This document shows positions 1-64,000 of a DNA stretch of 64,000 nt, one piece after another. The position numbers and the translations under genes are program-made. The stretch is from Desulfobacteraceae bacterium (GTDB lineage Bacteria; Desulfobacterota; Desulfobacteria; Desulfobacterales; JAABTS01), in assembly GCA_011389735.1 (NCBI GenBank), contig JAABTS010000006.1, positions 107 through 64,106 on the forward strand, written 5' to 3'. The notes under the pieces were generated by a model. That model saw nothing but the letters and a program-made list of their open reading frames with translations. It made no database searches and was not told where the DNA came from. How positions within the stretch are numbered: the stretch's first letter is position 1; every line of letters starts with the position of its first letter.

Positions 1-966
1 CCGAAGAATTTCAATCAGAGGCGTCGATCCTGTTTGTAATGTGTTGATATAATTGATTCTTTCTTTAATTTGCTCAATATCGGCCAGCAATCGATCATAT
101 TTTTCCACATCAGCGGAGAGCGTTTCCATTCGGTTATGGATTTCTTTTAAAGCCATGTGGCGTTGATACACATGGATTCCGCCGAGACCTATCAAGGCGG
201 CGACGATGAGTCCAACCAGGACGAACATTGAATAAACTCCGAGTTTGTTCGGTTTTTTACGAAGATCCGGAGGCAATAGATTGATATCGAACCCTGGTTT
301 GACAAGTCCTTTCAAAGCCAGGCCATATGCAGGAACCAGTTCGGCCGACGGGGCCCGGTGCGAAGCGCCGGCCAGATCATAGCCTTCCATTTTTTCATGA
401 TCCCGTAAAACAGAGATAAGTTCAATGTCGTTTAGAGGTTTGGAAAGTCCGGGATCTGCATATATATAATTCATAAAAGCGGTCGAATCGGTTTCCAACC
501 CGGAAATTCCACCCTGGAAAGTGTCTGCGAATCCGAGGTACGGCGCCAGAACATCTTTTTTAACCGCGATCAAGAGAACATTGATTCGATTATTTGTTTT
601 TTCTTCCGAAATGATGGCATGGTCGAAAAACAAATCAGTCTCGGAAATAGGAATATATTTTTCCATCTCATATTTCAGCGTTGCGGCAAGGTTTTCCTTG
701 ACCGCGACGGGAAACGCGATGCTTTGAATCAATGCGGATTTAGAAGGAATCCCGATAAAAATTTGCGGGAGACCGCTTTTCTTTTCCTTGATATACGTTT
801 TGGCCAATTCGCTTGTAATTTGAATCCGTTCAGCTACACTTTGGTTCGGATCAAGGGAATAATAGGCGTGATCCATCATTTCAACGCCTTTCAAAGAACC
901 TTTGAGAAGTACGAAAATGACCCGTTCTTCGCCGATGTCGATGCCGAGGCTGTATTGAAAAAGCAA
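1..966 (-). CDS. GspL / PilM-PilN-like T2SS inner-membrane assembly protein (C-terminus runs off the window)
   Basis: Absent from the ORF track because it has a non-ATG start and is truncated. My minus-strand translation begins LFQYSLGIDIGEERVIFVLLKG (actin-like PilM/GspL N-domain). It continues to DINLLPPDLRKKPNKLGVYSMFVLVGLIVAALIGLGG (PilN-type NLLP box plus TM) and then a coiled coil, open to base 1. The TTG at 964-966 is preceded by GGAG. The gene lies directly downstream of gspK. Confidence 0.6.
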   Translation of the reverse strand, partial: MLFQYSLGIDIGEERVIFVLLKGSLKGVEMMDHAYYSLDPNQSVAERIQITSELAKTYIKEKKSGLPQIFIGIPSKSALIQSIAFPVAVKENLAATLKYEMEKYIPISETDLFFDHAIISEEKTNNRINVLLIAVKKDVLAPYLGFADTFQGGISGLETDSTAFMNYIYADPGLSKPLNDIELISVLRDHEKMEGYDLAGASHRAPSAELVPAYGLALKGLVKPGFDINLLPPDLRKKPNKLGVYSMFVLVGLIVAALIGLGGIHVYQRHMALKEIHNRMETLSADVEKYDRLLADIEQIKERINYINTLQTGSTPLIEILR

Positions 967-996
967 AATATTCTCCGATCGTGATACTTTCAATCG

Positions 997-1097
997 TTTT
1001 TCAGGGATTTAATTTCACAAGGCGACGGCTCCGCGATAATGCACTGAGTATATCCGAGGGAGCAGGCCGCACGAGGAAATTAATTATCTGCAAAACG
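997..1097 (+). repeat. tier-1 palindromic MITE/REP-like element, full length
   Basis: The sequence runs ttttcagggatttaatttcacaaggcg...gaggaaattaattatctgcaaaacgg. It matches the family consensus and overlaps the last codons and stop of gspK. Confidence 0.75.
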
Positions 1098-2120
1098 GTA
1101 AAATTTATCCGTCCATTCAATGATGGAAAATTGTGTTTGTTTATCCGGTTCGATTTCAATCAACGCCCTTATCCCTCGTTTAAAATTGCTTTCATTGACG
1201 ATCCCCTCTGAAACGATCGTATAGTAAGGAGACATTTCTACGGAAATAAAAGCGTTGCACTGGCTATAAGCGTCAGTCCCGATTATTTCAACCAGTTCGT
1301 TCGATGTTCGAAAATCTTTTTCCTTCCGGTAATTCATGATGTCAGTCACCATTGATTCCGTAATTCCAGGAAGCAGGGCGATCATCTTCGAAGACGCCGC
1401 ATTGATGTTGATCGTTTCTTTCTTTGACGTTTTATTTTCATCCGCCTCTTCTTCCGGAAAGACAATGATCAGATCCTTGACGGCTCGGAACACCTCGTCC
1501 GTAACACCTCTGACCCATCGCAATTCATTCACGGATAAAAAATCCCCGTTCCTGCACTTGTATGGTTCCGGCAGAGATTGATAAAAATCGTCTTCGGCCC
1601 CGTGAAGCCTGTGGAGGGAATCTTTATCCCGCCAGTCCAGAATTGAATCCACAATGACCGCGATTTCATTTTCGTCAAGATCCGATCCGCCGAACAGTAT
1701 TTCCAGAAGTTTTCTGTTTTCCACCTGATTGATATTTATTTTCCCGCTGGTGTTTTCTATTTCAATTCTCACGCCGCCATTTGCATACGAAAATTCAGGG
1801 ATGTGGGCGTTGATCCTCCAGACTGGCGCTTCGGCGGTTTCATCATCTGTATCTTTAGGGCTCGATGGTTTGTTTTGTTCTTCAATCAATCCAGCGATCG
1901 CCTGATTGAATCCCGCATAAGCCATGTAATACGCTTCCCCATCTTCGATAAAATTTTTAGTGACAGCTATTTCAGTTCGGGTGGTTCTGCAAAATTCTCC
2001 TACGATAACCGATAATAAAGCCAGTACCCACAAAACCAGCATCAAGGCGATCCCCTTGTTTGCATTTGTATCCGGATCACTGTTGAATGCGGGCGATAAT
2101 ACATGACGGCTTTTGGTCAT
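1080..2120 (-). CDS. gspK: type II secretion minor pseudopilin GspK
   Basis: It has an N-terminal hydrophobic helix (GIALMLVLWVLALLSVIV) and an SGKININ motif. Its size (~346 aa) and its position after gspJ fit GspK. Confidence 0.85.
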   Translation of the reverse strand: MTKSRHVLSPAFNSDPDTNANKGIALMLVLWVLALLSVIVGEFCRTTRTEIAVTKNFIEDGEAYYMAYAGFNQAIAGLIEEQNKPSSPKDTDDETAEAPVWRINAHIPEFSYANGGVRIEIENTSGKININQVENRKLLEILFGGSDLDENEIAVIVDSILDWRDKDSLHRLHGAEDDFYQSLPEPYKCRNGDFLSVNELRWVRGVTDEVFRAVKDLIIVFPEEEADENKTSKKETININAASSKMIALLPGITESMVTDIMNYRKEKDFRTSNELVEIIGTDAYSQCNAFISVEMSPYYTIVSEGIVNESNFKRGIRALIEIEPDKQTQFSIIEWTDKFYRFADN

Positions 2121-2766
2121 TTTTTTCCTTCAAACATACTTTGACGGCTTTTGGCGCTTGTTGTTTTCCACCTGGGGGGGAAGCCGCCGATTCCCATTTC
2201 AGGCCGCCGTCCGCCAGGGAGTAGGTTCTGCAATAGCTAAAGGTTATCTCTTCCGCTCCGGAAAGCAGATTGTGAAAGCGATCTGAATCGGCTTCGTTTT
2301 TGAATCCGTTGGTTTTATTCGCCATGACGAGGTTTCCTATCGGCTTTTCTGAAAATAAAAGCGCGGCTTCGCCTTCCAACGCCCGTTCGATTTTATATTC
2401 GACTTCGACGCGCCCGAATGTTTCATGTCCGGGAATAAGCGGCAAAACAGATACAAACGCCATTGAATATTCATCCCCTTTGAATTCACAGGATAAATTA
2501 GCTTTTTGGGAACCGGCGGGCGTGCAGGCCGAAGCAATTTGTTGTTTGATCAGATTCAGCACAATTCGCCTCTTCTGAAGCATTTCAATGTCCCGTTCAC
2601 CTCTTTCCCACGCCCGTATTCCCGTCCTCATACCTAAAAACACCATCATCACGATAATAGATAAAATGGTTAGGGAAATCAGAAGTTCAATCAGGGTAAA
2701 TCCTCCAGACGATTTCATTCCGGACAAGACCAAACGATGACGCACGGACGATCGATTAAAAATCAT
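2077..2766 (-). CDS. gspJ: type II secretion minor pseudopilin GspJ-like
   Basis: It carries a prepilin N-methylation signal, GGFTLIELLISLTILSIIV. Its position lies between gspI and gspK. Confidence 0.75.
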   Translation of the reverse strand: MIFNRSSVRHRLVLSGMKSSGGFTLIELLISLTILSIIVMMVFLGMRTGIRAWERGERDIEMLQKRRIVLNLIKQQIASACTPAGSQKANLSCEFKGDEYSMAFVSVLPLIPGHETFGRVEVEYKIERALEGEAALLFSEKPIGNLVMANKTNGFKNEADSDRFHNLLSGAEEITFSYCRTYSLADGGLKWESAASPPGGKQQAPKAVKVCLKEKNDQKPSCIIARIQQ

Positions 2767-3284
2767 CAGTATGACGCTCCGGCGTCGAAAAACAATTCGT
2801 CTTCAGGAGACAACAATTCCGCTGTTTTCAAGGTTTGCAATTGATAACTCCGGTCCTGCGCTCCGTCGGGCCATGTGACATCGATAAGAATATCGAATAT
2901 TATCAATCCAGACTCTTTTGATTCATCTTCCTCCGACGTGTTTTTAATGGTGACGCGCCATTTGAAATCTTCGTCACATGCCCCCGACCATTCTCCTTCG
3001 GCCAGGGCCGGGTAAATCAAGATTTCCTCCATCTTTTCTTTTGCATAAAATGCGGCGCGGGTATAATCTTCGGATATTCCGACGGTTTGCAATCCCTGAG
3101 AAAACAGGTGCAAAATGATCACGAGGGAAATCGATAAAATCATCATCGCCACCAGTGTTTCAATCAGCGTGAACCCTGTTTGCAGGTCTATACGAATCCG
3201 TTCATTGTTCCTGATCTTCGATTGAGACCATTCCGGTAATGAAATCGATCCTGCACACAAATTGATTTTCGGTTTCATTATCAA
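2766..3284 (-). CDS. gspI: type II secretion minor pseudopilin GspI-like
   Basis: It carries the prepilin signal TGFTLIETLVAMMILSISL. The true start is probably downstream of the listed Met, because the listed ORF overlaps the gspH 3' end. Confidence 0.7.
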   Translation of the reverse strand: MIMKPKINLCAGSISLPEWSQSKIRNNERIRIDLQTGFTLIETLVAMMILSISLVIILHLFSQGLQTVGISEDYTRAAFYAKEKMEEILIYPALAEGEWSGACDEDFKWRVTIKNTSEEDESKESGLIIFDILIDVTWPDGAQDRSYQLQTLKTAELLSPEDELFFDAGASY

Positions 3285-3738
3285 TGATGATTACTTCGCC
3301 CCCGCTGCTAGAACCGTCCGGATAGAATAGAAATGTCGAGAATTCCTGATCGCCGTATCTTTCCAATTCCTCAGCGGCAGAGATCTCAATTCCATCGGGT
3401 GCGGGATATACTTTATAAAATTGCGGTTCATCTTCAATACCGTCCTCTGATTGATGGAATCTCATAGTGATTTTTTTTCTATCCGGTCCAATTTTACACT
3501 CAACGGTTTTTCCTGATACAACGGCTTGATTCCTTGCATATCTAAAAACAGACGTTGTATCGGCCGCCGCTGTTTTTAAGGTGGTGGAGCCGATCGAACC
3601 CGCCAATCTCGGGACGGACATGGCGAAAATAAGCCCCATGATCGTCAGAACGACCAGTAATTCGAGAAGCGTGAAACCGGAATCTTTTCCGATAACTCGA
3701 ATAATCCGTTTATATATCAATATTTTTCCAGTTAACAA
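3202..3738 (-). CDS. gspH: type II secretion minor pseudopilin GspH-like
   Basis: It carries the prepilin signal SGFTLLELLVVLTIMGLI. Its position lies after gspG. Confidence 0.7.
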   Translation of the reverse strand: MLTGKILIYKRIIRVIGKDSGFTLLELLVVLTIMGLIFAMSVPRLAGSIGSTTLKTAAADTTSVFRYARNQAVVSGKTVECKIGPDRKKITMRFHQSEDGIEDEPQFYKVYPAPDGIEISAAEELERYGDQEFSTFLFYPDGSSSGGEVIIIDNETENQFVCRIDFITGMVSIEDQEQ

Positions 3739-4150
3739 TATCCTGATTCACCTTTTCGCCGCCGACCTGGTTATCCGCGCCGTAGGAAATGATTTCGTAC
3801 TCGCTGCGTTCTCCCGGACAACGGTAAACATAAGGATTTCCCCATGGATCCAGGGGAAGCTCATGTTTCAGATACGGACCTCGCCATTTTTTTTCACTGA
3901 CATCATGCGGCCTTTCTCTAAGAGCATTCAATCCTTGTTCGGTTGTCGGATACTTTCGGACATCGAGTCGGTACAAATCCAGAGCCGTTTCAAGCAGGGA
4001 TATCTGTTCTTTGGCGGCTTTAACTTCGGCGGGCCACTGCTGACCAAACAGATTGGGCAGCACCATGGCGGCCAGAAGCGCCAGGATGCTCATAACTATC
4101 AATAGCTCAATCAATGTGAATCCTTGTTCCCGTTTTCTTTTATGTTTCAT
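3710..4150 (-). CDS. gspG: type II secretion major pseudopilin GspG
   Basis: The N-terminus is QGFTLIELLIVMSILALLAAMV. The C-terminal ...DPWGNPYVYRCPGERSEYEIISYGADNQVGGE is typical of GspG. Confidence 0.9.
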   Translation of the reverse strand: MKHKRKREQGFTLIELLIVMSILALLAAMVLPNLFGQQWPAEVKAAKEQISLLETALDLYRLDVRKYPTTEQGLNALRERPHDVSEKKWRGPYLKHELPLDPWGNPYVYRCPGERSEYEIISYGADNQVGGEKVNQDIVNWKNIDI

Positions 4151-4231
4151 TCTTTTAATCCTGTTTATAAAAATTGAATCCTTATTTGGAATTATATCGA
4201 ATCGAATTTATATCACTCACAAATGGTTATG

Positions 4232-5452
4232 TCAAAATGGGATGCTATTGATACTGAAAATTGCGGTCAGCATCGAAATCACGATAAACCCGACAAGCAA
4301 TCCCATAAGGAGGATCATGGCGGGTTCCAACAGACTGATGAATCGCTGGATTGTTCTCCGCACCGTTTTTTCATAATTCTCGGCTACCCGCATCAGCATT
4401 TGATCAAGGTTGCCGGTTTCTTCTCCCACCGTTATCATTTGTACCGCGAGCGAAGGGAAAACGCCGGCTTCGGCCAAACGATCCGATAATCTTTCTCCCT
4501 CTTTTATTTTTTCATGGATCGATCCCAATGCGTCCGCAATGACTTTGTTGCCCATAACGTCCTTGACAAGATCGATGGCCTGGAGGATCGGAACACCGCT
4601 CGACATCAACGTGCCCAATGTTCTGGCGAAACGGGAAACTTCCACGTTTCGAACGATATCGCCGATAATCGGGAGTTTGAGTTTGTACCTGTCTAGCCGG
4701 GCTCCGCCCATCTGAGTCCTGCCGTATCTGTAAATAAAATAAATGCAGGCGGCCAGCATAATCACGACACTCCACCAATATTCGCGGAACCATTGGCTGA
4801 ATCCGATTAGAAATCGTGTTGAAAGCGGTATCGCCTGTCCCATGTCGGAAAAGAGTACAGAAAATTTGGGGATTACATAGATCATCAAGATAATAATCGA
4901 AACGCCGCTTGTAAACACAATGAAGGCCGGATAATAAAGCGCCGACATGATTTCATCTTTAAGTTCTCTTGTATTTTCGAGAAATATGCTCAGGCGTTGA
5001 AGAACCGCGTCCAAAGCGCCTCCCGCTTCCCCGGCCTTGATCATGTTAACGTAAAAATCTGAAAACGCCTTCGGATGGCTCGCCATTGCATCCGACAAAT
5101 AGCTCCCCCCCTGAACCGCCTTTAGTATTTTTTCGATAACCGTTTGCAATTTCCGGTTTTCCGTGACGGCGACAAGGGTTTTCAGCGCCCGGTCAATGGG
5201 AAGTCCCGCCTGAATCAGTGACGAAAGATCCTGCGTGAACATCAACACGTCTCGGGTCGATACGCCGGTAAAAAGGGCCAGAGGATTGGATGCGCCGCTG
5301 AATTTTTGCGTCGCTCCCGCCTGCTGAATTTTAATGGGAATCAGGCCCTGATCGTGAATCAGTCCTACAGCGCCTTTCTCATCTTTGGCCTCAACCGCTC
5401 CACGGATAATTTTCCCGGAATAATCCGTCGCCTTGTATGCGTATTGCGTCAT
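4232..5452 (-). CDS. gspF: type II secretion inner-membrane platform protein GspF
   Basis: The 406-aa protein has two T2SF-type repeats with TM segments. It overlaps the gspE stop. Confidence 0.92.
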   Translation of the reverse strand: MTQYAYKATDYSGKIIRGAVEAKDEKGAVGLIHDQGLIPIKIQQAGATQKFSGASNPLALFTGVSTRDVLMFTQDLSSLIQAGLPIDRALKTLVAVTENRKLQTVIEKILKAVQGGSYLSDAMASHPKAFSDFYVNMIKAGEAGGALDAVLQRLSIFLENTRELKDEIMSALYYPAFIVFTSGVSIIILMIYVIPKFSVLFSDMGQAIPLSTRFLIGFSQWFREYWWSVVIMLAACIYFIYRYGRTQMGGARLDRYKLKLPIIGDIVRNVEVSRFARTLGTLMSSGVPILQAIDLVKDVMGNKVIADALGSIHEKIKEGERLSDRLAEAGVFPSLAVQMITVGEETGNLDQMLMRVAENYEKTVRRTIQRFISLLEPAMILLMGLLVGFIVISMLTAIFSINSIPF

Positions 5453-6969
5453 ATTTCGAGTGTCACCCGAAGGACTTCCTGAATGGTCGTGATTCCGGAT
5501 TTAACTTTATGAAAACCGTCTTGCCGCAATGTGACCAGCCCTTGTTGCATCGCCGTCTTTTTAATAACGTCGGCGCTGGAGTTGTTGATGATTTTTTTTC
5601 TGATGTCATCGTCGATCCTAAGATATTCAAATATGCCTGTCCGTCCTTTAAAGCCGGTATTTCTGCATTCCTCACAGCCCATCCCCTGATAAAAGCGCAT
5701 TTGCTTTATTTCATCGGAGGGCATGTTCAGCGATTGAACCAGTTTTTGATCAGGATCGATTTCGGTTTTGCAGTGTTGACATATCACGCGGACCAGCCTT
5801 TGCGCCAAAATTCCCAGAATGGTGGAACTGAGAAGAAAGTTTTCAACGCCCATATCCAGAAGACGTGTAATGGCTCCCGCTGAATCATTCGTATGAAGAG
5901 TGCTGAACAGCAAATGGCCTGTCAAAGCTGATTGAACGGCGATTTCAGCGGTTTCAAAGTCCCTTATTTCGCCCACCAGAATAATATCCGGGTCCTGACG
6001 CACGATAGCGCGTAGACCGTTCGCGAACGTCAACCCTATTTTCGGATTCACCTGGATTTGATTGATCCCTCTAAGCTGATATTCAACCGGATCTTCAAGC
6101 GTAATGATTTTATTTTCAGGCGCATTAATCTTGGCCAGCGTCGTGTACAGGGTCGATGTCTTTCCGCTTCCGGTCGGGCCGGTTACCAGGATCATTCCGT
6201 ACGGTTGCGAAATCGCATTGTTGTAGGTGTCAAGGACGCTATCAGGAAATCCGATATGTTTTAAGTCCAGGATAAGTGTTTCTCTATCGAGAATCCGCAT
6301 CACCAGGCTTTCTCCGAAAAGAGTGGGTATAGTTGACACTCGAAAATCGATTTCCTTATCGGCGATTCGGAGCTTGATCCGGCCGTCCTGTGGAAGCCTT
6401 CGTTCAGCGATATCGAGTCTGGACATAATCTTGACTCTGGAGATAATCGCAGCCTGAAGTCGTTTTGGAGGCGATTCCACGTCGGATAATACACCGTCGA
6501 TTCGATACCGTACCTTGAATTCATTTTCAAAAGGCTCAAAGTGAATGTCACTGGCCTGAATTTCCACCGCGTTATAAATGAGGCGGTTGACCAGACGGAT
6601 GATAGGCGCTTCGGAGGCGATATCGCGCAGCCGGTCCACATCATCGTCATCGCCGCCGGTTATTTCATAAACCCCTTTTCCGGCTTCTTCGATGATCGTT
6701 TCGATGGATTGGCTACCGGCGCCGTATAATCGTTCGATGGCGTCCAGAATATCCGCCGCTTTTCCGCGGCAAACATCGACATCGAGATTGTAAGCGTATT
6801 TTAAGGCGTCGATTGTGCCATAGGCTTCCGTATCGGCCATTGCAATTTCAAGAATGTTATCCGAAACGGAAAGCGGAACAAACATTGCCTGACGCATAAA
6901 TTTTGAGGAAAGATTGCTCAATGTGACCGGATCTTTTGGATAATCCTGATATGTGATGTCTCGAATCAT
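5449..6969 (-). CDS. gspE: type II secretion ATPase GspE
   Basis: It has a Walker A motif (GPTGSGKT) and a tetracysteine motif (CQHCK...CEECRNTG). It also has an N-terminal T2SSE_N-like domain. Confidence 0.93.
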   Translation of the reverse strand: MIRDITYQDYPKDPVTLSNLSSKFMRQAMFVPLSVSDNILEIAMADTEAYGTIDALKYAYNLDVDVCRGKAADILDAIERLYGAGSQSIETIIEEAGKGVYEITGGDDDDVDRLRDIASEAPIIRLVNRLIYNAVEIQASDIHFEPFENEFKVRYRIDGVLSDVESPPKRLQAAIISRVKIMSRLDIAERRLPQDGRIKLRIADKEIDFRVSTIPTLFGESLVMRILDRETLILDLKHIGFPDSVLDTYNNAISQPYGMILVTGPTGSGKTSTLYTTLAKINAPENKIITLEDPVEYQLRGINQIQVNPKIGLTFANGLRAIVRQDPDIILVGEIRDFETAEIAVQSALTGHLLFSTLHTNDSAGAITRLLDMGVENFLLSSTILGILAQRLVRVICQHCKTEIDPDQKLVQSLNMPSDEIKQMRFYQGMGCEECRNTGFKGRTGIFEYLRIDDDIRKKIINNSSADVIKKTAMQQGLVTLRQDGFHKVKSGITTIQEVLRVTLEI

Positions 6970-7001
6970 GGGAATAAAGAAATAAAGTACCTTTATTGAT
7001 T

Positions 7002-7100
7002 TTACAGCTTTCCGGGAATTAGATTTCGCTGCGTGGTAGATCCGGGATATATTCAGCGCCGGGGATTGACGCCTTGTGAAATTGAATTTCCGGAAAGCGG
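7002..7100 (-). repeat. tier-1 palindromic element, full length (reverse orientation)
   Basis: The sequence runs ttacagctttccgggaattagatttcgctgcg...gccttgtgaaattgaatttccggaaagcgg. It lies upstream of gspE. Confidence 0.7.
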
Positions 7101-7119
7101 CGGCGCGTCATGCCGTATA

Positions 7120-7201
7120 AAAATCAGAAGCCGGAAGATAAAATCGCCCGGATGCGGGGAACATCCCTCATCTCAGTTAATCGACCATCTTCCGGCTTTT
7201 T
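7120..7201 (-). terminator. possible (bidirectional) hairpin terminator after comEA
   Basis: A 12-13 bp stem pairs agaagccggaagat (7126-7139) with atcttccggctt (7187-7198). It encloses an inner ggatg/catcc hairpin and has T-runs on both strands. The large loop lowers confidence. Confidence 0.4.
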
Positions 7202-7231
7202 AAACCCGTCAATTTTTCGGTTTATTGTTTT

Positions 7232-7594
7232 TCAGCTTCCTTTTTTAGATGTATCGGGTTTTTGTTTTTCCGAAGGCGTGGTAGCCTTGGGAATGGTAAC
7301 GGTTATCCGATCCTTGTTTTTTTCAAAAATTTTATCCCCGACGCCTTTGACGTTTTTAAGGTCTTCAGGTTTTTGAAAAAGCTGAACAGTGGATCTGTAT
7401 TCCACGATTCTTTGAGCTATCACCGGACCGATTCGGTCCAGGGTTTGCAGTTGGGCCGCGGTTGCGGTGTTTATATCGACCTTGTCGGCCGAAACCGCTA
7501 ACCCGCTCGCAAAAAGCAGCAGAATAAAAATAAAGCTGATTTTAGCCATCTGTTTCTTTCTCATAAGACCTCCTTTTTTAATTCCAAGATTCAA
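7232..7594 (-). CDS. comEA: ComEA-family helix-hairpin-helix DNA-binding protein
   Basis: It has a signal/TM N-terminus followed by VDINTATAAQLQTLDRIGPVIAQRIVEYR...LKNVKGVGDKIFEKNKDRITV, a tandem HhH. Confidence 0.8.
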   Translation of the reverse strand: MNLGIKKGGLMRKKQMAKISFIFILLLFASGLAVSADKVDINTATAAQLQTLDRIGPVIAQRIVEYRSTVQLFQKPEDLKNVKGVGDKIFEKNKDRITVTIPKATTPSEKQKPDTSKKGS

Positions 7595-7611
7595 AGTTTG
7601 CAGGGATACAT

Positions 7612-8268
7612 TTATCGTATCATCGATACGATCTTTTCAACCAATTTTTCAATCCCCACCGATACCTCTTTTATGCCCGGTCCCAGCATATAAGCCGGAG
7701 TGGTAACGATTCGATTCTTTTCGTCGACATGAATCGTATCGACGCCGCATTTCACATGAACCGCGCCCGTCTTTTCAATGTTGGCGGCGGTGGCGGAATC
7801 TTCCCCGATGGTCACTTCGGGTTTAAGGTCAGCCGCTGCTTTGGCCAGGGTTGCGGGAGCGATACATATAGCGCCGACAGGTTTTTGCTCGCGGATCATT
7901 TCCTTGATGAGCCGTTCTACATCAGGCTGAATAGCCGCATCAGCGCCTTTGACCGCAAAATTGCTCAAATTTTTCGCCGCTCCAAATCCGCCCGGTAATA
8001 TCAATGCGTCTATATCTTCCGCGTTTATATCCTTTATATTGCTGATATCGCCTCTGGCGATCCTGGCGGATTCTATAAGTACGTTCCGTTTTTCGGATGT
8101 TCCCGTTTGATTTAAATGGTTTACGACTTCAAATTCAATATCGGGGGCCATACATACCGGAATCGCTCCGCAACGGTCTATAAAAAGCAATGTTAATACG
8201 GATTCGTGGATTTCAGCGCCGTCGAATACACCGCATCCGGATAAGATTACACCGATTTTTGGTTTCAT
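7612..8268 (-). CDS. elbB: ElbB / DJ-1-PfpI superfamily class-I glutamine-amidotransferase-like protein
   Basis: The N-terminus is MKPKIGVILSGCGVFDGAEIHESVLTLL. The motifs LILPGGFGAAKNL and PVGAICIAP are also present. Confidence 0.85.
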   Translation of the reverse strand: MKPKIGVILSGCGVFDGAEIHESVLTLLFIDRCGAIPVCMAPDIEFEVVNHLNQTGTSEKRNVLIESARIARGDISNIKDINAEDIDALILPGGFGAAKNLSNFAVKGADAAIQPDVERLIKEMIREQKPVGAICIAPATLAKAAADLKPEVTIGEDSATAANIEKTGAVHVKCGVDTIHVDEKNRIVTTPAYMLGPGIKEVSVGIEKLVEKIVSMIR

Positions 8269-8592
8269 GGATGCCTCCTTTGTTTCATTCCGCCTGGATT
8301 ATTCAGATGATCAGCTCCGTTGGATCTACGGATTAACGATTTTGAAATGCTGATCTTTCCGAAAATCTAAAGGCTTGACCTTTTATATAGAAAGGACGAT
8401 AACACAACGACTGAAACGCGTCAAGAAATAATGAGAACAAAATCGTATATAGCCGATTCTTTTTTTCGGTCATTCGCGTTCCCTTGGGAACCGATTGCTG
8501 AAAAACATATTGGTTTTAAAGCCATTTTTAAGATCAGAACGTTTTAAATGACTGTTTGCTGTGAATTTGCGATGCTTAAATGGATGTATGTA

Positions 8593-8621
8593 TTGACACT
8601 TCGTAATCCGATTGATATTAT
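8593..8621 (+). promoter_or_regulatory. sigma70-like promoter candidate upstream of the mglB/mglA cluster
   Basis: TTGACA (8593-8598), a 17-nt spacer, then TATTAT (8616-8621). A second, weaker TTGACA-17-TAAATA lies about 55 nt downstream. Confidence 0.45.
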
Positions 8622-8765
8622 GCTTTCAGATATTTTACAAAAAATATTTTGACAGCTTACTGAGGTTTCGGTAAATAGTGTTGATTTAGTGTTTCTACCC
8701 TTATTGAATACTGGCTTTCAACAACTGTTTGCGGGGTACGGAAAAAGTGATAGGAGGATAAGGCA

Positions 8766-9182
8766 TTGGGTTCCGATGACAGCTATGAGTTCACTGATTA
8801 CTCTTTAGATCAGGAGCAACTGGAATATATTGAAGAGGTGCTCGACGATGATTTGATCCAGGCCGGTGTTCACAGCGTACTATTGATTGATATGGCTGGG
8901 AATATAATCGCTCAAAAGGACAATGGACATTGTGATCATGATGTGTATTCCCTCGCAGCCCTGGCGTCGGCCAATTTCGCTGCGGTGGATACAATGGCGA
9001 AGATTGTTGGTGAAGAGGAGTTCTCACTCCTGTTTCACAAGGGAGAAAATGAAAATATACATTTCAGTAAGGTCCATTCCGAATTCCTGCTAATCACGAT
9101 TTTCGGCAAAGATGTTACGCTTGGATTGTTACGTCTCAAGGTAAATGAAGTCGTTGAAAAAATTAGGGGGCTTTGGGAATAG
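8766..9182 (+). CDS. mglB: Roadblock/LC7 (MglB-like) protein, paralog 1
   Basis: The core VHSVLLIDMAGNII...YSLAALASANFAAVDTMAKIVGE..FSLLFHKGE has a Roadblock/LC7 look. The TTG start lies 8 nt after AGGAGG, and the gene is immediately upstream of mglA. Confidence 0.8.
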   Translation: MGSDDSYEFTDYSLDQEQLEYIEEVLDDDLIQAGVHSVLLIDMAGNIIAQKDNGHCDHDVYSLAALASANFAAVDTMAKIVGEEEFSLLFHKGENENIHFSKVHSEFLLITIFGKDVTLGLLRLKVNEVVEKIRGLWE

Positions 9183-9304
9183 GCGTAATGCGAAAGTCGT
9201 TGAAAATACGCTCGAATAGTTCTCATTTCGAAGGATATAGTTATCTATCTTCCGGCGAATATGGATCCGGTGAAAACAGTAATTGTGATTAGGAGGAACC
9301 AACC

Positions 9305-9904
9305 TTGGCGTTTGTCAATATGAAAACAAAAGAAGTCCAGGCCAAGATTGTATTTTATGGGCCCGGCAGAGGGGGAAAAACCACCAACCTTGAATATGTT
9401 TATTCCAAATTCAGGGAACGTATAAAAACGGATATGGTCAGCATAAAAACGCATGGAGATCGAACGTTGTTTTTTGATTTCCTTCCCTTTGACATTGGAA
9501 AGATAATGGGATATGACGTAAAAATTCAGTTATACACCGTTCCCGGCCAGGTCAAATATAATGCGACGCGTAAACTTGTGCTAAAAGGTGTGGACGGTAT
9601 GGTGTTTGTCGCTGATTCGCAGCGTGATAAGCGGGAAAAGAATCACGAATCCTTGAAAAACTTACAAGAAAATCTTGCAGCTTATAAAAAAAGCATATTT
9701 AAGATTCCCCTGGTTCTTCAATATAATAAGCGGGATTTGAAAGAAACGCCTTTAATGCCGATCGAAATGATGGAAAAAGATTTGAACAAACAGCTCAAGG
9801 CGCCATCGTTCCCGGCAAGTGCGATTACCGGGGAGAACGTGGTGCCGACGTTAAAAAAAATTATATCGCTAACCATGGCTTCCTTGCAAAATGTAATGAA
9901 ATAG
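9305..9904 (+). CDS. mglA: MglA-family Ras-like small GTPase
   Basis: The motifs are the P-loop YGPGRGGKTTNLEYVY, RTLFFDFLP, the MglA-type G3 LYTVPGQ (Thr in place of Asp) and the G4 motif YNKRD. It aligns closely along its length with M. xanthus MglA as I recall that sequence. The TTG start is preceded by AGGAGG. Confidence 0.9.
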   Translation: MAFVNMKTKEVQAKIVFYGPGRGGKTTNLEYVYSKFRERIKTDMVSIKTHGDRTLFFDFLPFDIGKIMGYDVKIQLYTVPGQVKYNATRKLVLKGVDGMVFVADSQRDKREKNHESLKNLQENLAAYKKSIFKIPLVLQYNKRDLKETPLMPIEMMEKDLNKQLKAPSFPASAITGENVVPTLKKIISLTMASLQNVMK

Positions 9905-9916
9905 GAGGATAACGCA

Positions 9917-10336
9917 GTGGGATCCAATTATGACGACAATGTTTCTTATTCGGATTTCACCCTCGGTCACGAAGAATTGGAGACCATAGAGGAAGTCCTG
10001 CAAAAAGACCTTGTCGACGGTGGTGTTCATAGTGTATTGCTGATTGATATGGCTGGCAATATCGTCGCGAAAAAAGATAACGGCAATTGTGAACACGATT
10101 TGTATTCTCTGGCGGCTTTGGCGTCGGCGAATTTTGCGGCGGTCGATACAATGGCGAAAATTGTGGGGGAAAATGAATTCTCGCTTCTTTTTCATAAAGG
10201 GGAAGAAGAGAGCATTCATTTCAGCAAGGTAAATCCGGAATTTTTATTGATTACCATTTTCGGAAAGGAAGTCACCCTCGGGTTGCTTCGACTGAAAGTG
10301 TCCGAGGCCATAGAGAAAATCAATTCGATATGGTAA
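9917..10336 (+). CDS. mglB: Roadblock/LC7 (MglB-like) protein, paralog 2
   Basis: Its core is about four-fifths identical by eye to the 8766..9182 product. It shares the same TAGGAGGATAA RBS context and uses a GTG start. Confidence 0.8.
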   Translation: MGSNYDDNVSYSDFTLGHEELETIEEVLQKDLVDGGVHSVLLIDMAGNIVAKKDNGNCEHDLYSLAALASANFAAVDTMAKIVGENEFSLLFHKGEEESIHFSKVNPEFLLITIFGKEVTLGLLRLKVSEAIEKINSIW

Positions 10337-10474
10337 AAAAACCACCATTGACGGATAAATAGCCGTATAGGATGTATATAAACAAGACAGAATCAGGATA
10401 TCGCTACCATTGAATACGTCTTCCACCTTATTGATAAAGCATGTGGATTTTAATACGACTATCAGTCAAGAATT

Positions 10475-10578
10475 TATAGGTTTTCAGAAATTAAATTTCA
10501 CAAGGCGGCAAGCCTGGGATAAAGTGTTCGTATATCCTAACCGACAACGCAGTGAAATTTGATTTTTGAAAGACTATA
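10475..10578 (+). repeat. tier-1 palindromic element, full length
   Basis: The sequence runs tataggttttcagaaattaaatttcacaaggcggcaagcctgggata...tatcctaaccgacaacgcagtgaaatttgatttttgaaagactata. Confidence 0.85.
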
Positions 10579-10691
10579 CAGCACCCCAGGCTCGATATTA
10601 TGAAAAAACATAAATACTGCAAGCGAACTCCGACAGGAGCCACCCCGGGATACCCCAATCGACTTGCCGGAAGATCTGAAATTAGGAGGGT

Positions 10692-11600
10692 ATGCAATTG
10701 AGTTCTGAAAAGAATGGCAATATTTCTGCTCAGGTAGATAGTCGCCTGGACGATCTTTTTGGTGATGGAGACGAGCAAAGCGAGAATTTTGAAAACAAAG
10801 AGACCGAAGCCGAAGTCAATGACAGGATTGATGACATTTTCGGCGATTCCGGTTCCAATGATTCCGGGGCGAATGAATCGCCTATCGAACTCGACAATCC
10901 GAATAAAATGAAATCCGACCAGAAATCCGACCAAAAGAAGAGCAAGACTCCTCAAAGATCGAGCAGGCATGCGGCTCAACCGGAAGAAAATTCCCCTATC
11001 CAAGATTTGAAGTCCGTTATTTTGTCCCTTGAATGGGAAATCAGCGATCAGGTCATGCAGCGGTTAGGGGAAGAAGTGCTAAAGCTGGAGGGGGAATATA
11101 AAGACGATAAAATTGTCGTTGCTTTTCTCCAACTGTTGGGATCTTTGGGCAAATATATTCAGAAAAAGCGAGCCGAAGCGCATCCGGATTCGATCAGCCT
11201 TTTGAACTCGGTTTATGAAAACCTTGAACAAGTCATTATGTCTGATGAGTTAACCGATTCGGCCAAGAAAAAGATGCTTGTTACAGAGGTTAACAAATAC
11301 AAAAAGCTCAAAGAACACATCGCCTCCATAAAATCCTCCGTTCCCAGGAAAAAAGAGTATAAACCGGCGGGAAAGCCGCCGCAGGAGTATGAGCCGGAAC
11401 CCGTCGAGGCTCCGGAAACTGTCGCCGGTGGTGAAGAAGAATCCTCAGTATCAGGCGCGCCGGAGAGTTATACGGGGATTTCTGCCGACGAACATTCTGA
11501 GCAGCAATTAATCATAAAAACCCTCCAAGAAATTAATCAGACCATTAAGAGCGAATTTCAGGCGCTTCGTGAAGAACTACATTCATGGAAAAATTCATAG
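10692..11600 (+). CDS. hypothetical acidic protein (DD[LI]FGD repeats, Pro/Glu-rich linker, helical core)
   Basis: This long ORF has an AGGAGG upstream and lies co-directionally between mglB2 and the FHA gene. I recognise no family, and the start is uncertain. Confidence 0.5.
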   Translation: MQLSSEKNGNISAQVDSRLDDLFGDGDEQSENFENKETEAEVNDRIDDIFGDSGSNDSGANESPIELDNPNKMKSDQKSDQKKSKTPQRSSRHAAQPEENSPIQDLKSVILSLEWEISDQVMQRLGEEVLKLEGEYKDDKIVVAFLQLLGSLGKYIQKKRAEAHPDSISLLNSVYENLEQVIMSDELTDSAKKKMLVTEVNKYKKLKEHIASIKSSVPRKKEYKPAGKPPQEYEPEPVEAPETVAGGEEESSVSGAPESYTGISADEHSEQQLIIKTLQEINQTIKSEFQALREELHSWKNS

Positions 11601-11652
11601 GCGCTTTTTCGTATTGAAACTTTGCGGTGTGCATTGGAGGGAATAACTACTG

Positions 11653-12129
11653 ATGATTATTTTTTGCGAAGAATGTGGTCAACGAAATGTCGTTGAGCCG
11701 GAGGACATCGACAAAGAACCTCGGTGTTCTTCATGTAAAGACAAACTCCGCATTCCGGTAACGGCGCAAAGCGCTCATAAAGCAGTTCAAGTCAGCGGGC
11801 CGAAAAACCGGCTTGAATTAAAATTTAAAGAAGATGTGATTGAAATCAGCCAGAACAGACCAAGCGTTACAATGGGGCGTCAGCGATACAACGACCTCGT
11901 TGTCGAAGACAATCGAGTGTCCAGATCACATGCTCGTTTCGAATATCGCCGAAACGAATTTGTACTCATTGATCAAAGCACGAATGGAACCTATGTTTTT
12001 GTAAAAGGCAAAAAAGGAATGAATCTCAGACAGGACGAACTTCCTTTAAATGGAAGCGGATTTATCGGCCTGGGGCGCAAAGTGGCGTCCAATTCCCCTG
12101 AAGCCATCCATTTTATCATCCATAACTGA
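11653..12129 (+). CDS. zinc-ribbon + FHA domain protein
   Basis: The N-terminus has CEEC...CSSC (MJ0042-type ribbon). The C-terminus has the FHA signature MGRQRYNDLVVEDNRVSRSHARFEY...LIDQSTNGTYV. A GGAGGG RBS is present. Confidence 0.8.
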   Translation: MIIFCEECGQRNVVEPEDIDKEPRCSSCKDKLRIPVTAQSAHKAVQVSGPKNRLELKFKEDVIEISQNRPSVTMGRQRYNDLVVEDNRVSRSHARFEYRRNEFVLIDQSTNGTYVFVKGKKGMNLRQDELPLNGSGFIGLGRKVASNSPEAIHFIIHN

Positions 12130-12307
12130 ATCCGGAAGGTTTTTTCGAATTTTCCCACGCTAAGTCCGCTAAAGAAGGCGTGTTTGATTATCAATCCCCT
12201 AATTCCCCTAATTAATTTAGCGGAACTGTCCGCCCGGGATAATGCCGTCCGCATATCCTAATTATCCCAGGCCGACAATGCGCGCAGTGCAATTTAATCG
12301 ATTACTA
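12126..12307 (+). repeat. composite/degenerate tier-1 element
   Basis: The right half, gcccgggataatgccgtccgcatatcc...ccaggccgacaatgcgcgcagtgcaatttaatcg, matches the family. The left half is degenerate and contains cccctaatt x2. Confidence 0.55.
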
Positions 12308-13069
12308 TCCTGCCTCCTGTTTCGCCAGCATCGTCGCCGGGTCCATCAGCACGGAAAGATTGAGCGGCTCCACGTTTCCGGCGGATTTAATCACCTTTAG
12401 CACAATTTTTTCCTGCTCCGGCCGAATCTGCAATGCAATATCAAAAATATCGGAATATTTTGATAACGGTTCCGGCAAGAGTTCCGCCGATAAATTCGTT
12501 TCCAAAGCATTGCGATGGGTTTTCACGGTAAACCAGATGCATAGTTTGTCCTTGCCGGCGAAATCTTTCAATTCGGTTAAAATGTCCTCGATATCGTCAT
12601 GAAACGGTAAGCCATCGAATACAATCGCATCAGGATAAAAAATGCCCTGCTCCGTTAAATCAGCCAGCCGTTCGTAGAATTTGGGCATACTGAATTTGTT
12701 GACATTGAATGTCATGATGAACCGTTTGGACAAAAGCGTTTCCCATAAAGAACCGGCTTGATGAGATTCATACGCTGTGGTCATGTTCCGGTAAACTTCT
12801 TCATACCAGAGGCATATTTTTCGCACCGGATCGCCCATGCTGATGTGAAGCACTTTTTTATTCTGCAGCATATTATCCATGGCGATCTGGACGAGCAATG
12901 CTGTTTTACCAAGACCCGCTCTGGCCAGTACGGCGCCGAAACCACCCGGTTCCGGAATTGAATTGTTTTCATGAATGATAGCCCTCAACGGGCTTTTATG
13001 AATCAGCTCTTGTCTCAAAATATCTATCTTCATTTTATATAACTCTATAATCAATCTGTTTTCCGGCAA
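12305..13069 (-). CDS. RecA-superfamily (KaiC/RadA/DnaB-C-like) single-domain P-loop ATPase
   Basis: It has a Walker A motif (LARAGLGKTALLVQIA) and a Walker-B-like motif (DAIVFDGL). The start is either the TTG at 13069, abutting the EF-G stop, or the ATG at 13033. Confidence 0.6.
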   Translation of the reverse strand: MPENRLIIELYKMKIDILRQELIHKSPLRAIIHENNSIPEPGGFGAVLARAGLGKTALLVQIAMDNMLQNKKVLHISMGDPVRKICLWYEEVYRNMTTAYESHQAGSLWETLLSKRFIMTFNVNKFSMPKFYERLADLTEQGIFYPDAIVFDGLPFHDDIEDILTELKDFAGKDKLCIWFTVKTHRNALETNLSAELLPEPLSKYSDIFDIALQIRPEQEKIVLKVIKSAGNVEPLNLSVLMDPATMLAKQEAG

Positions 13070-15157
13070 TCATGCGGCGTTACTGCTTTTTTTGTCGGAT
13101 TTCTTTCTAAGGGTTTCCACGATACTTTCAGGCGCTTGTTTATAGGTAAGAAATTCCATCGTGAACTGCGCTTTGCCTGTGGTTAACGACCGGAGTACTG
13201 TTGCATAACCGAACATTTCAGCAAGCGGCGTCTGAGCTTCGACCACGCAAAACGTGCCGTCGTCTTGAGCCCCTAATATAACGCCCCTCCTTTGATTTAA
13301 CGATCCCATAACCGATCCTTGAAATTCAGGAGGTGTTTCAACAACCACCTTCATGATCGGTTCCAGTATCACAGGCGCGGCTTTAGGATATGCTTCCATG
13401 AATGCGCCCCTGGCGGCGGCTTGAAACGCCATTTCCGAAGAATCGACGCTGTGGTGGTTTCCATCGGTGATGACGGCTTTTACGCCGGTGACGGGGTAGC
13501 CTAGTTTAGGGCCCTTTTTTAAACAATCACGAAAACCTTTTTCACAGGACGGAATATACTGCGTCGGAATGGAGCCGCCGACAACTTTGCTTTCGAATAT
13601 GAATTCACCATCCTCCAGTGGTTCCAGGAATCCTTGAATCCGGCCGTACTGTCCTGATCCGCCGGTTTGCTTTTTATGAGTGTAATTAAATTCGCAGAGT
13701 TTTGTAATCGTTTCCCGGTAGGCTACGCCGGGGGCGCCCGTGGTGATCTCGGCCTGATATTCTCGTTTCATTCGTTCGACGTAAATATCGAGGTGCAATT
13801 CACCCATACCCGAAATGAGGGTTTCGTTTGTTTCGTCATTGACGAAAACTTTAAAGCTTGGATCTTCCTTCATAAATCGATTCAAGGCTTTGGACATGTT
13901 GATTTCGGATTTGTGATCCTTTGGAAAAACGGCCAGGGATATGACGGGCTCCGGCACGATAATGTTGGTCATGGTCAAATCTATCCCGGGGGCTCCGAAC
14001 GTATCTCCGGATGCAAAATCTACTCCGAAGAGCGCTCCTATATATCCCGCCTGCAATTGATCGATATCTTCCATTTGATCGGCGTGCATTCGGATCACCC
14101 GGCCAATTCTGTTTTTTTTGCCGGTTCGGACATTGACGACCGTGTCCCCTTTTTTTAACGTGCCTTGATATACCCGGATATAGGTCAATTGCCCATATTG
14201 ACCTTCTTCGAGCTTAAATGCGAAAGCGATCAGCGGTTTGTCCGCATCGCTGTCCACAACAATTTTCCGGTCAGGGTCATCGCAGGCCATTGCAATGTTA
14301 TCTACTTCCGAAGGGCAGGGCAGGTAACGAACCACGGCGTCCAGAAGAGTTTGAACACCCTTGTTTTTATATGCGGACCCCAAGAACACCGGCGTCAATT
14401 CGCGTTTGAGAACTCCGGTGCGCACAGCTTCGATCAACACTTTGGAATTAACTTCTTTCTCTTCCAGAACCGTTTCAGTCAACTCATCCGAAAACATGGC
14501 CGCCGCATCGATAAGAACTTCGCGGAATTTCAGCGCATCTTCCATCATATGATCCGGAATCTCAGCTTCCAGAATGTCTTCCCCATGAATCCCCTCGTAG
14601 TACAAGGCTTTCATGTCGATCAAGTCAACGACCCCTTTAAAATCGGCTTCCAAACCAATAGGCAATTGCATGGCGACCGCATTATGACCTAATTTTTCTT
14701 TAAGCTGGGAAATGACCCGAAACGGATTGGCTCCATTTCGGTCCATTTTATTGATAAACGCAATGGAAGGAACAGCGTATCGTTTCATCTGTTGATCGAC
14801 TGTGACGGACTGCGATTGAACGCCTCCGACCGCGCATAAAACAAGGATGCCGCTGTCAAGAACCCGTAACGACCGTTCCACCTCAATGGTGAAATCGACA
14901 TGGCCGGGGGTGTCGATGATATTTATTTGGCGTCCCTTCCATTCACAATATGTCGCCGCCGAAGCAATCGTGATGCCGCGTTCTTTTTCGAGGTCCATGG
15001 AATCCATTGTTGCGCCCACCCCATCCTTGCCTTTAACATCGTGGATGGCGTGAATCCGTTTGGTGTAAAACAGAATTCTTTCTGTGAGCGTTGTTTTGCC
15101 TGAGTCGATGTGAGCGCTTATTCCGATGTTTCTAAGTTTTGAAATATCAAATTTCAT
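13070..15157 (-). CDS. fusA: elongation factor G paralog (stand-alone, EF-G2-like)
   Basis: The motifs are [23 protein letters not shown] and NKMDR, with full five-domain length. The gene is not in an rpsL-rpsG-fusA-tuf context. Confidence 0.92.
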
Positions 15158-15195
15158 AAATCCCTACTTTTTACATACTCCTTCGAATGGTTTAT

Positions 15196-15263
15196 CCTTT
15201 CAGGCATAAAAATTCGCAAAGCCTCAAACGGCTCGGCGGAATTGATCTCCTGAAACGCTATAG
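15196..15263 (+). repeat. short/degenerate tier-1 element
   Basis: The sequence runs cctttcaggcataaaaattcgc...cggcggaattgatctcctgaaacgctatag. Confidence 0.45.
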
Positions 15264-15324
15264 CGTGTGGTTACCGGGATATCGGGGATTGATTCCCATT
15301 CAATAATATATCCGGGTGGTTTAT

Positions 15325-15369
15325 AAAAAAAAATCCCTGGATATGCCGGTTGAACTCGCCTATCCAGGG
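15325..15369 (-). terminator. intrinsic-terminator-like hairpin on the minus strand, about 170 nt upstream of the EF-G start
   Basis: The minus strand reads ccctggata-(17 nt)-tatccaggg-a-ttttttttt. That is a 9-bp GC-rich stem followed by U9. Confidence 0.5.
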
Positions 15370-15478
15370 CCACTTTAACCTGCAAGTATATTTCCTGATA
15401 ACCCCGTTGTCAACAAATAATTTTTGTTTCGGCGTTATATATTTTTTTGACTCAAATCAACCCAATTCGAAAATTGTC

Positions 15479-15508
15479 TTGACAAGGAACCGCTTTCACA
15501 CGTATAAA
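15479..15508 (+). promoter_or_regulatory. sigma70-like promoter candidate for rpsF-rpsR
   Basis: TTGACA (15479-15484), an 18-nt spacer, then TATAAA (15503-15508). This would leave a leader of about 190 nt. Confidence 0.5.
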
Positions 15509-15697
15509 TCAGGATTTTGTATTCGCTGTTCATTTTGGCTTCTCCGATTTCATATTTCAGAAGGTTTAAGCGGATTGTAACAATTTGTATATTATCTGCG
15601 AATAGCGTACTGAAATGATATCTTCGAGAAGCTGCGGCGTTATTTCCTTGCTCCGAATATTGATTCGGGGCTCAATTATCCACAAGGAGGATTATTT

Positions 15698-16201
15698 ATG
15701 CGTAGGTATGAAACTCTCTTTATCCTGGATCCTGATTTGTCACAGGACAGTCGGGATTCTATTTTGGAAAGAGTACATGGGATCATTTCGGATTATAACG
15801 GAATCCTGATTAGCAATGATGACTGGGGGCCAAAAAGACTCGCCTATGAAATCCGAAAAAAAGAGCGAGGCCAGTATATTTTGCTGAACTATGGGGGCGA
15901 GGGTAAGCTCGTATCCGAAATCGAACGCTTTTTCCGGATTGACGAGCGTGTATTGAAATTCATCACGGTGCTTCTGGAAAAAGATGTCGATGTCGATGTC
16001 CTCCGGGCTGGTCTGGCGGAAAAAGAAGCCGGGGAATCACAAAGCGATTCGGACGCCGAGGTCGATCAACCGTCTGAAATGGATGAAGGCGGCGAAGCCG
16101 AAGCGGAATCAAACGGCGATTCAAGTCTACCGGATAGTGACCGATCAGACAATAAAGCGGCTGCCGGGGAAGCGGAGACCGAAACCGAAATAACCGAATA
16201 A
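15698..16201 (+). CDS. rpsF: 30S ribosomal protein S6 with a long acidic C-terminal tail
   Basis: The sequence begins MRRYETLFILDPDLSQD and contains RLAYEIRKKERGQYILLNY. AAGGAGG lies upstream. Confidence 0.92.
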   Translation: MRRYETLFILDPDLSQDSRDSILERVHGIISDYNGILISNDDWGPKRLAYEIRKKERGQYILLNYGGEGKLVSEIERFFRIDERVLKFITVLLEKDVDVDVLRAGLAEKEAGESQSDSDAEVDQPSEMDEGGEAEAESNGDSSLPDSDRSDNKAAAGEAETETEITE

Positions 16202-16222
16202 ATAAATGAAGAGAGGTGACAT

Positions 16223-16486
16223 ATGAGCACAGGCGCTCAGGGTGATAATCGAAAGAAAAAAAGAATATTTCATCGGCGGAAGATATGTCGGTTTTGTGCG
16301 GACAGTACAATCGTTATAGACTATAAAGATTCGAAAACGCTCAGGTATTTTACAACCGAACGAGGGAAGATTATTCCGAGACGAATTTCGGGAACATGTG
16401 CGAAGCATCAGCGGAAATTGACGTTGGAAATAAAGAGGGCGCGCATGATTGCGCTTTTGCCTTATGTCGGCAGGGTCGAAGCTTAG
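16223..16486 (+). CDS. rpsR: 30S ribosomal protein S18
   Basis: The sequence contains [60 protein letters not shown]. Confidence 0.92.
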
Positions 16487-16744
16487 CCTTCCGCACGTTT
16501 TGTATAAGCAGCGCATTTTTTGAAACGGTTTTGTTTCCGCCGGGAGTCAAACAGCGTATTGATATTCTGATGCGGTCAAAACCATGTATAGCTTTTCCGA
16601 TATTATGGATTTGAAATCGATCAAAGCACCGTTTTGAGGAGTTTTCATGTTTTTGCCTCATTAAGTCAGGCGGCGTTTAACCTCCTATTATGAGGTTGCA
16701 GCAGGTATGAGGTTGCAGCAGGTGTCTTTGCGAATTAAAAACCC

Positions 16745-16838
16745 CATATATTTCAGAAGGCATAAGTCAGGAGGACGCCGCTGTCCAAACCTCCCAGGCC
16801 GGTAACGAACTGAAATTGAACATCTGAAAAGCTGTAGG
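16745..16838 (+). repeat. tier-1 palindromic element (diverged)
   Basis: The sequence runs atatatttcagaaggcataagtcagg...cccaggccggtaacgaactgaaattgaacatctgaaaagctgtag. Confidence 0.6.
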
Positions 16839-16851
16839 AAGGAACGAACGG

Positions 16852-17817
16852 ATGACGGCGTCTAAAGTGAACGGCCCGGTTTTACAGGACATTATTCGAG
16901 GTCTCGGCGTCACCGTATGCATATTCGGTATTGCCCTCAGCGTTCCTTTGCTGGGATTTTTTGTTTCTCTTCTTCTCCCTTTGCCCGTGATGTTTTACCG
17001 GTCAAAATTGGGAAGACGATGGGGAGCTATGATTCCGGTGGTTTCTTTTTTCCTCATGTCGGTTCTGTTCGGCAGAGTGTCTCTTGATTTGATATTTTTT
17101 GCCGAACTGATGCTGTGCGGATTCGTGATGGCGGAATTGATCAACGCTGATTATTCATTGGAAAAAACCATATTGTACGCCTGTGGGATCGTTGTTGCAG
17201 CAGGATACGCCGTTTTGTTTTTCTACGCCGGTTCCAGAGATATGGGCGTAGCTGAACTGGTGGATCGGAATCTCGCCGCCAATCTCGATTTATCCTTTAA
17301 AATATATACCGAATTAGGCGTTTTTCCCGAAGAAAATATTCAACTGATAAAAGATTCCCTGGATCGGATACGATATGTGCTTCTCCGGATGGCCCCGGCG
17401 ATTACAGTATCCTTTCTTATGGTTGTGATGTGGATGACGCTGCTTATTTCAAGAGTTCTTTTTCAATTACGTAATCTTTACTTTCCGGACTACGGGCCTT
17501 TGAAATTCTGGCGGGCGCCTGAAAATTTGGTTTGGGGTGTGATAGGGTGTGGAGTAGTGATGATTTTCCCGGATTCATCCATAAAAATGATCGGCGCCAA
17601 CGGTCTTCTCATCCTTATGACCATTTACTTTTTTTCAGGGATAGGCGTTATTGCGTTTTATTTTGAAAAATTCGGATTGCCGCGTCCGTTGCGAATTTTC
17701 TCTTATGCGATTATCATGCTTCATCAAATAGCGTTGATTTTTGTAATCGGTATCGGCTTTTTCGATATCTGGATTAATTTCAGAAAAAGAGGGCTATCCG
17801 GAAATAATGACCAATAA
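16852..17817 (+). CDS. polytopic membrane protein, DUF2232/YybS-like
   Basis: It has 8 or more hydrophobic segments. It sits between rpsR and rplI, as yybS does in Firmicutes; the assignment rests on context plus topology only. Confidence 0.5.
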   Translation: MTASKVNGPVLQDIIRGLGVTVCIFGIALSVPLLGFFVSLLLPLPVMFYRSKLGRRWGAMIPVVSFFLMSVLFGRVSLDLIFFAELMLCGFVMAELINADYSLEKTILYACGIVVAAGYAVLFFYAGSRDMGVAELVDRNLAANLDLSFKIYTELGVFPEENIQLIKDSLDRIRYVLLRMAPAITVSFLMVVMWMTLLISRVLFQLRNLYFPDYGPLKFWRAPENLVWGVIGCGVVMIFPDSSIKMIGANGLLILMTIYFFSGIGVIAFYFEKFGLPRPLRIFSYAIIMLHQIALIFVIGIGFFDIWINFRKRGLSGNNDQ

Positions 17818-17835
17818 AAAAATACGGAGGTATTC

Positions 17836-18282
17836 ATGAAAGTTATATTAACAGAAACTGTTGGATCCCTGGGCGTCATCGGGAGCGAAGTGGTTGTCGC
17901 GGATGGTTATGCGAGGAATTATCTGATTCCTCAGAGCAAGGCTGTTGAAGCGACGGCTTCGAATCGAAAACGGCTCGAACAGGATAAAGCGAAATTCGAT
18001 ATCCAGATCGCCAAAGAAAAGGAATTCGCCGAAGAAATGGCGAAACGGCTTGAAGGCGTAAATGTTCGAATCGGGGTAAAAGTCAGCGACCAGGATCGTT
18101 TATACGGATCAGTGACCGTGAAAAACATTATTGATGCGCTGGCGGCCAAAGACATCGAAGTCGATAAAAGAATGGTGCTTCTTAAAGAACCGATTAAAAG
18201 TCTGGGGACGTATAATGTACCCATTCGGGTTTACAAAGGCGTTAAACCGGAAGTTATCGTTGAGGTTCACCCCGAAGCGTGA
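17836..18282 (+). CDS. rplI: 50S ribosomal protein L9
   Basis: The sequence begins MKVILTETVGSLGVIGSEVVVADGYARNYLIPQSKAV. Confidence 0.92.
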   Translation: MKVILTETVGSLGVIGSEVVVADGYARNYLIPQSKAVEATASNRKRLEQDKAKFDIQIAKEKEFAEEMAKRLEGVNVRIGVKVSDQDRLYGSVTVKNIIDALAAKDIEVDKRMVLLKEPIKSLGTYNVPIRVYKGVKPEVIVEVHPEA

Positions 18283-18357
18283 TAACTTTAAAAAGACTCC
18301 ATTTTAAGGCGTTTTCATTTATCGCCGATATAATAACCCGGGAACGGATCGGTTTGT

Positions 18358-19722
18358 ATGTCCAGACAATCTGACCAGGACGCATTCTTGAATAAGATAC
18401 CTCCGCATAATCTGGAGGCTGAAGGATCTTTGCTAAGTGCAATACTGGTTGACAACCGGACGGTGCTGGAGATTATTGAAGTATTGGCTCCGGAAGATTT
18501 TTACAGTTCCGCCAATCAGATTATCTATTCCTCGATGCTCGATCTGTTCTCTCATAATGAACCAATCGATCTGATTACGCTGTCGGATCATCTTCAAAAA
18601 AACGGGAAGTTAGAAAAGGCCGGCGGTAAAGTTTATCTTGCGTCGTTTATGGATTCCATTCCGGCCGCCGTTAACGCGCAATATTACGCCACCATTGTAT
18701 ATGAAAGGGCTTGTTTACGGCGGTTGATTGAAAAAGGAAGCGTGATCATCGGACGTTGCTTCGAAAATCGGGGCAACGTGGATGAAATTATCGATTTCGC
18801 CGAAAGATCCATTTTCGAGATTTCAGAGAGTAAAAACAGATCCACTTTTTCCCCTCTCAGCCGAATAATTGAAAAAAATATTGATATGCTGGAAGAAAGA
18901 CAGGGGAACAGGTCTCTGATTTCAGGCGTCAAATCCTGTTTTACGGAACTCGACAATCTCACCGCCGGCCTTCAAAATTCGGACTTGATTATTTTGGCGG
19001 CTCGGCCTGGTATGGGCAAGACCGCTTTTGCTTTGAATCTCGCGAGGAACGCGGCGATCGAGTCCGGAGTCGCCGTAGCTCTGTTTTCCCTTGAAATGTC
19101 TAAGGAACAGCTTTCATTGAGGCTTTTGTGCGCTGAAGCCAAAGTCGATTCGTCCCGGCTGAGAAGCGGCTATTTCAATCAGGACGACTGGGAAAGACTG
19201 ACGGAAGCGGCCGGAACCTTGTCCGAAGCTCAAATTTTTATTGACGACACCCCGAATGTCTCCGTGCTTGAAATTCGAGCCAAATCCCGACGGCTTAAAA
19301 TGAACAAAGATGTCGGATTAATTATTGTCGATTATATTCAATTGATGAAAGCGGGAGCGGGGCTTGAGCGCAGGGATCTGGAAATTTCCGACATATCGCG
19401 TTCCCTGAAGGCTCTCGCCAAGGAACTCGACCTTCCGGTCATCGGTCTGTCACAATTAAACCGTAAACTTGAAGAACGGAGCGATAAACGCCCTCAATTA
19501 TCAGACCTCAGAGAATCCGGGGCGTTGGAGCAGGATGCGGACGTGGTCGCATTTATTTACCGGGATGAAGTATATAATAAGGATGAAAACAATCCAAACC
19601 GGGGAACAGCCGAAATCATCCTGGCCAAGCAGCGCAACGGCCCTGTAGGAACCGTAAACCTGGCCTTCCTGAATTCCTATACGCGATTTGAAAATCTTGC
19701 CCCGCAATACCTGACCAAATGA
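18358..19722 (+). CDS. dnaB: replicative DNA helicase DnaB
   Basis: The motifs are PPHNLEAEGSLLSAIL and the Walker A AARPGMGKTAFALN. SQLNR and RESGALEQDADVV are also present. Confidence 0.95.
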   Translation: MSRQSDQDAFLNKIPPHNLEAEGSLLSAILVDNRTVLEIIEVLAPEDFYSSANQIIYSSMLDLFSHNEPIDLITLSDHLQKNGKLEKAGGKVYLASFMDSIPAAVNAQYYATIVYERACLRRLIEKGSVIIGRCFENRGNVDEIIDFAERSIFEISESKNRSTFSPLSRIIEKNIDMLEERQGNRSLISGVKSCFTELDNLTAGLQNSDLIILAARPGMGKTAFALNLARNAAIESGVAVALFSLEMSKEQLSLRLLCAEAKVDSSRLRSGYFNQDDWERLTEAAGTLSEAQIFIDDTPNVSVLEIRAKSRRLKMNKDVGLIIVDYIQLMKAGAGLERRDLEISDISRSLKALAKELDLPVIGLSQLNRKLEERSDKRPQLSDLRESGALEQDADVVAFIYRDEVYNKDENNPNRGTAEIILAKQRNGPVGTVNLAFLNSYTRFENLAPQYLTK

Positions 19723-19743
19723 AGCTTTGCCTTCACTGAATTT

Positions 19744-21441
19744 ATGAAAACCATATTCGGAAATACAGACGGCCTTAAACACAGCCAGTTGAAAAGGCTC
19801 CAGAATCTTTATAAACGCCGGATACCTCCGGAATATGTCATTAGCTACGAATTGGCCCGAGATATCAGTTCATTGTCCTGGGAGACCGGCCGACAGGTGG
19901 CCCTTCTGGCGAATCGGGCCGGCAAAATTATTTATGTCATTCTGGGAGACGCAAACGGCGTTGTAATCCCGGATACGCCCGATTACAGGACTCTTCCCGG
20001 CAAATTGAAAGGATTGCGCTGCGTCCATACTCATCTGGATCAAAGCGCTTTATCCAAGGACGATCTAACCGACCTTTCCCTGCTCCGCCTCGACGCCATG
20101 GCGGCGGTCGAGGTAAATAAAAACGGAGGCCCCGGCGATATCCATATGGGGCACATAATGCCCCAACGACCGGCGGAGCCGTCCTATCGAATCTTACCTC
20201 CCATCAACCCTCATGATCTTGATACCGGGTTTCTGGAATTGATTCAAGCCCTGGAATCTGAATTGGATCAAACCGAAAAAAGCGAAAAATTCGATCCGGA
20301 TCGTGAAAGAGCGCTTTTGGTCAGCGTTACGACATTTTCCAGGAAGAAAGCGGAAGAATCGCTTCATGAATTGCAAGATCTTGCGGTTTCGGGCGGTATC
20401 ACCGTTATCGACACCATTTTACAAATCCGAAACAAACCCGACCCCAGATTTTTGATGGGACGCGGCAAGCTGAGGGATATCACATTGGCTGCGCTTGAAA
20501 AGGGGGCTTCGTTAATTATTTTCGATCAGGATCTGAATCCCTCCCAAATTCGTTCCATTACGAATCATGTGGAGTTAAAAATTATCGACCGAACGCAGTT
20601 AATCCTGGACATATTCGCCCAGCGCGCCAGAACTCGTGAAGGTAAGTTACAGGTCGAGCTTGCGCAACTCAAGTATATGCTGCCCCGTCTGGTCGCCAAA
20701 AACACCGCCATGTCCAGGTTGACCGGGGGTATCGGCGGGCGGGGGCCCGGTGAAACAAAGCTGGAAATCAACCGACGCCGCGTTAGGGAACGGATTGCGC
20801 GGTTAGCCAAAGATCTTGCGAAAATCCAAAAACAAAGAAAACAGCAGCGATCCGAGCGGGAAAAAAAAGGTGTGCCTATCGTATCGATTATAGGGTATAC
20901 GAACGCCGGAAAATCCACTTTGTTGAACACCTTGACCAAAAGTGATGTTCTGGCGGAAAGCCGCCTGTTCGCCACATTGGATCCCACCAGCAGAAGGCTC
21001 CGGCTTCCACGGGACAAAGAAATCATTATCACCGATACGGTCGGTTTCATTCGGGACTTGCCCAAGGATCTGATTGTCGCCTTCAGGGCCACACTGGAAG
21101 AACTTGAACAGGCCGATCTCCTTCTTCACGTAATTGATGTTTCAAATCCGAGACGAAACGATCAGATTCAATCGGTGGAAAGAATTCTTTCAGATCTCGA
21201 TTTGGACCACATTCCGATGATCCGAGTACTGAACAAGCAGGATATCTTGTCAGAAGAAACGGTTCAAATCCTGTCTGATCGATATGAAGGCGTTGCGGTA
21301 AGCGCCATAAAAAGGAAATCGCTCATTCCCCTGGTGGAACGAATCGAAGGCTCCCTTTTTTTAAGTGGATCTTCATCGGAATCGCCTTATGAAAATGATT
21401 CGGAAGGCAAACGCCAAAACGATGAGCCGGATTTGAGATAG
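19744..21441 (+). CDS. hflX: GTPase HflX with an N-terminal extension of about 180 aa
   Basis: The HflX N-domain (ERALLVSV...) starts near residue 188. The GTPase motifs are G1 GYTNAGKST, G3 DTVGF and G4 NKQD. Confidence 0.9.
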   Translation: MKTIFGNTDGLKHSQLKRLQNLYKRRIPPEYVISYELARDISSLSWETGRQVALLANRAGKIIYVILGDANGVVIPDTPDYRTLPGKLKGLRCVHTHLDQSALSKDDLTDLSLLRLDAMAAVEVNKNGGPGDIHMGHIMPQRPAEPSYRILPPINPHDLDTGFLELIQALESELDQTEKSEKFDPDRERALLVSVTTFSRKKAEESLHELQDLAVSGGITVIDTILQIRNKPDPRFLMGRGKLRDITLAALEKGASLIIFDQDLNPSQIRSITNHVELKIIDRTQLILDIFAQRARTREGKLQVELAQLKYMLPRLVAKNTAMSRLTGGIGGRGPGETKLEINRRRVRERIARLAKDLAKIQKQRKQQRSEREKKGVPIVSIIGYTNAGKSTLLNTLTKSDVLAESRLFATLDPTSRRLRLPRDKEIIITDTVGFIRDLPKDLIVAFRATLEELEQADLLLHVIDVSNPRRNDQIQSVERILSDLDLDHIPMIRVLNKQDILSEETVQILSDRYEGVAVSAIKRKSLIPLVERIEGSLFLSGSSSESPYENDSEGKRQNDEPDLR

Positions 21442-21673
21442 GAACTCAAACGCTATGCTTCGCATTGTCAATATAAATTTTTTAAAAGAGGTAATTTGAT
21501 CAAACCCTGAACCGCCGTTTTGATATTTTTTGAATGGAAAGCGGATTAAAAAACAATCCCCCGTATCGACGGCCGATTTATCCCCTCGGCGTCCTTTTGA
21601 ACCATCTCAATAAAAACTATACGTCCGGAATGGGTTGACAACTCCGGTGAAATCCATATACATTAAGCACAAC

Positions 21674-22453
21674 ATGAATTTAAACGACATTCGAAATATC
21701 GGGCTGGCCGCCGCCTACCGGGGTGGAGATGTTCTGCTTTCCTATTTTGGAAAAATTCGCGACGTCGGAAAAAAAGGAGTCATTGATCTTATAACGGTGG
21801 CCGATATCGAATCTGAAAAAGCGGTTATCGATATTATTCACGGCAAATATCCTGATCATTCAATTATCGCCGAAGAAAGCGGAACCATATCCGGAGATCC
21901 CAATCATCGGTGGATCATAGATCCGCTGGACGGAACCACAAACTTCGCTCATGGATTAGGCTGTTTCGCGGTGTCGATTGCTTTTTATCACTATTTAAAA
22001 CCCTGCGCCGGGATCGTGTTCAACCCTTTATCACAGGAGCTGTTCATAGGAATTTCAGGAGAAGGCTCTTTTTTGAACGGACGGCCGATTCATGTGTCGT
22101 CATGTGATAAAGCGGCTGAAAGTCTTCTTGTGACCGGATTTCCGTATACTTTGCATAGAGACGTGGAATCTCTGATGAAAAGGTTTACGGCCTGCCTGAC
22201 GCACGCTCAAGGGGTAAGAAGACTCGGTTCCGCTGCGCTTGATTTATGTTACCTGGCTTGCGGAAGATTCGACGGGTTTTGGGAAGAGAACCTGAAGCCT
22301 TGGGATACTGCCGCGGGATCGATAATCGCAAGGGAATCCGGAGCCCGGTTGACCGATTTTTCAAATCAGCCGTATTCTGTCGATAAAAAAGAAATACTGG
22401 CTACGAACGGCCGAATTCATAATGAAATACTTTCGATACTGGAGGTTGAATAA
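21674..22453 (+). CDS. suhB: inositol monophosphatase family protein (SuhB-like)
   Basis: The motifs are IIAEESG, WIIDPLDGTTNF and WDTAAG. The ATG at 21674 is preferred over the track's TTG at 21635. Confidence 0.85.
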   Translation: MNLNDIRNIGLAAAYRGGDVLLSYFGKIRDVGKKGVIDLITVADIESEKAVIDIIHGKYPDHSIIAEESGTISGDPNHRWIIDPLDGTTNFAHGLGCFAVSIAFYHYLKPCAGIVFNPLSQELFIGISGEGSFLNGRPIHVSSCDKAAESLLVTGFPYTLHRDVESLMKRFTACLTHAQGVRRLGSAALDLCYLACGRFDGFWEENLKPWDTAAGSIIARESGARLTDFSNQPYSVDKKEILATNGRIHNEILSILEVE

Positions 22454-22759
22454 CAGCGGAATGAAAAAAGAAAACAGGAGAACCAACCCTTTGGACGACT
22501 ATCTGAGATGTTTTGGCGATTTTAATGCGAAAGACAAGATATGCAGAAAATACTGCGCGTTGAATTTGCGCTGTGTTATCGAAAAAGACCAGACGGTTCA
22601 AATGGAAATATTCGAAGATATCATGTTTGGAAACGAAATACCCATGAAAATGAATTGACGAATTTGAATCAGAAAAACCGCCTGCGACGAGCGGCTTTCC
22701 ATTCCATGGGAATAAAAATTATGTATAGGTCTTCAGATATTTTATTGCATAAGGATACA

Positions 22760-22832
22760 GGGAGGAGATAACACAAGTCTCGTATATCTCCGACCGATAA
22801 CGCCCTGAAATTCGATATCTGAAAGGCTATAG
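22760..22832 (+). repeat. partial tier-1 element (B-arm plus degenerate centre)
   Basis: The sequence runs cgtatatctccgaccgataacgccctgaaattcgatatctgaaaggctatag. Confidence 0.55.
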
Positions 22833-22874
22833 CGCCGGCAACTCACGGGAATCGGAGATCACAACTCCGATCCC

Positions 22875-24239
22875 CTAAAAATTCCCGGATTTTAATTTAC
22901 CGGCCAAAAATTCAATCTGTTTTTGAACTTTCACATCTTCCTTCATTCCTTTCTCAATCGCTCCCACGGACCTTATAGCGGTCGCATGATACCGGTTGAA
23001 ACTTTTACCAATGGCCTGGAGTGTTTGATCTGTGAATCGTCTGGACAGATACATGGCGATTTGTCGCGGAAACACAATTTTTTGTTTTCGTGATTTAGAG
23101 GTAATCTCGTCTTCGGTGATCCGGTAATGAGTGCAAACCAGCTTTTTAATTGCTTGAATGGTGACCGTCTTCTTGGTATTGGCGATATTGCTCACTACGC
23201 TTTGCGCTAAATCCAGGTCAATGGGGGTTCCCAGCAAGGACGATTTCGCTGTCACGCCGATCAGCCCGCTTTCGAGTTGCCTGATATTTTCAGTCAGCTC
23301 ACCGGCCAAAAATTCGGTAATCTCTCCGGGAATAACATATCCAAAATCTTTCGCTTTCTTCCTTAAAATACGAACTCGTGTCTCAAAATCGGGCGGATCG
23401 ATACTCGGAATAAGCCCACAAGACAATCGCGATTTTAATTGTTCGTTCATTTTCGGAATATCCGCCGGCAGATAGCAGCTTGTAAAAATGATCTTTTTAT
23501 CGGAATCAAAGAGGTAATCCAATGAAAGCGCAAGCTCCACCTGTGTCCGGTCTTTTCCAGTCAGAAAATGAATATCCTCCAATATCAATACATCGCAATT
23601 GGTTCGATATTTTTCTTTGAACGAATTCATGGAATCGTTTCGGATAGCGTGAATCATTTCATTGGTAAAGTCTTCCGCCGTCACGTAATACACGCTGTCT
23701 GTGGGATGTTGAGCCATAACATGGTGCCCGATCGCCTGCGACAAATGGCTCTTTCCCATGCCCGTTCTTGACAATAGAAAAAGGGAATTTTGATGGAGAC
23801 CCTTTCTCGACGCCAGGGAAAGCGACGCCGAATAGGCAAAATCATTGTTGAGCCCCACTACAAAACGGTCAAACGTAAAATTCTTTCTCAATAAACGATT
23901 GCCGGCTGTATAAACATTGATATTCGGCAAGCCCATTTGGCGATTGACCGGTAAATCGGCTTTCGCCTTGGTTACCTTCTTTTCGGAAATTTCCAAAGCC
24001 AGCTTACACTTTTTACCGGTCGCTTGAAGGATTAACGCCTCGATTTGCGGAGTATAATGATCCTGCACCCGTTTTCTCGAAAAAAAATTCGGGCATGTGA
24101 TCACCACCCGATCGTCTTCACACGTCTGAAACTTCAAAGGGTCAATCCACATCCGGTAACTGTGCCCTGGTATCTGTTTCTTAATTTCAGTTTTAATTTC
24201 GTCCCAAATTTTTTCCATTACATACCCGATCCATCTCAA
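22875..24239 (-). CDS. dnaA: chromosomal replication initiator DnaA
   Basis: It has the AAA+ motif LLSRTGMGKSHLSQAIGH. The C-terminal DNA-binding helix region is RQIAMYLSRRFTDQTLQAIGKSFNRYHATAIRSV. An alternative start is the Met at 24218. Confidence 0.93.
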   Translation of the reverse strand: MRWIGYVMEKIWDEIKTEIKKQIPGHSYRMWIDPLKFQTCEDDRVVITCPNFFSRKRVQDHYTPQIEALILQATGKKCKLALEISEKKVTKAKADLPVNRQMGLPNINVYTAGNRLLRKNFTFDRFVVGLNNDFAYSASLSLASRKGLHQNSLFLLSRTGMGKSHLSQAIGHHVMAQHPTDSVYYVTAEDFTNEMIHAIRNDSMNSFKEKYRTNCDVLILEDIHFLTGKDRTQVELALSLDYLFDSDKKIIFTSCYLPADIPKMNEQLKSRLSCGLIPSIDPPDFETRVRILRKKAKDFGYVIPGEITEFLAGELTENIRQLESGLIGVTAKSSLLGTPIDLDLAQSVVSNIANTKKTVTIQAIKKLVCTHYRITEDEITSKSRKQKIVFPRQIAMYLSRRFTDQTLQAIGKSFNRYHATAIRSVGAIEKGMKEDVKVQKQIEFLAGKLKSGNF

Positions 24240-24374
24240 ATTGTTGAAATAGCAAAACAGATTCTACCATAATCTTCTTTTTTCAGGGATTATCAAGATT
24301 TGTTGTCGTCGCCGATAGTATGACCGCTCTTTTAATCCATTTTTCATTCACAGTCAAATTCGATCATTTCCGTT

Positions 24375-24652
24375 TTATGCACAGTTTTAAATTCAATTGT
24401 AACATTCGCCAACATACTGTTTTAATAGCTAAATTCGTGTACTGAAATCGAATTCCCAATAACAGCGACCATCTTGCGACGAACTTTTTGTATAAGGATT
24501 TTAAATATATCCGAACTACGGTCAAAAATGTGAACAATTTCAAAAAGAGCAAAAGCTACGAATTTCTTCTATTATCTATGATTTTCAAAATCGCTAAGGA
24601 TCATACATCGGATATGAATTGAACATGTTATGCACAGCATAATGTGCGTAAT
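24375..24652. promoter_or_regulatory. DnaA-box-like 9-mers in the AT-rich dnaA-uvrA spacer (candidate oriC / dnaA autoregulatory region)
   Basis: TTATGCACA occurs at 24375-24383 and at 24628-24636, each one mismatch from TTATCCACA. An inverted TGTGCGTAA lies at 24643-24651, and AT-rich tracts flank these sites. Confidence 0.35.
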
Positions 24653-24655
24653 TTT

Positions 24656-24766
24656 TATTGCCTTCCGGAAATCTAATTCTACTGTGTTGTATGCCGGGGA
24701 TATAAGAATAATATTATGATTCCAGAACCGCCGCCTTGGGAATTTAATTACTGAAAACATATATAG
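24656..24766 (-). repeat. tier-1 palindromic element, full length
   Basis: The sequence runs tattgccttccggaaatctaattctactgtgttgtatgccgggga...ccttgggaatttaattactgaaaacatatatag. Confidence 0.75.
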
Positions 24767-24873
24767 AGCCGTCGAAACCGATCTTTTGGAATTTGACAAG
24801 TATCCCTGATGTGGTATTTTCCCATTTGAATTTAATCAGGGCTGATTTTCGAGAGTGTTTGGAAAAAAATGAA

Positions 24874-27699
24874 ATGAATGTGCAAATGATCAAAATTCGA
24901 GGGGCGAGGCAGCATAATCTGAAAAATATCGATGTGGATATTCCAAGGAACAAGCTGGTGGTCATTACAGGGCTATCCGGTTCCGGGAAATCGACATTGG
25001 CGTTTGATACGCTGTATGCTGAAGGCCGCAGGCGGTATGTGGAATCGCTGTCGGTTTACGCCCGGCAATTTTTGGAGCGAATGGAAAAACCGGAAGTCGA
25101 TTTGATCGAGGGGTTGTCGCCCGCCATTGCCGTTGAACAGAAGGCCGCCGCTCATAATCCGCGTTCCACCGTCGGAACGGTCACCGAAATTTTCGATTAT
25201 ATCCGGCTGCTTTACGCCCGAATCGGCGTTCCTCACTGTTATATATGCGGGAAACCTATTACGCCGGAAAGTATAGATCAACTGATTGATCGTGTTATGG
25301 CGTTGGAGGAAAAAACCAAAATCGTGATTCTGTCTCCAGTGGTTAAAAACAGAAAAGGATCGCATGAAGCGGTTTTAAATAAGCTTAAAAAGGAAGGGTT
25401 TTCCCGAGTCCGAATTGATAGCGAAATCAGGGAAATTGAAAACGCCGGGAAATTGAAAAAAGAGAAAGCTCACACGATCGATGTGGTTATCGACCGGTTA
25501 ATCATGAAAAACGGGATTCGAAACCGGTTGGCGGATTCTCTTGAGCTTGCGCTGTCTCAATCCGAAGGCTTGGTGGAAATACATATTCCGGGCGGCGAGT
25601 CGTTTTTGTTCGCTGAAAAAGCGAGCTGTATAGCCTGCGGTGTAAGCTATCCGGAATTCAAACCGGCTCATTTTTCCTTCAATTCCCCGGAAGGCGCATG
25701 TCCTAAATGTGATGGAATGGGAACAATCCGGAAATTGGATCCGGATTTAATCGTTCCTGACCGGAATCTTTCGTTAAGAGAAGGCGCGGTGGTTCCCTGG
25801 GCCAAAAAAAAATCCCTCCATTTTTTGGAATTTCTGGATTCTCTGGCCGGTCATTACGGCGTTGATATTTATACTCCGTTTAAGGAACTGCCTGATCATT
25901 TCAAGCATGTGCTTTTTTACGGTTCCGGGGCTGAAAATCTCCGGCTGCCCGTTATGGATAAATCCGGCGAATCCATCAAAAATGCGCCTTTTGAAGGCGT
26001 CATAAAACAGCTTGAAAGATTTTTGTCTGAAATGGATAGTGATCATGCCGGAAAAGAATTTCAGCGCTATATGTCGTATCAGCCATGTCCGGAATGTCAT
26101 GGGGCAAGGCTGAATGTCGCCTCGAGATCCGTAAAGATAAACGGCCGTTCCATTCCGGAAGTGGCTTCCATGCCTATACCGGCCTGTCGCACATTTTTTC
26201 AAACAATAGAAGCTACATTATCCCATAAAGACAGTCTCATCGCAAAAAAAATCACAAGTGAGATCCAGGACCGAATCCGTTTTCTTGAAAACGTCGGCCT
26301 TAGTTATCTTACTATCGACAGATCCGCTGCAACGCTGTCCGGCGGTGAGAGCCAGAGGATCAGGCTGGCCACTCAAATCGGATCGAAATTGACAGGCGTT
26401 CTCTATGTCCTGGACGAACCGAGTATCGGCCTGCATCAGCGTGATAACCGCCTTCTATTATCCGCGCTTTTTACCATGAGGGATTTTGGAAATACGATTC
26501 TGGTTGTGGAACATGATGAAGAAACCATCCTGGAAGCCGACCATATCCTCGATTTAGGTCCTGGGGCAGGGGTGAAGGGGGGAGAAATCGTCTTTTCGGG
26601 TACGGCCGGGCGACTTCTGGAATGTCAGGAGTCGCTGACGGGCCAATACCTGTCCGGGGCCAAACGAATCGAGATTCCCCATCGGCGGCGGCCCGCCTGC
26701 GGTTTGCATCTGGCGGTTGAAGGCGCCGGAGCCAATAACCTCAAAAACATCGATGTCGCCTTCCCTCTGGGCTGTTTTATTTGCGTCACCGGTGTATCCG
26801 GTTCCGGGAAATCTTCCCTTGTCATTGAAACTTTGTATAAAATATTGATGCGGAAAAAATATCGATCTCATCACCCCTCCGGTGAGTGCAAGAAAATCGC
26901 GGGCATTGAACATATCGATAAAGTGATCCATATCGATCAGTCACCGATCGGGAAAACCCCTCGATCCAATCCGGGCACCTACACAGGTCTTTTTTCAAAC
27001 GTTCGAGAGATTTTTGCTAAAACTCCCGAGGCGAGGGTTCGGGGGTATAAATCCGGGCGTTTCAGCTTTAATATGAAAGGCGGGCGGTGTGAAGCGTGCA
27101 AAGGGGATGGGATGATTAAAATCGAGATGCATTTTCTGCCCGATATTTATGTTCCATGCGATGTTTGTAAAGGGGCCCGTTATAATCGGGAAACTCTGGA
27201 AATCAAATATCGAGGGAAGAATATCGTGGATGTTTTGGATATGACAATCAATCAAGCCATACCGTTTTTCGAAAAAATTGCTGCAATTCGAATAAAATTG
27301 GAAACCCTCGCTTATGTCGGATTGGGATATATAAAAATCGGCCAGCCGGGTACGACATTGTCCGGAGGGGAAGCGCAACGGGTTAAACTGGCAAGGGAAC
27401 TGAGCAAAAAAGGGACGGGGTCCACCTTATATATATTGGACGAACCGACCACGGGACTTCATATCGAAGATGTGAAAAAGCTCCTAGATGTCCTTGATAA
27501 GCTTGTTGATTTGGGCAATACCGTCGTTGTGATCGAGCATAATCTGGACGTGATAAAATGCGCTGATTACATTATCGATTTAGGGCCGGAAGGCGGTGAA
27601 GACGGCGGGTATGTGGTAGGAGTGGGAACTCCGGAAGAAATTGCGCGTAACGAACAATCTTACACGGGCCGGTTTCTGAAAAAACGATTGGCCCTTTAG
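24874..27699 (+). CDS. uvrA: excinuclease ABC subunit A
   Basis: The sequence begins [24 protein letters not shown]...[14 protein letters not shown]. It has a second ABC module ([11 protein letters not shown]) and zinc-finger Cys clusters. The ATG at 24874 is preferred over the track start. Confidence 0.95.
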
Positions 27700-27702
27700 T
27701 CG

Positions 27703-27775
27703 CCTGGTGTGACAACGGAAAATATCGAAGCCATATATACTCTTTCAGAAATTAATTTCTGAAAACCTGAAGCGG
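27703..27775. repeat. partial/minimal tier-1 element
   Basis: gtgtgacaacggaaaatatcgaagccatata is followed by tttcagaaattaatttctgaaaacctgaag, in which the two terminal arms are fused. Confidence 0.5.
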
Positions 27776-27809
27776 GCCGCCCGAAAAAAGCATTTTTCAA
27801 AAATAGAAA

Positions 27810-27850
27810 GGCCCTGTGTGACCGAAAAGTCTCACAGGGCCTGTTTTTTT
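27810..27850 (+). terminator. Rho-independent terminator after uvrA (shared with convergent atpE)
   Basis: ggccctgtgtgac-cgaaaa-gtctcacagggcc forms 12 of 13 possible base pairs and is followed by tgttttttt. An A-rich tract upstream could serve the opposite strand. Confidence 0.8.
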
Positions 27851-27867
27851 GGAATTATACCGACTTT

Positions 27868-28149
27868 TTAATGAGCGAATAGCGCTGCGATTGCGTCGGC
27901 TTGCGGATGTCCATAAATAAGAAGCAACGAAATAACCAGTGCATAAATACACAGAGACTCGATCATAGCCAGACCGATCAGCATGGTCACCGTTACTTTT
28001 CCGGAAGATTCCGGATTTCTCGCAATACCTTCAACTGCTGATCTCAGGCCGATACCTTGAGCTATACCACAACCAAACGCTGCGATGGCGATACCGAAAC
28101 CTGCTGCTACTGCGGAATAAACAAAGAACTGTAATGCCTGTGCTTCCAT
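27868..28149 (-). CDS. atpE: F0 ATP synthase subunit c
   Basis: This 93-aa two-helix proteolipid contains GIAQGIGLRSAVEGIARNPE and LAMIESLCIYALV. Confidence 0.92.
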   Translation of the reverse strand: MEAQALQFFVYSAVAAGFGIAIAAFGCGIAQGIGLRSAVEGIARNPESSGKVTVTMLIGLAMIESLCIYALVISLLLIYGHPQADAIAALFAH

Positions 28150-28218
28150 AATTACCTCTACCTCCTTAAATTAGTTAATATATATGGCTTCTTCCATTCA
28201 CACTGCGTAAATGAAAAA

Positions 28219-28908
28219 CTAATGAGCGTGTTCCAACGACCCTTGAAAGTAAATAATCGAAAGAAGAAAAAATACAAAAGCCTGAACGAGCGCGACAAAT
28301 ATTCCCATAACCATGATCGGTAACGGCGCCAAAAAGGCTCCCGCCAGCATGAACAAAATCGCCAGAACGGTTTCATGACCCATCATGTTTCCAAAAAGAC
28401 GGAAAGACAATGACAAGATTCGGGCAAAATGCCCAATGAGTTCAATCAAAAATATCAGGGGAGCCATCCACCATACCGGGCCCAAAAAATGTTTGATATA
28501 CTTGGCGCCGTGATATTTAATGCCGATATAATGGGTGAACACGAACACCACGATCGCGCATGATGCGGTGGTGTTCAGGTTGGCGGTGGGCGGAAAAAAG
28601 CCTGGAACCAATCCAACCAAATTGGAGATGAAAATATAAATGAAGATGGTCGCCACAAGCGGAAAGACCCATCTTCCTTCTTCCCCGATAAATTCGACCA
28701 TGAAATCTTCCATCCCGCCGACAATAAGCTCAAACACATTCTGCGCCTTTTCAGGAATCATCGATATTTTCTTGGTCGCTAAATATCCGGCGCCGATCAG
28801 CAGGATCATGACCACCCATGAATAGATAATGTGCGGATATGTGTGTGCGAAATGATCAAGGCCCACAACTTCAAACAATTTGACGAAAAATAGATAGGGA
28901 TGTTCCAC
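28219..28908 (-). CDS. atpB: F0 ATP synthase subunit a
   Basis: It contains LSLSFRLFGNMMGHE, the conserved Arg helix. The GTG at 28906-28908 follows AGGAGG and the atpI stop, so it is preferred over the track start at 28977. Confidence 0.9.
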   Translation of the reverse strand: MEHPYLFFVKLFEVVGLDHFAHTYPHIIYSWVVMILLIGAGYLATKKISMIPEKAQNVFELIVGGMEDFMVEFIGEEGRWVFPLVATIFIYIFISNLVGLVPGFFPPTANLNTTASCAIVVFVFTHYIGIKYHGAKYIKHFLGPVWWMAPLIFLIELIGHFARILSLSFRLFGNMMGHETVLAILFMLAGAFLAPLPIMVMGIFVALVQAFVFFLLSIIYFQGSLEHAH

Positions 28909-28909
28909 C

Positions 28910-29296
28910 TTACATTGCCTCCTTAAGAAAAAGATTCTTAATTTCCATTGCCATTGCAAGAAAGATGCTCGCAACAACGATGGATAAGCCGATAAACAAG
29001 CCGATTAGGTTTACAAAATGATTTGAAATAAGAATAAAAATAATCAGACCACTGGCGATGAACCGTAAATAATACTTCGCCAGAACAGTCTGATACGCCG
29101 CCATATAAGGGGGAGTCAGGGCCTTTTTTAAAGTTCGGGCCAGAAGATGGAAATTGACCGTCACGATGAGGCCGCCGAAGACAATCCCTCGAACAAAATC
29201 CGCCTTCATGAATGACACCCCCAAAACCGATGCTAAAAACAACAGCACCCAATTCGTCCTGGTTATGAATATGAGCAGCCGTTTTTGAATTTCCAT
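28910..29296 (-). CDS. atpI: ATP synthase protein I (AtpI-like)
   Basis: This 128-aa protein with 4 TM segments lies immediately upstream of atpB. Confidence 0.6.
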   Translation of the reverse strand: MEIQKRLLIFITRTNWVLLFLASVLGVSFMKADFVRGIVFGGLIVTVNFHLLARTLKKALTPPYMAAYQTVLAKYYLRFIASGLIIFILISNHFVNLIGLFIGLSIVVASIFLAMAMEIKNLFLKEAM

Positions 29297-29300
29297 AATT

Positions 29301-29567
29301 TTACCTGAAATCTCCGCCGGATTTTTTCTCTTTTTCCGCCCTTTCTATCTTTGATATCGCATGCCATAAATTCCGAAAGCCCGCGATAACACCAAGAATC
29401 AAAAAAACAACAGTCAAATACGGGGTGGTGCCGAAAACCTGTTTATCCAGATATACACCGATTCCCAATCCAATAAACACTGAAAACGCAACGGACGGCC
29501 CGATACTTCCGAAATAAGCGTTTTCTTTGATTTTTCGTATTTTTTCTCTGTTCATTATAAGGATCAA
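29301..29567 (-). CDS. atpZ: AtpZ/AtpR-like small membrane protein
   Basis: This 88-aa protein has 2 TM segments (GLGIGVYLDK...VFLILGVIAGFRNLW). It is the first gene of the F0 cluster. Confidence 0.55.
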   Translation of the reverse strand: MILIMNREKIRKIKENAYFGSIGPSVAFSVFIGLGIGVYLDKQVFGTTPYLTVVFLILGVIAGFRNLWHAISKIERAEKEKKSGGDFR

Positions 29568-29741
29568 AATGGAAACGCCGTGTTTTAAGAAAAAAACCGG
29601 ATTCCCATTAAAGAAAAGCTCATTAACACATGATTTTTGTCAAGTCAATGAAAATTGAACCGGTTGTCTGAATTATTCTTATGCCCATGGTGCTTGAAAT
29701 TGTATACCGCATAATCCTTTCTGGTTCAACAATTATATTTA

Positions 29742-30004
29742 TATAGTCTTCCGGAAATCAAATTATACTGTGTTGTCGGCCCGGGATAAAGGAATAGTGG
29801 GGCTTGATTCCATTTCCGGCCAATATTTTTTCACCGCAAAGGCGCAAAGACGCAAAGCATTTACTTTATTTCGCCTTTGCGAACTCTGCGTCTCTGCGCT
29901 GAGTTTATTCAGCCGGCGGCGGCGGCCGAAAGTTAGAATCAAGCCCGGAATAGTGTTATCCCGCGCCGCCGCCCTGTGAAATCAAATATTTGAAAAATCG
30001 ATAG
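29742..30004 (-). repeat. tier-1 element interrupted at its apex by a tier-2 element
   Basis: The outer arms are tatagtcttccggaaatcaaattatactgtgttgtcggcccgggata and ttatcccgcgccgccgccctgtgaaatcaaatatttgaaaaatcgatag. Confidence 0.85.
29800..29946. mobile_element. tier-2 MITE-like insertion (147 bp) with perfect 11-bp TIR and 9-bp TSD
   Basis: The TIR is gggcttgattc / gaatcaagccc. It is flanked by ggaatagtg at 29791-29799 and again at 29947-29955. The cargo is a set of gcaaag-rich hairpins. Confidence 0.8.
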
Positions 30005-30375
30005 AACAAATTCCCATTTTTTCGGCGATATTGACCGCTTTTCAGATATTACATTTCAGTAACGAATTTTGAATTCGCATGGGGCCGCGATTTAAAAAAT
30101 CGCCTCGCATTCAGACCGAACAATTTATAAGGCGGACTGGAAAAACAGGAAGGTGCTTGAACTTATGCTGTTTTTAACCGTTTGACGGAAATTCGATACA
30201 AACCGCTGCGTCAAAACCTCTGCTTCGATAGGAAAATAGTATACCCGATAGTAGGATATTCCTAATCAGACAATACACGGCCCGCCCCATTGTATTTTTG
30301 ACGGCGTCCGTATAATTATAACAATAAAGGATCGGGTATATTAATAAACCAAAAATTAAAGAAGGGAGTGCGCAA

Positions 30376-30711
30376 ATGGAAAAGAAGAAATACACATTGA
30401 GAGAATTGAGCGAGGATCTGGACGTCAGTATCCGGGATCTTAAAAATTATATCCGCAAAGGCGTATTGAAAGCCAGGAAAGTGGGCCGGGCCTACGTCGT
30501 CACGATTGCGGATATCGACACGTTTATGGACAACCGGTTTCCTACACGGAATTACCTGTGTCCAAGCTATGACAAGTGTCTGGACTCCGCTGCAAGAGCC
30601 AATACGGAATTTAACTGTGCGAATTGCCGAAAGAATGTTGACACCGGAGTGTCTGCGGACGCTTTTTTGGTGATGGAAACCGGACTTCGCCAACCTTTCA
30701 CCATTCATTAG
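30376..30711 (+). CDS. HTH (excisionase/MerR-like) DNA-binding protein with a Cys-rich C-terminus
   Basis: It contains YTLRELSEDLDVSIRDLKNYIRKGVLKARKVGRAYVV (HTH_17-like) followed by CPSYDKC...CANC. A GGGAG RBS is present. Confidence 0.5.
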   Translation: MEKKKYTLRELSEDLDVSIRDLKNYIRKGVLKARKVGRAYVVTIADIDTFMDNRFPTRNYLCPSYDKCLDSAARANTEFNCANCRKNVDTGVSADAFLVMETGLRQPFTIH

Positions 30712-30737
30712 CGAACATAAAGGAGGAACAGGGATTT

Positions 30738-31205
30738 ATGAGTTCTACACAGTTGCCGGAAAATTTTAAAACTATTATCAAAAACACGGCGAACAAGTTG
30801 TCGGGCCCCCATCGGAGAAGGTATCTCGCTGAAATCACCATAGAGTTTTTCAATGGGAACGCCCGAAAAGCGGAGCGTGTTTTCGGATGGGGCCGAAAGA
30901 CAATTGAAAAAGGCATGAAAGAATTGAGGACCGGTATTATTTGTGTCGATAATTATTCCGCAAGAGGTAATAAGAAAACCGAAGAAAAAAACCCTCATCT
31001 CGTTTCAGATATTGACTCGGTTTTGGCTTCGGTGGAAAAGTCCGTTAAAAAGGAGCCGAATTCCCGTATCGCGGCGAAAATGATTCGGAGGGCCTTGATT
31101 ATGGAAAAGGGGTATATGGAAGAACAATTGCCCTGTGAAAAAACGATTTTGAATATTATTTCCAGGACCGGTTTGAAATCGAACAATCTGGAAAATCGTG
31201 TTTAA
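30738..31205 (+). pseudogene. N-terminal fragment of an ISAzo13-family-like transposase
   Basis: ...ARKAERVFGWGRKTIEKGMKELRTGIICVDNYSARGNKKTEEKNPHL resembles the N-terminal region of ISAzo13 transposases as I recall them. The ORF stops after 155 aa at the edge of a repeat block, and no DDE domain follows. Confidence 0.45.
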
Positions 31206-31215
31206 TTAAGCTGTT

Positions 31216-31489
31216 ATATTGGTTTACAGGAATTAGATTTCACAAAACGGCAGGTCTGGAATCATACTATTAATAGGGCTTGGTTCTAAGATCGGCCGGA
31301 GCGCCAGGGTTGCAAACCCCCTCTGAGCGGGTCTCTTGCTCTGAGCGGGTTTGTAACCCGCGACTTACGAAGCGCGATCTCCGGCTTTGGCGCTCCAACC
31401 CGAAAAATTATGGCCGAAATTAGAACCAAGCCCCTATTCGTATATCCCATGCCGACAACACCGTGAAATTTGATTTCCGGAAGGCCATA
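31216..31489 (+). repeat. tier-1 element interrupted at its apex by a tier-2 element
   Basis: The outer arms are ggtttacaggaattagatttcacaaaacggcaggtctggaatcatactatt and cgtatatcccatgccgacaacaccgtgaaatttgatttccggaaggccata. Confidence 0.85.
31276..31433. mobile_element. tier-2 MITE-like insertion (158 bp) with perfect 14-bp TIR and a degenerate 9-bp TSD
   Basis: The TIR is gggcttggttctaa / ttagaaccaagccc. The flanks are ctattaata (31267-31275) and ctattcgta (31434-31442), identical at 7 of 9 positions. The cargo differs from the 29800 copy. Confidence 0.75.
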
Positions 31490-31490
31490 T

Positions 31491-31540
31491 TCGTATCTTC
31501 CAGGCTGGCAATGCAGGAAAATTGAATTTCCGAAAGGCTT
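31491..31540 (+). repeat. solo B-arm of the tier-1 element
   Basis: The sequence is cgtatcttccaggctggcaatgcaggaaaattgaatttccgaaaggct. Confidence 0.5.
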
Positions 31541-31602
31541 CCGAAAGGCAATGGATCGGTTTATCTCCCGTAAATCGAAGAGTTACAGGCGCCCGCCGGC
31601 GA

Positions 31603-31708
31603 CTATAGGTTTTCAGAAATTAAATTTCACAAAACGGCAGGCCCGGAATCATACTATTCGTATATCCCATGCCGACAACATCGTGAAATTTAATTTCTGG
31701 AAGGCTTT
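31603..31708 (+). repeat. tier-1 palindromic element, full length, uninterrupted
   Basis: It is near-identical to the outer arms of the 31216 copy: ctataggttttcagaaattaaatttcacaaaacggcaggcccggaatcatactattcgtatatcccatgccgacaacatcgtgaaatttaatttctggaaggc. Confidence 0.9.
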
Positions 31709-31977
31709 ACCTGAAATACATTTGCGTGAGGCTGGATAAATTTCCGCCGAAGCGCATGGGACGCATGGTAAAAGAATACTTCTAAAAACCTTTACAAATC
31801 CCCCCTTATCCTTTATAGGAACGGCTGTACCTTTTCAGGCGGAGATTTGACTTGCCGCCTTCCGGAATATAACCTCGTATCGCCCCGGGCGGCCGTATGG
31901 AGAAATTCAATCGGCGAGCCCCTGAATGTTACGGTTTCTGCATTGAAACGCCTTGTCAGATGGCGGATTAAAGATTT

Positions 31978-32664
31978 ATGGACGCTTTGAGCATGAGTTA
32001 CGGAAATGATAAAAAATTGATTTTGGTGCTTGCAACCCGGAACCCGGGAAAGACATCGGAAATAGCCGCTCTTTTAAAGGGCTATCCGGTTACTATAAAA
32101 AACCTGGACGATTTCGGCCCTATACCCGAAATCGTCGAAGATGGAACCACGTTTGATGAAAACGCTTATTTAAAATCAAGCTTTGTATCCCGCATATTAG
32201 GTTACCCGGCTCTCGCGGACGATTCCGGAATTTGCGTTAAAGCCTTGAACGGCGCTCCCGGGGTTTATTCGGCCAGGTACGCCGGCGAAAACGCATCGGA
32301 TGAAGCACGATGCAATAAACTGCTGAGGGAAATGAAAGGTAAAACCGATCGTAACGCCGTCTTTGCGTGCGTGATTTCCCTGGCCGTTCCCAGCGGCGCC
32401 GCATTGACTTACGAAGCCAAATGCGAGGGCGTCATCACAGACAAGCCCTCCGGACAAAACGGGTTCGGCTACGATCCTGTATTCTATTACCCGCCGCTGG
32501 GAAAAACTTTCGCTGAAATGTCCGCTGCTGAAAAAAACGCCGTCAGCCATAGAGGAAAGGCGTTGAATGAGTTAAAAGATGAGTTTGATAAAGTGATACT
32601 CTGGATAGATCAACACACACCCTCTGCAGAAAGGATAGGATGCACAGCAAATTATGATGATTGA
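31978..32664 (+). CDS. rdgB: non-canonical purine NTP pyrophosphatase (RdgB/HAM1 family)
   Basis: The motifs are LVLATRNPGKTSEI, DDSGICVKALNGAPGVYSARY and GFGYDPVF. Confidence 0.88.
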   Translation: MDALSMSYGNDKKLILVLATRNPGKTSEIAALLKGYPVTIKNLDDFGPIPEIVEDGTTFDENAYLKSSFVSRILGYPALADDSGICVKALNGAPGVYSARYAGENASDEARCNKLLREMKGKTDRNAVFACVISLAVPSGAALTYEAKCEGVITDKPSGQNGFGYDPVFYYPPLGKTFAEMSAAEKNAVSHRGKALNELKDEFDKVILWIDQHTPSAERIGCTANYDD

Positions 32665-33241
32665 AGATTTAATTCGAAAAAACCGCAGTTGCCGACGTTT
32701 TTACCAGAATCAGCCGATAAAAATGCAAATACTTGAAGGGTTTGTGAACCTTGCGAGATTATCTCCCTCCGCGGGGAATCTTCAGCCATTGAAATACGTG
32801 CTTTCCTGTGATCCGAAAACGAATGAGCAAATTTTTTCCTGTCTTAGCTGGGCGGGCTATTTAAAAGAGTGGAAACATCCGGAAGAAGGCGAGCATCCGT
32901 CGGCGTATATCATCATGCTCGGCGACACCACCATCGCGAAAGAATGCGGAATCGATTGCGGGACCGCGGCGCAAAGCATCATGCTAGGAGCCCGAGAGAC
33001 CGGGCTTGCGGGTTGTATTATCGGATCGATAGATCGGGATAAGTTGCGCAATATACTTGATATCCCATCGCACCTGGAAATTCGGATCGTCCTTGCCTTC
33101 GGAAAATCCAAGGAACATATCGTGATCGAAAGCATGTCGCCGGACGGCGATGTTCGATATTGGAGAGACGCCAAATCGGTTCATCACGTACCCAAAAGAG
33201 ATCTCAATGATATTATCGTTGATCGATTTTTGGATAAATGA
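32654..33241 (+). CDS. nitroreductase family protein
   Basis: It begins with IRKNRSCRRFYQ and contains PSAGNLQP. Its size is about 195 aa. Confidence 0.8.
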   Translation: MMIEDLIRKNRSCRRFYQNQPIKMQILEGFVNLARLSPSAGNLQPLKYVLSCDPKTNEQIFSCLSWAGYLKEWKHPEEGEHPSAYIIMLGDTTIAKECGIDCGTAAQSIMLGARETGLAGCIIGSIDRDKLRNILDIPSHLEIRIVLAFGKSKEHIVIESMSPDGDVRYWRDAKSVHHVPKRDLNDIIVDRFLDK

Positions 33242-33456
33242 ACAGGAATGCTGAATATGAATATATGGAAACCCTTCATGCGGAAAATGTCGTGGTTCGC
33301 CGGCCGCCGGTTTGTTCTGATTCAATTCCCTTATTGATATGTGTTCATGAAAAGTTCGGATATTTCTTGTTTTTTTGCTGGAAATAGGGAGTGATAAGGT
33401 CTAAAGAGGGGGTATCGTAAGGATACATCTTCTCAGATGTATTATTTAAGAAGGCG

Positions 33457-33577
33457 ATACAGCCTTCCGGAAATTAAATTTCGCTGTGTTGTCGGCCCGG
33501 GAGATACGAATAGTATGTTCCCGTAGTATGATCCCGGGCCTTACGCCTTGTGGCTTTTAATTTCTGAAAACCTATAG
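33457..33577 (-). repeat. tier-1 palindromic element, full length (extra ~12 bp at the apex)
   Basis: The sequence runs atacagccttccggaaattaaatttcgctgtgttgtcggcccgggagatacgaatagtatgttcccgtagtatgatcccgggcc...cttttaatttctgaaaacctatag. Confidence 0.85.
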
Positions 33578-33638
33578 CGGTGAATTCTTGAATGGGCGCG
33601 AATAAAAAAACATATATATCAAAATGGAGGGAATCGAG

Positions 33639-35603
33639 ATGTTAAAACTGAAAACGGGAATCGATATCGTAAGCGATATAGGGGGTGTTTCAAATTACGA
33701 ATCGGCGATCGAGGTTTTCCGCAACAAAACGGACGATATGCATTTTGCGAGAATTCAGCGAATTGATCATTCGGAAATCGTCGTCAGAATGGCCAACGCT
33801 ATTGTTTTATGCGAACCGGACTCGGTTTTTATCAATACCGGATCTGAGGCCGACAAACAGTTTATCCGTGATCTGGCGATCTCCAAAGGCGAGGAAAAAA
33901 AGCTGCCGATGGACGGCCATACCATTCATTACGACCTGAAAGAAGAACAGGGCCGCATTATCGATAGAACCTTTTATATCGCCAATCCCGGCGAAGAAAT
34001 CAGTTCCCTGGCGAACCGTAAGGAGCGTGACGACGCCTATAACGAAATCAAGGAAATTATGGGCGGTATCATGAAAGGGAAAATCATGTTGGCCGGGTTC
34101 TATATTCGAGGGCCGGCCGGATCGCCGGTGTCAAACCCGGCTCTGGAAATCACCAGTTCCGCTTATGTTATGCACAGCGCTGAAATCCTGTATCGGAACA
34201 GATTTGATCAATTCAACGAGGAAGTAAATCGCGTCGGCCATTATTACGCCAATTTTCACAGCGAAGGATTGAATCGTTCGGAAGATCTTCCCAACGCCAG
34301 AGTTTTTATGGACAGAAGCTATCGAACCACCTACAGCATGAATTGCACTTACGCCGGCAATACGCTCCTCATGAAAAAAGGAAACCACAGGTTCTCCGTC
34401 GATAAATCGGTATATGAAAATCGGGGGAATGAACTGTCGGAACATATGTTCATTACCGGAATGCAGGGAGCGGGCGGCAGAGTAACCTGGTTCACCGGCG
34501 CGGCGCCTAGCGGATGCGGCAAAACCACAACAGCGATGGCCGGCGATAACTTTGTGGGCGACGACCTCGCTCAAATGTGGATCGCCGAAGACGGTTCCAT
34601 CCGGTCGATCAATCCGGAATGCGGCATTTTCGGCATCGTAGAAGACGTCAACTGGGAAGGCGACCCCAAGTTGATGGAACGGCTGCGGAATCCGGGAACC
34701 GAAGTGATCTGGTCGAACGTATTGATTGATGAAAACGGCGTCCCGCAATGGACCGGCAATGGCGAACCCGTTCCGTCAAGGGGAAAGAACTTTCAGGGCC
34801 AATGGGAAAACGGCATGACCGATGAAAACGGCAAGGCGGTTCCCATGTCTCACCCGAATTCAAGATGCACCCTGTCCGCCTCGGCCCTGTCCAATTGCTC
34901 GGATGAACTGGAGAAACCCGAAGGCGTGGAAACCCGGGTCGTGACCTATAGCGGCAGGGACAGCGACACCATGCCGCCTGTATGGGCCGCTGTCGATCCC
35001 GATTACGGCGTGGCCATCGGAGCCTCCATCGTATCCGCAGCCACGGCCACCGAAGTCGGCGCAACAGGCGTCAAACGCGCTCCGTGGGCGAACGCCCCCT
35101 TCATTCCCGGAGCGCTGGGCGATTACATGGACGCGCAATTTAAATTTTACGGAAATCCAAAAATTGCAAAGGATAAACGACCTATCCTCGCCGGCTTGAA
35201 TTATTTTTTGACCGACGCAGCCAGGGGCGGGACATCCAATAAACTTCTCGGCGAAAAACGGGACGTCAAGGTCTGGCTTTCATGGCTCGAACGGCAGGTG
35301 CATAAAGATATTGGGGCCATTGAAACGCCTATCGGATATATCCCTAAATACGAAGATTTGAAGCTTTTGTTCAAAGCTTTGATCAACAAGGAATATCCCG
35401 AAGATCTGTACAACAAACAATTTTCGTTGTATCTCGACAATATTATCGGCAGAATACGGCTTCAGCGCGAAGCGTTTAAAAAAGAAAAGAATATTCCTGG
35501 TCGTTTTTTTGAAATTCTGGATCAACAGGAATTGGGACTGAGCGCCCTTCGCGAACGGTTTGGCGCCGTGATTACCCCGGCCCAACTCGAAACGGCCGAT
35601 TAA
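33639..35603 (+). CDS. pckG: phosphoenolpyruvate carboxykinase (GTP)
   Basis: It has the kinase-1a-like motif AAPSGCGKTTTAM and SHPNSRCT, and is about 650 aa. The ATG at 33639 follows GGAGGG. Confidence 0.85.
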   Translation: MLKLKTGIDIVSDIGGVSNYESAIEVFRNKTDDMHFARIQRIDHSEIVVRMANAIVLCEPDSVFINTGSEADKQFIRDLAISKGEEKKLPMDGHTIHYDLKEEQGRIIDRTFYIANPGEEISSLANRKERDDAYNEIKEIMGGIMKGKIMLAGFYIRGPAGSPVSNPALEITSSAYVMHSAEILYRNRFDQFNEEVNRVGHYYANFHSEGLNRSEDLPNARVFMDRSYRTTYSMNCTYAGNTLLMKKGNHRFSVDKSVYENRGNELSEHMFITGMQGAGGRVTWFTGAAPSGCGKTTTAMAGDNFVGDDLAQMWIAEDGSIRSINPECGIFGIVEDVNWEGDPKLMERLRNPGTEVIWSNVLIDENGVPQWTGNGEPVPSRGKNFQGQWENGMTDENGKAVPMSHPNSRCTLSASALSNCSDELEKPEGVETRVVTYSGRDSDTMPPVWAAVDPDYGVAIGASIVSAATATEVGATGVKRAPWANAPFIPGALGDYMDAQFKFYGNPKIAKDKRPILAGLNYFLTDAARGGTSNKLLGEKRDVKVWLSWLERQVHKDIGAIETPIGYIPKYEDLKLLFKALINKEYPEDLYNKQFSLYLDNIIGRIRLQREAFKKEKNIPGRFFEILDQQELGLSALRERFGAVITPAQLETAD

Positions 35604-35619
35604 GGATTATTAAAAAGAC

Positions 35620-37350
35620 TTGACGCTTCCGATATTAGACTGGACGATACTTGCCGCCTATCTGCTGTTCAGTATTTGTATAGGCGTTTATTTTTCCAAA
35701 CGGGCTCAAAAAAGTGTAGAAGACTATTTTGTATCCGGGAGATCTTTGCCGTGGTGGCTGGCGGGAATGACCATGATCGCTTCCGCCTTCGCCATCGACA
35801 CGCCGCTTGGGATTACCGGGCTTGTGGCCAAAGACGGCATTTCCGGAGTCTGGTACGCATGGTCGTTCGTTCTGGGAGGCGCCGGCGCGCTTGGCGCCTT
35901 TATATTCGCTCCGCTGCTGAGGCGTTCGCATATCATCACGACCGCCGAACTCATCGAACTTCGCTATGACGGGCAGGCGGCCGCTTTTTTGCGTGGATTC
36001 AAGGGCGTCTATTTCGGAATATTCGCCAACGCCGTGACTCTGGCCTGGATTATCAAGGCGGTCTGGACGGTTGCGGAAGTGGTGCTGCCGGGTGTCAATC
36101 CGCATTTGCTCATCTCGGGCATTCTCGCGTTCACCCTTTTTTATACGGCCATGTCCGGACTGTGGGGTATCGCGGCCACTGACTTTTTGCAATTCCTGAT
36201 CGGATCGGCCGGCTCCATTGTGCTGGCGGTGTTCGCATGGAACCATATCGGAGGCGTTTCCAATCTTATCGACGCGTTCACCGTTAAATACGGCGCTGAA
36301 AACGCGGCGGAACGGCTCAGTTTTATTCCTTCAGTCGGAAGCCCCTTTTTTGTGACGTTTATTGTGTTTATCACCCTTAAATGGTGGGGGAACCCGCCGC
36401 CGGCCATCACTCAGCGAATTATCGCGTCAAAGACCGAAAAGCACGCATCGTTCGCGACCATGTTGTTCGCCGTCGTCGCGTTTGGATTCAACTACTGGCC
36501 GATGATCTTCGCGGCTCTGGTGTCCCTGGTCGTATATCCCGATCTGGTTCATCCCGAAACCGGTTACGTAAAACTGATCGTAGATCTGCTGCCGTCTGGA
36601 TTTCTGGGGCTGATGCTGGCGTCCTTAGCCGCCGCCTTTATGTCCACGGTCGATACCCATATCAATTTCGGCGCTTCATACATGGTCAACGACATTTACC
36701 GCCGGTTTCTCAAAAAAGGCGCGACTGAACAGCATTATGTCAGGGCCTCTCAGGCGAGTACGGTTATCATGTTGTTGATCGCGGTCGCTATTGCTTATAA
36801 TCTCGATTCCGTAAGCAGCGCCTGGTATTACATATCCATGCTTACTGCGGGCTACGGCATTGTTATCGTGATCCGATGGTTCTGGTGGCGCGTGAACGCC
36901 TGGGCCGAGATTGCGGCCCTGGCGGCGTCGGGAATTCTGAGCACACTTCTGTCGCCGAAATTCGGAGAATTGATAGGGTATTGGGATCACATCCCCCACC
37001 TGGAATGGCAGTACCGCTTTTTGATCGTGGTGGCAGGTTGCACGGTGTCCTGGCTGATTGTCTGTTTTCTCACCAGGCCGACCAATGAAGAGCATCTTAA
37101 AGCTTTTTGTGAGAAAGTGAAACCGTTTCCGACGTTTTGGGGGCCTATCTATTCGAAATACCCGGATCTGGGATGGAATCCCTATATTATCCGTTCATGC
37201 TTTCACTGGGCGGCGGGCGCCGCCGTGGTTTATGCGTTTTGTTTCGGCGTCGGCAACCTCTTGTTTCTCAATATAGCGGCCGGCGCATTTTCAATAGGCG
37301 TTTCGATTGTTTTATCCTTTGTCATTTTTCGCACCTGGAAATGCGAATGA
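35620..37350 (+). CDS. sodium:solute symporter (SSF) family transporter
   Basis: It has about 13 TM segments and the SSF-type N-terminus LDWTILAAYLLFSICIGVYFSKR...DYFVSGRSLPWW. It uses a TTG start. Confidence 0.8.
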   Translation: MTLPILDWTILAAYLLFSICIGVYFSKRAQKSVEDYFVSGRSLPWWLAGMTMIASAFAIDTPLGITGLVAKDGISGVWYAWSFVLGGAGALGAFIFAPLLRRSHIITTAELIELRYDGQAAAFLRGFKGVYFGIFANAVTLAWIIKAVWTVAEVVLPGVNPHLLISGILAFTLFYTAMSGLWGIAATDFLQFLIGSAGSIVLAVFAWNHIGGVSNLIDAFTVKYGAENAAERLSFIPSVGSPFFVTFIVFITLKWWGNPPPAITQRIIASKTEKHASFATMLFAVVAFGFNYWPMIFAALVSLVVYPDLVHPETGYVKLIVDLLPSGFLGLMLASLAAAFMSTVDTHINFGASYMVNDIYRRFLKKGATEQHYVRASQASTVIMLLIAVAIAYNLDSVSSAWYYISMLTAGYGIVIVIRWFWWRVNAWAEIAALAASGILSTLLSPKFGELIGYWDHIPHLEWQYRFLIVVAGCTVSWLIVCFLTRPTNEEHLKAFCEKVKPFPTFWGPIYSKYPDLGWNPYIIRSCFHWAAGAAVVYAFCFGVGNLLFLNIAAGAFSIGVSIVLSFVIFRTWKCE

Positions 37351-37424
37351 AAAACATTGCATAATTATGAAAACCGGCGCATCTTTGAGTTGACAGCAAC
37401 CCTCCTAATATCAATATTTAACCC

Positions 37425-39182
37425 ATGAATACAAATCCTGCGGTAAGCACTCCGGTATCAGAAAAAATAAAACAGATCGCCATCGCAAAACGCGATATTC
37501 TGACGCTGCCGTCTGAAAAGGCGCTTTCAGCTATTTTAGAATTTTCCCAGCCGGCCGCTCTTGTTCAGTCTTTTTCCGAAGGCGATTTTTATTTTCTCGT
37601 CCACGATATCGGTCCGGACGACGCCCTGGAATTGTTGGCGTTGGCGTCTTTTGACCAGTGGCGCTATATCCTTGATCTTGAAATGTGGGACCGGGACAGA
37701 ATCAACAACCTTCCGGCCACAAGATGGCTTTCAAGACTTTTTCACGCCGACCCGAACCGTTTTGTCTACTGGTTTTTGCATGACGGCATGGATATTGTCG
37801 ATTTTTACCTGTTTAAAAACGTCATTGTTCAGGCCAGGGAACATGATCAAGATCCTTCAGATTTTGGCGATGGTTATGAGACTCTTGACGATTCACTCTA
37901 TTTTAATATTTTCGATTCGCCGCAAGATGATTTTTCCTCTGATGACCGGGAACGCAAAAAACAGTTTTTACTCCAATTTTTTAAACAATTATCATCCTGG
38001 GACCATATCGTTTACCAGAATAAGCTGTTCGAATTTCCTGCGATAATGCCCGCAGAATTCGAAGAAGAATTATACAGGCTCAGAAATGTCCGCCTTGCGG
38101 AAAAAGGATTCAGTGTTCGAGACGAGGCGATGGGCGTTTATCAACCGATATCGTCCGGCCGGATGGATCAATACGCAAGGAGGAAGCCCGCCAAATATGA
38201 AAGCGCCTCGCCTCAAGCCCTATCTTTATATTCCACCGGTGTTATGGATCCGGACACGCTTTTTGTCCGATCATTGCAAGCCGTCGAAACGGAAGATATT
38301 CTGGCTGAACTGCAATCGGAATTTGCAAGCCTGTGCAATCAAATTGTTTCTGCGGACGGGGCGCCTGTCCGGAATCGGGACGATCTTTCGAAGGTGGTCA
38401 AAAAAGTATGTGGTTATATCAATATCGGGTTGGAAACAGCGGCCGGAATATGGGAGCAAACGCCGGATAACTTAGCGGCTTCGTTCCTTAAACAATATCT
38501 GTTGCAGGCGGTTTTCCAATTAGGGTACGGCCGGGCGGTCGAAATCAAACAACGCGCTCAAAAATGGAAAAAAGGTTCATGGACGGAAAAAAACCATCTG
38601 CCTTTGAGTTTTTGGAGCGAAGAACGGCTAGGCGTACTTGGCGGCCTTTTATTGAAGCGCCCCCTTTATTTCGATAACTATGAAACAGGCGTGTTGTATC
38701 GCGAGTTTGAAAGCATTGCGGATATCGAAAAAACCGAAACCACCTTGAACCGGATTATGGCTTGCGACCGGCTTTTGTCGTATATGGATTTTGATTTGAA
38801 TCCGGAAGTATCCCGCCTGCTGGCTGCGAACGGGCTGCTGAACGAAAAAAATCTCATTTTAACCCTCTGGGCGCGTCGCTCCCTGAATTTGGAACCTGTA
38901 GCGGATTATATCGATTTATCGATGTTCGCCGGTTTTTTCGACGCGTTATGGGAAAAAGAAGTAGCTTATCCTAAAATTCGAGATGAAGCGAAAGAGGATT
39001 TCTTTTTATGGATCAGGGAATCTCTGCCCGCCGGTTCCAGGGATGACATCGACACGCTGGAACCGGTGTTCATGGATTTGTTTGAAGAGGTGGAAAACGA
39101 ACTCGGCAATATCGGCGGCGGTGATATAGAACCGAAATATGTTCAATTGTTCCTTCTAAAGCCAACCTTAAACGAGCCATAG
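37425..39182 (+). CDS. conserved hypothetical protein (585 aa)
   Basis: The long ORF has even composition. I cannot securely recognise a family. Its stop codon is supplied by the terminus of the adjacent repeat. Confidence 0.5.
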   Translation: MNTNPAVSTPVSEKIKQIAIAKRDILTLPSEKALSAILEFSQPAALVQSFSEGDFYFLVHDIGPDDALELLALASFDQWRYILDLEMWDRDRINNLPATRWLSRLFHADPNRFVYWFLHDGMDIVDFYLFKNVIVQAREHDQDPSDFGDGYETLDDSLYFNIFDSPQDDFSSDDRERKKQFLLQFFKQLSSWDHIVYQNKLFEFPAIMPAEFEEELYRLRNVRLAEKGFSVRDEAMGVYQPISSGRMDQYARRKPAKYESASPQALSLYSTGVMDPDTLFVRSLQAVETEDILAELQSEFASLCNQIVSADGAPVRNRDDLSKVVKKVCGYINIGLETAAGIWEQTPDNLAASFLKQYLLQAVFQLGYGRAVEIKQRAQKWKKGSWTEKNHLPLSFWSEERLGVLGGLLLKRPLYFDNYETGVLYREFESIADIEKTETTLNRIMACDRLLSYMDFDLNPEVSRLLAANGLLNEKNLILTLWARRSLNLEPVADYIDLSMFAGFFDALWEKEVAYPKIRDEAKEDFFLWIRESLPAGSRDDIDTLEPVFMDLFEEVENELGNIGGGDIEPKYVQLFLLKPTLNEP

Positions 39183-39290
39183 GTTTTCAGACAGGAAATA
39201 ATTTTATAGGCCCGCGATTCTGAGGTCATACTGTTCGAATATCGAACTCCCAGGCCTGCAACACAGCGAAATTTTATTTCCGGAAGACGT
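39178..39290 (+). repeat. tier-1 palindromic element (diverged)
   Basis: The sequence runs cataggttttcagacaggaaataatttt...cccaggcctgcaacacagcgaaattttatttccggaagacg. Confidence 0.65.
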
Positions 39291-39317
39291 TCCTTTAAGA
39301 ATAATGTTTACCGGAAG

Positions 39318-39923
39318 TCAAACGTCTTTAACAAACTGAATCAGTTTCGCCGATGAATATTCTCCCGTGTCGGCCAGGCCGTCCAGGGGCAAAAAGGCGT
39401 CTGCGTTGTTTGAAAACAAACAGGAGGCTGACGCCGGAAAATCTTCATCCTCGAAATAAAACAAATAGCAAAGCGCGATTTTGGGAAATGGGTTGATTAC
39501 AAAGGATACGTCTCCGCTCAAATCCGCCGGCGCCATTTCACCGTCAAACCGTTCGATAACGGCGTCGAGGTTGTCGTTGATCCTTCCGACAAAAGGGATC
39601 AACGCCTGCTCGGTACGGTTCGCGAAAGCTCCAACATAAGGCATGCTTCCCTTAAAATCCTTGTACGCTTTATAGGGTTCCTTGATCAAGGCGTTTGAAT
39701 TCGCGTGAAGAGCGTACAAAGAAATCAAGATCCCTAAAACACCTGTTTCTCGAACGTCGGACAAAAAGACACCGCCGGGCCGAATTCGGCAGTCCTCGCC
39801 GAACGCCTTGAATTTGAATTCGTCGCCATCCTGATCGGCGTTGAGGTTCGTCGCCGTATCAGAGGATCGTGTCCGATAAAATTGGCTGACGTTGTTTTCA
39901 ACTATCTGTGCATAATTATCCAT
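39318..39923 (-). CDS. DUF3786-like protein
   Basis: This 201-aa protein shares its layout with the C-terminal part of the 63128..63958 product. Shared elements are an F.FKAFG/ILGKDFSV strand, ...YALHA/NYVIHG..., a PFPKIALCYLFY/PLPRVPLMICYQ block and an acidic FEDEDF/PEDGME segment. The family name is from memory. Confidence 0.45.
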   Translation of the reverse strand: MDNYAQIVENNVSQFYRTRSSDTATNLNADQDGDEFKFKAFGEDCRIRPGGVFLSDVRETGVLGILISLYALHANSNALIKEPYKAYKDFKGSMPYVGAFANRTEQALIPFVGRINDNLDAVIERFDGEMAPADLSGDVSFVINPFPKIALCYLFYFEDEDFPASASCLFSNNADAFLPLDGLADTGEYSSAKLIQFVKDV

Positions 39924-40026
39924 AATTTGCTCCGAAGTTTAACCGATGTGATTGACAAAATATTGGTGAATCCGGAAAACAACTTTCGATTCCGGGTGAA
40001 AAGATGTTCGGAATCGGTCGGCGTTC

Positions 40027-40133
40027 ATACAGTTTTTCAGGAATTAAATTTCACAAAGCGGAAGTTCTTGACAATACTGTTCTTATATCCCGAGCCGACA
40101 ACGAAGAGAAGTTTGATTCCCGGAAGACTATAG
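40027..40133 (+). repeat. tier-1 palindromic element, full length
   Basis: The sequence runs atacagtttttcaggaattaaatttcacaaagcgg...tatatcccgagccgacaacgaagagaagtttgattcccggaagactatag. Confidence 0.8.
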
Positions 40134-40238
40134 CCGCGACATTCGGCTGTAACCAGCTATCTTCAATTACATAAGCGCCCCTGGACAGGGTTCTCCCGAA
40201 TTTTTGCCGATTCGGCGCTCGTCCAAAGTTCGAGATGG

Positions 40239-41459
40239 TCAAAATTTATCGAAGGCGATCATTTCGTCTTCGACTCCAAGTTCGTAAAGCATTTCTATGA
40301 CCGCGTCGAGCATCATGGGCGGACCGCACAGGTAATATTCGATTTCCGTCGGATCGTCATGGGTTGAAAGATAATTGTCGTATAACTGATTATGGATGTA
40401 TCCGGTCATGCCCTCCCAGTCGTCATCGGGGAGCGGCGCGGACAGAGCCGCATGGTAGGAGAAATTCGAGTATTCGTCTTCAAGCGTCTTGAATTCGTCG
40501 TAAAAAAAGAGTTCCTGTTTGGAACGGGCGCCGTACCAGAAGCTCATTTTTCGTGAGGTGTTCAAGGTTTTCAATTGATGGAGGATCTGGCTCCTTAAAG
40601 GAGCCATGCCGGCCCCGCCGCCGACAAAGCACATTTCCCGTTCTGTTTCCTTGACTTTGAATTCACCATATGGCCCGCTGAAGGTGATTTTATCTCCGGG
40701 TTCCAAATTGAAAATAAACGATGATCCCTTTCCGGGAGGCGCTTCAGCGCCCTGTGGGGGTGTCGCGATACGAATGGTGAAGCTAAGCCGTTGCCGTTCG
40801 CTGGGCGGATTCGCCAGCGAATAAGCCCGGAAAATCGGTTCTTCGATTTTGGATTGCAATCCCCACAGATTGAATTTGTCCCAATCCGGCCTGAACCGTT
40901 CAGCCACCCGGATTCTGAATTCGGAAAACGAAAGCTCGTATTCGGGAATATCGATCTGAATATACGCGCCGGCTTCGAAATCAAGCCCTTCGTCATCCTC
41001 AACCTCAATCACCAGTTCCTTGATGAATGTGGCCACATTCTCGTTGGATACCACCACGGCGTTGTATTTCTTGACGCTGAAAATATCTTCAGGAAGCTGG
41101 ATCGATAAATCTTCCTTGACTTTTAACTGGCAGGCGAGCCGGAAATTTTCTTTTCGTTCCTTACGGCTAAGATGGGACAATTCCGTGGGTAATACGCCCC
41201 CACCGCCTTCCATCACTTTGCATTTGCACATCCCGCAGGCGCCGCCGCCGCCGCAGGCCGACGGAATGAAAATCCCGTTGTCCGAAAGAGCCGCAAGAAG
41301 CGTCGTTCCGGCAGGGGCATCAATGCTTTTACTCTCATCGTTGTTGATAACGATCCGGTTGTCGCCGGTCTGAACAACTCGTGATTGAACCAGAAGCAGC
41401 GTACCCGTCAAAAAAAGGATAATCAATGTGAAAACAATAACGCCAATCGCAAAAACCAA
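40239..41459 (-). CDS. nqrF: Na+-translocating NADH:quinone oxidoreductase subunit F
   Basis: It has an N-terminal TM segment and a 2Fe-2S motif (CGGGGACGMCKC). It also has the FAD motif RAYSLAN and an NAD-binding domain. Confidence 0.93.
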   Translation of the reverse strand: MVFAIGVIVFTLIILFLTGTLLLVQSRVVQTGDNRIVINNDESKSIDAPAGTTLLAALSDNGIFIPSACGGGGACGMCKCKVMEGGGGVLPTELSHLSRKERKENFRLACQLKVKEDLSIQLPEDIFSVKKYNAVVVSNENVATFIKELVIEVEDDEGLDFEAGAYIQIDIPEYELSFSEFRIRVAERFRPDWDKFNLWGLQSKIEEPIFRAYSLANPPSERQRLSFTIRIATPPQGAEAPPGKGSSFIFNLEPGDKITFSGPYGEFKVKETEREMCFVGGGAGMAPLRSQILHQLKTLNTSRKMSFWYGARSKQELFFYDEFKTLEDEYSNFSYHAALSAPLPDDDWEGMTGYIHNQLYDNYLSTHDDPTEIEYYLCGPPMMLDAVIEMLYELGVEDEMIAFDKF

Positions 41460-41500
41460 TGATCATTCCTCCGCTGTTCTATTCCACCTTGACAGTGACA

Positions 41501-42109
41501 TTATAACGCAATCCCCGAGAAGATCATGAATCCCATCGCCATTAGACCGGTGACAATCATTGTGATTCCGTATCCTTCCAGCCCTTTGGGAATATTCGCG
41601 TACCTGAGTTTGACTTGAATGGCGGCCATGGATGCGATCGCAAGCAGCCATCCGACGCCCGCTCCGAATCCGAACACCAGGGTTTCCATGAGAGTGTAGC
41701 TCCGTTCGACCATGAACAGGGATGTCCCGAGAATAGCACAGTTCACGGCGATTAGCGGCAAGAAAACGCCCAGAGCCGTGTAGAGTTCGGGCGAGAAGCG
41801 GTCGATCACCATTTCCACCGCCTGAACCAGGGCCGCAATGACCGCGATGAAAGTGATCAACTTCAGATAGCTGAGATCCGCCTCTGGAAAGCCGGCCCAG
41901 GACAAAGCGCCCGGGGCCAGAAAAAACCGGTATACGGCCCAATTGACCGGCGCTGTGATCGTACACACGAATACTACGGCGAATCCTAGCCCCACAGCGG
42001 TGTTCATGTTCTTTGACACCGCCACGAACGAACACATGCCCAAAAAATAAGCCAGCAAAATGTTTCCGACAAATACGGAATTTATGAACAGGCTGAATAA
42101 GTTTTCCAT
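41501..42109 (-). CDS. nqrE: NQR subunit E
   Basis: The sequence begins [28 protein letters not shown] and has 6 TM segments. Confidence 0.93.
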
Positions 42110-42113
42110 AGCG

Positions 42114-42740
42114 TCACACTTTCATAAGGGATTTTTGGAGCCACACCAGCAGGCCGATGATAATGAAGGCCGCAGGCGCAAGAAGCATAAAGCCCATATC
42201 TTCATATCCCGCGCGATACAAGAACTCAGGCGTGATCTTGAACCCGAACACCGTTCCGGAGCCGAGCAGTTCCCGGATAAAGGCCACGCTGATCAACACC
42301 AGGCTGTAGCCGAATCCATTGCCCAGGCCGTCCAAGAGGGAGGCGCCGGGGGAGTTCCCCAGTGCGAAGGTTTCTGCTCTCCCCATGACGATACAATTCG
42401 TGATGATCAGCCCGACGAATACGGATAATTGTTTGCTGATATCATAAAAATAGGCGCGTAAAAATTCATCGGCAAGGATCACCAGGGATGCGATGACGCT
42501 GAGTTCCACGATCATCCGGATATTTCGCGGAATGTAATTGCGCATCGACGAGATTATCAGGTTTGAAAAAGCCACGACGAACGTCAAGGAGAGACCCATG
42601 ACCAGAGCGGCTTTTAATTGCACCGTCACCGCCAGCGCCGAACATATGCCCAGGGACTGGATCGAAATGGGATTGTTTTTGGCCAGAGGCTCTTTAAACA
42701 CTGAAAATGATTTGCTTTTGAACAGCTTCATGGGATACAC
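42114..42740 (-). CDS. nqrD: NQR subunit D
   Basis: It contains [17 protein letters not shown] and is a 208-aa polytopic protein. Confidence 0.93.
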
Positions 42741-42748
42741 CTGATTAT

Positions 42749-42856
42749 TATTAGGTTTTACAGAAATTAAATATCACGAATCGGAGGGTCCGGGATAATA
42801 CTATTAGTATATCCCGGACCGACAATGCAGTGATATTGAATTTTTGGAAGACCATA
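42749..42856 (+). repeat. tier-1 palindromic element, full length, inside the nqr operon (nqrC-nqrD spacer)
   Basis: The sequence is attaggttttacagaaattaaatatcacgaatcggagggtccgggataatactattagtatatcccggaccgacaatgcagtgatattgaatttttggaagaccata. Confidence 0.9.
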
Positions 42857-42871
42857 TCAAAGGCCCTTTTT

Positions 42872-43597
42872 TCAAAAGGGTCGCTCTTTTTCTGAAAAAA
42901 AGGATCCGTCTTTTCTGAATCGGACGGACATGGGTTCGTAATATTTCAGAATTTCTTCGAATCCGGCGGTCAAAAATTTTCCTGTGAGCGTGGCGCCGCT
43001 GATTCCGTCTACATAATTCGGTTTTTGTTCTTTGGGGGCGTCGTCTTTCACGCTTCCCTTCGCGACGTTGATGGACACGAAACGGCCCTCCGAATCCGTA
43101 ATTTTTTTCCCCTTAAAATTGTTCTGGAACCAGGCTTTTTCAATTTCGCCGCCCAGACCAGGCGTTTCCGAATGCTTATAGACCGTAAACCCTATGATGG
43201 TTGACCCGTCCCGGCTCAACGCCAGATATCCATAGATCTTTCCCCATAAACCCCGCGTATTGATCGGAACCACATAGGCGTTTACCCTGTCGTTTTCCAT
43301 GTACAACCAGACCGGCAAAGTTTTTTCCGGATGTTCCTCGCCTGTTTCAATCACTATACCGTTTTGATCCAGAGCCAGATTGCGGATATTTTCTTTATAG
43401 CTATTTTCGATCCATTCCCGGCCGTGGGAATCGTTTTCGGCGATAAGTCCCACCGCTTTCAGAATATTCTTCTTTTTATCCAATTCAACGTTTCGCATCT
43501 GTTTGGGCTTCAATCCCAGGGATGCGGCGGTAAGCAGGACGCTGCACACTATAGCGGTCAACGAAGCGAAAATCAATGATTTAAGATTGTTAGACAT
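42872..43597 (-). CDS. nqrC: NQR subunit C (FMN-binding)
   Basis: It contains the covalent-FMN site motif GISGATLTG. The ATG at 43595-43597 lies 2 nt after the nqrB stop and is preferred over the track start at 43633. Confidence 0.88.
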   Translation of the reverse strand: MSNNLKSLIFASLTAIVCSVLLTAASLGLKPKQMRNVELDKKKNILKAVGLIAENDSHGREWIENSYKENIRNLALDQNGIVIETGEEHPEKTLPVWLYMENDRVNAYVVPINTRGLWGKIYGYLALSRDGSTIIGFTVYKHSETPGLGGEIEKAWFQNNFKGKKITDSEGRFVSINVAKGSVKDDAPKEQKPNYVDGISGATLTGKFLTAGFEEILKYYEPMSVRFRKDGSFFSEKERPF

Positions 43598-44780
43598 TGA
43601 TGATACGTCTCTTGAGTCTGAGTTTGATTTCAATAAAATCCAACAAGGGCGAAAACAGGTTCATGAACAGGATGGCAAGCATCACGCCTTCGGGATAGGC
43701 CGGATTGAAAAGCCGGATCAGCACGGTTAGCGCCCCGATAGCGAATCCGTAGATCCATCTCGATCTCTCCATGCCCGGGGCTGTGACCGGATCGGTGGCC
43801 ATGTAGACCACGCCGAAAGCAAACCCGCCCATTACGAGATGATACACCGGATGAAGGGACAGCATGGGCGAAAGGCTTCCGGTGAACGAGGCCAGCAGGT
43901 GCAGAGGCCAGGTCACCGCCAGCACGCCGATAATTCCGCCGATAATAATCCGGTAACTGGCGATTCCGGCGGCGATCAGAATCACGGCGCCGATCATGCA
44001 CATAAACGCCGATGTTTCACCGATACTCCCGGGATGCAGGCCGAAAAACAGTTTTGACAGCGTATATCCCGACCCGGCCAGCGACTTTTCAACGGATTGG
44101 CCGGCCTCAACCGCGTTTGAAATCGCAAGGGGCGTGGCTGATGAAACCGCATCGACAACGCCTTCCCTGGCCCTGCATACGACAGCCCATACCGAATCCC
44201 CGGACATTTGGGACGGATACGCAAAAAATACAAATGCGCGGGCCGTCAATGCGGGATTTAAAATGTTCCTCCCCGTGCCGCCGAAAATTTCCTTGCCGAT
44301 CACCACGCCGAATGAAATTCCGACCGCCGCCTGCCACAGAGGCATGGTCGGCGGGAGTGTCAGCGGAAACAGAAGTCCGGTCACCAGAAATCCTTCGCTG
44401 ATCGGATGGCGACGGATCACCGAAAAGAGTATTTCCCAGGCGAATCCCACCGTATACGAAACGATCACCAGGGGCAGAACAATCACCAATCCTCGAAAAA
44501 AAGCGTTCGAAAGCGTCGGGATTTCCCCGGCCGTCATGCAGGCATGAAATCCCGTATTGTAAAGACCGAACAAAAACGGGGGTATCAAGGCCAGGATCAC
44601 AATGGTCATGAAACGTTTCAGATCCAGACTGTCTCGGACATGGGAATCCCTGTCCGTGGGGATCGACGGGAAAAAAAACAAGGTTTCGAACGCCTCGAAA
44701 ACAGGCTCGAATTTTTCGTACTTGCCTCCGCTGGTGAATCGAGGCCGCTGTGAATTGAAAAAATTCTCCAGGAATTTCAT
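43590..44780 (-). CDS. nqrB: NQR subunit B
   Basis: It is polytopic and has the FMN-site-like motif VDAVSSATPL. The ATG at 44778-44780 overlaps the nqrA stop (TAATG) and is preferred over the track start at 44876. Confidence 0.9.
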   Translation of the reverse strand: MKFLENFFNSQRPRFTSGGKYEKFEPVFEAFETLFFFPSIPTDRDSHVRDSLDLKRFMTIVILALIPPFLFGLYNTGFHACMTAGEIPTLSNAFFRGLVIVLPLVIVSYTVGFAWEILFSVIRRHPISEGFLVTGLLFPLTLPPTMPLWQAAVGISFGVVIGKEIFGGTGRNILNPALTARAFVFFAYPSQMSGDSVWAVVCRAREGVVDAVSSATPLAISNAVEAGQSVEKSLAGSGYTLSKLFFGLHPGSIGETSAFMCMIGAVILIAAGIASYRIIIGGIIGVLAVTWPLHLLASFTGSLSPMLSLHPVYHLVMGGFAFGVVYMATDPVTAPGMERSRWIYGFAIGALTVLIRLFNPAYPEGVMLAILFMNLFSPLLDFIEIKLRLKRRIINV

Positions 44781-46126
44781 TATCCGTTGATTTCCTTGTA
44801 ATACGCCGCTTTTGCGGTCTTCAGGGTGTCCGATAAATCGATTTTGGACGGGCAAACATAGGTGCATGCGCCGCATTCAACGCAATCCAGCAATCCATGA
44901 AGGAGCGATTCTTCTATTTCATCGGCCGCAATGCATTTCATGGCGTACTGCGGCAGAATATCCACCGGACACACCCGCGCGCAATATCCGCAGTTGATGC
45001 AGGCTCGTTTTTCACCGTGAAAATCGCAATCATAATCCTTTTCCCGCTTGTTGAACACTGAAAAAAAGGCCCGGGATCGGCTGGGTTTTGAAAATCCCGG
45101 CCGGATGAAACCTAAGAACGATTTTCCGGCTGCTTCAGGCAATACGGTCAGGGAACGGTCGTAAAATCCGAGATGCGATTCGGGAGACGCCATGAGCCCG
45201 TTAAACACGCCCCCGGCGATAAACCTCGTTCCATTGTTTCCCGGTTCGATTTTGGCGATATGCGACAGAGGGGAGCCGATCCGGGCGACGACATGTTCCG
45301 GACCGGCGATTGAGCCGCCGCCCAGCGCAACGGTCCGAGTCAGCGGGTACTCGCCGGTTTTCAGAAACCTTCCCAAACGGATTACATCCTGCCCGTCAAT
45401 ATACCAGGCCTGATTTTCTTCCGGAGATTCCTTGATATAATACAAAAACACGCCCGGGTCGCCGGCTGGATAATCGCCGGAAACGGTATGGGTCACTTTG
45501 GTTTTGAGCAGGCTCAACACCGGGGTGTCGTCATCGCCGGAAACGGCGACATGAACCCTGGGCGCCAATCGATATAGAGCGGAAAGACCGAACCGGAAAA
45601 CGTCTTCGGCCCCTTTCAAATACACTTCCGGCAGGGGCTGAAAAGGTTCCGCTCCGTTAAGGGTCACGATGATGGCGGGAGGCGTAACATCGGGGTCCGC
45701 TATCATCCGGAAGGGCAATGAACGGAACGCGGGCCACAATCCGCCGCCGGATAGGAGCGAAACCAGCTCATCTCTGGATATTTGACCGATCCGGTCTTCG
45801 CTGAGCGGTTCAAACGATTTTTGTTCCTCATTGGAATCCAGTTCGATTAAAATTTCCTTGATCACCCGCCGGGGGCCGTATGTGATCTTCGAAACCGTTC
45901 CGCCGCCGGGGGATAGAAATTTAAAACGAGGTTCGCGTTTATCCCTGTATAACAGCGATCCGATCTTGACCGAATCCCCGGTTTTGACGCTCAAGCGAGG
46001 TTTTATAGCCGGGAACCTGTACGGCGACACGCCGACATGAGTTGGATCGCCAAGAATCCGAACGGTTTTTGAGGGGGTTCCGGATATGTCGAGCCTGAGC
46101 CCCTTATTGATAGAGACTGATTTCAT
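44780..46126 (-). CDS. nqrA: NQR subunit A retaining an RnfC-type 2x[4Fe-4S] ferredoxin motif pair
   Basis: The N-terminus MKSVSINKGLRLDISGTPSK...VKTGDSVKIGSLLYRDK and the mid-region are NqrA-like. The C-terminus has CINCGYCARVCP and CVECGACTYVCP. Confidence 0.88.
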   Translation of the reverse strand: MKSVSINKGLRLDISGTPSKTVRILGDPTHVGVSPYRFPAIKPRLSVKTGDSVKIGSLLYRDKREPRFKFLSPGGGTVSKITYGPRRVIKEILIELDSNEEQKSFEPLSEDRIGQISRDELVSLLSGGGLWPAFRSLPFRMIADPDVTPPAIIVTLNGAEPFQPLPEVYLKGAEDVFRFGLSALYRLAPRVHVAVSGDDDTPVLSLLKTKVTHTVSGDYPAGDPGVFLYYIKESPEENQAWYIDGQDVIRLGRFLKTGEYPLTRTVALGGGSIAGPEHVVARIGSPLSHIAKIEPGNNGTRFIAGGVFNGLMASPESHLGFYDRSLTVLPEAAGKSFLGFIRPGFSKPSRSRAFFSVFNKREKDYDCDFHGEKRACINCGYCARVCPVDILPQYAMKCIAADEIEESLLHGLLDCVECGACTYVCPSKIDLSDTLKTAKAAYYKEING

Positions 46127-46149
46127 GAGCCATTTTTTTGATTTAGCCT

Positions 46150-46180
46150 TTCATAAAATCGAATTTCTGAAAGACTATAG
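46150..46180 (+). repeat. solo terminal arm of the tier-1 element
   Basis: The sequence is ttcataaaatcgaatttctgaaagactatag. Confidence 0.45.
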
Positions 46181-46379
46181 TTGTTAATGGGGATGATTTT
46201 CAACAAATCTCCGATCCGTATGTATAAAAATTCTAAAAAGCGGTTAATCGATAATTTTTGTATAAATTTCAAATCGACTGTAAAATGTCAATTGATTTCT
46301 TGCAAAAAGCTTTAGAAAATGGGATAGGGACGTCCGTATGGCTTTGATATTGATAGGAGTGGGTTTTTGTACATAGGTT

Positions 46380-46504
46380 GGGCTTGGTTCTAACTTCGGC
46401 CACGACCACCGGTTGAATAAGCTCACCGCAGAGACGCAAAGTTCGCAAAGGTTAAATAAATCAAATGCTTTACGTTCTTTCCGCCTTTGCGGTGAAAAAA
46501 TATT
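46380..46504. mobile_element. one-ended (truncated) tier-2 element, same cargo type as the 29800 copy
   Basis: gggcttggttctaacttcggcc...gcagagacgcaaagttcgcaaagg...cgcctttgcggtgaaaaaa is the reverse complement of the 29800-29946 cargo by eye. No second TIR is present. Confidence 0.65.
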
Positions 46505-46586
46505 ATCGTGAAAATACATTTTCATGAAAGGGGGAACGATTCGATCATGAAGTTTTGCCCCCTGTAACATCGAGGACGGATCATTT

Positions 46587-48503
46587 ATGCAGATCGCAGA
46601 TCGAATATGGATACCCGAAGGAACGAGAGCGTTTCTGTTCGATATGGACGGCGTACTTCTGGATACGCTGACCTTTGATTTGATCCATTGCGCCCGGCTG
46701 CTCGAAAAATATACGGGAAAACACATTCCCCTTTCCAAAAGGTTTATCAGATCGTTATTCGCCTACCATCCCCCGGAATTTTGGCGGCGGATTCTGGATT
46801 TCGCCGAGCGTGAGCATCAGGTTCAAAACACCCAAAAACACCTGAACGCAATTCTCGAGGAATACAACGGGCTTCGAAATTCACAGTCCTATTCGCTCAA
46901 TCCTGGAATTCGGGAGATCCTCGATACGCTGAAATCACTTAATATCAAAACCGCATGCGTTTCCAACACGCCGATTGCAGATGTAGAGCGAATTTTGGCC
47001 CAATCCCGTTTAATCGATGATTTCGCTGTAATCGTGGGCAATGATATCGCGGATCTTGAAAAAAAACCGGCTCCGGACACCTATCTATATGCGGCCGAAG
47101 TCCTTGACGTGGAACCGGCCCGATGCGTCGTGATAGAAGATTCTCTGCTCGGCGCCGAAGCAGGCCGCCGCGCCGGATGTTTTACCATCGGCGTGGCCAC
47201 CGGGAGCGCCGATTTTGAAATCCTTGAAAAATCCGGTTTTACGGATTGCGTGTACACGTCTTTCGATACAAACCGCATTGGCGTCACATTCGGAGATGTC
47301 ACACAAAAAAAAATCCACACTCCGAATGAATTCGTGAGCCATATGATAGAGCACGTCGCCTGGCGGATTTGTGTTTCCATTCATATTGAATGGCGGTCCA
47401 ACGACTGGTTCGAATTGGGGAAAAATCTCGGAGGGCGAATCGGGGCGTTGGGATTTTACAGGAATGAAGGCGCGGCCATAGGGATGATCGACGACGGCTG
47501 CGCTGAAGCCGCAATTAAACGAACGGCTTACCCCGAATGCGTTATTGAAACCACGGCGGGCATGTCTCGCGACTGGTTTATGAGGCTCCGATGTGAACAA
47601 CTGCCAGGCGGCGAACCTCTGGCCGATTTAATCAACGGTCTGGCTCACGGCCTTTCCGCCTCTGTTAGGGTTCGTGTCCCCATGATCGAAGATCCCCATC
47701 ATTCCTGGGAAGGCGTTTTCAGATCGATTGGAATCGCCCTTGGCCGGATGGTTACGCCTGAACCTCCACAGATTGACACCAGCGAGGTCTCTGATGAACC
47801 GGACATTTCCAGGGGCGCCGTCAGCATTCTTGAACGATCCGCCCATTTCGCCGAAGCAATTCGAACAACTGCGGAAAGCCGGGTAAAGGTGAAGGTCGAT
47901 GTAAATGGATATGTTCCGGCGGTTTGCAAATTCGAAGTTTCGCCGTCCATCAAAGTTGATGGAGCGGCGGAATTGCTGGATATCCTGTCCGGATCAGCGG
48001 ATTTCGCCATCAATGTGGAATTTAAGGCGGAAGCGCTGAGTTCCAGCCACGTAGTTCTGGAAGATATCGGCCTTTTGCTGGGCAGAGCCCTCAAGGAAAT
48101 CCTGATCGTTCGAATGACTCATTTCGGCGTGAACGGCGCTGGATCGAGCGTAGCTTCGATTCAGGATTTCAATGACTTTCCCATACGGGCCGCAGTAAGC
48201 GTAGAAGGCCGAAAATTCTGGAAATTTGTTCCGTTCGACACCTCCTATGACCGGTTCCGGGAAAATTTTTTAATCGGCCATACACTCGATAACGGATTGT
48301 TCTCCGAAGATCTGGACGATTTTATCGATGGTCTGACCAATGGGATGGACGCTGCGGCGGTCTTTCATGTGGCGCACCACGTCGAACCGGACGCAGGATG
48401 GCGAATGACGTTCGATCACCTGGGACGCGCTCTGAAAGAAGCTTTTTTCTGTAATCCGTATCGCAAAGGCGTGCCGCCGGGAGTCAAGGCGACCTTGGAA
48501 TAG
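46587..48503 (+). CDS. HAD-superfamily phosphatase fused to two tandem imidazoleglycerol-phosphate-dehydratase-like domains
   Basis: The N-terminus has HAD motif I (FLFDMDGVLLDT) and VIEDSLLGAEAGRRAG. Two IGPD-like repeats follow. They contain FVSHMIEHVA, EDPHHSWEGVFRSIGIALG, SSHVVLEDIGLLLGRALKE and AHHVEPDAGWRMTFDHLGRALKEA, ending in an IGPD-like GVPPGVKATLE. All of this was read by eye. Confidence 0.6.
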   Translation: MQIADRIWIPEGTRAFLFDMDGVLLDTLTFDLIHCARLLEKYTGKHIPLSKRFIRSLFAYHPPEFWRRILDFAEREHQVQNTQKHLNAILEEYNGLRNSQSYSLNPGIREILDTLKSLNIKTACVSNTPIADVERILAQSRLIDDFAVIVGNDIADLEKKPAPDTYLYAAEVLDVEPARCVVIEDSLLGAEAGRRAGCFTIGVATGSADFEILEKSGFTDCVYTSFDTNRIGVTFGDVTQKKIHTPNEFVSHMIEHVAWRICVSIHIEWRSNDWFELGKNLGGRIGALGFYRNEGAAIGMIDDGCAEAAIKRTAYPECVIETTAGMSRDWFMRLRCEQLPGGEPLADLINGLAHGLSASVRVRVPMIEDPHHSWEGVFRSIGIALGRMVTPEPPQIDTSEVSDEPDISRGAVSILERSAHFAEAIRTTAESRVKVKVDVNGYVPAVCKFEVSPSIKVDGAAELLDILSGSADFAINVEFKAEALSSSHVVLEDIGLLLGRALKEILIVRMTHFGVNGAGSSVASIQDFNDFPIRAAVSVEGRKFWKFVPFDTSYDRFRENFLIGHTLDNGLFSEDLDDFIDGLTNGMDAAAVFHVAHHVEPDAGWRMTFDHLGRALKEAFFCNPYRKGVPPGVKATLE

Positions 48504-48603
48504 TGTCCGGCTTCGGGCGCGGGTCTTCAGGCGGCCCCTTGAATTTGCAGATCTTAGGATTGATTGGTAAACCCAAAGCAAGCCGGGCGCTTAACTCAGA
48601 CGG

Positions 48604-48706
48604 CTATTGTCTTCAGGATATTAAATTGCACTGCATTGTCGGCCCGGGATATACGAACATTATGATACCGGGCCTGCCGCCTTTTGAGGTTAAATGTGTT
48701 CCTGAG
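48604..48706 (-). repeat. tier-1 palindromic element, full length
   Basis: The sequence is ctattgtcttcaggatattaaattgcactgcattgtcggcccgggatatacgaacattatgataccgggcctgccgccttttgaggttaaatgtgttcctgag. Confidence 0.8.
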
Positions 48707-48753
48707 CGCCCAAAAACGGATATAACCAGTAGCTTTTGTTCCTGAACGCGCTT

Positions 48754-49449
48754 TCACCTGACGATACATGATTCCACCCAGGGATCGGCGATGGATTTGA
48801 AATATAAAAGATCGTTTTCGTGATACCGCTGTTCAGGAACGGTAAATTGCTCCGGATCGAGAACGGTTTCGGTTCTCAGTTTTTGAAGCGCGTATAATTT
48901 CGCTCCGGAGATAGTCCGGGCGATACCGTCCACCGCCCGGGCGTCCACCAGAGATCGCATACAAGTGGTTTTAAATTCATAAGGAAGGCCGGATTCCATT
49001 ATAATTCCAACGCTGTTAAATACGTCTTCCGTGGAGGCGTTGGATTTTATTAGCGATCCATAATGTTCGGGATCTGTTTTAATGTCCATGGCGATATAAT
49101 CGACAAGATTTTGTTGAATCAGAAATTCGAGCGCATGGGGGCGGCTGCCGTTGGTGTCCAGCTTTACCGGATATCCGAGATGCTTTAAACGGCGGCAAAG
49201 ATCCGGAAGATCCTCGTGGAGCGTGGGTTCTCCGCCGGAAATGACCACGCCGTCCAGAAATGAACGCCGCTCCTTCAAAAAGTCGTATATGCCCGCTTCC
49301 GATATGCAGGATTCACAAGGCGCGCATTTCACCAGTTGAGGGTTGTGGCAGTAAGGGCATTTAAAATTGCATCCCGAAAGAAACAGAACGCAGCAAATCT
49401 TGCCCGGATAATCGATCATTGAATTTTTTTGTACGCCGCCGATGATCAT
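48754..49449 (-). CDS. nrdG: anaerobic ribonucleotide reductase activating protein (radical SAM)
   Basis: It has the CNFKCPYCHN cluster motif and GGEPTL. The gene lies downstream of nrdD. Confidence 0.88.
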   Translation of the reverse strand: MIIGGVQKNSMIDYPGKICCVLFLSGCNFKCPYCHNPQLVKCAPCESCISEAGIYDFLKERRSFLDGVVISGGEPTLHEDLPDLCRRLKHLGYPVKLDTNGSRPHALEFLIQQNLVDYIAMDIKTDPEHYGSLIKSNASTEDVFNSVGIIMESGLPYEFKTTCMRSLVDARAVDGIARTISGAKLYALQKLRTETVLDPEQFTVPEQRYHENDLLYFKSIADPWVESCIVR

Positions 49450-49516
49450 TTTTGTACTCCATATCTTGACGGATTGAACGGCGGGAATTTTTCAGGCCGT
49501 TCAATCCGGATTAGTA

Positions 49517-51628
49517 TCAGGCCACTTTAAAGGTTTTTCTTTTTAAAAATTCCGCCTGTTTTCCGTTGTTCCATTGTTTGACCGGTCTGAGATACCCTAC
49601 GACTCGTGAATAAATTTCCGTTTCACCGCCGCATATTTCGCATTTTTCCTGCATGCCGTTGAGATAGCCGTGAGACGGGCAGACGCTGAACGTGGGCGTC
49701 AGGGTGAAATACGGAAGCCTGTAATTAGAGGATATTTTCCGGATCAGACTTTTAATGGTTTCGATATTGTCGACCTGTTCTCCCAGGAAGATGTGAAGAA
49801 CCGTGCCGCCTGTATATTTGGACTGCAGATCGTCCTGCAATCTCAAGATTTCGAATATATCATCCGTATAATTTACCGGCAATTGAGACGAATTGGTGTA
49901 ATATGGGCCGTCGTCTTTTTGGTAATCCTCTTCGTTGGCGCAAATGATATCGGGATATTTGTTTTTATCCAATATGGCGAGCCTGTATGACGTGCCTTCG
50001 GCCGGAGTCGCTTCCAGGTTGTAAATATCTCCGGTTTCTTCCTGATATCCGGCGATAATGTCCCTCATGAAGTCCATCACCTTGATCGCAAACGCGCCGC
50101 CCGATTGGCTGCCGATATCGTCGCCCACAAAATTCATGCAGGCTTCGTTCATGCCGATAATGCCGAAGGTCGAAAAATGATTTTTCCAGTACAGCCCGCT
50201 TCCCTCCTTGATGTCCCTCAAATAAAATTTGGAATAGGGATAAAGGTTCTTGTCTGTGAACTGTTCGAGAATCTTCCGTTTGATAGTGAGGCTGTTTTTT
50301 GCCAGATTCAGCATGAATTCCAGCCGCTTGAAAAAGTCAGCTTCATTCGACGCCAGATATCCGATTCTGGGCAGATTGATCGTGACCACGCCTATCGATC
50401 CCGTCAACGGGTTGGCGCCGAACAACCCTCCGCCGCGTTTCAACAGCTCCCGGTTGTCCAGCCGGAGCCGACAGCACATGGACCTGGCGTCTTCCGGAGA
50501 CAGATCCGAATTGACAAAGTTCGAAAAATAGGGAATGCCGTATTTGCCCGTCATTTTCCAGACCATTTCCAGATTGGGATTGTCCCAGTCAAAATCGGCC
50601 GTAATATTATATGTGGGAATCGGGAATGTGAACACCCGGCCCTTGGCGTCCCCGGCCATCATGATTTCAGCGAAGGCCCGGTTTAACGTGTCCATTTCAT
50701 TCTGAAATTCGGAATAGGTCGCATCCAATTCCGCGCCGCCGATAATTACCGGATGGTCCTTGAGAATTCCAGGAACGTAGAGATCCATGGTGATATTCGT
50801 AAACGGCGTTTGAAATCCAACCCGCGTAGGAATGTTGATATTGAATACAAATTCCTGTAACGCCTGCTTGACATCGGCGTATGACAGACCGTCATATCGA
50901 ATGAACGGGGCAAGCAGAGTGTCAAAGTTGGAAATGGCCTGAGCTCCAGCGGCTTCACCCTGAAGCGTATAGAAAAAATTGACGATCTGGCCCAGAGCAG
51001 TCCGCAGATGCTTGGGCGGAGCGCTCTCGACCTTGCCCTCAACGCCTTTGAACCCCTGCTTGAGAAGATCCTTTAAATCCCATCCCACGCAATACACAGA
51101 CAACAAGCTCAAATCGTGAATATGAATGTCCCCGTTTTTATGCGCGTTTCTGATTTCCGGCGGATATATCCGGTTAAGCCAGTATTCCGATGTAACATCC
51201 GATGAAATGTAATTGTTCAATCCCTGGAGAGAATAGCACATATTACTGTTTTCTTTAATTTTCCAGTCAAGTTTCCGAATATAGGATTCAACCAGATCTA
51301 CATTGGCCGACGTCACCAGATTACGGATCTGAGCGTGTTGCTCCCGGTAGATAATATATGCTTTCGCGCTCTTGTAATACGTCGTATCCAAAAGCACGCG
51401 TTCCACAATATCCTGTATTTCTTCGACTTCGGGAACCGGCCCGAACCTCATTTCATGAGCGAGCGTCAAAACCCGGAGGGTCAGTTTTTTCGCTACCCGC
51501 TCCGTAAACTCCCCTGTCGCCTTCCCGGCCCTGCTAATGGCCGCAGTAATCTTGGATGAATCAAATTCAACTTCTCTTCCGTCTCGTTTTCTGATTTGTT
51601 CAAACACTTTGTTTACCTCTCTACACAT
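49517..51628 (-). CDS. nrdD: anaerobic (class III) ribonucleoside-triphosphate reductase
   Basis: It has an ATP-cone (VFEQIRKRDGREVEFDSSKI). The C-terminus has a zinc site (CPSHGY...CEICGG) and a glycyl-radical motif (SRVVGYLRP). The start is either the ATG at 51628 or the GTG at 51607; the track start at 51805 lies inside the operator. Confidence 0.92.
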   Translation of the reverse strand: MCREVNKVFEQIRKRDGREVEFDSSKITAAISRAGKATGEFTERVAKKLTLRVLTLAHEMRFGPVPEVEEIQDIVERVLLDTTYYKSAKAYIIYREQHAQIRNLVTSANVDLVESYIRKLDWKIKENSNMCYSLQGLNNYISSDVTSEYWLNRIYPPEIRNAHKNGDIHIHDLSLLSVYCVGWDLKDLLKQGFKGVEGKVESAPPKHLRTALGQIVNFFYTLQGEAAGAQAISNFDTLLAPFIRYDGLSYADVKQALQEFVFNINIPTRVGFQTPFTNITMDLYVPGILKDHPVIIGGAELDATYSEFQNEMDTLNRAFAEIMMAGDAKGRVFTFPIPTYNITADFDWDNPNLEMVWKMTGKYGIPYFSNFVNSDLSPEDARSMCCRLRLDNRELLKRGGGLFGANPLTGSIGVVTINLPRIGYLASNEADFFKRLEFMLNLAKNSLTIKRKILEQFTDKNLYPYSKFYLRDIKEGSGLYWKNHFSTFGIIGMNEACMNFVGDDIGSQSGGAFAIKVMDFMRDIIAGYQEETGDIYNLEATPAEGTSYRLAILDKNKYPDIICANEEDYQKDDGPYYTNSSQLPVNYTDDIFEILRLQDDLQSKYTGGTVLHIFLGEQVDNIETIKSLIRKISSNYRLPYFTLTPTFSVCPSHGYLNGMQEKCEICGGETEIYSRVVGYLRPVKQWNNGKQAEFLKRKTFKVA

Positions 51629-51783
51629 CTTGAATTGTCGGATTTTTTTCAGAATTCGCTTAAATATGCACAAATCATTCTTTTTCGCCTTGACCGGCGA
51701 ACCTTCAATGTCCTTTAACCGGTTCCGTTTTTTCAGGCTCAAGCGCGAAAAAACAACATGAACCATATTCAACCGGTAAATCT

Positions 51784-51835
51784 GTAATACCCAATATATT
51801 GACACATGTCAACCCCATAAATCTATATATTGGGG
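51784..51835 (-). promoter_or_regulatory. nrdD promoter with tandem NrdR boxes
   Basis: The minus strand reads ccccaatatatagatttatgggg TTGACA tgtgtcaatatattggg TATTAC. Two CAATATAT-type palindromic boxes have centres about 31 bp apart. The second box fills the 17-nt spacer between -35 and -10. Confidence 0.6.
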
Positions 51836-51890
51836 TAAGGCGTTGAAAATGGGAATAAAATTTTTAAAAATATTTTAATCCAGGGAAGGA

Positions 51891-51968
51891 AAGGTTTGTC
51901 TTTTTTCAGGTCGTGGATTTCCGGAAGACTTACCTGGTTTTTCAGAAATTTGCTTTTTGGAAGGATAT
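51891..51968. repeat. two minimal (arm-only) tier-1 derivatives
   Basis: The two units are ttttttcaggtcgtggatttccggaagact and ctggtttttcagaaatttgctttttggaaggatat. Confidence 0.45.
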
Positions 51969-52023
51969 GGCGTCGGAATTTTTTACGCCTTGATTTTTTA
52001 TGTGGGAAGGGTAAGATACAAAC

Positions 52024-52356
52024 ATGTACCTTGACGCCCAGAATCCAGTTTTCAGAAAAAAAATCGTTCCGTGGTATGATGCGGACCCGGTTTGTATCGT
52101 AATGATCGTTTTTATGCTGTTCGTATTCGTTTTTGGTTTTATCGGCGTTATAGCGGCGAATGACATTCCCCGGGCGGAATTCATGAAACCTTATATGAAC
52201 GGCGCACTGGAGATATCGGACGGCATGGTTCCCTCAAAGGGGGAATTTCATCGGGGCGTCTGGGTTCCGATTTTTTTGATGATATCGAGCGGCGGCGTGA
52301 CCGTTTCCGTGTCATGCCGGCTCGTCATCCGATACATAGGAAGGCGCGAAGAATGA
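52024..52356 (+). CDS. hypothetical small membrane protein
   Basis: The 110-aa product has two hydrophobic segments. The RBS is weak and I recognise no family. Confidence 0.3.
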   Translation: MYLDAQNPVFRKKIVPWYDADPVCIVMIVFMLFVFVFGFIGVIAANDIPRAEFMKPYMNGALEISDGMVPSKGEFHRGVWVPIFLMISSGGVTVSVSCRLVIRYIGRREE

Positions 52357-52363
52357 ACGCCCG

Positions 52364-52882
52364 TTACAGGGTTTTCAGAAATTCTTTATATTTCATCTTT
52401 TTATAACTGTCCGTGCCGACAAATTTCAGTATGGGGAGAAGTTTTTCCGGAGGCATGAATCCGGGCTGCTGACCGATCGGTTCCCCGTCCTGGCTTAATA
52501 TCCACATCACCGGAAGATTTCTGACCTGGTATTTCTGAGCCACGCTTGTATTTTTGTCCGAATTGACTTTGACGGGGATGAAATGTTGGTTCAGGTAGTC
52601 AATGACGTCCTGGTTCACGAATGTCTTTTTATCCAGCATTTTACAGTAATGGCACCAGTCCGCGTAAAAATTGATAAATACCTTTTTGCCTTCTTCTTTT
52701 CCGAGCTTGACGCCTTCATCGTAGGAACGCCAATTTATCTTTTCCGCCTCCGTCATGAACGTTGAAACGGGTTCCGTTTCGTTCGCGGATCCGCCGGTTG
52801 AATTCGATTCCGACGATTCACTGCAATTCAAGGTCAACACCGCTATGATACAGGCCAGCACTACTGTTTTTCGAATATCCAT
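52364..52882 (-). CDS. secreted thioredoxin-fold protein (CxxC)
   Basis: It has a lipoprotein-like signal (LACIIAVLTLNCS) and the redox motif FYADWCHYCKMLD. Confidence 0.75.
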   Translation of the reverse strand: MDIRKTVVLACIIAVLTLNCSESSESNSTGGSANETEPVSTFMTEAEKINWRSYDEGVKLGKEEGKKVFINFYADWCHYCKMLDKKTFVNQDVIDYLNQHFIPVKVNSDKNTSVAQKYQVRNLPVMWILSQDGEPIGQQPGFMPPEKLLPILKFVGTDSYKKMKYKEFLKTL

Positions 52883-53002
52883 GATTCTACCTAATTTTTG
52901 ATTTATTTTTTGGGGTTGTTTTTTTTATACCGAAAAGAACCTGGCTTTCCGGTCCGCCATTTAGTTAAAGATAAAAGCTTTTTGGCGAGTTGTAAAGTCT
53001 TT

Positions 53003-54943
53003 TTATTCTATCCGCCGCATATGCTCCGCCATTTCCTCCGGTTTTAGAAATCCCGTCACGGCCGTATCAGGTATGAGTTTTCCTGAACGATCCAAAAAGA
53101 GAATCGTGGGCAGTCCTTTGATATCGTATTTCTTTTTCAGGCGGGCGGATTCCGGGGAGGAAGCGTTTGTCAAGTCTATTTTTACATTGACAAACCGGCG
53201 GGATTCTCTGGTCACGGCGGGACTCGGAAAGGTTTCCGCCTCCAGTTTTTTGCAATCCGTACACCAGTCGGCCCGGAAATCGATCATAACCGGTTTTTCC
53301 AGATTTTTCGCGGTTTCAAGAGCCGATGATTCATTGTAAAGCCATGAAATTCCAGGATCGGAGACATCCCCGCTCCGGCTGAAAAGCCGGGTCCGGTCTT
53401 CGACGGCGAATCGGCCCACGTAACAGATTCCGATGGTCAACAAGACGACGGCGGCGGTTTTCCATAACAGGCGGATTCCTGGATATTCTTCGTCTCCCTT
53501 TCCCAGGGTGTAAAAAAAGAGCCCCAGGGCGATAAGCACGGCGCCGGTCAACAGGAGGGACGTTTGAATGTCCAGCAACGGGCCCGCGTAATAAACTGCG
53601 ATTCCGAAAAAAACGATTCCGAAAAATCTTTTGACGGTTTCCATCCAGGTTCCGGCTTTGGGCAAGGCGGACGCCATTCCGGAAAACGTGCCTATTAGCA
53701 GAAACAGCATACCGAGGCCCAGAGCGAAGGTCCACATGATCAAAAATCCGTATAGTTTACTGCCCAGCGTGGCGACATAAACCAGAAGGCCCACCAGCAA
53801 AGGCCCTACACACGGCCCTACAATGCAGCCGCCGACGGCGCCGGTCAAAAAGACTCCGATCATTCCAGACCCGGAATATTTTCCGAGACGTGTTTGCAGT
53901 GATGACGGCAGTTGGAGCTGAAACAGGTCGAACATGCTGAGTCCCAGAGCGACGAAAACCACGCCCACAATGATTCGCACCGCCGGATGGTTCGCCTGTT
54001 CTCCGAAAAGACCACCGGATAACGATGCGATCAGTCCGAACATCGCATAGGTCAGGGACAGGCCGAGAACGTAAACAAGGGACAGGATGAAACCTTTTCG
54101 AATACTGCCCTCGCTTCTGGCTCCAATGACTCCGATCGTGATGGGAATCATCGGATAGACGCAGGGCGTCAGGCTGGCAAGAACGCCCCATAAAAACGCG
54201 GCCGCCAGAACGCCGATAATACCGAACCGTTCAGCCAGCCCTGAAAATTTGTTTTCTTTGTCCGGACGGGCGTCCCCGGACGAGGGCGCCGGCGCAGCAT
54301 CATTTTTACCTGCGGCCTGTGTTTCCGCCGGGTCAAAAAAGACGGGGGCCGTCTCCTCGGATTCAAGTCCGGTTTCGTCATCGAAGACCGGAACGGATTC
54401 CTGATCGAAGACCGGAGCGCCGTTATCCGGGATGGAAATCGGCTCGAAGGGATCGACAGCCGCCGCCGATCCAATTCCGGATCCGTTCACAACCAGCGAC
54501 ACAGACAGCTTCTTCTCTTCAGGCAAAAAGCAGACGCCTTTGGCGCAACCGCGAAATTTCAGATTGACGATGATCGTTCGATTTCCGGCCGATGCGGACG
54601 GCGCCGCGTTCCCCGTAATGGAAAATTCGGCGTCCTCGGAATATATATGGATGACGCCCAGGTATGGGTCGTCTTTCCGTTGTCCAGGCGGTCTTTGAAC
54701 GTCTTCGAAAGCCACTCCCGGAACGGATTCAGGTTCGATCAGAAGATCGTCGGCGAACAGGTAATGGTCTTTCGGGATACGGCATTTTACGGAAACGGCG
54801 AACGATTCGCCGGGGGACACGACGGAGGGCTTTACATCGATTATAAAATCGAATCTTGTTTCTGATGCGGCGCTTGCCGCAAGTGGAAGGCATATCAGAA
54901 AGAAAAGACATACAATGGAAAAAGATCGTAAATATCGATTCAT
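53003..54943 (-). CDS. dsbD: thiol:disulfide interchange protein DsbD
   Basis: It has a signal peptide and an N-terminal DsbD-alpha domain. The TM core carries CVYPMIP and CVGP. The C-terminal thioredoxin domain has FRADWCTDCKKLE. Confidence 0.88.
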   Translation of the reverse strand: MNRYLRSFSIVCLFFLICLPLAASAASETRFDFIIDVKPSVVSPGESFAVSVKCRIPKDHYLFADDLLIEPESVPGVAFEDVQRPPGQRKDDPYLGVIHIYSEDAEFSITGNAAPSASAGNRTIIVNLKFRGCAKGVCFLPEEKKLSVSLVVNGSGIGSAAAVDPFEPISIPDNGAPVFDQESVPVFDDETGLESEETAPVFFDPAETQAAGKNDAAPAPSSGDARPDKENKFSGLAERFGIIGVLAAAFLWGVLASLTPCVYPMIPITIGVIGARSEGSIRKGFILSLVYVLGLSLTYAMFGLIASLSGGLFGEQANHPAVRIIVGVVFVALGLSMFDLFQLQLPSSLQTRLGKYSGSGMIGVFLTGAVGGCIVGPCVGPLLVGLLVYVATLGSKLYGFLIMWTFALGLGMLFLLIGTFSGMASALPKAGTWMETVKRFFGIVFFGIAVYYAGPLLDIQTSLLLTGAVLIALGLFFYTLGKGDEEYPGIRLLWKTAAVVLLTIGICYVGRFAVEDRTRLFSRSGDVSDPGISWLYNESSALETAKNLEKPVMIDFRADWCTDCKKLEAETFPSPAVTRESRRFVNVKIDLTNASSPESARLKKKYDIKGLPTILFLDRSGKLIPDTAVTGFLKPEEMAEHMRRIE

Positions 54944-54959
54944 GAGGTTATGTCCTGAT

Positions 54960-55814
54960 TTATACGGTGCTCAGCAGAGCCGCTTTATCCGCAGCAGCCT
55001 TGATTGCTTTGACGATATGGGGCTTTACCAGACCCGCTTCCATAACATCTATAGCCGTTTCAGTGGTTCCACCCGGAGATGTGACTTTTTTTCGCAACGA
55101 CCGGGCGGATTCCCCTTTTTCGACCATCAGCCGCAAAGCTCCTTCAACCGTGGCCAGGGTGAGCGTTTCCGCGTCTTTTTCAGGGAGCCCCGCCTCGATT
55201 CCGCCGTCGATCATGGATTCGATCATGTAAAACACATAGGCCGGCCCTGAACCGGATAAAGCCGTTACAGCATCGAGGGACGATTCGGGACACCGATACA
55301 CCTTCCCCATTGCGTTTAAAATTTGTTCGGCGATGTCCAGATCTTCGGGGGTTGTCTGGCTGTTGGGGCTCATTCCGGAAATTCCGGACAGCACCAGGGC
55401 CGGCGTATTCGGCATCACCCGGATGATGGGCAGTCGTGTTCGGCCGGATGATTCAAGAGGCTTGTAAAGAATTTTTTCAATTCGTTCAATTCGGATTCCC
55501 GCTGCGATGGAAACCACGATTTTGCGACGATCTACGCCGTAAGACGGAGATCGGGCGATTTCGGACAAAATATGATCCATTTGCTGGGGTTTGACGGCCA
55601 GAACGACAATATCGGATTCCAGAAAGATATCCGTATTGTTCTTATTCACTGATACTCCGTAAGTTCGTTGCATATAGTCGAGCCTGGCGTCGCTGATATC
55701 TCCTGCCGTGACTGCGTCCGGAGACGCGATCTTCGATCCCAATACGGCTCCGATAATGGCCTCGCCCATATTGCCGGCGCCGATAAAACCGATCCGTCCT
55801 TTTATCTTGCTCAT
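54960..55814 (-). CDS. proC: pyrroline-5-carboxylate reductase
   Basis: It contains GFIGAGNMGEAI and VTSPGGTTE. The ATG at 55812-55814 follows GGAGGG and is preferred over the track start. Confidence 0.9.
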   Translation of the reverse strand: MSKIKGRIGFIGAGNMGEAIIGAVLGSKIASPDAVTAGDISDARLDYMQRTYGVSVNKNNTDIFLESDIVVLAVKPQQMDHILSEIARSPSYGVDRRKIVVSIAAGIRIERIEKILYKPLESSGRTRLPIIRVMPNTPALVLSGISGMSPNSQTTPEDLDIAEQILNAMGKVYRCPESSLDAVTALSGSGPAYVFYMIESMIDGGIEAGLPEKDAETLTLATVEGALRLMVEKGESARSLRKKVTSPGGTTETAIDVMEAGLVKPHIVKAIKAAADKAALLSTV

Positions 55815-55870
55815 AATGCCCTCCAATACCGGTTTTTCTAAAAATTTCATGCGCCGCGGCGGCGCCGGGC

Positions 55871-55975
55871 TAAAGGTTTTCAGAAATTGAATTTCACAAG
55901 GCCGCGCGCCTTAAATCATAATAATCGTAGATCTCAGGCCGGCAACCCGTGAAAATTATTTTCTGAAAGTCCATA
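55871..55975 (+). repeat. tier-1 palindromic element, full length
   Basis: The sequence runs taaaggttttcagaaattgaatttcacaaggccgcg...caggccggcaacccgtgaaaattattttctgaaagtccata. Confidence 0.8.
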
Positions 55976-56004
55976 ATAACGTAAAACACTGATTATGCTC
56001 CGAT

Positions 56005-56077
56005 CCGGGGTGCAATAAAATACGGCCTTTCGGAACTGAATTATCTGAAAACCGGCGCAATTTTTGAAAACCTGTAA
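56005..56077. repeat. degenerate tier-1 fragments
   Basis: The fragments are ...cggcctttcggaactgaattatctgaaaaccgg and cgcaatttttgaaaacctgtaac. Confidence 0.4.
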
Positions 56078-56237
56078 CAACCGTTATCCGTTCTATTGAC
56101 AATCGATTTGAAAAACGTTTAAAAAATATGCGAATGATCAGGAAGATGTCAATGTTTTTACACTAAAACATATTGACTAATTCGGTAAATCTGACTACCA
56201 TAAATTGATTCGGCCGGAGGTTTTAGAAAAATCAGAT

Positions 56238-56338
56238 CTTTCGGAAATCGATTTTCACCGGGTTGTTTGCCTGGAGTATTAACAACCGCATTATCCCGGG
56301 TCCTTATTTTGTGAAATTGAATTTCTGAAAACCTGTAG
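56238..56338 (-). repeat. tier-1 palindromic element, full length
   Basis: The sequence runs tctttcggaaatcgattttcaccgggttgtttgcctgg...ttatcccgggtccttattttgtgaaattgaatttctgaaaacctgtag. Confidence 0.75.
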
Positions 56339-56422
56339 ACGTAATAAAACATGGGCTTTCCGGAAAAAGGTTTACGACCGTCCGGGAAGCCGAAATCAAA
56401 ATTTATCAAGAGGTTTTAACCT

Positions 56423-56722
56423 ATGTTCATTGCTGGGAACTTGTTCGGCGCTGTCGCTTTGCTTTTACATTACGCTCTGACTTTCTATATGTACGTCATT
56501 ATCGCCAGGGCGATTCTTTCGTGGGTAAGCCCTGATCCTTACAATCCGGTGGTGCGGTTTATCAGTAACATTACAGAGCCGGTGTTGCACCAAATCCGGA
56601 AAAGACTCCCCGTGACCGCCGGAGGAATCGATTTTTCACCTATTATTGTCATATTTGTAATCATTTTTCTGCAGCGATTTATTGTGCAAAGTTTGTTTGA
56701 TCTTTCACAAACATTAAAATAA
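56423..56722 (+). CDS. yggT: YggT family membrane protein
   Basis: The 99-aa protein contains YMYVIIARAILSWV.PDPYNP. The neighbourhood with proC is the usual one. Confidence 0.8.
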   Translation: MFIAGNLFGAVALLLHYALTFYMYVIIARAILSWVSPDPYNPVVRFISNITEPVLHQIRKRLPVTAGGIDFSPIIVIFVIIFLQRFIVQSLFDLSQTLK

Positions 56723-56747
56723 CGACCGGTTAAGTTTCGGAGGAAAT

Positions 56748-57830
56748 ATGGCCAAAATTGACGCCTTTTTTAAGTTAATGAACGATCAGGGAGCATCGGA
56801 TTTGCATCTTGTTTCCGGCCAGCCGCCGGCGATTCGATTGAGAGGGGATATGGAGCGGATCAAGTACAAGGTGCTTGATAACGATGATTTAAAAGCCATG
56901 CTCTACGAAATCGCGCCCGAGGACAAGGTAAAGGTTTTTGAAGAAACCGGGGATGTGGACTTTGGGTATGAAATTCCGGGTTTGGCTAGATACCGGGCCA
57001 ATTTTTTCATGCAGAAATACGGTTGTGCGGCGGTGTTCCGGGAGATTCCCAGTACGATTTTGACCGCCGAGCAGCTCGGGCTGCCCGCGGTCGTCCCAAG
57101 GTTCGCCAGCCTGCCCCGAGGTCTCGTGCTTGTGACCGGGCCCACGGGGAGCGGAAAATCGACCACCCTTGCGGCCATCATCGATGTCGCGAACAAGGAG
57201 CGCAAAGACCATATTCTGACCATTGAAGATCCGATTGAATTCGTTCACACCAGCCAGAACTGCATTGTAAATCACCGGGAAGTCGGCACTCACACCAAGA
57301 CCTTTTCCGCCGCTCTCAAAGGCGCTCTTCGGGAAGATCCGGATATCATTCTGGTCGGAGAAATGCGGGACCTCGAAACCATATCGCTGGCTATCGAAGC
57401 TGCATCCACCGGCCATCTCGTTTTCGGAACGTTGCACACCACCAGCGCAGCCAAAACGGTGGACCGTATTATCGAAGTGTTTCCGACCAGCGCCCAGGCT
57501 CAGATTCGATCCACCCTGGCGGACGGTATCCGCGGCATTATGGCTCAAAACCTGTTCAAGCGGGTCGATAAAAAAGGTCGTTGCTGCGCTCTGGAAATCC
57601 TGGTGGCGACCCCTGCGGTTCGGAACCTGATCCGGGAAAACAAAACTTTCCAGATCGGATCGATGATGCAGACGGGAAAAAAATTCGGTATGCAGCTCCT
57701 GGACGACGCCATAATGGAGCTTCTGGAAAAAAGATGGATCAGCGCGGAAGACGCATACATGAAATCAAACGAAAAATCCCGATTCCGTCCGCTTCTGAAA
57801 AAACCGCCCACAGATTTCACGGATGCATAA
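56748..57830 (+). CDS. pilT: type IV pilus retraction ATPase PilT
   Basis: It contains GASDLHLVSGQPPAIRLRGDM and the Walker A GPTGSGKSTT. The PilT signature region is GHLVFGTLHTTSAAKTVDRI. Confidence 0.92.
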   Translation: MAKIDAFFKLMNDQGASDLHLVSGQPPAIRLRGDMERIKYKVLDNDDLKAMLYEIAPEDKVKVFEETGDVDFGYEIPGLARYRANFFMQKYGCAAVFREIPSTILTAEQLGLPAVVPRFASLPRGLVLVTGPTGSGKSTTLAAIIDVANKERKDHILTIEDPIEFVHTSQNCIVNHREVGTHTKTFSAALKGALREDPDIILVGEMRDLETISLAIEAASTGHLVFGTLHTTSAAKTVDRIIEVFPTSAQAQIRSTLADGIRGIMAQNLFKRVDKKGRCCALEILVATPAVRNLIRENKTFQIGSMMQTGKKFGMQLLDDAIMELLEKRWISAEDAYMKSNEKSRFRPLLKKPPTDFTDA

Positions 57831-58194
57831 CATAAAACGATTATAATCCCATTCCGGTTGTTTTAACACGTCCTTATATTTTAAGGCGCAAAATTCCCCG
57901 AATTTTGAAAAACCGAAATCGGATCGTAAGGGAAGTTACTGGAAATAAACTATCCAATATTACGCTGAATTTTGGTTCGTATTTCGTGTTGTGTCAAGAG
58001 CGTGCATATTGAAATATTCACCTCTTGACGCAATACGGAATACGGGGTCAAAAGGCAAGCAAGATTAGAAGCTAATTTTCTGTGACTTCCCTAATATAAA
58101 GGCTTTCCGGATAAATACGCACGGCGATTTCCACCGCCGGTATAGGATGCGCATTATTCGAAAGTTTTCCACATATTAAACGGGTTTATCAGAT

Positions 58195-58270
58195 ATTATG
58201 TTTCAGAAGGTGATGCATATTGTATCCTCCAACCGATAACGCACTGAAAGTTAATATCTAAAAGGCTATA
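58195..58270 (+). repeat. short tier-1 element
   Basis: The sequence is attatgtttcagaaggtgatgcatattgtatcctccaaccgataacgcactgaaagttaatatctaaaaggctatag. Confidence 0.6.
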
Positions 58271-58357
58271 GCCTTCCAGAAATTGAATTTTACCGTGTGT
58301 TGTCGGACTGGTATATACGAACAGTCTTGTGAAATTGAATTTCTGAAAACCAATATA
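58265..58357 (-). repeat. tier-1 element abutting the previous copy through a shared CTATAG
   Basis: The sequence is ctatagccttccagaaattgaattttaccgtgtgttgtcggactggtatatacgaacagtcttgtgaaattgaatttctgaaaaccaatata. Confidence 0.75.
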
Positions 58358-58375
58358 AAGCCACCGGGAGGCGCC

Positions 58376-59545
58376 ATGAGAAAACAAGAGATTGACTATA
58401 TCCTGACAAGGATGTTGGATTCTCACGGGAATGTATCAGACTTGAATGTAACCGCCGGAAAGCCGTTTCAGGTTGAGAGTTCGGGAGTGTTGACCGGTGT
58501 CGATATCGATCCGCCGTTCCATGAACTGACGCCTTTTCAGACCGAAATTTTTGCATTGAATCTCTTAAACCGCGATAGACGGCTTACGGAAATTTTTTTA
58601 AGAGAAGGGTCTTGCGACTTATCTTATGAGCTTCCGGGAAAAGCCCGGTTCAGGGTGAACATCTTTTCTCAACGCGGGCGAATTTCCGTTGTATTAAGGA
58701 AATTGGAAACCAAAATCCCGACTCTGACGGATTTGTCTTTGCCGCCGGCCTTCAAAAAAATCGCCGAAGAGAAAAACGGAATCATCCTTGTGACGGGCTC
58801 CACGGGCAGTGGTAAAACGACATCGCTTGCGGCCGTCCTTAACGATATGAACGAAAACAAATCGATCCACATCGTCACTCTCGAAGATCCTGTCGAATAT
58901 CAGCATCCCCATAAAAAGGCCACCTTCAATCAACGGGAAATGGGTCAGGATTTCGATTCGTTCGCCAACGGTCTTCGAGCCGCGCTAAGGCAGGCCCCCA
59001 AGGTGATTCTGGTGGGGGAAATGCGGGATCGGTTGACGGTTGAAATCGGGCTTAGCGCCGCCGAAACCGGCCACCTGGTTCTCAGTACGCTTCATACGGT
59101 CGACGCCGGCCAGACCATCAACCGTATCCTGGGTATGTTCACTATCGAGGAAGAAACGCAAATCCGAATTCGGCTCTCCGACACTGTCCGATGGGTGGTG
59201 TGCCAGCGACTTCTCCCAAAAGTCGGCGGAGGACGAGTGGCGGCCTTCGAAATCATGGGATCCAACCTTCGCGTAAAAGACACCATTCTTAACGGAGAAT
59301 CGGAAGGAAAAACCTATTATGAAATCATCCAGGCCGGAAAAGCGTTCGGAATGACCACCTTTGACGACTTTATCGTTGAATTATATGAAAAAGGACTGGT
59401 CACGGAAGAAACCGCGATGGCTTATGCATCGCGCAAAGGCATTGTGGGACGCGGTCTGGATATGGTGAAAAGCTCGCGCGGCGAAGCCACTACGGATATA
59501 GAAAACCTGGAAGTGGACACCACTTATGGAAAAAAACGGACGTAA
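58376..59545 (+). CDS. PilT/PilU-family ATPase, second paralog
   Basis: It contains VSDLNVTAGKPFQVE and the Walker A GSTGSGKTTS, plus GHLVLSTLHTVDAGQTINRI. The ATG at 58376 follows GGGAGG; the track start lies inside a repeat. Confidence 0.85.
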   Translation: MRKQEIDYILTRMLDSHGNVSDLNVTAGKPFQVESSGVLTGVDIDPPFHELTPFQTEIFALNLLNRDRRLTEIFLREGSCDLSYELPGKARFRVNIFSQRGRISVVLRKLETKIPTLTDLSLPPAFKKIAEEKNGIILVTGSTGSGKTTSLAAVLNDMNENKSIHIVTLEDPVEYQHPHKKATFNQREMGQDFDSFANGLRAALRQAPKVILVGEMRDRLTVEIGLSAAETGHLVLSTLHTVDAGQTINRILGMFTIEEETQIRIRLSDTVRWVVCQRLLPKVGGGRVAAFEIMGSNLRVKDTILNGESEGKTYYEIIQAGKAFGMTTFDDFIVELYEKGLVTEETAMAYASRKGIVGRGLDMVKSSRGEATTDIENLEVDTTYGKKRT

Positions 59546-59605
59546 ATCGCTGTTCCCGGCCAATATTCCGATTTGACCAACGATGCTCGCTGTCAAGGAG
59601 GCGTT

Positions 59606-60298
59606 ATGAATATCATATGTGATCATTGTCAAGGCAAGATTAAAATTCCCGATGAGCGGGTGCCGAAAGACAAGGCTTTTTCCATTACATGTCCGAAATG
59701 TAAAGGGAAGATCTCCATCAATCCTGAGGGTGAAGGCCAGGATTCTTCGGAATCGTCTTCTCCGCCTAAATCCGAGAAAAAGGGCGACGGCATGATCGGG
59801 GATATGGCGTCGATGAACGGCGGCGGGGAACAGGCGCCTGAAAACCCTTTTGACTTTTTGGAAGAAGGCGCCGAAACCGCCATGGTTTGTGAAACCGACG
59901 GCGTCATACGAAATAAAATAAAGATTCATTTGGAAAGAATGAAATACTACGTTTCGGAACCCGAAAACGCTCGAGAAGCACTCAAACAAATGCGGTTTCA
60001 CGACTACGATATTATCATCATAAATGAATTGTTCGGCACCCGTGATCCGGATTCCAATCATATTTTAAAATACCTCAGCCAGCTTAAAATGACCACCCGG
60101 AGAAATATTTTCGTGACGCTTTTAACGGAAAGATCCAAGTCAATGGATCCAATGACCGCTTTTAATCGTAGCGTAAATCTGGTGATCAATTTAAAGGATA
60201 TCGACAATGTGGATAAAATCCTGAAACAAGGGCTGACCGATAACGAAACCTTTTATCGCGTATACAAGGAGATGCTGGCGAAACTCGGACGGTTCTGA
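59606..60298 (+). CDS. MJ0042-type zinc-ribbon protein with a C-terminal receiver-like (probably pseudo-receiver) domain
   Basis: The N-terminus is MNIICDHCQGKIKIP...ITCPKCKGKISI. The C-terminus has an alternating beta/alpha pattern in which DIIIINELF sits where receivers have the phospho-Asp. The ATG follows AAGGAGG. Confidence 0.55.
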   Translation: MNIICDHCQGKIKIPDERVPKDKAFSITCPKCKGKISINPEGEGQDSSESSSPPKSEKKGDGMIGDMASMNGGGEQAPENPFDFLEEGAETAMVCETDGVIRNKIKIHLERMKYYVSEPENAREALKQMRFHDYDIIIINELFGTRDPDSNHILKYLSQLKMTTRRNIFVTLLTERSKSMDPMTAFNRSVNLVINLKDIDNVDKILKQGLTDNETFYRVYKEMLAKLGRF

Positions 60299-60357
60299 TG
60301 ACGGACGAAACTGGTACGATCTTTGCCCTCGGGTCGTCATTCCGCGGTAAAAACTTG

Positions 60358-60574
60358 TATAGCCTTCCGGAAATCAAATTGCACTGCGTTGTCGGCCCGG
60401 GGATATACGAATATTATTATGTTGAATTTTGAATGTTGGATGTTGAATGTTGGATGTGAGTCCCCTCATTTAGCATTTAACATTTAGCATTCAACATAAA
60501 TAATTTAGCATTCAACACAAAATGCAACAATCTCGGGCGTGGCTCCTTGTGAAATTCAATTTCTGAAAACATGC
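60358..60574 (-). repeat. tier-1 element interrupted at its apex by a tier-3 hairpin element
   Basis: The outer arms are tatagccttccggaaatcaaattgcactgcgttgtcggcccggggatatacgaatatt and atctcgggcgtggctccttgtgaaattcaatttctgaaaac. Confidence 0.85.
60421..60528 (+). mobile_element. tier-3 hairpin insertion (TGAATGTTGGATGT / CATTTAGCATT(T/C)AA tandem units)
   Basis: gttgaattttgaatgttggatgttgaatgttggatg-tgagtcccct-catttagcatttaacatttagcattcaacat forms a stem of about 31 bp. The ends are gttgaattttg / caaaatgcaac. Confidence 0.65.
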
Positions 60575-60590
60575 AGATTGAGGAATACAA

Positions 60591-61493
60591 ATGGCGCGTC
60601 ACTTGCAAATTGAGGATGGTCTATTTTTGATCCCCCTGGATCAAGCCATGACCGGATTCACGAATTTCATCGGCGCATGGGTTTTAAAAGGCGACCCGCT
60701 TATTGTGGTGGACGTGGGGCCGGCCTCCACCATCCCGATGCTTGTCGATACACTGAAAGAACTGGACGCCGACCGGCCGGATATCATCCTCACCACCCAT
60801 ATTCACATCGACCATTCAGGCGGCCTCGGAGATTTTCTAGATCACATTCCCGACGTTCCCATTGTTTGCCATTCATCGGCCGTATCCCATTTGACGGCGC
60901 CGGAACGGTTGTGGAACGGAAGCCTGAAAACCCTTGGCGACGTGGCTAGAACCTACGGCGAACCCAAACCTGTTCCGGAGCGTTTGCTGAACACGGCTGA
61001 AACATTCAGCAATGACGCTATTGTTCCGATCGCCACGCCCGGCCATGCGCCTCACCATGTAAGCTATCAGTGCGGGCGGATATTGTTCGCGGGCGAAGCC
61101 GGGGGCGTTTTTATGGCGCATTCGGAAGGGCTATATCTAAGGCCCGCGACGCCTCCTAAATTCTTTCCGGAAACCGCTCTGGGGAGTATCGAAAAATTAT
61201 TGGAAGTAAATTGCGGCAGGATGTGTTACGGGCATTTCGGATCGGTTAAAAATTTTAAATTTATGCTGGAAACCCATCGAAAGCAGTTGCTCAGATGGCT
61301 TGATATCATCGAAGGCGTCATCGAAACGGGGCCGGCCGATCCTTTGGCCGAATGTTTCAGTGTTTTGATGGAAAAAGATCCGCTCCTTGCTATATGGCCC
61401 TGGCTCACGCCTGAAATACGGGAACGTGAAACCGGATTTATCAAAAACAGCATCAAAGGCTATCTGCAATATTTTAAAACCCGGGACGCCTGA
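60591..61493 (+). CDS. MBL-fold metallo-hydrolase
   Basis: It carries the HIHIDHSGG (HxHxDH) motif and is 300 aa. Confidence 0.8.
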   Translation: MARHLQIEDGLFLIPLDQAMTGFTNFIGAWVLKGDPLIVVDVGPASTIPMLVDTLKELDADRPDIILTTHIHIDHSGGLGDFLDHIPDVPIVCHSSAVSHLTAPERLWNGSLKTLGDVARTYGEPKPVPERLLNTAETFSNDAIVPIATPGHAPHHVSYQCGRILFAGEAGGVFMAHSEGLYLRPATPPKFFPETALGSIEKLLEVNCGRMCYGHFGSVKNFKFMLETHRKQLLRWLDIIEGVIETGPADPLAECFSVLMEKDPLLAIWPWLTPEIRERETGFIKNSIKGYLQYFKTRDA

Positions 61494-62273
61494 TCACTTA
61501 TACGAATTTTTCGCTTTTTGATCGAGAAGCCTTAATCCTTCGAGCGTCAGGCCGCTTTCCACGGCGTCGATGGATTTGGATATTTGAGTCATCAGGCGGG
61601 CCAGCCCGCCTGTTGCAATGATTTTCGGATCAGATTTCATCTCCGCTTTCATACGTTCTACAATACCGTCCACAAGGCCGCTGTATCCGAAAAGAATTCC
61701 TGACTGCATACTCCAGGCTGTATTCTTGCCGATTACGGACGGCGGTTCCGTATACAAATCCACTCGCGGCAGCTTCGACGCTTTTTGAAACAGGGCTTCG
61801 GCCGATATGAATATGCCGGGGCTGATCGCTCCGCCAAGGTATTCGCCTTTTTCTGAAATGGCGTCAAAGGTGGTGGCCGTGCCGAAATCGATTATGATGC
61901 AGCTTTGTCGATACCGGGCGTATGCGGCGACCGCGTTCACGATTCGGTCCGCCCCGACTTCGGCGGGATTGCTGTAAAGAATGGGCATGTCCGAAACGGT
62001 CTTGACATTCACCCATCGAGGTTCATGCCCGAAATATTTGCGGCAGAAAGAATCCAAGTTGGACATCAGCGGCGGCACAACGCATGAAATAATGGTTCGC
62101 CTGATGGATTCCGGCGAGATCCCCGCTCCGTTGAACAATGTCACAACCATGACATAGAACTCGTCTTCGGTCATGTTTCTTTCCGTGCGGATACGCCAGT
62201 CTTCGACCAGACGGTCGCCGTCATACACGCCAAGCACCGTGTTGGTGTTGCCCACATCAATTACGAACAGCAT
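61494..62273 (-). CDS. coaX: type III pantothenate kinase
   Basis: It begins [17 protein letters not shown] and contains [11 protein letters not shown] and GADR. Confidence 0.92.
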
Positions 62274-62337
62274 ATGTTTATCCTCAACTAACGTTGTTGT
62301 TGGAACCCGGCCGCTGCAAAAGAACGGTTACGGGGGC

Positions 62338-63081
62338 TTAGCCGATGGTGTCCCTGGATGCAAATTCCGGTTCATGCAGCGGGATCAGAATGTCGGCCGA
62401 TGATTTCACTTTCATCAGGATATCATAGGCTTCATAGGCGTTTACATGGGTTCCCGGCGGAATTACGTCCATTTCCATGGCCCGGATTTCCCTGGGCGGG
62501 TAGAAGTTTTCCGAAATAACGCAAAATCCGGTAATTACCGCCTTACCCTGGGCTGTCTGAATCATGACGCTCATTCCGCCTTCGGTGTGGGCGGGAGTGT
62601 GGATCATGGATATTCCCGGCAGGATCTCCCGGTCGCCGTTCAAAATTTCGATCCGCCCGTTATCTTCGGCATCCTCGATAAAATCTTCCATGTACCGGAA
62701 ATCCAGAGGGTGTGGATCATGGATACTTTCCAGCTCCTTTTCATGAACATAAAATGTTGCGTTCACGCATTTGTAATCATTTTCGCAATGATCGTTGTGC
62801 AAATGGGTGTGAATGACAATATCGATGGATTCGGGCGTCAGCCCCCATTTTTCGAGCCCCTCTTCGAACGTGAAAATTTTCCCGCCGATTGACGCTTCGC
62901 GGTCCGCCGACCGAATAGGACTCATTTCACCGGTGTCCACGATCACTTTTTTTTCTCCGCCCTCGATGTACCAGCAATAAATCGGAATTGTATAAGGGTT
63001 TCCGTAGCCGTTCTGATAAGTCATCATACCCTTGTCGAATACTTTAGTTCCCATGACGATGGGATGAATTTTATATTCCAT
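62338..63081 (-). CDS. MBL-fold metallo-hydrolase (lactonase-like subgroup)
   Basis: It carries the HTHLHNDHCEN motif and is 247 aa. Confidence 0.8.
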   Translation of the reverse strand: MEYKIHPIVMGTKVFDKGMMTYQNGYGNPYTIPIYCWYIEGGEKKVIVDTGEMSPIRSADREASIGGKIFTFEEGLEKWGLTPESIDIVIHTHLHNDHCENDYKCVNATFYVHEKELESIHDPHPLDFRYMEDFIEDAEDNGRIEILNGDREILPGISMIHTPAHTEGGMSVMIQTAQGKAVITGFCVISENFYPPREIRAMEMDVIPPGTHVNAYEAYDILMKVKSSADILIPLHEPEFASRDTIG

Positions 63082-63127
63082 TGCAATGTCTCCTTGATCG
63101 GATCAAAAAAACTTTCCGCCCAGGCGG

Positions 63128-63958
63128 TTATCCGGCGGCCGCTGTTTCAAAAACACCGTGTCTTTGGGAAAGTTTTTCGAACATTTGGGTCAACCCGGCG
63201 CCTAATGTGAATATGGAGCCGATATCAAGATTTTTATCCGCCGTTTCATCGAAATAAAGGGTCAAGACCGATTCCATACCGTCTTCAGGTCGCTGATAGC
63301 AGATCATCAGGGGAACTCTGGGCAAAGGATGGAGTACTACGGATATATCCGCTTCGAAATGCTTTTCCGTTTCCTTGCCGCCGAATATATGCACCATGTC
63401 GTCAAAAAACGATGTATAACCATCGGCGATCCGTTTCATGGACTCTTCACACCGTTTTTGAAACAGGGGATACCGTTCTTTCCCGTTTTTCAGTTCCCGG
63501 AAGGACACCCAGTTTCCCGAAGGGGAAATTCCTTCGCCGTGAATCACATAATTTAAAAACGGAACAGCCACCCAGGGATTTACATGGATGTCCGCATACA
63601 GGTTTCCATCGACGCCGACGCTGAAATCCTTACCAAGGATTTTCAAGGTCAGCTTACGGCCGTCAAACCGGCCGCCGGTTCTTTCCGCAGCTTCGGCAAG
63701 ATCCAGGGACGCGGCCTCGGCTTTAAGCCGGCTTAAATGTTCGACCCTGTTGTCCTCAACGGTTTTTTCGTCTTCAGAATCCGTTTGTAATTTTTCGATA
63801 ACCCCGGCGTCTAACTTCGGGCAGTCTTCCAGCTTTTTTTTTCCCAGAAAAACGGCTCCGGCGAATGCAAGACAGGTCTTTTCGCCGCATTCCCTGCAAT
63901 TTGATTGATCCAGATGTTGGAAAATGTCCATAGCGTTTTTTGGTTTCGGCATTGTCAA
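63128..63958 (-). CDS. putative Fe-S-domain + DUF3786 protein
   Basis: The N-terminal QSNCRECGEKTCLAFAGAVFLGKKKLEDCP is a CxxC..C....C 'putative Fe-S cluster' domain. The C-terminal part is paralogous to the 39318..39923 product. Confidence 0.55.
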   Translation of the reverse strand: MTMPKPKNAMDIFQHLDQSNCRECGEKTCLAFAGAVFLGKKKLEDCPKLDAGVIEKLQTDSEDEKTVEDNRVEHLSRLKAEAASLDLAEAAERTGGRFDGRKLTLKILGKDFSVGVDGNLYADIHVNPWVAVPFLNYVIHGEGISPSGNWVSFRELKNGKERYPLFQKRCEESMKRIADGYTSFFDDMVHIFGGKETEKHFEADISVVLHPLPRVPLMICYQRPEDGMESVLTLYFDETADKNLDIGSIFTLGAGLTQMFEKLSQRHGVFETAAAG

Positions 63959-64000
63959 CCTCCTCTTTCATTTAACGATGTGTTTCCAAAAATCGGCATC

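Follow-up and report, generated by a model that had tools for sequence, protein, structure and literature searches.

What is the palindrome of about 100 bp that recurs between the genes of this locus, and how did it become so abundant there? An iterated nhmmer profile search of the window (the whole 64-kb stretch of DNA that was analysed) revealed 26 segments of the element between positions 995 and 60570. Its arm and stem motifs were far more frequent than expected by chance: GAAATTAAATTTCAC, with at most two mismatches, gave 19 matches against 0.67 expected, and GGCCCGGGATA, with at most one mismatch, gave 15 against 1.64. A repeat search added arm-only remnants at 27743 and 46151 to the nhmmer segments, and a fuzzy search for the terminal inverted repeats (TIRs) added a solo arm at 30037-30059. 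Counting full, split, half and arm-only forms, we found 22-26 copies, or one per ~2.7 kb of the window (Table 1). The multi-copy palindromic intergenic repeat that the initial annotation had read by eye is thus real, and its consensus was nearly identical to the one computed from the nhmmer profile, TAG(T/G)TTTTCAGAAATTAAATTTCAC..GGCCCGGGATAATACTATTCGTATATCCCGGGCC..GTGAAATTTAATTTCTGRAAGGC. At ~100 bp, non-coding and in 22-26 copies per 64 kb, the element falls within the size (<300 bp) and copy-number definition of a bacterial MITE.

Table 1. Copies and remnants of the palindromic element in the window
Position	Strand	Form and context	Detection
994..1098	+	Degenerate full copy, gspK to gspL-like spacer; overlaps end of gspK (1080-2120, minus; Pfam T2SSK)	nhmmer, E=1e-15
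7005..7100	-	Full, downstream of gspE; TA flanks lost	nhmmer
10477..10576	+	Full; ends TATAG..CTATA	nhmmer, E=2e-21
12210..12298	+	Partial; inner stem retained, arms degenerate	nhmmer, E=8e-9
16747..16834	+	Left arm degenerate; between rpsR and DUF2232 gene	nhmmer
22726..22829	+	Full, downstream of dnaA; inner stem GGAGAT/ATCTCC, like metagenome subfamily	
24658..24761	-	Full, dnaA-uvrA divergent spacer	nhmmer
27735..27768	.	Arm-only mini remnant, TTTCAGAAATTAATTTCTGAAAACCTG	Repeat search
29744..29996	-	Apex split by nested unrelated 147-bp MITE (29800-29946)	
30037..30059	+	Solo arm	Fuzzy TIR search
31219..31487	+	Apex split (31276-31433) by nested MITE family also at 29800-29946	
31488..31540	+	Right half-copy, beginning at apex	nhmmer
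31606..31707	+	Best-preserved copy	nhmmer, E=6.5e-27
33460..33576	-	Full, 14-bp apical duplication; upstream of PEPCK gene	
39180..39290	+	Full; terminal TAG is stop codon of DUF6178 gene (37425-39182)	
40030..40130	+	Full, downstream of nqrF; left end CAG	
42753..42854	+	Full, within nqr operon; 102 bp of 131-bp nqrC-nqrD spacer; compensated changes in arm and stem	
46151..46181	.	Solo arm, upstream of nqrA	Repeat search
48607..48696	-	Left arm degenerate	nhmmer
55873..55973	+	Full, downstream of proC	nhmmer
56234..56335	-	Full; ends CAG..CTG	nhmmer
58182..58268	+	Internally deleted; adjoins 58269..58353 copy	
58269..58353	-	Internally deleted; junction GGC-TA-TA-GCC with 58182..58268 copy	
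60360..60572	-	Apex split by AT-rich insertion of ~110 bp	

The copies were confined to the spaces between genes, as had been noted; the genes concerned are housekeeping genes. None lay inside coding sequence, the copy at 994..1098 overlapping only the last gspK codons. Together they made up ~25% of the intergenic DNA. The statement that they fill almost every intergenic gap was too strong, because a copy was present in 17 of the 35 gaps measuring 40 bp or more (16 of the 22 measuring 130 bp or more), with arm remnants in two further gaps. Convergent gaps held a copy in 5/6 cases and divergent gaps in 2/6, indicating enrichment at gene 3' ends. Both orientations occurred, as first described, with no marked bias relative to flanking genes (8 sense and 5 antisense in a by-eye tally; 8 and 6 including the copy at 995). 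The two copies placed inside operons were also recovered: one separates nqrC (FMN_bind) from nqrD (Rnf-Nqr), and the other adjoins gspK, with an open minus-strand frame on its far side that carries a GIDIG motif and runs off the window start.

Each end of the element is a 25-nt TIR, YAGRTTTYCRGAAATTNAATTTCAC; an asymmetric internal loop separates it from a GC-rich inner stem, which is topped by an AT-rich apex. Apart from the middle of a 6-N-6 dyad, GAAATT-N-AATTTC, that is conserved in each arm, TIR positions were 84-100% conserved, and 88-92% of the outer-arm cells were paired, confirming the terminal inverted repeats. Furthermore, we found the same TIRs on other metagenome contigs (L015, L025, L032, L037, L046, L058 and L093), where the interiors were unrelated and ranged from 66 to 294 bp. 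The family is a TIR-defined group of families with differing interiors.

To characterize the insertion site, flank statistics were compiled from 42 full copies in the window and metagenomes. TA was present at the left end in 35 and at the right end in 37. The dinucleotide next inward co-varied at both ends, TA..TA versus CA..TG, in five copies (L021, L068b, L092, L100 and L103), while the outer TA remained fixed; the outer TA therefore appears to be derived from the target. The flanks, read by eye, favoured (C/A)TA(G/T), with C in ~17 and A in ~14 at base -1, and G in ~16 and T in ~9 at base +1. IS630/Tc1-mariner transposases duplicate a TA target, and this pattern bears the apparent signature of such an event; the duplication seems confined to 2 bp and to TA. 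The adjoining copies at 58182..58268 and 58269..58353 fit the same picture, since their junction matches what insertion of the latter into its neighbour's terminal TA would leave. The palindrome CTATAG, initially taken as the element's own terminus, would instead comprise the duplicated TA in a CTAG-like target together with the YAG or CTR end of the element. Both IS630 and ISY100 insert into TA with duplication (PMC2170065), and the preferred target of IS630 is given as CTAG (Tenzen and Ohtsubo 1991, as cited in PMC2170065).

TA duplication and mobility are deduced from the flank statistics only, because no pair of empty and filled orthologous sites was found among the metagenome contigs and relatives compared. 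Where metagenome contigs overlapped, the copy was present in all of them. One pair of loci, L002 and L127, had the upstream copy in common and lost similarity just past the thrS stop, before the downstream copy. The syntenic relative L004 had no copies, and its rpsR/DUF2232-gene spacer was 44 bp, at a divergence too great for base-level comparison. Five related Desulfobacterales loci totalling ~59 kb, among them the dnaA region of L004, contained no copy, and more than 40 further copies were found in metagenome loci, showing that the distribution is patchy. A homogeneous young subfamily (89% identity) was present in other metagenome contigs and in the MAG DYRK01. In contrast to it, the window copies shared a mean pairwise identity of 64%, many were truncated and three were interrupted, which points to an old burst in the source genome. 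The MITE nested at 29800-29946 is itself flanked by an 8-bp direct repeat, ACTATTCC.

Collectively, we consider it likely that the window records an old burst of a ~100-bp MITE that was moved in trans into TA sites by a transposase of the IS630/Tc1-mariner type. A DDE transposase supplied in trans would bind the 25-nt TIRs and excise the element, which would then insert at TA, preferably within (C/A)TA(G/T), duplicating the TA; the IS630/Tc1-mariner superfamily is the most likely source of the enzyme. Only intergenic copies would survive, because insertions within genes would be purged, and any effect on the host would be a by-product and not the cause of the abundance. Of the label MITE/REP-like given at first, the MITE part is borne out by the long AT-rich TIRs with TA on both sides, and the REP part fails for want of GC-rich self-palindromic REP units.

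The initial annotation had proposed looking for an autonomous IS or a RAYT gene with the same termini. Neither Pfam annotation of the window nor searches of ~130 fetched loci and of 117 ORFs from element-bearing loci turned up an autonomous element carrying these TIRs, and no Y1 (RAYT) transposase was present among the 40 window ORFs scanned or recurrent in the 117 ORFs. Two insertion sequences seen nearby, one in L107 and an IS3-like one in L018, were of other types. The element, which the initial annotation did not recognise as a described family, also matched none here: Rfam gave no hit at the gathering threshold, and relaxing this to E<1 brought up nothing but generic hairpin matches to miRNA models, all below threshold; no plasmid record matched, and a literature search found no paper on it.

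A MITE mobilized by another DDE family is unlikely, though it ranks first among the alternatives. TA-flanked TIRs and a CTAG-like target are insufficient alone to name a family, and no partner element was found. The assignment to IS630 is not exclusive, since some IS5-family subgroups also duplicate TA or TNA, and such a subgroup could have acted in CTAG-like targets. However, the seemingly strict 2-bp TA duplication argues against this, as do the documented CTAG preference of IS630 and the YAG ends, which resemble the CAG or TAG with which Tc1, pogo and mariner repeats start.

A second alternative is that the host selected the hairpin as a terminator, an mRNA stabilizer, or an RNase III or protein-binding site, and that this explains its abundance. 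The hairpin is indeed very stable (~-60 kcal/mol as RNA; z ~-11 for the whole element), gene 3' ends are enriched in copies and operons tolerate them, each arm conserves its dyad, and promoter-like hexamers occur in some copies. However, within-copy pairing in the window was close to the shuffled baseline (arms 79.6% versus 75.9%; inner stem 67.7% versus 65.6%, not significant), and G.T and A.C mismatches were equal (47 versus 49). Selective maintenance of individual hairpins was thus not detectable, and they decay almost as by chance. Promoter-like sites were not enriched (28 versus 25 expected), and no terminator-like site coincided with a copy in 29001-49000. An intrinsic terminator was rejected, as the element ends in ...GGCTATA with no T-tract behind the hairpin. 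Together with the lack of marked orientation bias, the many truncated or interrupted copies and the syntenic sites of close relatives that lack the element, these results make host selection a doubtful explanation. Under the preferred reading of a MITE burst, the hairpin could still serve in transcripts as a 3' barrier or RNase III site, for example in the nqrC-nqrD spacer.

One result went beyond what a plain model of TIRs alone requires and counts against the preferred explanation: between subfamilies the inner stem differed with compensation, 21 pairs being changed on both sides versus 12.3 +/- 2.0 in shuffles. This compensation and the repeated hits of other mobile elements on the apex would fit a speculative reading in which propagation needs the palindromy as well as the TIRs, through a hairpin or cruciform intermediate and an enzyme not of the classical IS630 type. 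Alternatively, the 6-N-6 dyads present in every arm could be sites for a dimeric host or element protein, forming a dispersed binding-site network. We give such readings little credence.

REPIN-type ends read GTAG..CTAC, and the (A)TAG..CTA(T) ends of the element are reminiscent of them. In the least probable alternative, a RAYT (Y1 HUH) enzyme would move a REPIN-like hairpin in the form of single-stranded DNA, without target duplication, and TATAG would take the place of GTAG as the motif that is recognized or cleaved. This would accommodate the strong whole-element hairpin, the compensatory stem differences and the strictly extragenic location, but it is opposed by symmetric TA flanks and a palindromic target preference that fit DDE duplication, by the occurrence of the same TIRs around unrelated interiors that form no hairpin and reach 294 bp, by halves that are no GC-rich self-palindromic units, and by the absence of a Y1 transposase from the window and from the recurrent families of element-bearing loci. 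A REP or REPIN unit proper, a 20-40-nt GC-rich imperfect palindrome that has a conserved 5' tetranucleotide and duplicates no target, did not match arms that are AT-rich, contain only the 6-N-6 AT dyad and have symmetric TA flanks. Likewise, the symmetric TIRs and flanks ruled out an IS200/IS605-derived palindromic element, which would have asymmetric ends without TIR or duplication and would insert 3' of a fixed tetra- or pentanucleotide.

Comparison with known systems identified the element as an undescribed Correia- or RUP-like MITE family, a well-known kind of selfish DNA and not a new kind of system. Correia/NEMIS elements of Neisseria are 107 or 155 bp long, with TIRs of ~24 bp, terminal TA and target duplication; they number hundreds of copies that adjoin or sit within operons, and are co-transcribed as long hairpins cut by RNase III. 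Their ends also read TATAG..CTATA. Compared by description, they differ in that neither an IHF site nor a strong outward promoter is shown for our element, whose host belongs to the Desulfobacterales and whose interior is different. RUP of Streptococcus pneumoniae is likewise a non-coding palindromic MITE (107 bp) with many intergenic copies inserted at TA; its TIRs and TA target link it to the IS630-family element IS630-Spn1 (PMC2229807). It comes from another phylum and has no sequence relation to the element; its contiguous TIR pairing is listed as 9 bp versus 25 nt here, and its partner is known, whereas none was found for the element in the loci searched. Chunjie, a MITE of Geobacter uraniireducens, from a related group (former Deltaproteobacteria), is reported to insert into an operon and leave it unbroken (Genetics 2008), and is set apart by description (178-235 bp; 38 full and 57 partial copies). 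REP/REPIN sequences with RAYT share the extragenic location, great abundance, hairpins and compensatory stem changes, but their palindromes are short and GC-rich, carry a GTAG-type motif and duplicate no target, in contrast to the long AT-rich TIRs and symmetric TA flanks of an element for which no RAYT gene was found.

The family adds an undescribed MITE to the Desulfobacterales, in which the literature search found none described, and leaves the understanding of how such elements work unchanged. Its old, decaying window copies and the young, homogeneous metagenome subfamily provide a natural system for MITE burst and decay. Because the copies take up about a quarter of the local intergenic DNA, they are dense enough for metagenome assemblies to break at them and for gene calling to be distorted, and spurious ORFs overlapped some copies.

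We found that the repeat family of the initial annotation, there called a hyper-abundant ~105-bp palindromic MITE/REP-like element, is real. The arm motif GAAATTAAATTTCAC, allowing at most two mismatches, matched the window 19 times against 0.67 expected, and the inner-stem motif GGCCCGGGATA, allowing at most one, 15 times against 1.64 expected. An nhmmer profile, seeded with the best copy (31604-31710) and then iterated over the window, returned 26 segments between 995 and 60570. A repeat search of the window added arm-only remnants at 27743 and 46151, and a fuzzy search for the terminal inverted repeats (TIRs) added a solo arm at 30037. Once split copies were merged there were ~22-26 elements, or one per 2.5-2.9 kb, and the copies together spanned ~2.4 kb, amounting to 3.8% of the window and to ~25% of the 9.7 kb that is intergenic. 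The computed consensus was nearly identical to that previously read by eye. It runs inwards from the left end through TA, a 25-nt arm (YAGRTTTYCRGAAATTNAATTTCAC), the 5′ side of an internal loop (AAGGCGGCA) and the inner stem (GGCCCGGGAT) to the apex AATACTATTCGTAT, and from there to the right end through the inner stem (ATCCCGGGCC), the 3′ side of the loop (GACAACGCA), the complementary arm and TA.

The plus-sense RNA of the consensus was predicted to fold at −59.7 kcal/mol (z = −11.4), the opposite strand at −52.9 kcal/mol and the DNA at −33 kcal/mol. The strands differ because arm positions 5 and 8, which in both lineages studied are T in the left arm and predominantly C in the right arm, give two G.U pairs. 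In addition, every arm contained a 6-N-6 dyad, GAAATT-N-AATTTC (for example at 31616-31628 and 31685-31697), whose centre was the least conserved arm position (53-55% versus 84-100% for its neighbours), suggesting a putative site for a dimeric DNA-binding protein.

The ends of the element were then compared in 42 full copies. TA lay directly outside 35 of the left ends and 37 of the right ends. The next dinucleotide inwards changed jointly at both ends, five metagenome copies reading TA-CAG...CTG-TA and the rest TA-TAG...CTA-TA (25 U-A and 6 C-G pairs at this position in the pair table); it is therefore the element's own, inherited from a master copy, and the outer TA would be re-created with each insertion. 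When the flanks were judged by eye, the base 5′ of the left TA was mostly C or A and that 3′ of the right TA mostly G or T, and the target is therefore the palindrome (C/A)TA(G/T). Thus CTATAG, previously taken as the terminus of the element, resolves into C-TA plus TAG.. at one end and ..CTA plus TA-G at the other, with the TA coming from the target. Two abutting copies at 58182-58353, with the junction GGC-TA-TA-GCC and the far end ACC-AA-TA-TA, are consistent with one copy having inserted into its neighbour's terminal TA. No clean filled/empty site pair was found among overlapping metagenome contigs, at the ThrRS locus of a relative with 97% protein identity or in three more distant relatives. 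At that locus, similarity between the two relatives, 97% identical in ThrRS, ended just beyond the thrS stop (L002 2336-2480 versus L127 3417-3463), ~50 bp upstream of where L002 carries a truncated MITE copy, and different genes follow in the two; a rearrangement breakpoint may lie near the element.

Nearly all insertions of IS630 and ISY100 are at TA, which is duplicated (PMC2170065), and CTAG is preferred by IS630 according to Tenzen and Ohtsubo (1991), as cited there. Since neither a partner nor a filled/empty pair was recovered, we infer TA duplication and mobility, as well as the assignment to IS630, from the flank statistics and from what is known of the family. On these grounds the element is quite probably a TA-duplicating MITE; that the mobilizing enzyme was specifically of IS630 type is plausible, and we hold it with less confidence.

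We sought an autonomous partner among convergent TIRs spaced 250-4000 bp from each other, among paired TA-YAG...CTR-TA ends complementary at 16 or more of 24 bases, and among solo TIRs with differing interiors. These searches yielded only pairs of separate MITE copies and two unrelated insertion sequences, and Pfam revealed no recurrent transposase family in 117 ORFs of element-bearing loci. One insertion sequence, present as adjacent direct copies on a contig that also bears the MITE (L107), was unrelated to the MITE arms except for TATAGGT. The other, an IS3-type element (L018), had TG..CA-type ends of its own ~100 bp from a solo TIR; it may have inserted into a MITE copy.

A both-arm scan of the genome collection detected the element only in the MAG DYRK01, labelled Desulfatirhabdium butyrativorans, where the ThrRS gene beside two copies shared 84% identity with its Desulfonema magnum counterpart. 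A one-arm metagenome scan returned 120 loci, ~45 of them with true copies. The majority of these copies formed one homogeneous subfamily, TATAGATTTTCAGAAATTGAATTTCACAAGGAAGCAGGGAGGAGATCATACTTTTCGTATATCTCCGACCGATGACGCAGTGAAATTCAATTTCTGGAAGTCTATA, with a mean pairwise identity of 89% versus 64% among window copies. Direct sequence reading showed that the same arms also bounded unrelated interiors of ~100 bp at five loci (L015, L025, L032, L046 and L058), and further unrelated interiors measured 66 bp (L037) and 294 bp (L093). No copy or arm was present in ~59 kb from five related Desulfobacterales loci. Common ends with different cargo, together with a distribution that is patchy and lineage-specific, point towards recognition of the ends by a transposase. 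A distant blastn search of the plasmid collection gave no match, and the single match in viral contigs, inside a coding region, was judged to be chance.

Features of the window, of the element-bearing contigs and of the related loci
Feature	Location	Description
Second, unrelated MITE	window 29800-29946, 31276-31433, 46380 to ~46500	~147-158 bp, TIRs GGGCTTGRTTCTAA
Apical insertion in third main-element copy	window 60412-60530	~110 bp, AT-rich, GTTGAATGCTAAAT-like repeats and complements
gspE, F, K (type II secretion cluster)	window	Pfam
fusA	window	Pfam
rpsF and DUF2232 gene	window	Pfam
rplI, dnaB, hflX	window	synteny with L004
dnaA, uvrA	window	Pfam
F-type ATPase a-subunit gene and AtpI-like gene	window	Pfam
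PEPCK gene	window	Pfam
Six-gene nqr cluster	window	Pfam support for nqrC, nqrD, nqrF
proC	window	Pfam
pilT-like ATPase genes	window	Pfam
Insertion sequence	L107 790-1992	~1 kb, palindromic ends TATAGGTGGCAAGTTGGGTTA...TAACCCAACTTGCCACCTATA, 276-aa transposase
IS3-family orfA/orfB pair	L018 1-1561	~100 bp from solo MITE arm
L004, closest retrievable relative		15 kb syntenic with window dnaA region; no copy, no arm
L005, second dnaA-bearing contig		1.8 kb; no copy, no arm
D. magnum		22 kb; no copy, no arm
Strain HSG2		12.8 kb; no copy, no arm
DZCT01		7.4 kb; no copy, no arm

With Correia/NEMIS and with RUP the element shares size, TA-flanked TIRs, hairpin transcripts (predicted here), location both in intergenic DNA and within operons, and the density of copies. 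RUP, a 107-bp pneumococcal MITE, was linked to IS630-Spn1 on the same grounds, TIRs and TA target (PMC2229807). Membership tests made a REP/REPIN unlikely and ruled out an IS200/IS605-type palindromic element and an intrinsic terminator; no Rfam family was matched at the gathering threshold or with the cut-off relaxed to E<1. No description of the element was found in the literature, Rfam or the plasmid collection, and it represents a new family of a known kind of MITE, or else several such families grouped by their TIRs.

To what extent the hairpin is selected was examined with hand-specified base pairs; RNAalifold returned no consensus structure from the gapped alignment. Across 44 aligned copies, 84.3% of cells were paired versus 80.4 ± 0.4% with partners shuffled, and 21 pairs had changed on both sides versus 12.3 ± 2.0. 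Most of this signal fell between subfamilies, the inner stem being GGCCCGGGAT/ATCCCGGGCC in the window versus GG(G/T)(A/C)GGAGAT/ATCTCCGACC in the metagenome subfamily. Among the old window copies the excess was small in the arms (79.6% versus 75.9% shuffled), and in the inner stem (67.7% versus 65.6%) the observed value was reached in 321 of 2,000 shuffles. G.T mismatches (47) equalled A.C mismatches (49) in these copies, which rules out strand-specific RNA selection. A general role as terminator or promoter was likewise ruled out, since no T-tract followed a copy, no terminator-like site in 29001-49000 coincided with one and promoter-like hexamers were not enriched (28 versus 25 expected). 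Collectively, these data indicate that individual copies decay close to neutrally, and complementarity seems important for propagating copies rather than for the host at individual sites. The genome's real terminators look different: a canonical one (GC hairpin then T7) follows uvrA at 27810-27850, next to an arm-only remnant.

Pfam analysis of the window ORFs showed ordinary chromosomal DNA with no transposase gene. The closest match to the window DnaA among 5.8 billion proteins was just 70% identical and the named matches were Desulfobacterales/Desulfobacteraceae MAGs, while look-ups of window proteins by exact sequence gave no record, so the source is an isolated Desulfobacterales-like lineage. 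Every copy in the window was intergenic, with none in coding sequence. The statement that almost every gap holds a copy was overstated, as 17 of 35 gaps of at least 40 bp and 16 of 22 of at least 130 bp were occupied. Copies were present in five of six convergent gaps versus two of six divergent ones, a real bias toward gene 3′ ends. The two intra-operon placements, in the gspK-gspL and nqrC-nqrD spacers, were borne out. One copy takes up 102 of the 131 bp between nqrC and nqrD; the other separates gspK from a minus-strand frame that carries an actin-like GIDIG motif and continues past the start of the window, and the plus-strand ORF 619-984 is probably spurious. The gspK frame (1080-2120, minus strand) terminates within the copy at 994-1098, and the terminal TAG (39180-39182) of another copy is the stop codon of the upstream DUF6178 gene (37425-39182). 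By-eye orientation relative to flanking genes was 8 sense and 5 antisense, or 8 and 6 with the copy at 995 included.

We also found two main-element copies with the second MITE nested precisely at their apical loop, in one case flanked by a perfect 8-bp direct repeat, ACTATTCC; the third copy of this second MITE, upstream of nqrA, is one-ended. That 3 of ~22 main-element copies are struck at the same apical spot suggests a hot spot for insertion there. Elsewhere in the window, at 8766-10336, a small Ras/Arf-like GTPase gene has a Roadblock/LC7 gene on either side, the two being paralogues with 71% identity over 300 nt, a predicted MglA/MglB-like module.

Follow-up and report, generated by a model that had tools for sequence, protein, structure and literature searches.

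MglA and MglB constitute the best-studied bacterial small-GTPase polarity switch, and current work asks by what means a symmetric dimer of MglB exerts an asymmetric effect on a single MglA. In the Myxococcus xanthus and Thermus thermophilus modules (PDB 6IZW, 6H5B, 3T12), a Group 1 MglA and a homodimeric MglB GAP of the Roadblock fold are encoded by adjacent, co-directional genes. The MglB dimer is built through helix α2 and strand β3, which also form the MglA-binding face; the four-helix side, which includes α1 and α3, faces away from MglA, and the complex has a 1:2 MglA:MglB stoichiometry (PMC3199381). Members of the MglA family share a P-loop of the form GxxxxGK[T/S] and a G4 motif [NT]KxD. 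Group 1 is distinguished by the G3 motif TVPGQ and by an intrinsic arginine beside the G2 threonine, whereas Groups 2-5 have GTPGQ and Thr in their place (PMC4316618).

Genomes pairing one MglA with two MglB proteins are already known. The 2014 survey of Wuichet and Sogaard-Andersen reported 1:2 systems for Group 3 in beta/gamma-Proteobacteria and for a few Group 1 cases in Chloroflexus, Herpetosiphon, Chloroherpeton, and Sphaerobacter, and its Table S2 contains no deltaproteobacterial case (PMC4316618). In the Group 1 cases just one of the two MglB proteins falls in the clade co-evolving with MglA, and the genes are divergent or separated, with PATAN neighbors. M. xanthus also has a second Roadblock protein in its MglA polarity system, the divergent MglB paralog MglC, which is unlinked to mglA, is not a GAP, and is less than 9% identical to MglB (10.1101/2020.08.27.270058). 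More distant relatives are the eukaryotic MP1/p14 pair (LAMTOR3/2) and the RagA/C C-terminal domains, which share the fold and the α2/β3 mode of dimerization and are highly diverged, obligate partners.

Here we describe a locus in a 64,000-nucleotide stretch of a Desulfobacteraceae genome (the window) in which one mglA is coupled to two mglB genes. It resembles the 2014 systems in this respect but differs in that both mglB genes are close, same-clade paralogs that flank mglA in one direction, a lineage and form not described in that survey. The locus departs only modestly from the systems already known and comprises the following features.

8593..8621, + strand: candidate sigma-70-type promoter, TTGACA-17-TATTAT with TG, about 145 nt 5' of B1
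8751..8765, + strand: B1 ribosome-binding context, TAGGAGGATAA (8751-8761) followed by GGCA, abutting the TTG start
8766-9182, + strand: B1, the upstream mglB copy ("U"); TTG start, 138 aa, MglB-type Roadblock/LC7 protein
9183..9304, + strand: B1-mglA spacer, 122 nt, its 3' end carrying the mglA Shine-Dalgarno AGGAGG (9291-9296)
9305-9904, + strand: mglA; TTG start, 199 aa, small GTPase of MglA Group 1 whose Arg53 and Gln82 are intrinsic
9902..9916, + strand: B2 Shine-Dalgarno with embedded mglA stop, TAGGAGGATAA (9902-9912) followed by CGCA, just before the GTG start
9917-10336, + strand: B2, the downstream mglB copy ("D"); GTG start, 139 aa, MglB-type Roadblock/LC7 protein

All three open reading frames are intact and co-directional in the window. 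An independent Logan contig bears DJ-1, B1, MglA, and the start of B2, which, together with the same layout in 20 other genomes, rules out an assembly artifact. A search for the locus sequence among RNA runs returned no run with a match. The candidate promoter agrees with the consensus at 11 of 12 positions as a pattern match, and the region shows no excess of promoter-like sites relative to shuffled sequence (10 versus 6.6 ± 3.2). In the B1-mglA spacer (9183-9304), we looked for a terminator-like site or RNA element and found none, and the predicted RNA fold is nothing unusual (z = -0.11). Relatives have a corresponding spacer of 62-178 nt, apart from Desulfonema limicola, where it is 22 nt.

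The start contexts of B1 and B2 are identical at 15 of 16 bases (blastn E = 0.035). The sequence-only reading had recognized this sharing correctly, although the spacer it gave as N5 is in fact N4. The TAG within the B2 context is the stop codon of mglA, and the mglA-B2 gap is 12 nt. Because this stop codon sits inside the B2 Shine-Dalgarno, the arrangement implies that B2 would be translationally coupled to mglA. The AAATAGGAGG context and an 11-12-nt mglA-mglB gap are present again at most in-group loci.

The central gene, named as mglA by the sequence-only reading, proves to be just that. The full-length protein aligns with MglA structures from M. xanthus and T. thermophilus at 52% identity (E = 1e-57), and every catalytic and MglB-contact residue is kept (G19, T26, R53, T54, F56/57/59, T78, Q82, N141, D144), including the hydrophobic β2 positions that contact MglB. 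The P-loop GPGRGGKT and the G4 motif NKRD are present, with Gly19, Thr26, Asn141, and Asp144 aligned to M. xanthus MglA, and Arg53-Thr54 (DRTLFFDF) together with T78-VPG-Q82 place the protein in Group 1. It is a textbook Group 1 MglA, with predicted GTP binding and MglB-stimulated hydrolysis.

Both flanking proteins were likewise recovered as Roadblock/LC7 domains, as had been claimed, by an HMM search that the same reading proposed: B1 and B2 score 34.2 and 35.5 bits against Pfam Robl_LC7 (PF03259; gathering cutoff 23). Their best NCBIfam hit is the MglB model NF052242, at 61.6 and 62.4 bits, far under its equivalog cutoff of 200, and the two proteins score equally against MglB models and the family profile. 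A sequence search with B2 finds solved MglB chains at E = 1e-16. The AF2 model of B2 (pLDDT 80.5) shows the MglB fold α1-β1-β2-α2-β3-β4-β5-α3, and its top Foldseek matches are M. xanthus and T. thermophilus MglB (6HJM, 6IZW, 3T1R; TM 0.7-0.8, E = 1e-10), with MP1/p14 and the RagA/C C-terminal domains also among the hits. B1 ends 122 nt before mglA and B2 begins 12 nt after it, inside the limit of four genes from mglA used to call an mglB coupled. The two proteins look like MglB-type GAP subunits with predicted GAP activity. They differ from M. xanthus MglB in lacking the C-terminal extension and Ct-helix, the match stopping near M. xanthus residue 129 at their own C-termini; in carrying an extra acidic N-terminal tail, MGSxYDD; and in having Ala, Thr, and Glu/Asp in place of Asn37, Gly68, and Arg98.

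B1 and B2 are identical at 104 of 139 residues (75%), rising to 88% over residues 36-128, and their genes share 68% of nucleotides. The alignment of 137 codons contains 36 identical pairs, 67 pairs with synonymous differences only, and 34 with non-synonymous ones. The sequence-only reading had put the cores at about four-fifths identity, with many synonymous nucleotide differences. Helix α2 is 95% and strand β3 100% identical between the copies. Divergence is concentrated in the N-terminal tail (47% identity in the window), α1, the β4-β5 loop (33%), and α3. No residue distinguishes upstream from downstream copies across the clade. Paralog-specific residues within subgroups are few, of the I/V or D/E type, unshared between subgroups, and mostly absent in the window, and no conserved residue is lost in a paralog-specific manner. 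Through their divergent surfaces (N-terminal tail, α1, and α3), the two copies could each engage partners of their own, in a manner particular to each lineage.

These copies are old, and each is separately under strong purifying selection, in agreement with the duplication under selection envisaged by the sequence-only reading. B1 and B2 of the window differ by a saturated dS and a dN of 0.165; each of the 20 other two-copy genomes has a dS of 0.84 or more between its copies, and within-genome dN/dS is 0.03-0.17 where dS is finite. A recent tandem copy or recent gene conversion is ruled out by these dS values, which hold even for copies 84-89% identical in amino acids. Among closely related genome pairs, ortholog dN/dS is 0.05-0.14 for the upstream copy and 0.03-0.04 for the downstream copy; a second summary of the ortholog comparison puts each copy by itself at about 0.04-0.07. 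Decay of one copy is also ruled out, as all 21 genomes carry both open reading frames undamaged, with ortholog dN/dS well under 1 in each case. The rate of evolution is somewhat higher for the upstream copy (mean dN 0.122 versus 0.082 in one subgroup; 0.165 versus 0.04 for the D. limicola pair), which could mark the start of divergence. True redundancy predicts loss, and the survival of both copies beyond synonymous saturation speaks for some non-redundant role, a point against the reading of interchangeable subunits favored below.

A survey of mglA neighborhoods, another step suggested at the outset, found the mglB-mglA-mglB layout in 20 other species-level genomes of the Desulfonema/Desulfococcaceae clade (21 with the window), among them D. 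magnum, D. limicola, and the filament-derived HSG2/8/16. In sister lineages the mglA locus carries the downstream mglB alone. The same holds at this locus for two close relatives, Desulfonema ishimotonii and a Desulfococcus MAG, and downstream-only lineages also occur inside the clade. The remaining Desulfobacterales have the canonical mglB-mglA order. The remains of a decayed mglA are present 5' of the upstream mglB in D. magnum and relatives (nhmmer E = 1e-42, 9e-40, 3e-7, and 7e-4 at loci L006, L013, L012, and L024); therefore, that copy arose through tandem duplication of an mglA-mglB cassette, after which the upstream mglA decayed. In the ancestor of the duplicating lineage, mglB had moved downstream of mglA beforehand. 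Searches of 8269-8765, 9183-9304, and 10337-10691 in the window with nhmmer and tblastn found no mglA or mglB relic. The window copy probably has the same origin, its sole remnant there being the shared ribosome-binding context.

We found no clean, ancient division of the two copies into one upstream and one downstream set of orthologs. Quartets within subgroups favor orthology (45/45 and 9/10), whereas quartets between subgroups favor pairing of the copies within each genome (49/50). Monophyly of all upstream or all downstream copies appears in 0 of 200 bootstrap trees, with weak support on a 139-residue protein, and a tree from MglA plus the neighboring protein X gives a backbone without resolution. 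The history fits equally one duplication with gene conversion or several duplications; these data do not separate the two.

On balance, and with moderate confidence, we favor a reading of these sequences in which one Group 1 MglA is served by two functionally equivalent-looking MglB GAP subunits that would mix freely and be kept for dosage or gene order. As in M. xanthus and T. thermophilus, where this has been demonstrated, an MglB dimer would bind one MglA-GTP on its two-helix face and would stimulate hydrolysis indirectly by positioning the Arg53 and Gln82 of MglA itself. With α2 and β3 at 95% and 100% identity, nothing favors hetero- over homodimers, and B1B1, B1B2, and B2B2 dimers would be expected to form without discrimination, each binding MglA. 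B1 would be the first gene of the operon, with B2 coupled to mglA translation. Two mglB genes per mglA match the 2:1 stoichiometry of the complex. Retention of both copies, the least certain step, would most likely reflect dosage or a benefit of translating an mglB ahead of mglA. A division of labor between B1 and B2 looks unlikely.

A specialized, possibly obligate, heterodimeric GAP, as the sequence-only reading had suggested, would place B1 and B2 each in one of two non-equivalent positions on MglA: one copy would act like the M. xanthus protomer "MglB1", whose N-terminal strand pairs with MglA β0 and which accounts for about 77% of the interface, and the other like "MglB2", which orients switch I. 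The MglB dimer is indeed intrinsically asymmetric on MglA (PMC3199381, PMC11016934), two copies are retained under selection in 21 genomes, and eukaryotic Roadblock heterodimers such as MP1/p14 are known and appear among the Foldseek hits. The N-terminal tail and the β4-β5 loop, whose M. xanthus counterparts touch MglA or flank Arg98, are also among the most divergent parts of B1 and B2. However, the GAP-side residues Asn37 and Arg98 of M. xanthus are Ala and Glu/Asp in B1 and B2 alike, and the shared α2 and β3 leave homodimers undisfavored. Obligate partners of the MP1/p14 type would be expected to show paralog-specific divergence at the α2/β3 interface and strict co-occurrence, whereas here the interface is near-identical, clade-wide diagnostic residues are absent, subgroup-specific ones are conservative and unshared, and relatives with the downstream copy alone at the mglA locus exist even inside the clade. 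We consider this arrangement unlikely, and its obligate form finds no support in these observations.

The existence of MglC, which binds MglB and RomR (PMC4719450, PMC7949163), shows that an MglB paralog can take on a non-GAP role, and the faster evolution of the upstream copy would suit the idea, also raised from the sequence, that one copy is now a regulator or scaffold on the same fold, or a co-GAP. An MglC-like protein would be expected to show very low identity and a lost MglA-binding surface. Instead, the whole MglB core, including the full MglA-binding helix, is kept in both copies, neither scores below the other against MglB models and the family profile, no conserved residue is lost from one paralog alone, and the two are 75% identical, far from the value under 9% given for MglC and MglB (10.1101/2020.08.27.270058); such a regulator seems highly improbable. 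Tandem copying of the cassette followed by decay of one mglA could also have left a second mglB as a by-product that brings no benefit and is not yet lost, and the absence of the upstream copy in some lineages fits such a course. The co-duplicated mglA has decayed to a relic or beyond detection, but the adjoining mglB is intact in all 21 genomes and has a dN/dS of about 0.05-0.14 despite saturated dS. Because the neighboring mglA decayed while mglB stayed intact with low dN/dS, we infer selection on the mglB copy and regard a neutral leftover as very unlikely.

A clade with two close MglB paralogs, which includes the cultured gliding filaments D. magnum and D. limicola, provides a natural test of whether different proteins can fill the two protomer positions. 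The evidence that the paralogs are not specialized lowers this expectation, in favor of dosage or gene order. A cassette-duplication origin means that selection acted on mglB alone, as the mglA copy decayed and the adjoining mglB was kept. Two further genes lie downstream.

10692..11600, + strand: protein "X", conserved and uncharacterized, 302 aa; at 79 of 81 loci its gene comes after mglA or, alternatively, after the downstream mglB
11653..12129, + strand: zinc-ribbon and FHA domain protein, 158 aa, Pfam FHA E = 1e-12

Protein X, which lies beside mglA across Desulfobacterales, probably belongs to the mglA/mglB module and may prove more useful to follow up than the two paralogs. The protein combines an N-terminal RLDDLFG motif with a bundle of five helices (102-216) and a C-terminal helix (268-301). 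It has no match in Pfam or NCBIfam and is "hypothetical" in every source. Foldseek against the PDB returned nothing below E = 0.1, only generic helical bundles (CheA P1, FAT domains), and no RomX structure is among the 50 matches listed. RomX is described as a three-helix bundle, and the layout of X is also unlike the description of RomY. In M. xanthus, the MglB1 protomer uses its N-terminal tail to pair with MglA β0 (PMC11016934), and MglB carries its nucleotide-exchange Ct-helix in cis. A speculative and rather improbable proposal is that the Desulfonema clade has a natural two-gene MglB, in which the two non-equivalent sides of MglA would each meet a distinct N-terminal tail and four-helix face of a mixed B1-B2 dimer, the RLDDLFG motif of X would supply the Ct-helix in trans, and the upstream mglB, regained through the cassette duplication, would reflect selection on the assembly order or stoichiometry of a three-protein regulator. 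The zinc-ribbon/FHA protein is limited to the clade with mglB downstream of mglA (by tblastn, loci L001-L027 only), and locus L081 has an FHA gene at the same position.

The three mgl genes run in one direction and lie where the sequence-only reading had placed them, and no further MglA or MglB gene was found in the 64-kb window.

8766-9182, forward strand: upstream mglB copy (B1), open reading frame with a TTG start, 138 aa
9305-9904, forward strand: mglA, open reading frame with a TTG start, 199 aa
9917-10336, forward strand: downstream mglB copy (B2), open reading frame with a GTG start, 139 aa

Identification of the central gene as MglA was confirmed by end-to-end alignment with the solved MglA proteins of M. 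xanthus and T. thermophilus (E 1e-57). The window protein is 52% identical to M. xanthus MglA and keeps its catalytic residues, with Gly19, Thr26, Arg53, Thr54, Phe56/57/59, Thr78, Gln82, Asn141, and Asp144 all retained. Under the Wuichet and Sogaard-Andersen criteria (PMC4316618), an arginine beside the G2 threonine together with TVPGQ, its sequence classifies it as a Group 1 MglA. The flanking genes, read earlier as Roadblock/LC7 proteins of about 138 aa, both score above the Pfam Roadblock/LC7 gathering threshold in the proposed HMM search; their best NCBIfam match is the MglB equivalog, at scores far under its cut-off. B2 matches residues 8-129 of M. xanthus MglB (E 1e-16), and its AF2 model (pLDDT 80.5) has the MglB topology (α1 18-31, β1 39-44, β2 49-54, α2 62-83, β3 89-94, β4 98-105, β5 109-115, α3 121-138). 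The closest solved structures to this model are MglB chains (TM 0.7-0.8).

B1 and B2 share 75% protein identity overall and 88% across residues 36-128, at a DNA identity of 68%. The 137 aligned codons comprise 36 identical ones, 67 with synonymous differences alone, and 34 in which the residue changes; dN is 0.165, and dS is saturated beyond what the Nei-Gojobori method can estimate. The common start context is real, with a spacer of four bases instead of the five proposed: TAGGAGGATAA-GGCA-TTG for B1 and TAGGAGGATAA-CGCA-GTG for B2. The TAG within the B2 context is the mglA stop codon, so that B2 begins 12 nt past the end of mglA. The 122-nt spacer between B1 and mglA contains no terminator-like site, unusual fold, or Rfam match, which makes co-transcription of B1 with mglA plausible. 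Both MglB copies of this clade also carry a conserved acidic N-terminal tail, disordered in the model, which is absent from canonical Desulfobacterales MglBs.

8766-8800: extra N-terminal tail of B1, about 11 residues, MGSxYDD...
9917-9960: extra N-terminal tail of B2, about 11 residues, MGSxYDD...

The suggested survey of mglA neighborhoods was carried out on 80 loci from an MglA scan of one genome per species, searched with a B-family profile and tblastn, and on the additionally fetched Desulfonema ishimotonii locus (L081). The mglB-mglA-mglB layout recurs in 20 loci (L001-L017, L019, L021, L024), including those of Desulfonema magnum, D. limicola, and HSG2/8/16, genomes obtained from large micromanipulated filaments attributed to Desulfonema. 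Only the downstream mglB is present at L018, L020, L023, L025, and L026, all with ample upstream sequence, and at the mglA locus of D. ishimotonii. Directly upstream of mglA in the latter lies an IS605 OrfB/TnpB-type transposase gene (L081:3861-5033), at the place where other Desulfonema have the upstream mglB copy. A canonical single mglB upstream of mglA was found in 51 of the 53 remaining loci, from other Desulfobacterales and relatives; in the other 2, where the stretch before mglA was cut short or outside the ORF listing, no mglB was seen. The downstream-copy context (AAATAGGAGG holding the mglA stop, 11-12-nt gap) is kept at nearly all loci that have this copy.

Substitution rates support the proposal of an old duplication held by selection. 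Within-genome dS between the B copies is at least 0.84 in 20 of 20 other two-copy genomes, with dN/dS of 0.03-0.17 where dS is finite. Ortholog comparisons give median dN/dS values of about 0.04-0.07, each copy being separately constrained, and close genome pairs with unsaturated dS give 0.05-0.14 for the upstream copy versus 0.03-0.04 for the downstream copy. The upstream copy is somewhat faster (mean dN 0.122 versus 0.082 downstream in one subgroup). Decay of one copy, named earlier as grounds for doubting the reading, is rejected: ortholog dN/dS is low for both, and neither the upstream nor the downstream copy is decaying.

Searching with a nucleotide mglA profile uncovered remnants of mglA, decayed and frame-shifted, immediately before the upstream mglB at four loci, where the gene order is relic-mglA, mglB, mglA, mglB.

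L006:4878-5443 (D. magnum): mglA relic, E 1e-42, P-loop region missing
L013:4978-5380 (HSG8): mglA relic, E 9e-40, P-loop region missing
L012 (HSG2): weaker mglA relic, E 3e-7
L024: weaker mglA relic, E 7e-4

These relics show that the upstream mglB there stems from an mglA-mglB cassette duplicated in tandem, whose leading mglA disappeared while the mglB behind it stayed. No mglA relic is detectable in the window, where the only surviving trace is the 16-base ribosome-binding context, including the TAG that serves as the mglA stop in the downstream copy's context. In the quartets, orthologous pairing is favored inside subgroups and pairing by genome across them, and bootstrap support for the mglB copy tree is weak. 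The tree of MglA and X, the protein encoded after B2, has an open backbone and places the downstream-copy-only genomes in a clade (bootstrap 90) sister to D. limicola (bootstrap 95). These comparisons are consistent with either one duplication plus gene conversion or several duplications.

Two divisions of labor between the copies had been suggested, an obligate heterodimeric GAP and a GAP paired with an MglC/RomX-like regulator. MglB dimerizes via α2 and β3 and binds MglA by its two-helix (α2) face, with α1 and α3 on the opposite face (PMC3199381). Comparison of the two copies across 21 genomes gives 95% identity for α2 and 100% for β3, with the differences clustered in the N-terminal tail, α1, the β4-β5 loop, and α3. 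Compared by alignment column, the core does not vary in either copy; upstream and downstream copies are told apart by five positions in one subgroup and three in another, which are mostly I/V or D/E swaps, are not common to the subgroups, and in most cases do not hold in the window. At the positions of the M. xanthus GAP-side protomer residues Asn37 and Arg98 (PMC11016934), both copies have Ala and Glu/Asp. Taken together, the near-identical interfaces, the few separating residues, and the single-copy relatives argue against an obligate or specialized heterodimer and against a non-GAP regulator, so that neither suggestion was borne out. Instead, B1 and B2 are probably interchangeable MglB GAP subunits serving one Group 1 MglA, which would mix freely into homo- and heterodimers all able to bind it. 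That the co-duplicated mglA decayed whereas the mglB was preserved shows that the extra mglB is under selection. The reason may lie in dosage or gene order: two genes per mglA match the 2:1 complex, and the duplication puts an mglB back in front of mglA where the lineage's original had moved downstream.

Two further genes follow on the same strand.

10692-11600, forward strand: protein X, 302 aa, without family assignment
11653-12129, forward strand: small protein that combines an N-terminal CxxC...CxxC zinc ribbon with an FHA domain

In 79 of 81 loci the gene for X comes after mglA or after the downstream mglB; its product gave no match in Pfam or NCBIfam and no significant fold match in the PDB. 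Its N-terminal RLDDLFG motif, confident five-helix bundle (102-216), and C-terminal helix (268-301) are all conserved, and the motif occurs twice in the window protein, the second copy as RIDDIFG. This motif is similar to the acidic helix at the C-terminus of M. xanthus MglB (ISDDDIDNLFSE; DDDIDNLF), which binds an allosteric pocket of MglA and promotes nucleotide exchange (PMC6785124) but is absent from the window MglBs. Of the four pocket residues examined, the window MglA conserves three: Ile64 (Leu64 in M. xanthus), Ile67, and one of two α5 lysines, the other being Ser. That the X motif stands in for this helix is a lead rather than a result. The spacer between B2 and X (10337-10691) is 355 nt in the window versus about 50-80 nt in the relatives compared, and holds no gene relic or Rfam match. 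The zinc-ribbon/FHA gene follows X only in the clade with mglB downstream of mglA (L001-L027, L081), and so came in with the rearranged mgl locus.

One MglA coupled to two MglB proteins was reported in 2014 for Group 3 and a few Group 1 systems, the latter listed in Table S2 for Chloroflexus, Herpetosiphon, Chloroherpeton, and Sphaerobacter; every MglB-coupled deltaproteobacterial entry there has a single MglB (PMC4316618). According to the authors, only one MglB of each Group 1 case belongs to the co-evolving clade (PMC4316618). The layouts of those cases differ from that of the window, in which both copies are close paralogs, flank mglA, and have a traceable origin. The D. ishimotonii genome paper does not mention Mgl. 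Most of the Group 1 two-MglB systems in Table S2 belong to bacteria that are filamentous or glide (Chloroflexus, Herpetosiphon, Chloroherpeton), and the two-copy clade described here also has gliding filaments, those of Desulfonema (compare L006, L012-L014, and L021); filament gliding may be linked to the extra MglB, or this may be coincidence.

Divergent from the mgl operon, a type II secretion/type IV pilus-like cluster (1080-6969, reverse strand) holds genes for a GspK-like protein, three pseudopilins that carry N-methylation motifs, GspF, and an ATPase of GspE/MshE type that includes an MshEN domain; a gene for such an ATPase lies near mglA in 13 of 80 related loci. On the other side (12305-15157, reverse strand) are an EF-G paralog of 695 aa, found near mgl in 41 of 80 loci, and an unassigned 254-aa protein, found in 30 of 80.

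Follow-up and report, generated by a model that had tools for sequence, protein, structure and literature searches.

The nqrABCDEF operon

Six colinear genes, nqrA to nqrF, with nqrA first and rnfB absent, lie on the minus strand of the 64-kb stretch of Desulfobacteraceae DNA analyzed here (the window). They are listed below, with bit scores for NqrB to NqrF given against the cut-offs of the NCBIfam models.

44780..46126, minus strand: nqrA, 448 aa; folds as an NqrA and keeps a ferredoxin domain of the RnfC type (Pfam NQRA_N, NQRA_2nd and Fer4_7)
43590..44780, minus strand: nqrB, 396 aa from an ATG overlapping the nqrA stop as TAATG (NF003756, 491 bits against 414)
42872..43633, minus strand: nqrC as the listed open reading frame, with a likely start ATG at 43597 (TIGR01938, 186.8 bits against 144)
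42114..42740, minus strand: nqrD, with C33 and C116 of the intramembrane [2Fe-2S] (NF006777, 294 bits against 235)
41501..42109, minus strand: nqrE, with C26 and C124 of the intramembrane [2Fe-2S] (TIGR01940, 292.5 bits against 247.55)
40239..41459, minus strand: nqrF, the NADH-oxidising entry subunit (TIGR01941, 570.6 bits against 295)

NqrB to NqrF all score above the equivalog cut-offs, and NqrF matches Pfam Fer2, FAD_binding_6 and NAD_binding_1, which stand for the 2Fe-2S ferredoxin, FAD and NAD modules. The FMN-attachment Thr216 in the SSAT of NqrB is aligned to Vibrio T236, and Thr215 in the SGAT flavinylation site of NqrC to Vibrio T225 (7xk3_C). NqrD C33/C116 and NqrE C26/C124 align to Vibrio C29/C112 and C26/C120 (7xk3_D and 7xk3_E), and the riboflavin-binding Asp of NqrB is kept in MATDPV at the equivalent of Vibrio D346, for which a role at the riboflavin site has been described (PMC10643135). 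Judged from these alignments, the operon is a canonical Na+-NQR with every standard cofactor site intact. An earlier reading of the DNA made without database searches (the sequence-only reading) had called it a bona fide nqrABCDEF with these NqrF modules and with flavinylation sites in NqrB and NqrC, and was right on each point. Unlike the NQR described in the literature, the operon encodes an NqrA with cluster-ligand residues (eight Cys). Rfam and tRNA scans of the 64-kb window found nothing.

The ferredoxin domain of NqrA

Re-translation of nqrA gives two complete CxxCxxCxxxCP motifs with eight Cys at the C-terminus, and motif 2 is followed by an NqrA-specific SKI(D/E). The features within the gene are as follows.

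44966..45001, minus strand: motif 1, CINCGYCARVCP, residues 376-387, with C376, C379, C382, C386 and P387
44849..44884, minus strand: motif 2, CVECGACTYVCP, residues 415-426, with C415, C418, C421, C425 and P426
44798..45013, minus strand: C-terminal 2x[4Fe-4S] ferredoxin domain, residues 372-443, homologous to RnfC 361-433
45707..45748, minus strand: relic of the RnfC FMN-binding loop, GGGLWPAFRSLPFR, residues 127-140

Pfam finds Fer4_7 (34.2 bits), Fer4_9 (31.8 bits) and Fer4 (31.1 bits) in NqrA, all above their gathering scores, and residues 372-443 give a local match to TIGR01945, the rnfC model (E=1.3e-25). By these profile matches the ferredoxin motifs are no chance match, and the presence of both RnfC-type motifs at 44780-45010, the central point of the sequence-only reading, is confirmed by the re-translation, by both kinds of model and by the alignment with RnfC given below.

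The rest of the protein is that of an NqrA. In the Pfam search its middle matches NQRA_2nd, and Complex1_51K, the FMN/NAD(H) module of RnfC, gives no match. The AF2 model (pLDDT 90.9; about 86-93 for the ferredoxin block over residues 381-440) has the N-terminal barrel-sandwich, second alpha/beta and SLBB-like domains of NqrA, and superposes on solved NqrA. In Foldseek its TM score is 0.91 to V. cholerae NqrA (8a1y_A and 7xk3_A), at 29-30% identity, and 0.72-0.74 to RnfC, at 16-17% identity. The protein lies narrowly below the NCBIfam equivalog cut-offs for NqrA (448.4 against 450 for NF003761, and 297.9 against 321.05 for TIGR01936), and most other 8-Cys NqrA fall further below them. By comparison, TIGR01945 gives 89.9 bits against a cut-off of 245.95, in residues 372-443 only. 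We are highly confident that the window protein is a genuine NqrA in identity, with RnfC ancestry.

Comparison with RnfC and with Vibrio NqrA

Close counterparts of the window NqrA are RnfC of the RNF complex (C. tetanomorphum 7zc6_C, A. woodii 9eri_C, A. vinelandii 8ahx_C and E. coli RsxC) and the NqrA of V. cholerae Na+-NQR (PDB 7xk3_A, 8a1u_A and 4u9o). RnfC and NqrA are both cytoplasmic subunits docked on an RnfD/NqrB homologue. RnfC, like the window NqrA, has a C-terminal ferredoxin domain with two CxxCxxCxxxCP motifs, and a stretch of 73 NqrA residues aligns with C. tetanomorphum RnfC 361-433 without a gap, all eight Cys being paired; the domain is also ungapped against 9eri_C. In the multiple alignment the Cys occupy the identical eight columns in all four RnfC references. 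By alignment, the eight Cys of the window NqrA are positionally homologous to the RnfC cluster ligands, which is the outcome that the sequence-only reading had made a check of its proposal.

The two subunits differ in the flavin site and in the partner gene. RnfC has the FMN loop G(L/M)GGA(T/I/G)FPT, and the alignment with the four RnfC places GGGLWPAFRSLPF at this position in the window NqrA, so that the absence of a GxGGAGFP-type motif from an NqrA-like middle region, as first read, is borne out. The loop GxGGAxFP has thus decayed to GGGLWPAF, and every 8-Cys NqrA compared has its G129, W131 and P138. The operon partner of RnfC is RnfB, whereas the window operon has NqrF.

Vibrio NqrA shares with the window NqrA the overall fold, the head position in nqrABCDEF and the decayed flavin loop (GLW..FR..PF), and the relic loop aligns with its G126-K138 (7xk3_A). 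It is also colinear throughout the ferredoxin region, where it keeps a ...C..VCP(S/G)K remnant. However, it has none of the four motif 1 Cys, two of the four motif 2 Cys and no cofactor, whereas the window NqrA has all eight; the alignment agrees with the statement of the sequence-only reading that only ...lalCTFVCPGK survives in Vibrio, at the second motif.

One explanation of this mixture is that the motifs are not ancestral and were acquired by a recent recombination between RnfC and NqrA, or that an RnfC C-terminus was joined to NqrA by a chimeric assembly. Locally, residues 372-443 are indeed matched best by the rnfC model, and rnf operons in Desulfobacterales genomes are possible donors. 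However, a comparison without the Cys columns puts the ferredoxin domain of 8-Cys NqrA nearer to Cys-less NqrA (33% identity) than to RnfC (26%), while Cys-less NqrA and RnfC share 16%. In addition, the SKI(E/D) tail (CPSKI(E/D) with the end of motif 2) is common to 8-Cys and most sampled Cys-less NqrA and is absent from RnfC, Vibrio NqrA is colinear across the whole region, and hundreds of independent assemblies, some of them complete genomes from cultured strains, share the architecture. The domain identities and the NqrA-specific tail effectively refute an origin by chimera or recent recombination, and we give it almost no credence.

Another explanation is that the Cys bind Zn, form disulfides or have some other role and hold no [4Fe-4S]. 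In its favor, about 11% of relatives have Ala, Ser or Thr in place of the Pro that follows motif 1. Nevertheless, the exact CxxCxxCxxxC(P) spacing occurs twice, the linker is ungapped as in the cluster-containing RnfC structures and the structure model is of high confidence over the ferredoxin domain, and we consider this explanation very improbable. From the motifs and the alignment, the window NqrA very probably binds two [4Fe-4S] clusters.

Distribution and conservation of 8-Cys NqrA

The eight Cys are kept in all 120 nearest database proteins, in all 80 related genome loci and in 68 of the 150 nearest 50%-identity clusters. The rarity of Cys-retaining NqrA implied by the sequence-only reading is therefore contradicted. 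Carriers comprise hundreds of mostly anaerobic species in several phyla (Desulfobacterales, Margulisbacteria, Riflebacteria and unnamed lineages), with Desulfosarcina, Desulfonema and Desulfosudis among the cultured Desulfobacterales. Cultured carriers are Desulfosarcina variabilis Montpellier, D. alkanivorans PL12, Desulfonema magnum and Desulfosudis oleivorans. A distribution in strict anaerobes only was considered and rejected, since surface-ocean Marinamargulisbacteria with a predicted terminal oxidase carry 8-Cys forms. An alignment of 32 diverse 8-Cys NqrA, which average 36% identity, has only 18 invariant columns, and the Cys account for eight of them. The order nqrABCDEF is colinear in every related locus with enough downstream sequence, except for two MAG contigs (L006 and L012), and also in deep 8-Cys and 5-Cys lineages.

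Evolutionary position

In an RnfC-rooted neighbor-joining tree, built from a query-biased sample and with a long outgroup branch, the 8-Cys forms make up a basal grade and the 5-Cys forms adjoin the Cys-less crown; bootstrap support is 47/60 for the crown and 13/60 for strict monophyly of the Cys-less forms. Since the Cys are homologous to those of RnfC, the ferredoxin identities are in between and the 8-Cys forms are basal in the tree, the proposal that this NqrA is an evolutionary intermediate, already made in the sequence-only reading, is supported by the sequence comparisons, with the 8-Cys NqrA as a whole conserved lineage in that position.

One-cluster NqrA with five Cys were found in Gemmatimonadota and Elusimicrobiota (P0166 and P0150); the marine proteins P0148 and P0188 show the complementary pattern. 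Like the window NqrA, they are encoded in nqrABCDEF operons and belong to the same loss series, but they have one complete four-Cys set where the window NqrA has both: the full set is kept either as xxxCCCCC (C4 with C5-7) or as CCCCxxxC (C1-3 with C8). These complete ligand sets suggest that a cluster is a functional unit, retained or lost as a whole. In the history that we propose, the window NqrA would have kept the ancestral two-[4Fe-4S] domain of RnfC after loss of the RnfC FMN/NAD(H) site, and cofactor-free NqrA (Vibrio, the FCB group and others) would have arisen from the 8-Cys grade via one-cluster intermediates.

Possible roles of the clusters

In RNF, the riboflavin of RnfD lies 11.7 Å from the cluster [4Fe-4S]RnfC-2, and electrons move from this cluster by way of cluster 1 to FMN (PMC9588780). 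In Vibrio NQR, a photoreactive UQ labels NqrA at L32-M39 and F131-K138, in a cavity about 30 Å from the riboflavin that was judged too distant for electron transfer (PMC9325719). Our alignments identify the labelled stretch F131-K138 as the homologue of the RnfC FMN loop, and two clusters would therefore span the gap of about 30 Å.

These relations suggest the following path. NADH would be oxidised at NqrF, and electrons would take the normal NQR path through the NqrD/E [2Fe-2S], the FMN of NqrC and the FMN of NqrB to the riboflavin of NqrB. From the riboflavin they would, as in RNF, enter the proximal [4Fe-4S] cluster in subunit A, go on to the distal one and so be carried about 25-30 Å into NqrA, to the relic flavin pocket at the GLW...RxxP loop. 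There a terminal acceptor would be reduced, most likely the menaquinone head group and otherwise a protein partner. The Cys-less crown would have dropped this cluster wire and would reduce quinone directly at NqrB. That the clusters are on the electron pathway, extending the route from the NqrB riboflavin into NqrA, is tentative, and in our judgment falls slightly short of an even chance. The further reading in which they supply the link that is lacking between the riboflavin of NqrB and the cavity of NqrA (the relic FMN pocket), so that the terminal acceptor is reduced inside NqrA and not at NqrB, is unlikely as it stands. For the explanation as a whole, with identity, ancestry, clusters and mechanism taken together, our confidence is modest and lies just above the midpoint.

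Electron transfer from the NQR riboflavin to low-potential [4Fe-4S] clusters could be uphill, which counts against the proposed path. Alternatively, the clusters may be bound but lie off the main path, as a structural or assembly relic or as a redox/O2 sensor, with menaquinone reduced at NqrB as in Vibrio. Vibrio NQR works without clusters, with UQ 11.6 Å from the riboflavin in NqrB (PMC10643135). The window NqrB strongly resembles Vibrio NqrB (340 bits), with the riboflavin-binding Asp and the N-terminal stretch kept, so that direct transfer from riboflavin to quinone at NqrB is possible. Several lineages have lost one or both clusters and kept the operon, which makes the clusters dispensable in principle, and a stabilising role for NqrA has been proposed in reviews (PMC12174285). 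On the other hand, the invariance of eight ligands at about 30-36% identity exceeds what is usual for a fold-stabilising relic, and the one-cluster forms keep their ligand sets complete. The quinone site of NqrB also differs: Vibrio G140 is kept in VGFAWE of the window NqrB, but the quinone-contact G141 is changed to the bulky Phe (F113), and replacement of G141 in Vibrio NqrB is said to block quinone binding sterically (PMC10643135). None of the 77 related Desulfobacterales operons has Gly at the equivalent position, nor does any of the Marinamargulis and Riflebacteria operons examined. Two deep 8-Cys operons keep the Gly, and a Cys-less Marinimicrobia operon carries Leu; that this change tracks the Cys state of NqrA is suggestive only, as read from these sequences. 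We regard off-path clusters as rather doubtful.

The clusters may also serve as an additional port, the extra electron entry or exit route of the sequence-only reading, through which the riboflavin of NqrB would trade electrons with a soluble or peripheral partner (ferredoxin, flavodoxin or a sulfate-reduction component, for example) while quinone is still reduced at NqrB. This would make the enzyme a hybrid of RNF and NQR that works three ways or reversibly. RNF moves electrons between riboflavin and a cytoplasmic site via the same domain, the hosts are mostly anaerobes with ferredoxin-centred metabolism, and the distal cluster may be more exposed in a subunit without FMN. Rnf is also present in Desulfobacterales (PMC11887813). 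However, no conserved partner gene stands beside the operon: the neighbors in the window (DUF3786, DUF6178, HAD-IGPD and NrdDG) are absent from all 80 related loci, and apbE is the sole recurrent neighbor in other deep lineages. The 8-Cys forms of the surface-ocean Marinamargulisbacteria, as predicted O2 respirers, also speak against such a port, and we consider it improbable.

Significance and annotation

NqrA is the one NQR subunit without an assigned function, and Fe-S NQRs offer a natural system to probe subunit A. NqrA with two, one and zero clusters are living intermediates for the RNF-to-NQR transition, and the set of Fe-S NQRs questions the published Chlorobi/Bacteroidetes rooting of NQR. 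Since the Vibrio enzyme is the basis of NQR drug-target and bioenergetic models, it is of interest that the NQR of abundant marine sulfate reducers may deliver electrons in a different manner.

If the terminal acceptor is reduced inside the cluster-bearing NqrA as proposed above, NQR would originally have worked in this way. The universal conservation of a "functionless" NqrA and of its GLW...P loop would then have a reason, and so would the labelling and binding of quinone by Vibrio NqrA about 30 Å from the riboflavin, which has long been disputed. The origin of NQR would shift from Chlorobi/Bacteroidetes (a 2014 proposal) to cluster-bearing anaerobes, and the proposed transfer of NQR from Chlorobi to Desulfobacteraceae would be reversed.

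Reviews and structural papers up to 2025 call NqrA cofactor-free, and evolutionary accounts state that it lost the RnfC clusters. We found no description of an Fe-S NqrA in the searchable full-text literature, a search that covered papers outside subscription-only access, and the 8-Cys NqrA is a variant unmentioned there. The sequence-only reading had allowed that Cys-retaining NqrA might prove both common and already documented; it is common, and no paper describing it was found. There is no curated NCBI model for the 8-Cys subfamily either. NF003761 was considered as such a model and rejected, since the Cys-less FCB-type protein P0175 tops its scores (537 bits) and most 8-Cys proteins are below its cut-off. 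Most 8-Cys NqrA fall short of all curated NqrA models, and their sole annotation is "4Fe-4S dicluster domain-containing protein".

Identification of the window protein as NqrA

The gene nqrA and the two cluster motifs, both re-translated from the DNA, are located as follows.

44780..46126, minus strand: nqrA, ORF encoding a 448-aa protein
44966..45001, minus strand: cluster motif 1, NqrA residues 376-387, reading CINCGYCARVCP
44849..44884, minus strand: cluster motif 2, NqrA residues 415-426, reading CVECGACTYVCP

The sequence-only reading had reported two complete RnfC-type motifs at the C-terminus of NqrA, and this was confirmed by translation and by gapless alignment to RnfC of solved structure. 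A stretch of 73 residues near the C-terminus aligns with C. tetanomorphum RnfC 361-433 with zero gaps, and the same stretch aligns ungapped with A. woodii RnfC 368-433, 8/8 Cys being paired in each case; the eight Cys are thus positionally homologous to those of the RnfC ferredoxin domain. Several Pfam 4Fe-4S models match residues 373-430 above the gathering score. Vibrio cholerae NqrA is colinear across this region, but its motif 1 has no Cys and its motif 2 is represented only by lalCTFVCPGK, the remnant that the sequence-only reading had correctly named.

The N-terminal two thirds of the protein match NQRA_N and NQRA_2nd of Pfam, and NCBIfam NqrA models align end to end, the best being NF003761 (448.4 bits; cut-off 450), while the sole RnfC signal in NCBIfam is a local match of TIGR01945 to residues 372-443 (E=1.3e-25). 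A confident AlphaFold2 model based on 32 homologues (pLDDT 90.9, pTM 0.91) resembles Vibrio NqrA with a TM of 0.91 and RnfC with just 0.72-0.74. Where RnfC has the FMN loop G(L/M)GGAxFPT, this protein reads GGGLWPAFRSLPF, decayed in the same way as in Vibrio (GLWTAFRTRPF). The protein is thus an NqrA and no RnfC, but one in which the cluster-binding domain of RnfC is retained.

The nqr operon

Downstream of nqrA, each of nqrB, nqrC, nqrD, nqrE and nqrF scores above its curated NCBIfam equivalog cut-off, and alignment to the Vibrio subunits located all standard NQR cofactor sites, so that the operon stands as the genuine nqrABCDEF first proposed.

Table. Cofactor sites of NQR subunits (site: window; Vibrio)
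NqrB FMN-attachment Thr: T216; T236
NqrB riboflavin Asp: Asp in MATDPV; D346
NqrC FMN-attachment Thr: T215; T225
NqrD intramembrane [2Fe-2S] Cys: C33, C116; C29, C112
NqrE intramembrane [2Fe-2S] Cys: C26, C124; C26, C120
NqrF 2Fe-2S/FAD/NAD module: present; present

The nqrA stop and the nqrB ATG overlap as TAATG (44778-44782), and the mechanical ORF list runs nqrB 32 codons too far upstream, into nqrA. For nqrC (43590-43633), the ATG at 43597 is a likelier start than the TTG of the listed ORF, which is 12 codons further upstream; a start at this ATG would give an 8-nt overlap with nqrB as in related operons.

Distribution of Fe-S NqrA

Three surveys were conducted. Against 5.8 billion proteins, a word-indexed search yielded 1126 matches at E <= 1e-10, of which 120 were listed. 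HMMER was run exhaustively on 1.84 billion representatives clustered at 50% identity; 512 proteins reached E <= 1e-30, and the best 150 were inspected. In GTDB, scanned with one genome per species, an NqrA relative bearing [YF][VA]CPSKI[EDN][LI] occurs in at least 586 genomes; the signature is also present in many Cys-less NqrA, so that this number is no count of Fe-S forms. Peculiarity to this genome is contradicted by the results, since all eight Cys are found in every one of the 120 listed proteins, at 80/80 of the best genome loci and in 68 of the best 150 clusters.

The 120 listed proteins, apart from the window's own, show 50-57% identity, and Desulfonema magnum is among the protein matches; in five of the 120, the Pro after motif 1 is replaced by Ala, Ser or Thr. 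The best 80 of the genome loci belong to Desulfobacterales and allies (including the complete genomes of Desulfosarcina alkanivorans PL12 and D. variabilis Montpellier, and a Desulfosudis oleivorans MAG) and to one MAG labelled Nitrospinaceae. The latter (L002, CAXMTB010000184.1) has the nearest relative in the genome collection, at 55% identity, with operon layout and identities almost the same as in the Desulfobacteraceae MAGs L003 and L004; its label may reflect mis-binning or recent transfer. Wherever downstream sequence suffices, nqrABCDEF is colinear at these 80 loci except on two odd MAG contigs. At L012 (Desulfonema; 9001-13309), the place of nqrB behind an 8-Cys nqrA is taken by a convergent polyketide-synthase-like gene, and at L006 (Desulfobacterales HSG2; 12500-19326), nqrABC has no nqrDEF in the next 6.8 kb. 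Such loci may represent an orphan gene or a split operon, or else chimeras of assembly.

Named members of the more distant 8-Cys clusters are Marinamargulisbacteria/Margulisbacteria and Riflebacteria. Six of the best 150 proteins have five Cys, in the column patterns xxxCCCCC (P0150, P0166, P0173, P0209) or CCCCxxxC (P0148, P0188). In either pattern the ferredoxin-type ligands of one cluster are complete, the retained cluster differing between lineages, and these proteins look like natural one-cluster intermediates. Named 5-Cys forms are from Gemmatimonadota and Elusimicrobiota; the one-cluster genes of these phyla and of marine samples, with loci L084 and L085, are all in ordinary nqrABCDEF operons. 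The deep 8-Cys genes are likewise in nqrABCDEF operons, and in these deep lineages apbE often follows. Among the remainder of the 150, two show unusual partial states and several are fragments without the region; the others are Vibrio-like, with zero to three Cys. The Cys-less NqrA nearest to the query are from Marinimicrobia, Calditrichota and Spirochaetia.

Constraint and evolutionary polarity

An alignment of 32 8-Cys NqrA (mean identity 36%) has no more than 18 invariant columns, the eight cluster Cys among them; the motifs are real, homologous to the clusters of RnfC and strongly constrained. A neighbour-joining tree was calculated without the Cys columns from 127 full-length representatives and four RnfC (E. 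coli RsxC and three solved chains). In it, 8-Cys NqrA branch at the base as a paraphyletic grade, and all 63 Cys-less proteins share a single crown, to which four xxxCCCCC proteins and one 8-Cys protein are nearest; crown plus neighbours has a bootstrap of 47/60, and strict monophyly of the Cys-less set just 13/60. The 8-Cys state characterises an entire early-branching NQR lineage.

Identity within the ferredoxin domain, Cys columns removed, is 33% between 8-Cys and Cys-less NqrA, 26% between 8-Cys NqrA and RnfC, and 16% between Cys-less NqrA and RnfC. These values, with the basal-grade position, support the "evolutionary intermediate" of the sequence-only reading and fit an ancestral ferredoxin domain kept by vertical descent. 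A recent graft of an RnfC domain onto NqrA is argued against by the same identities and by the NqrA-specific tail CPSKI(E/D), which 8-Cys proteins also have.

Literature and annotation

Published accounts describe NqrA without cofactor sites, the RnfC cysteines having been lost (Reyes-Prieto et al., 2014; PMC4014512), or without FMN and both clusters (PMC9588780, on C. tetanomorphum RNF; PMC12174285, a 2025 RNF/NQR review). Genome papers on Desulfobacterium, Desulfotignum, Desulfococcus, Marinamargulisbacteria and Desulfobacteraceae mention Nqr and leave NqrA uncommented. It had been considered that a Cys-retaining NqrA might be common and already documented; it is common, and no description was found in the searchable full text. 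The basal branching of Desulfobacteraceae NQR with Chlorobi/Bacteroidetes has been explained as transfer from Chlorobi (PMC4014512). Homology with RnfC requires the 8-Cys state to be ancestral; in that case the Desulfobacterales NQR genes cannot have arisen by such a transfer of a Cys-less operon.

No curated model for Fe-S NqrA is present among NF003761, TIGR01936, NF003759, NF003762 and NF003758 of NCBIfam. Against NF003761 (cut-off 450), 8-Cys proteins score 292 to 463 bits; of six tested, three are below every NqrA equivalog cut-off, like the window protein, and two of the others are narrowly above. The frequent NCBI name "4Fe-4S dicluster domain-containing protein" is therefore understandable. 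As far as searchable, Fe-S NqrA is an architecture visible in databases, undescribed and uncharacterised.

Possible electron pathway

In RNF, the RnfD riboflavin is 11.7 A from [4Fe-4S]RnfC-2, from which electrons pass to cluster 1 and FMN (PMC9588780). In Vibrio NQR, photoaffinity labelling had located the UQ head group at L32-M39 and F131-K138 of NqrA, at a cavity that fits the quinone ring and was judged too distant from riboflavin (~30 A) for electron transfer (PMC9325719). In our alignments F131-K138 corresponds by homology to the FMN loop of RnfC, and G129, W131 and P138 of this relic loop are invariant among the 32 8-Cys NqrA. Two clusters positioned as in RnfC would span the gap between riboflavin and this cavity.

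Ubiquinone has also been observed in Vibrio NqrB, 11.6 A from riboflavin and touching G141, any substitution of which would block quinone binding according to the authors (PMC10643135). The window NqrB has Phe at this position (residue 113, VGFAWE), and 77 related Desulfobacterales NqrB (L003-L081) have Phe, Leu, Tyr or Ser, with Gly in 0/77. G141 is also the korormicin/HQNO-site glycine, and inhibitor sensitivity of these enzymes may be affected as well.

The RNF wiring, the UQ labelling at the FMN-loop homologue and the non-Gly residues at the G141 position lead us to favour a role on the electron pathway, in which electrons would pass from NqrB riboflavin to the first of the two NqrA [4Fe-4S] clusters, and through both to an acceptor at the relic pocket. 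In other lineages the correlation of the G141 position with the Cys state is imperfect. The clusters may instead have a structural or sensor role, or connect riboflavin sideways with a soluble partner.

Genomic neighbourhood

The window, which contains dnaA, uvrA and PEPCK genes, looks from its gene content like a chromosomal segment of an anaerobe, and the closest relatives of its NQR are those of Desulfobacterales (at most 57% identity among the matches listed).

22875-24239, minus strand: dnaA, divergent from adjoining uvrA
24793-27699, plus strand: uvrA
37425-39182, plus strand: DUF6178 protein, adjoining the DUF3786 protein
39318-39923, minus strand: DUF3786 protein, directly downstream of nqrF
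46587-48503, plus strand: 638-aa protein divergent from nqrA, with N-terminal HAD hydrolase domain
48754-51805, minus strand: nrdD and nrdG, class III (anaerobic) ribonucleotide reductase, judged from translations

No clear GC-skew switch was found near dnaA/uvrA at 4-kb resolution and a replication origin is not evident there; scans of all 64 kb gave neither tRNA genes nor Rfam matches at gathering score. Because linkage of the DUF3786 or DUF6178 protein to nqr was found at 0/80 related loci, their adjacency is probably incidental. The 638-aa protein, not found at the 80 related nqr loci, has a weak imidazoleglycerol-phosphate dehydratase (IGPD) match in its long C-terminal part (E=1.7e-10) and is HisB-like, yet almost double the usual size. 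The class III ribonucleotide reductase genes indicate that the organism lives anaerobically or facultatively so; for nrdD, the GTG at which the listed ORF starts is probably too far upstream.
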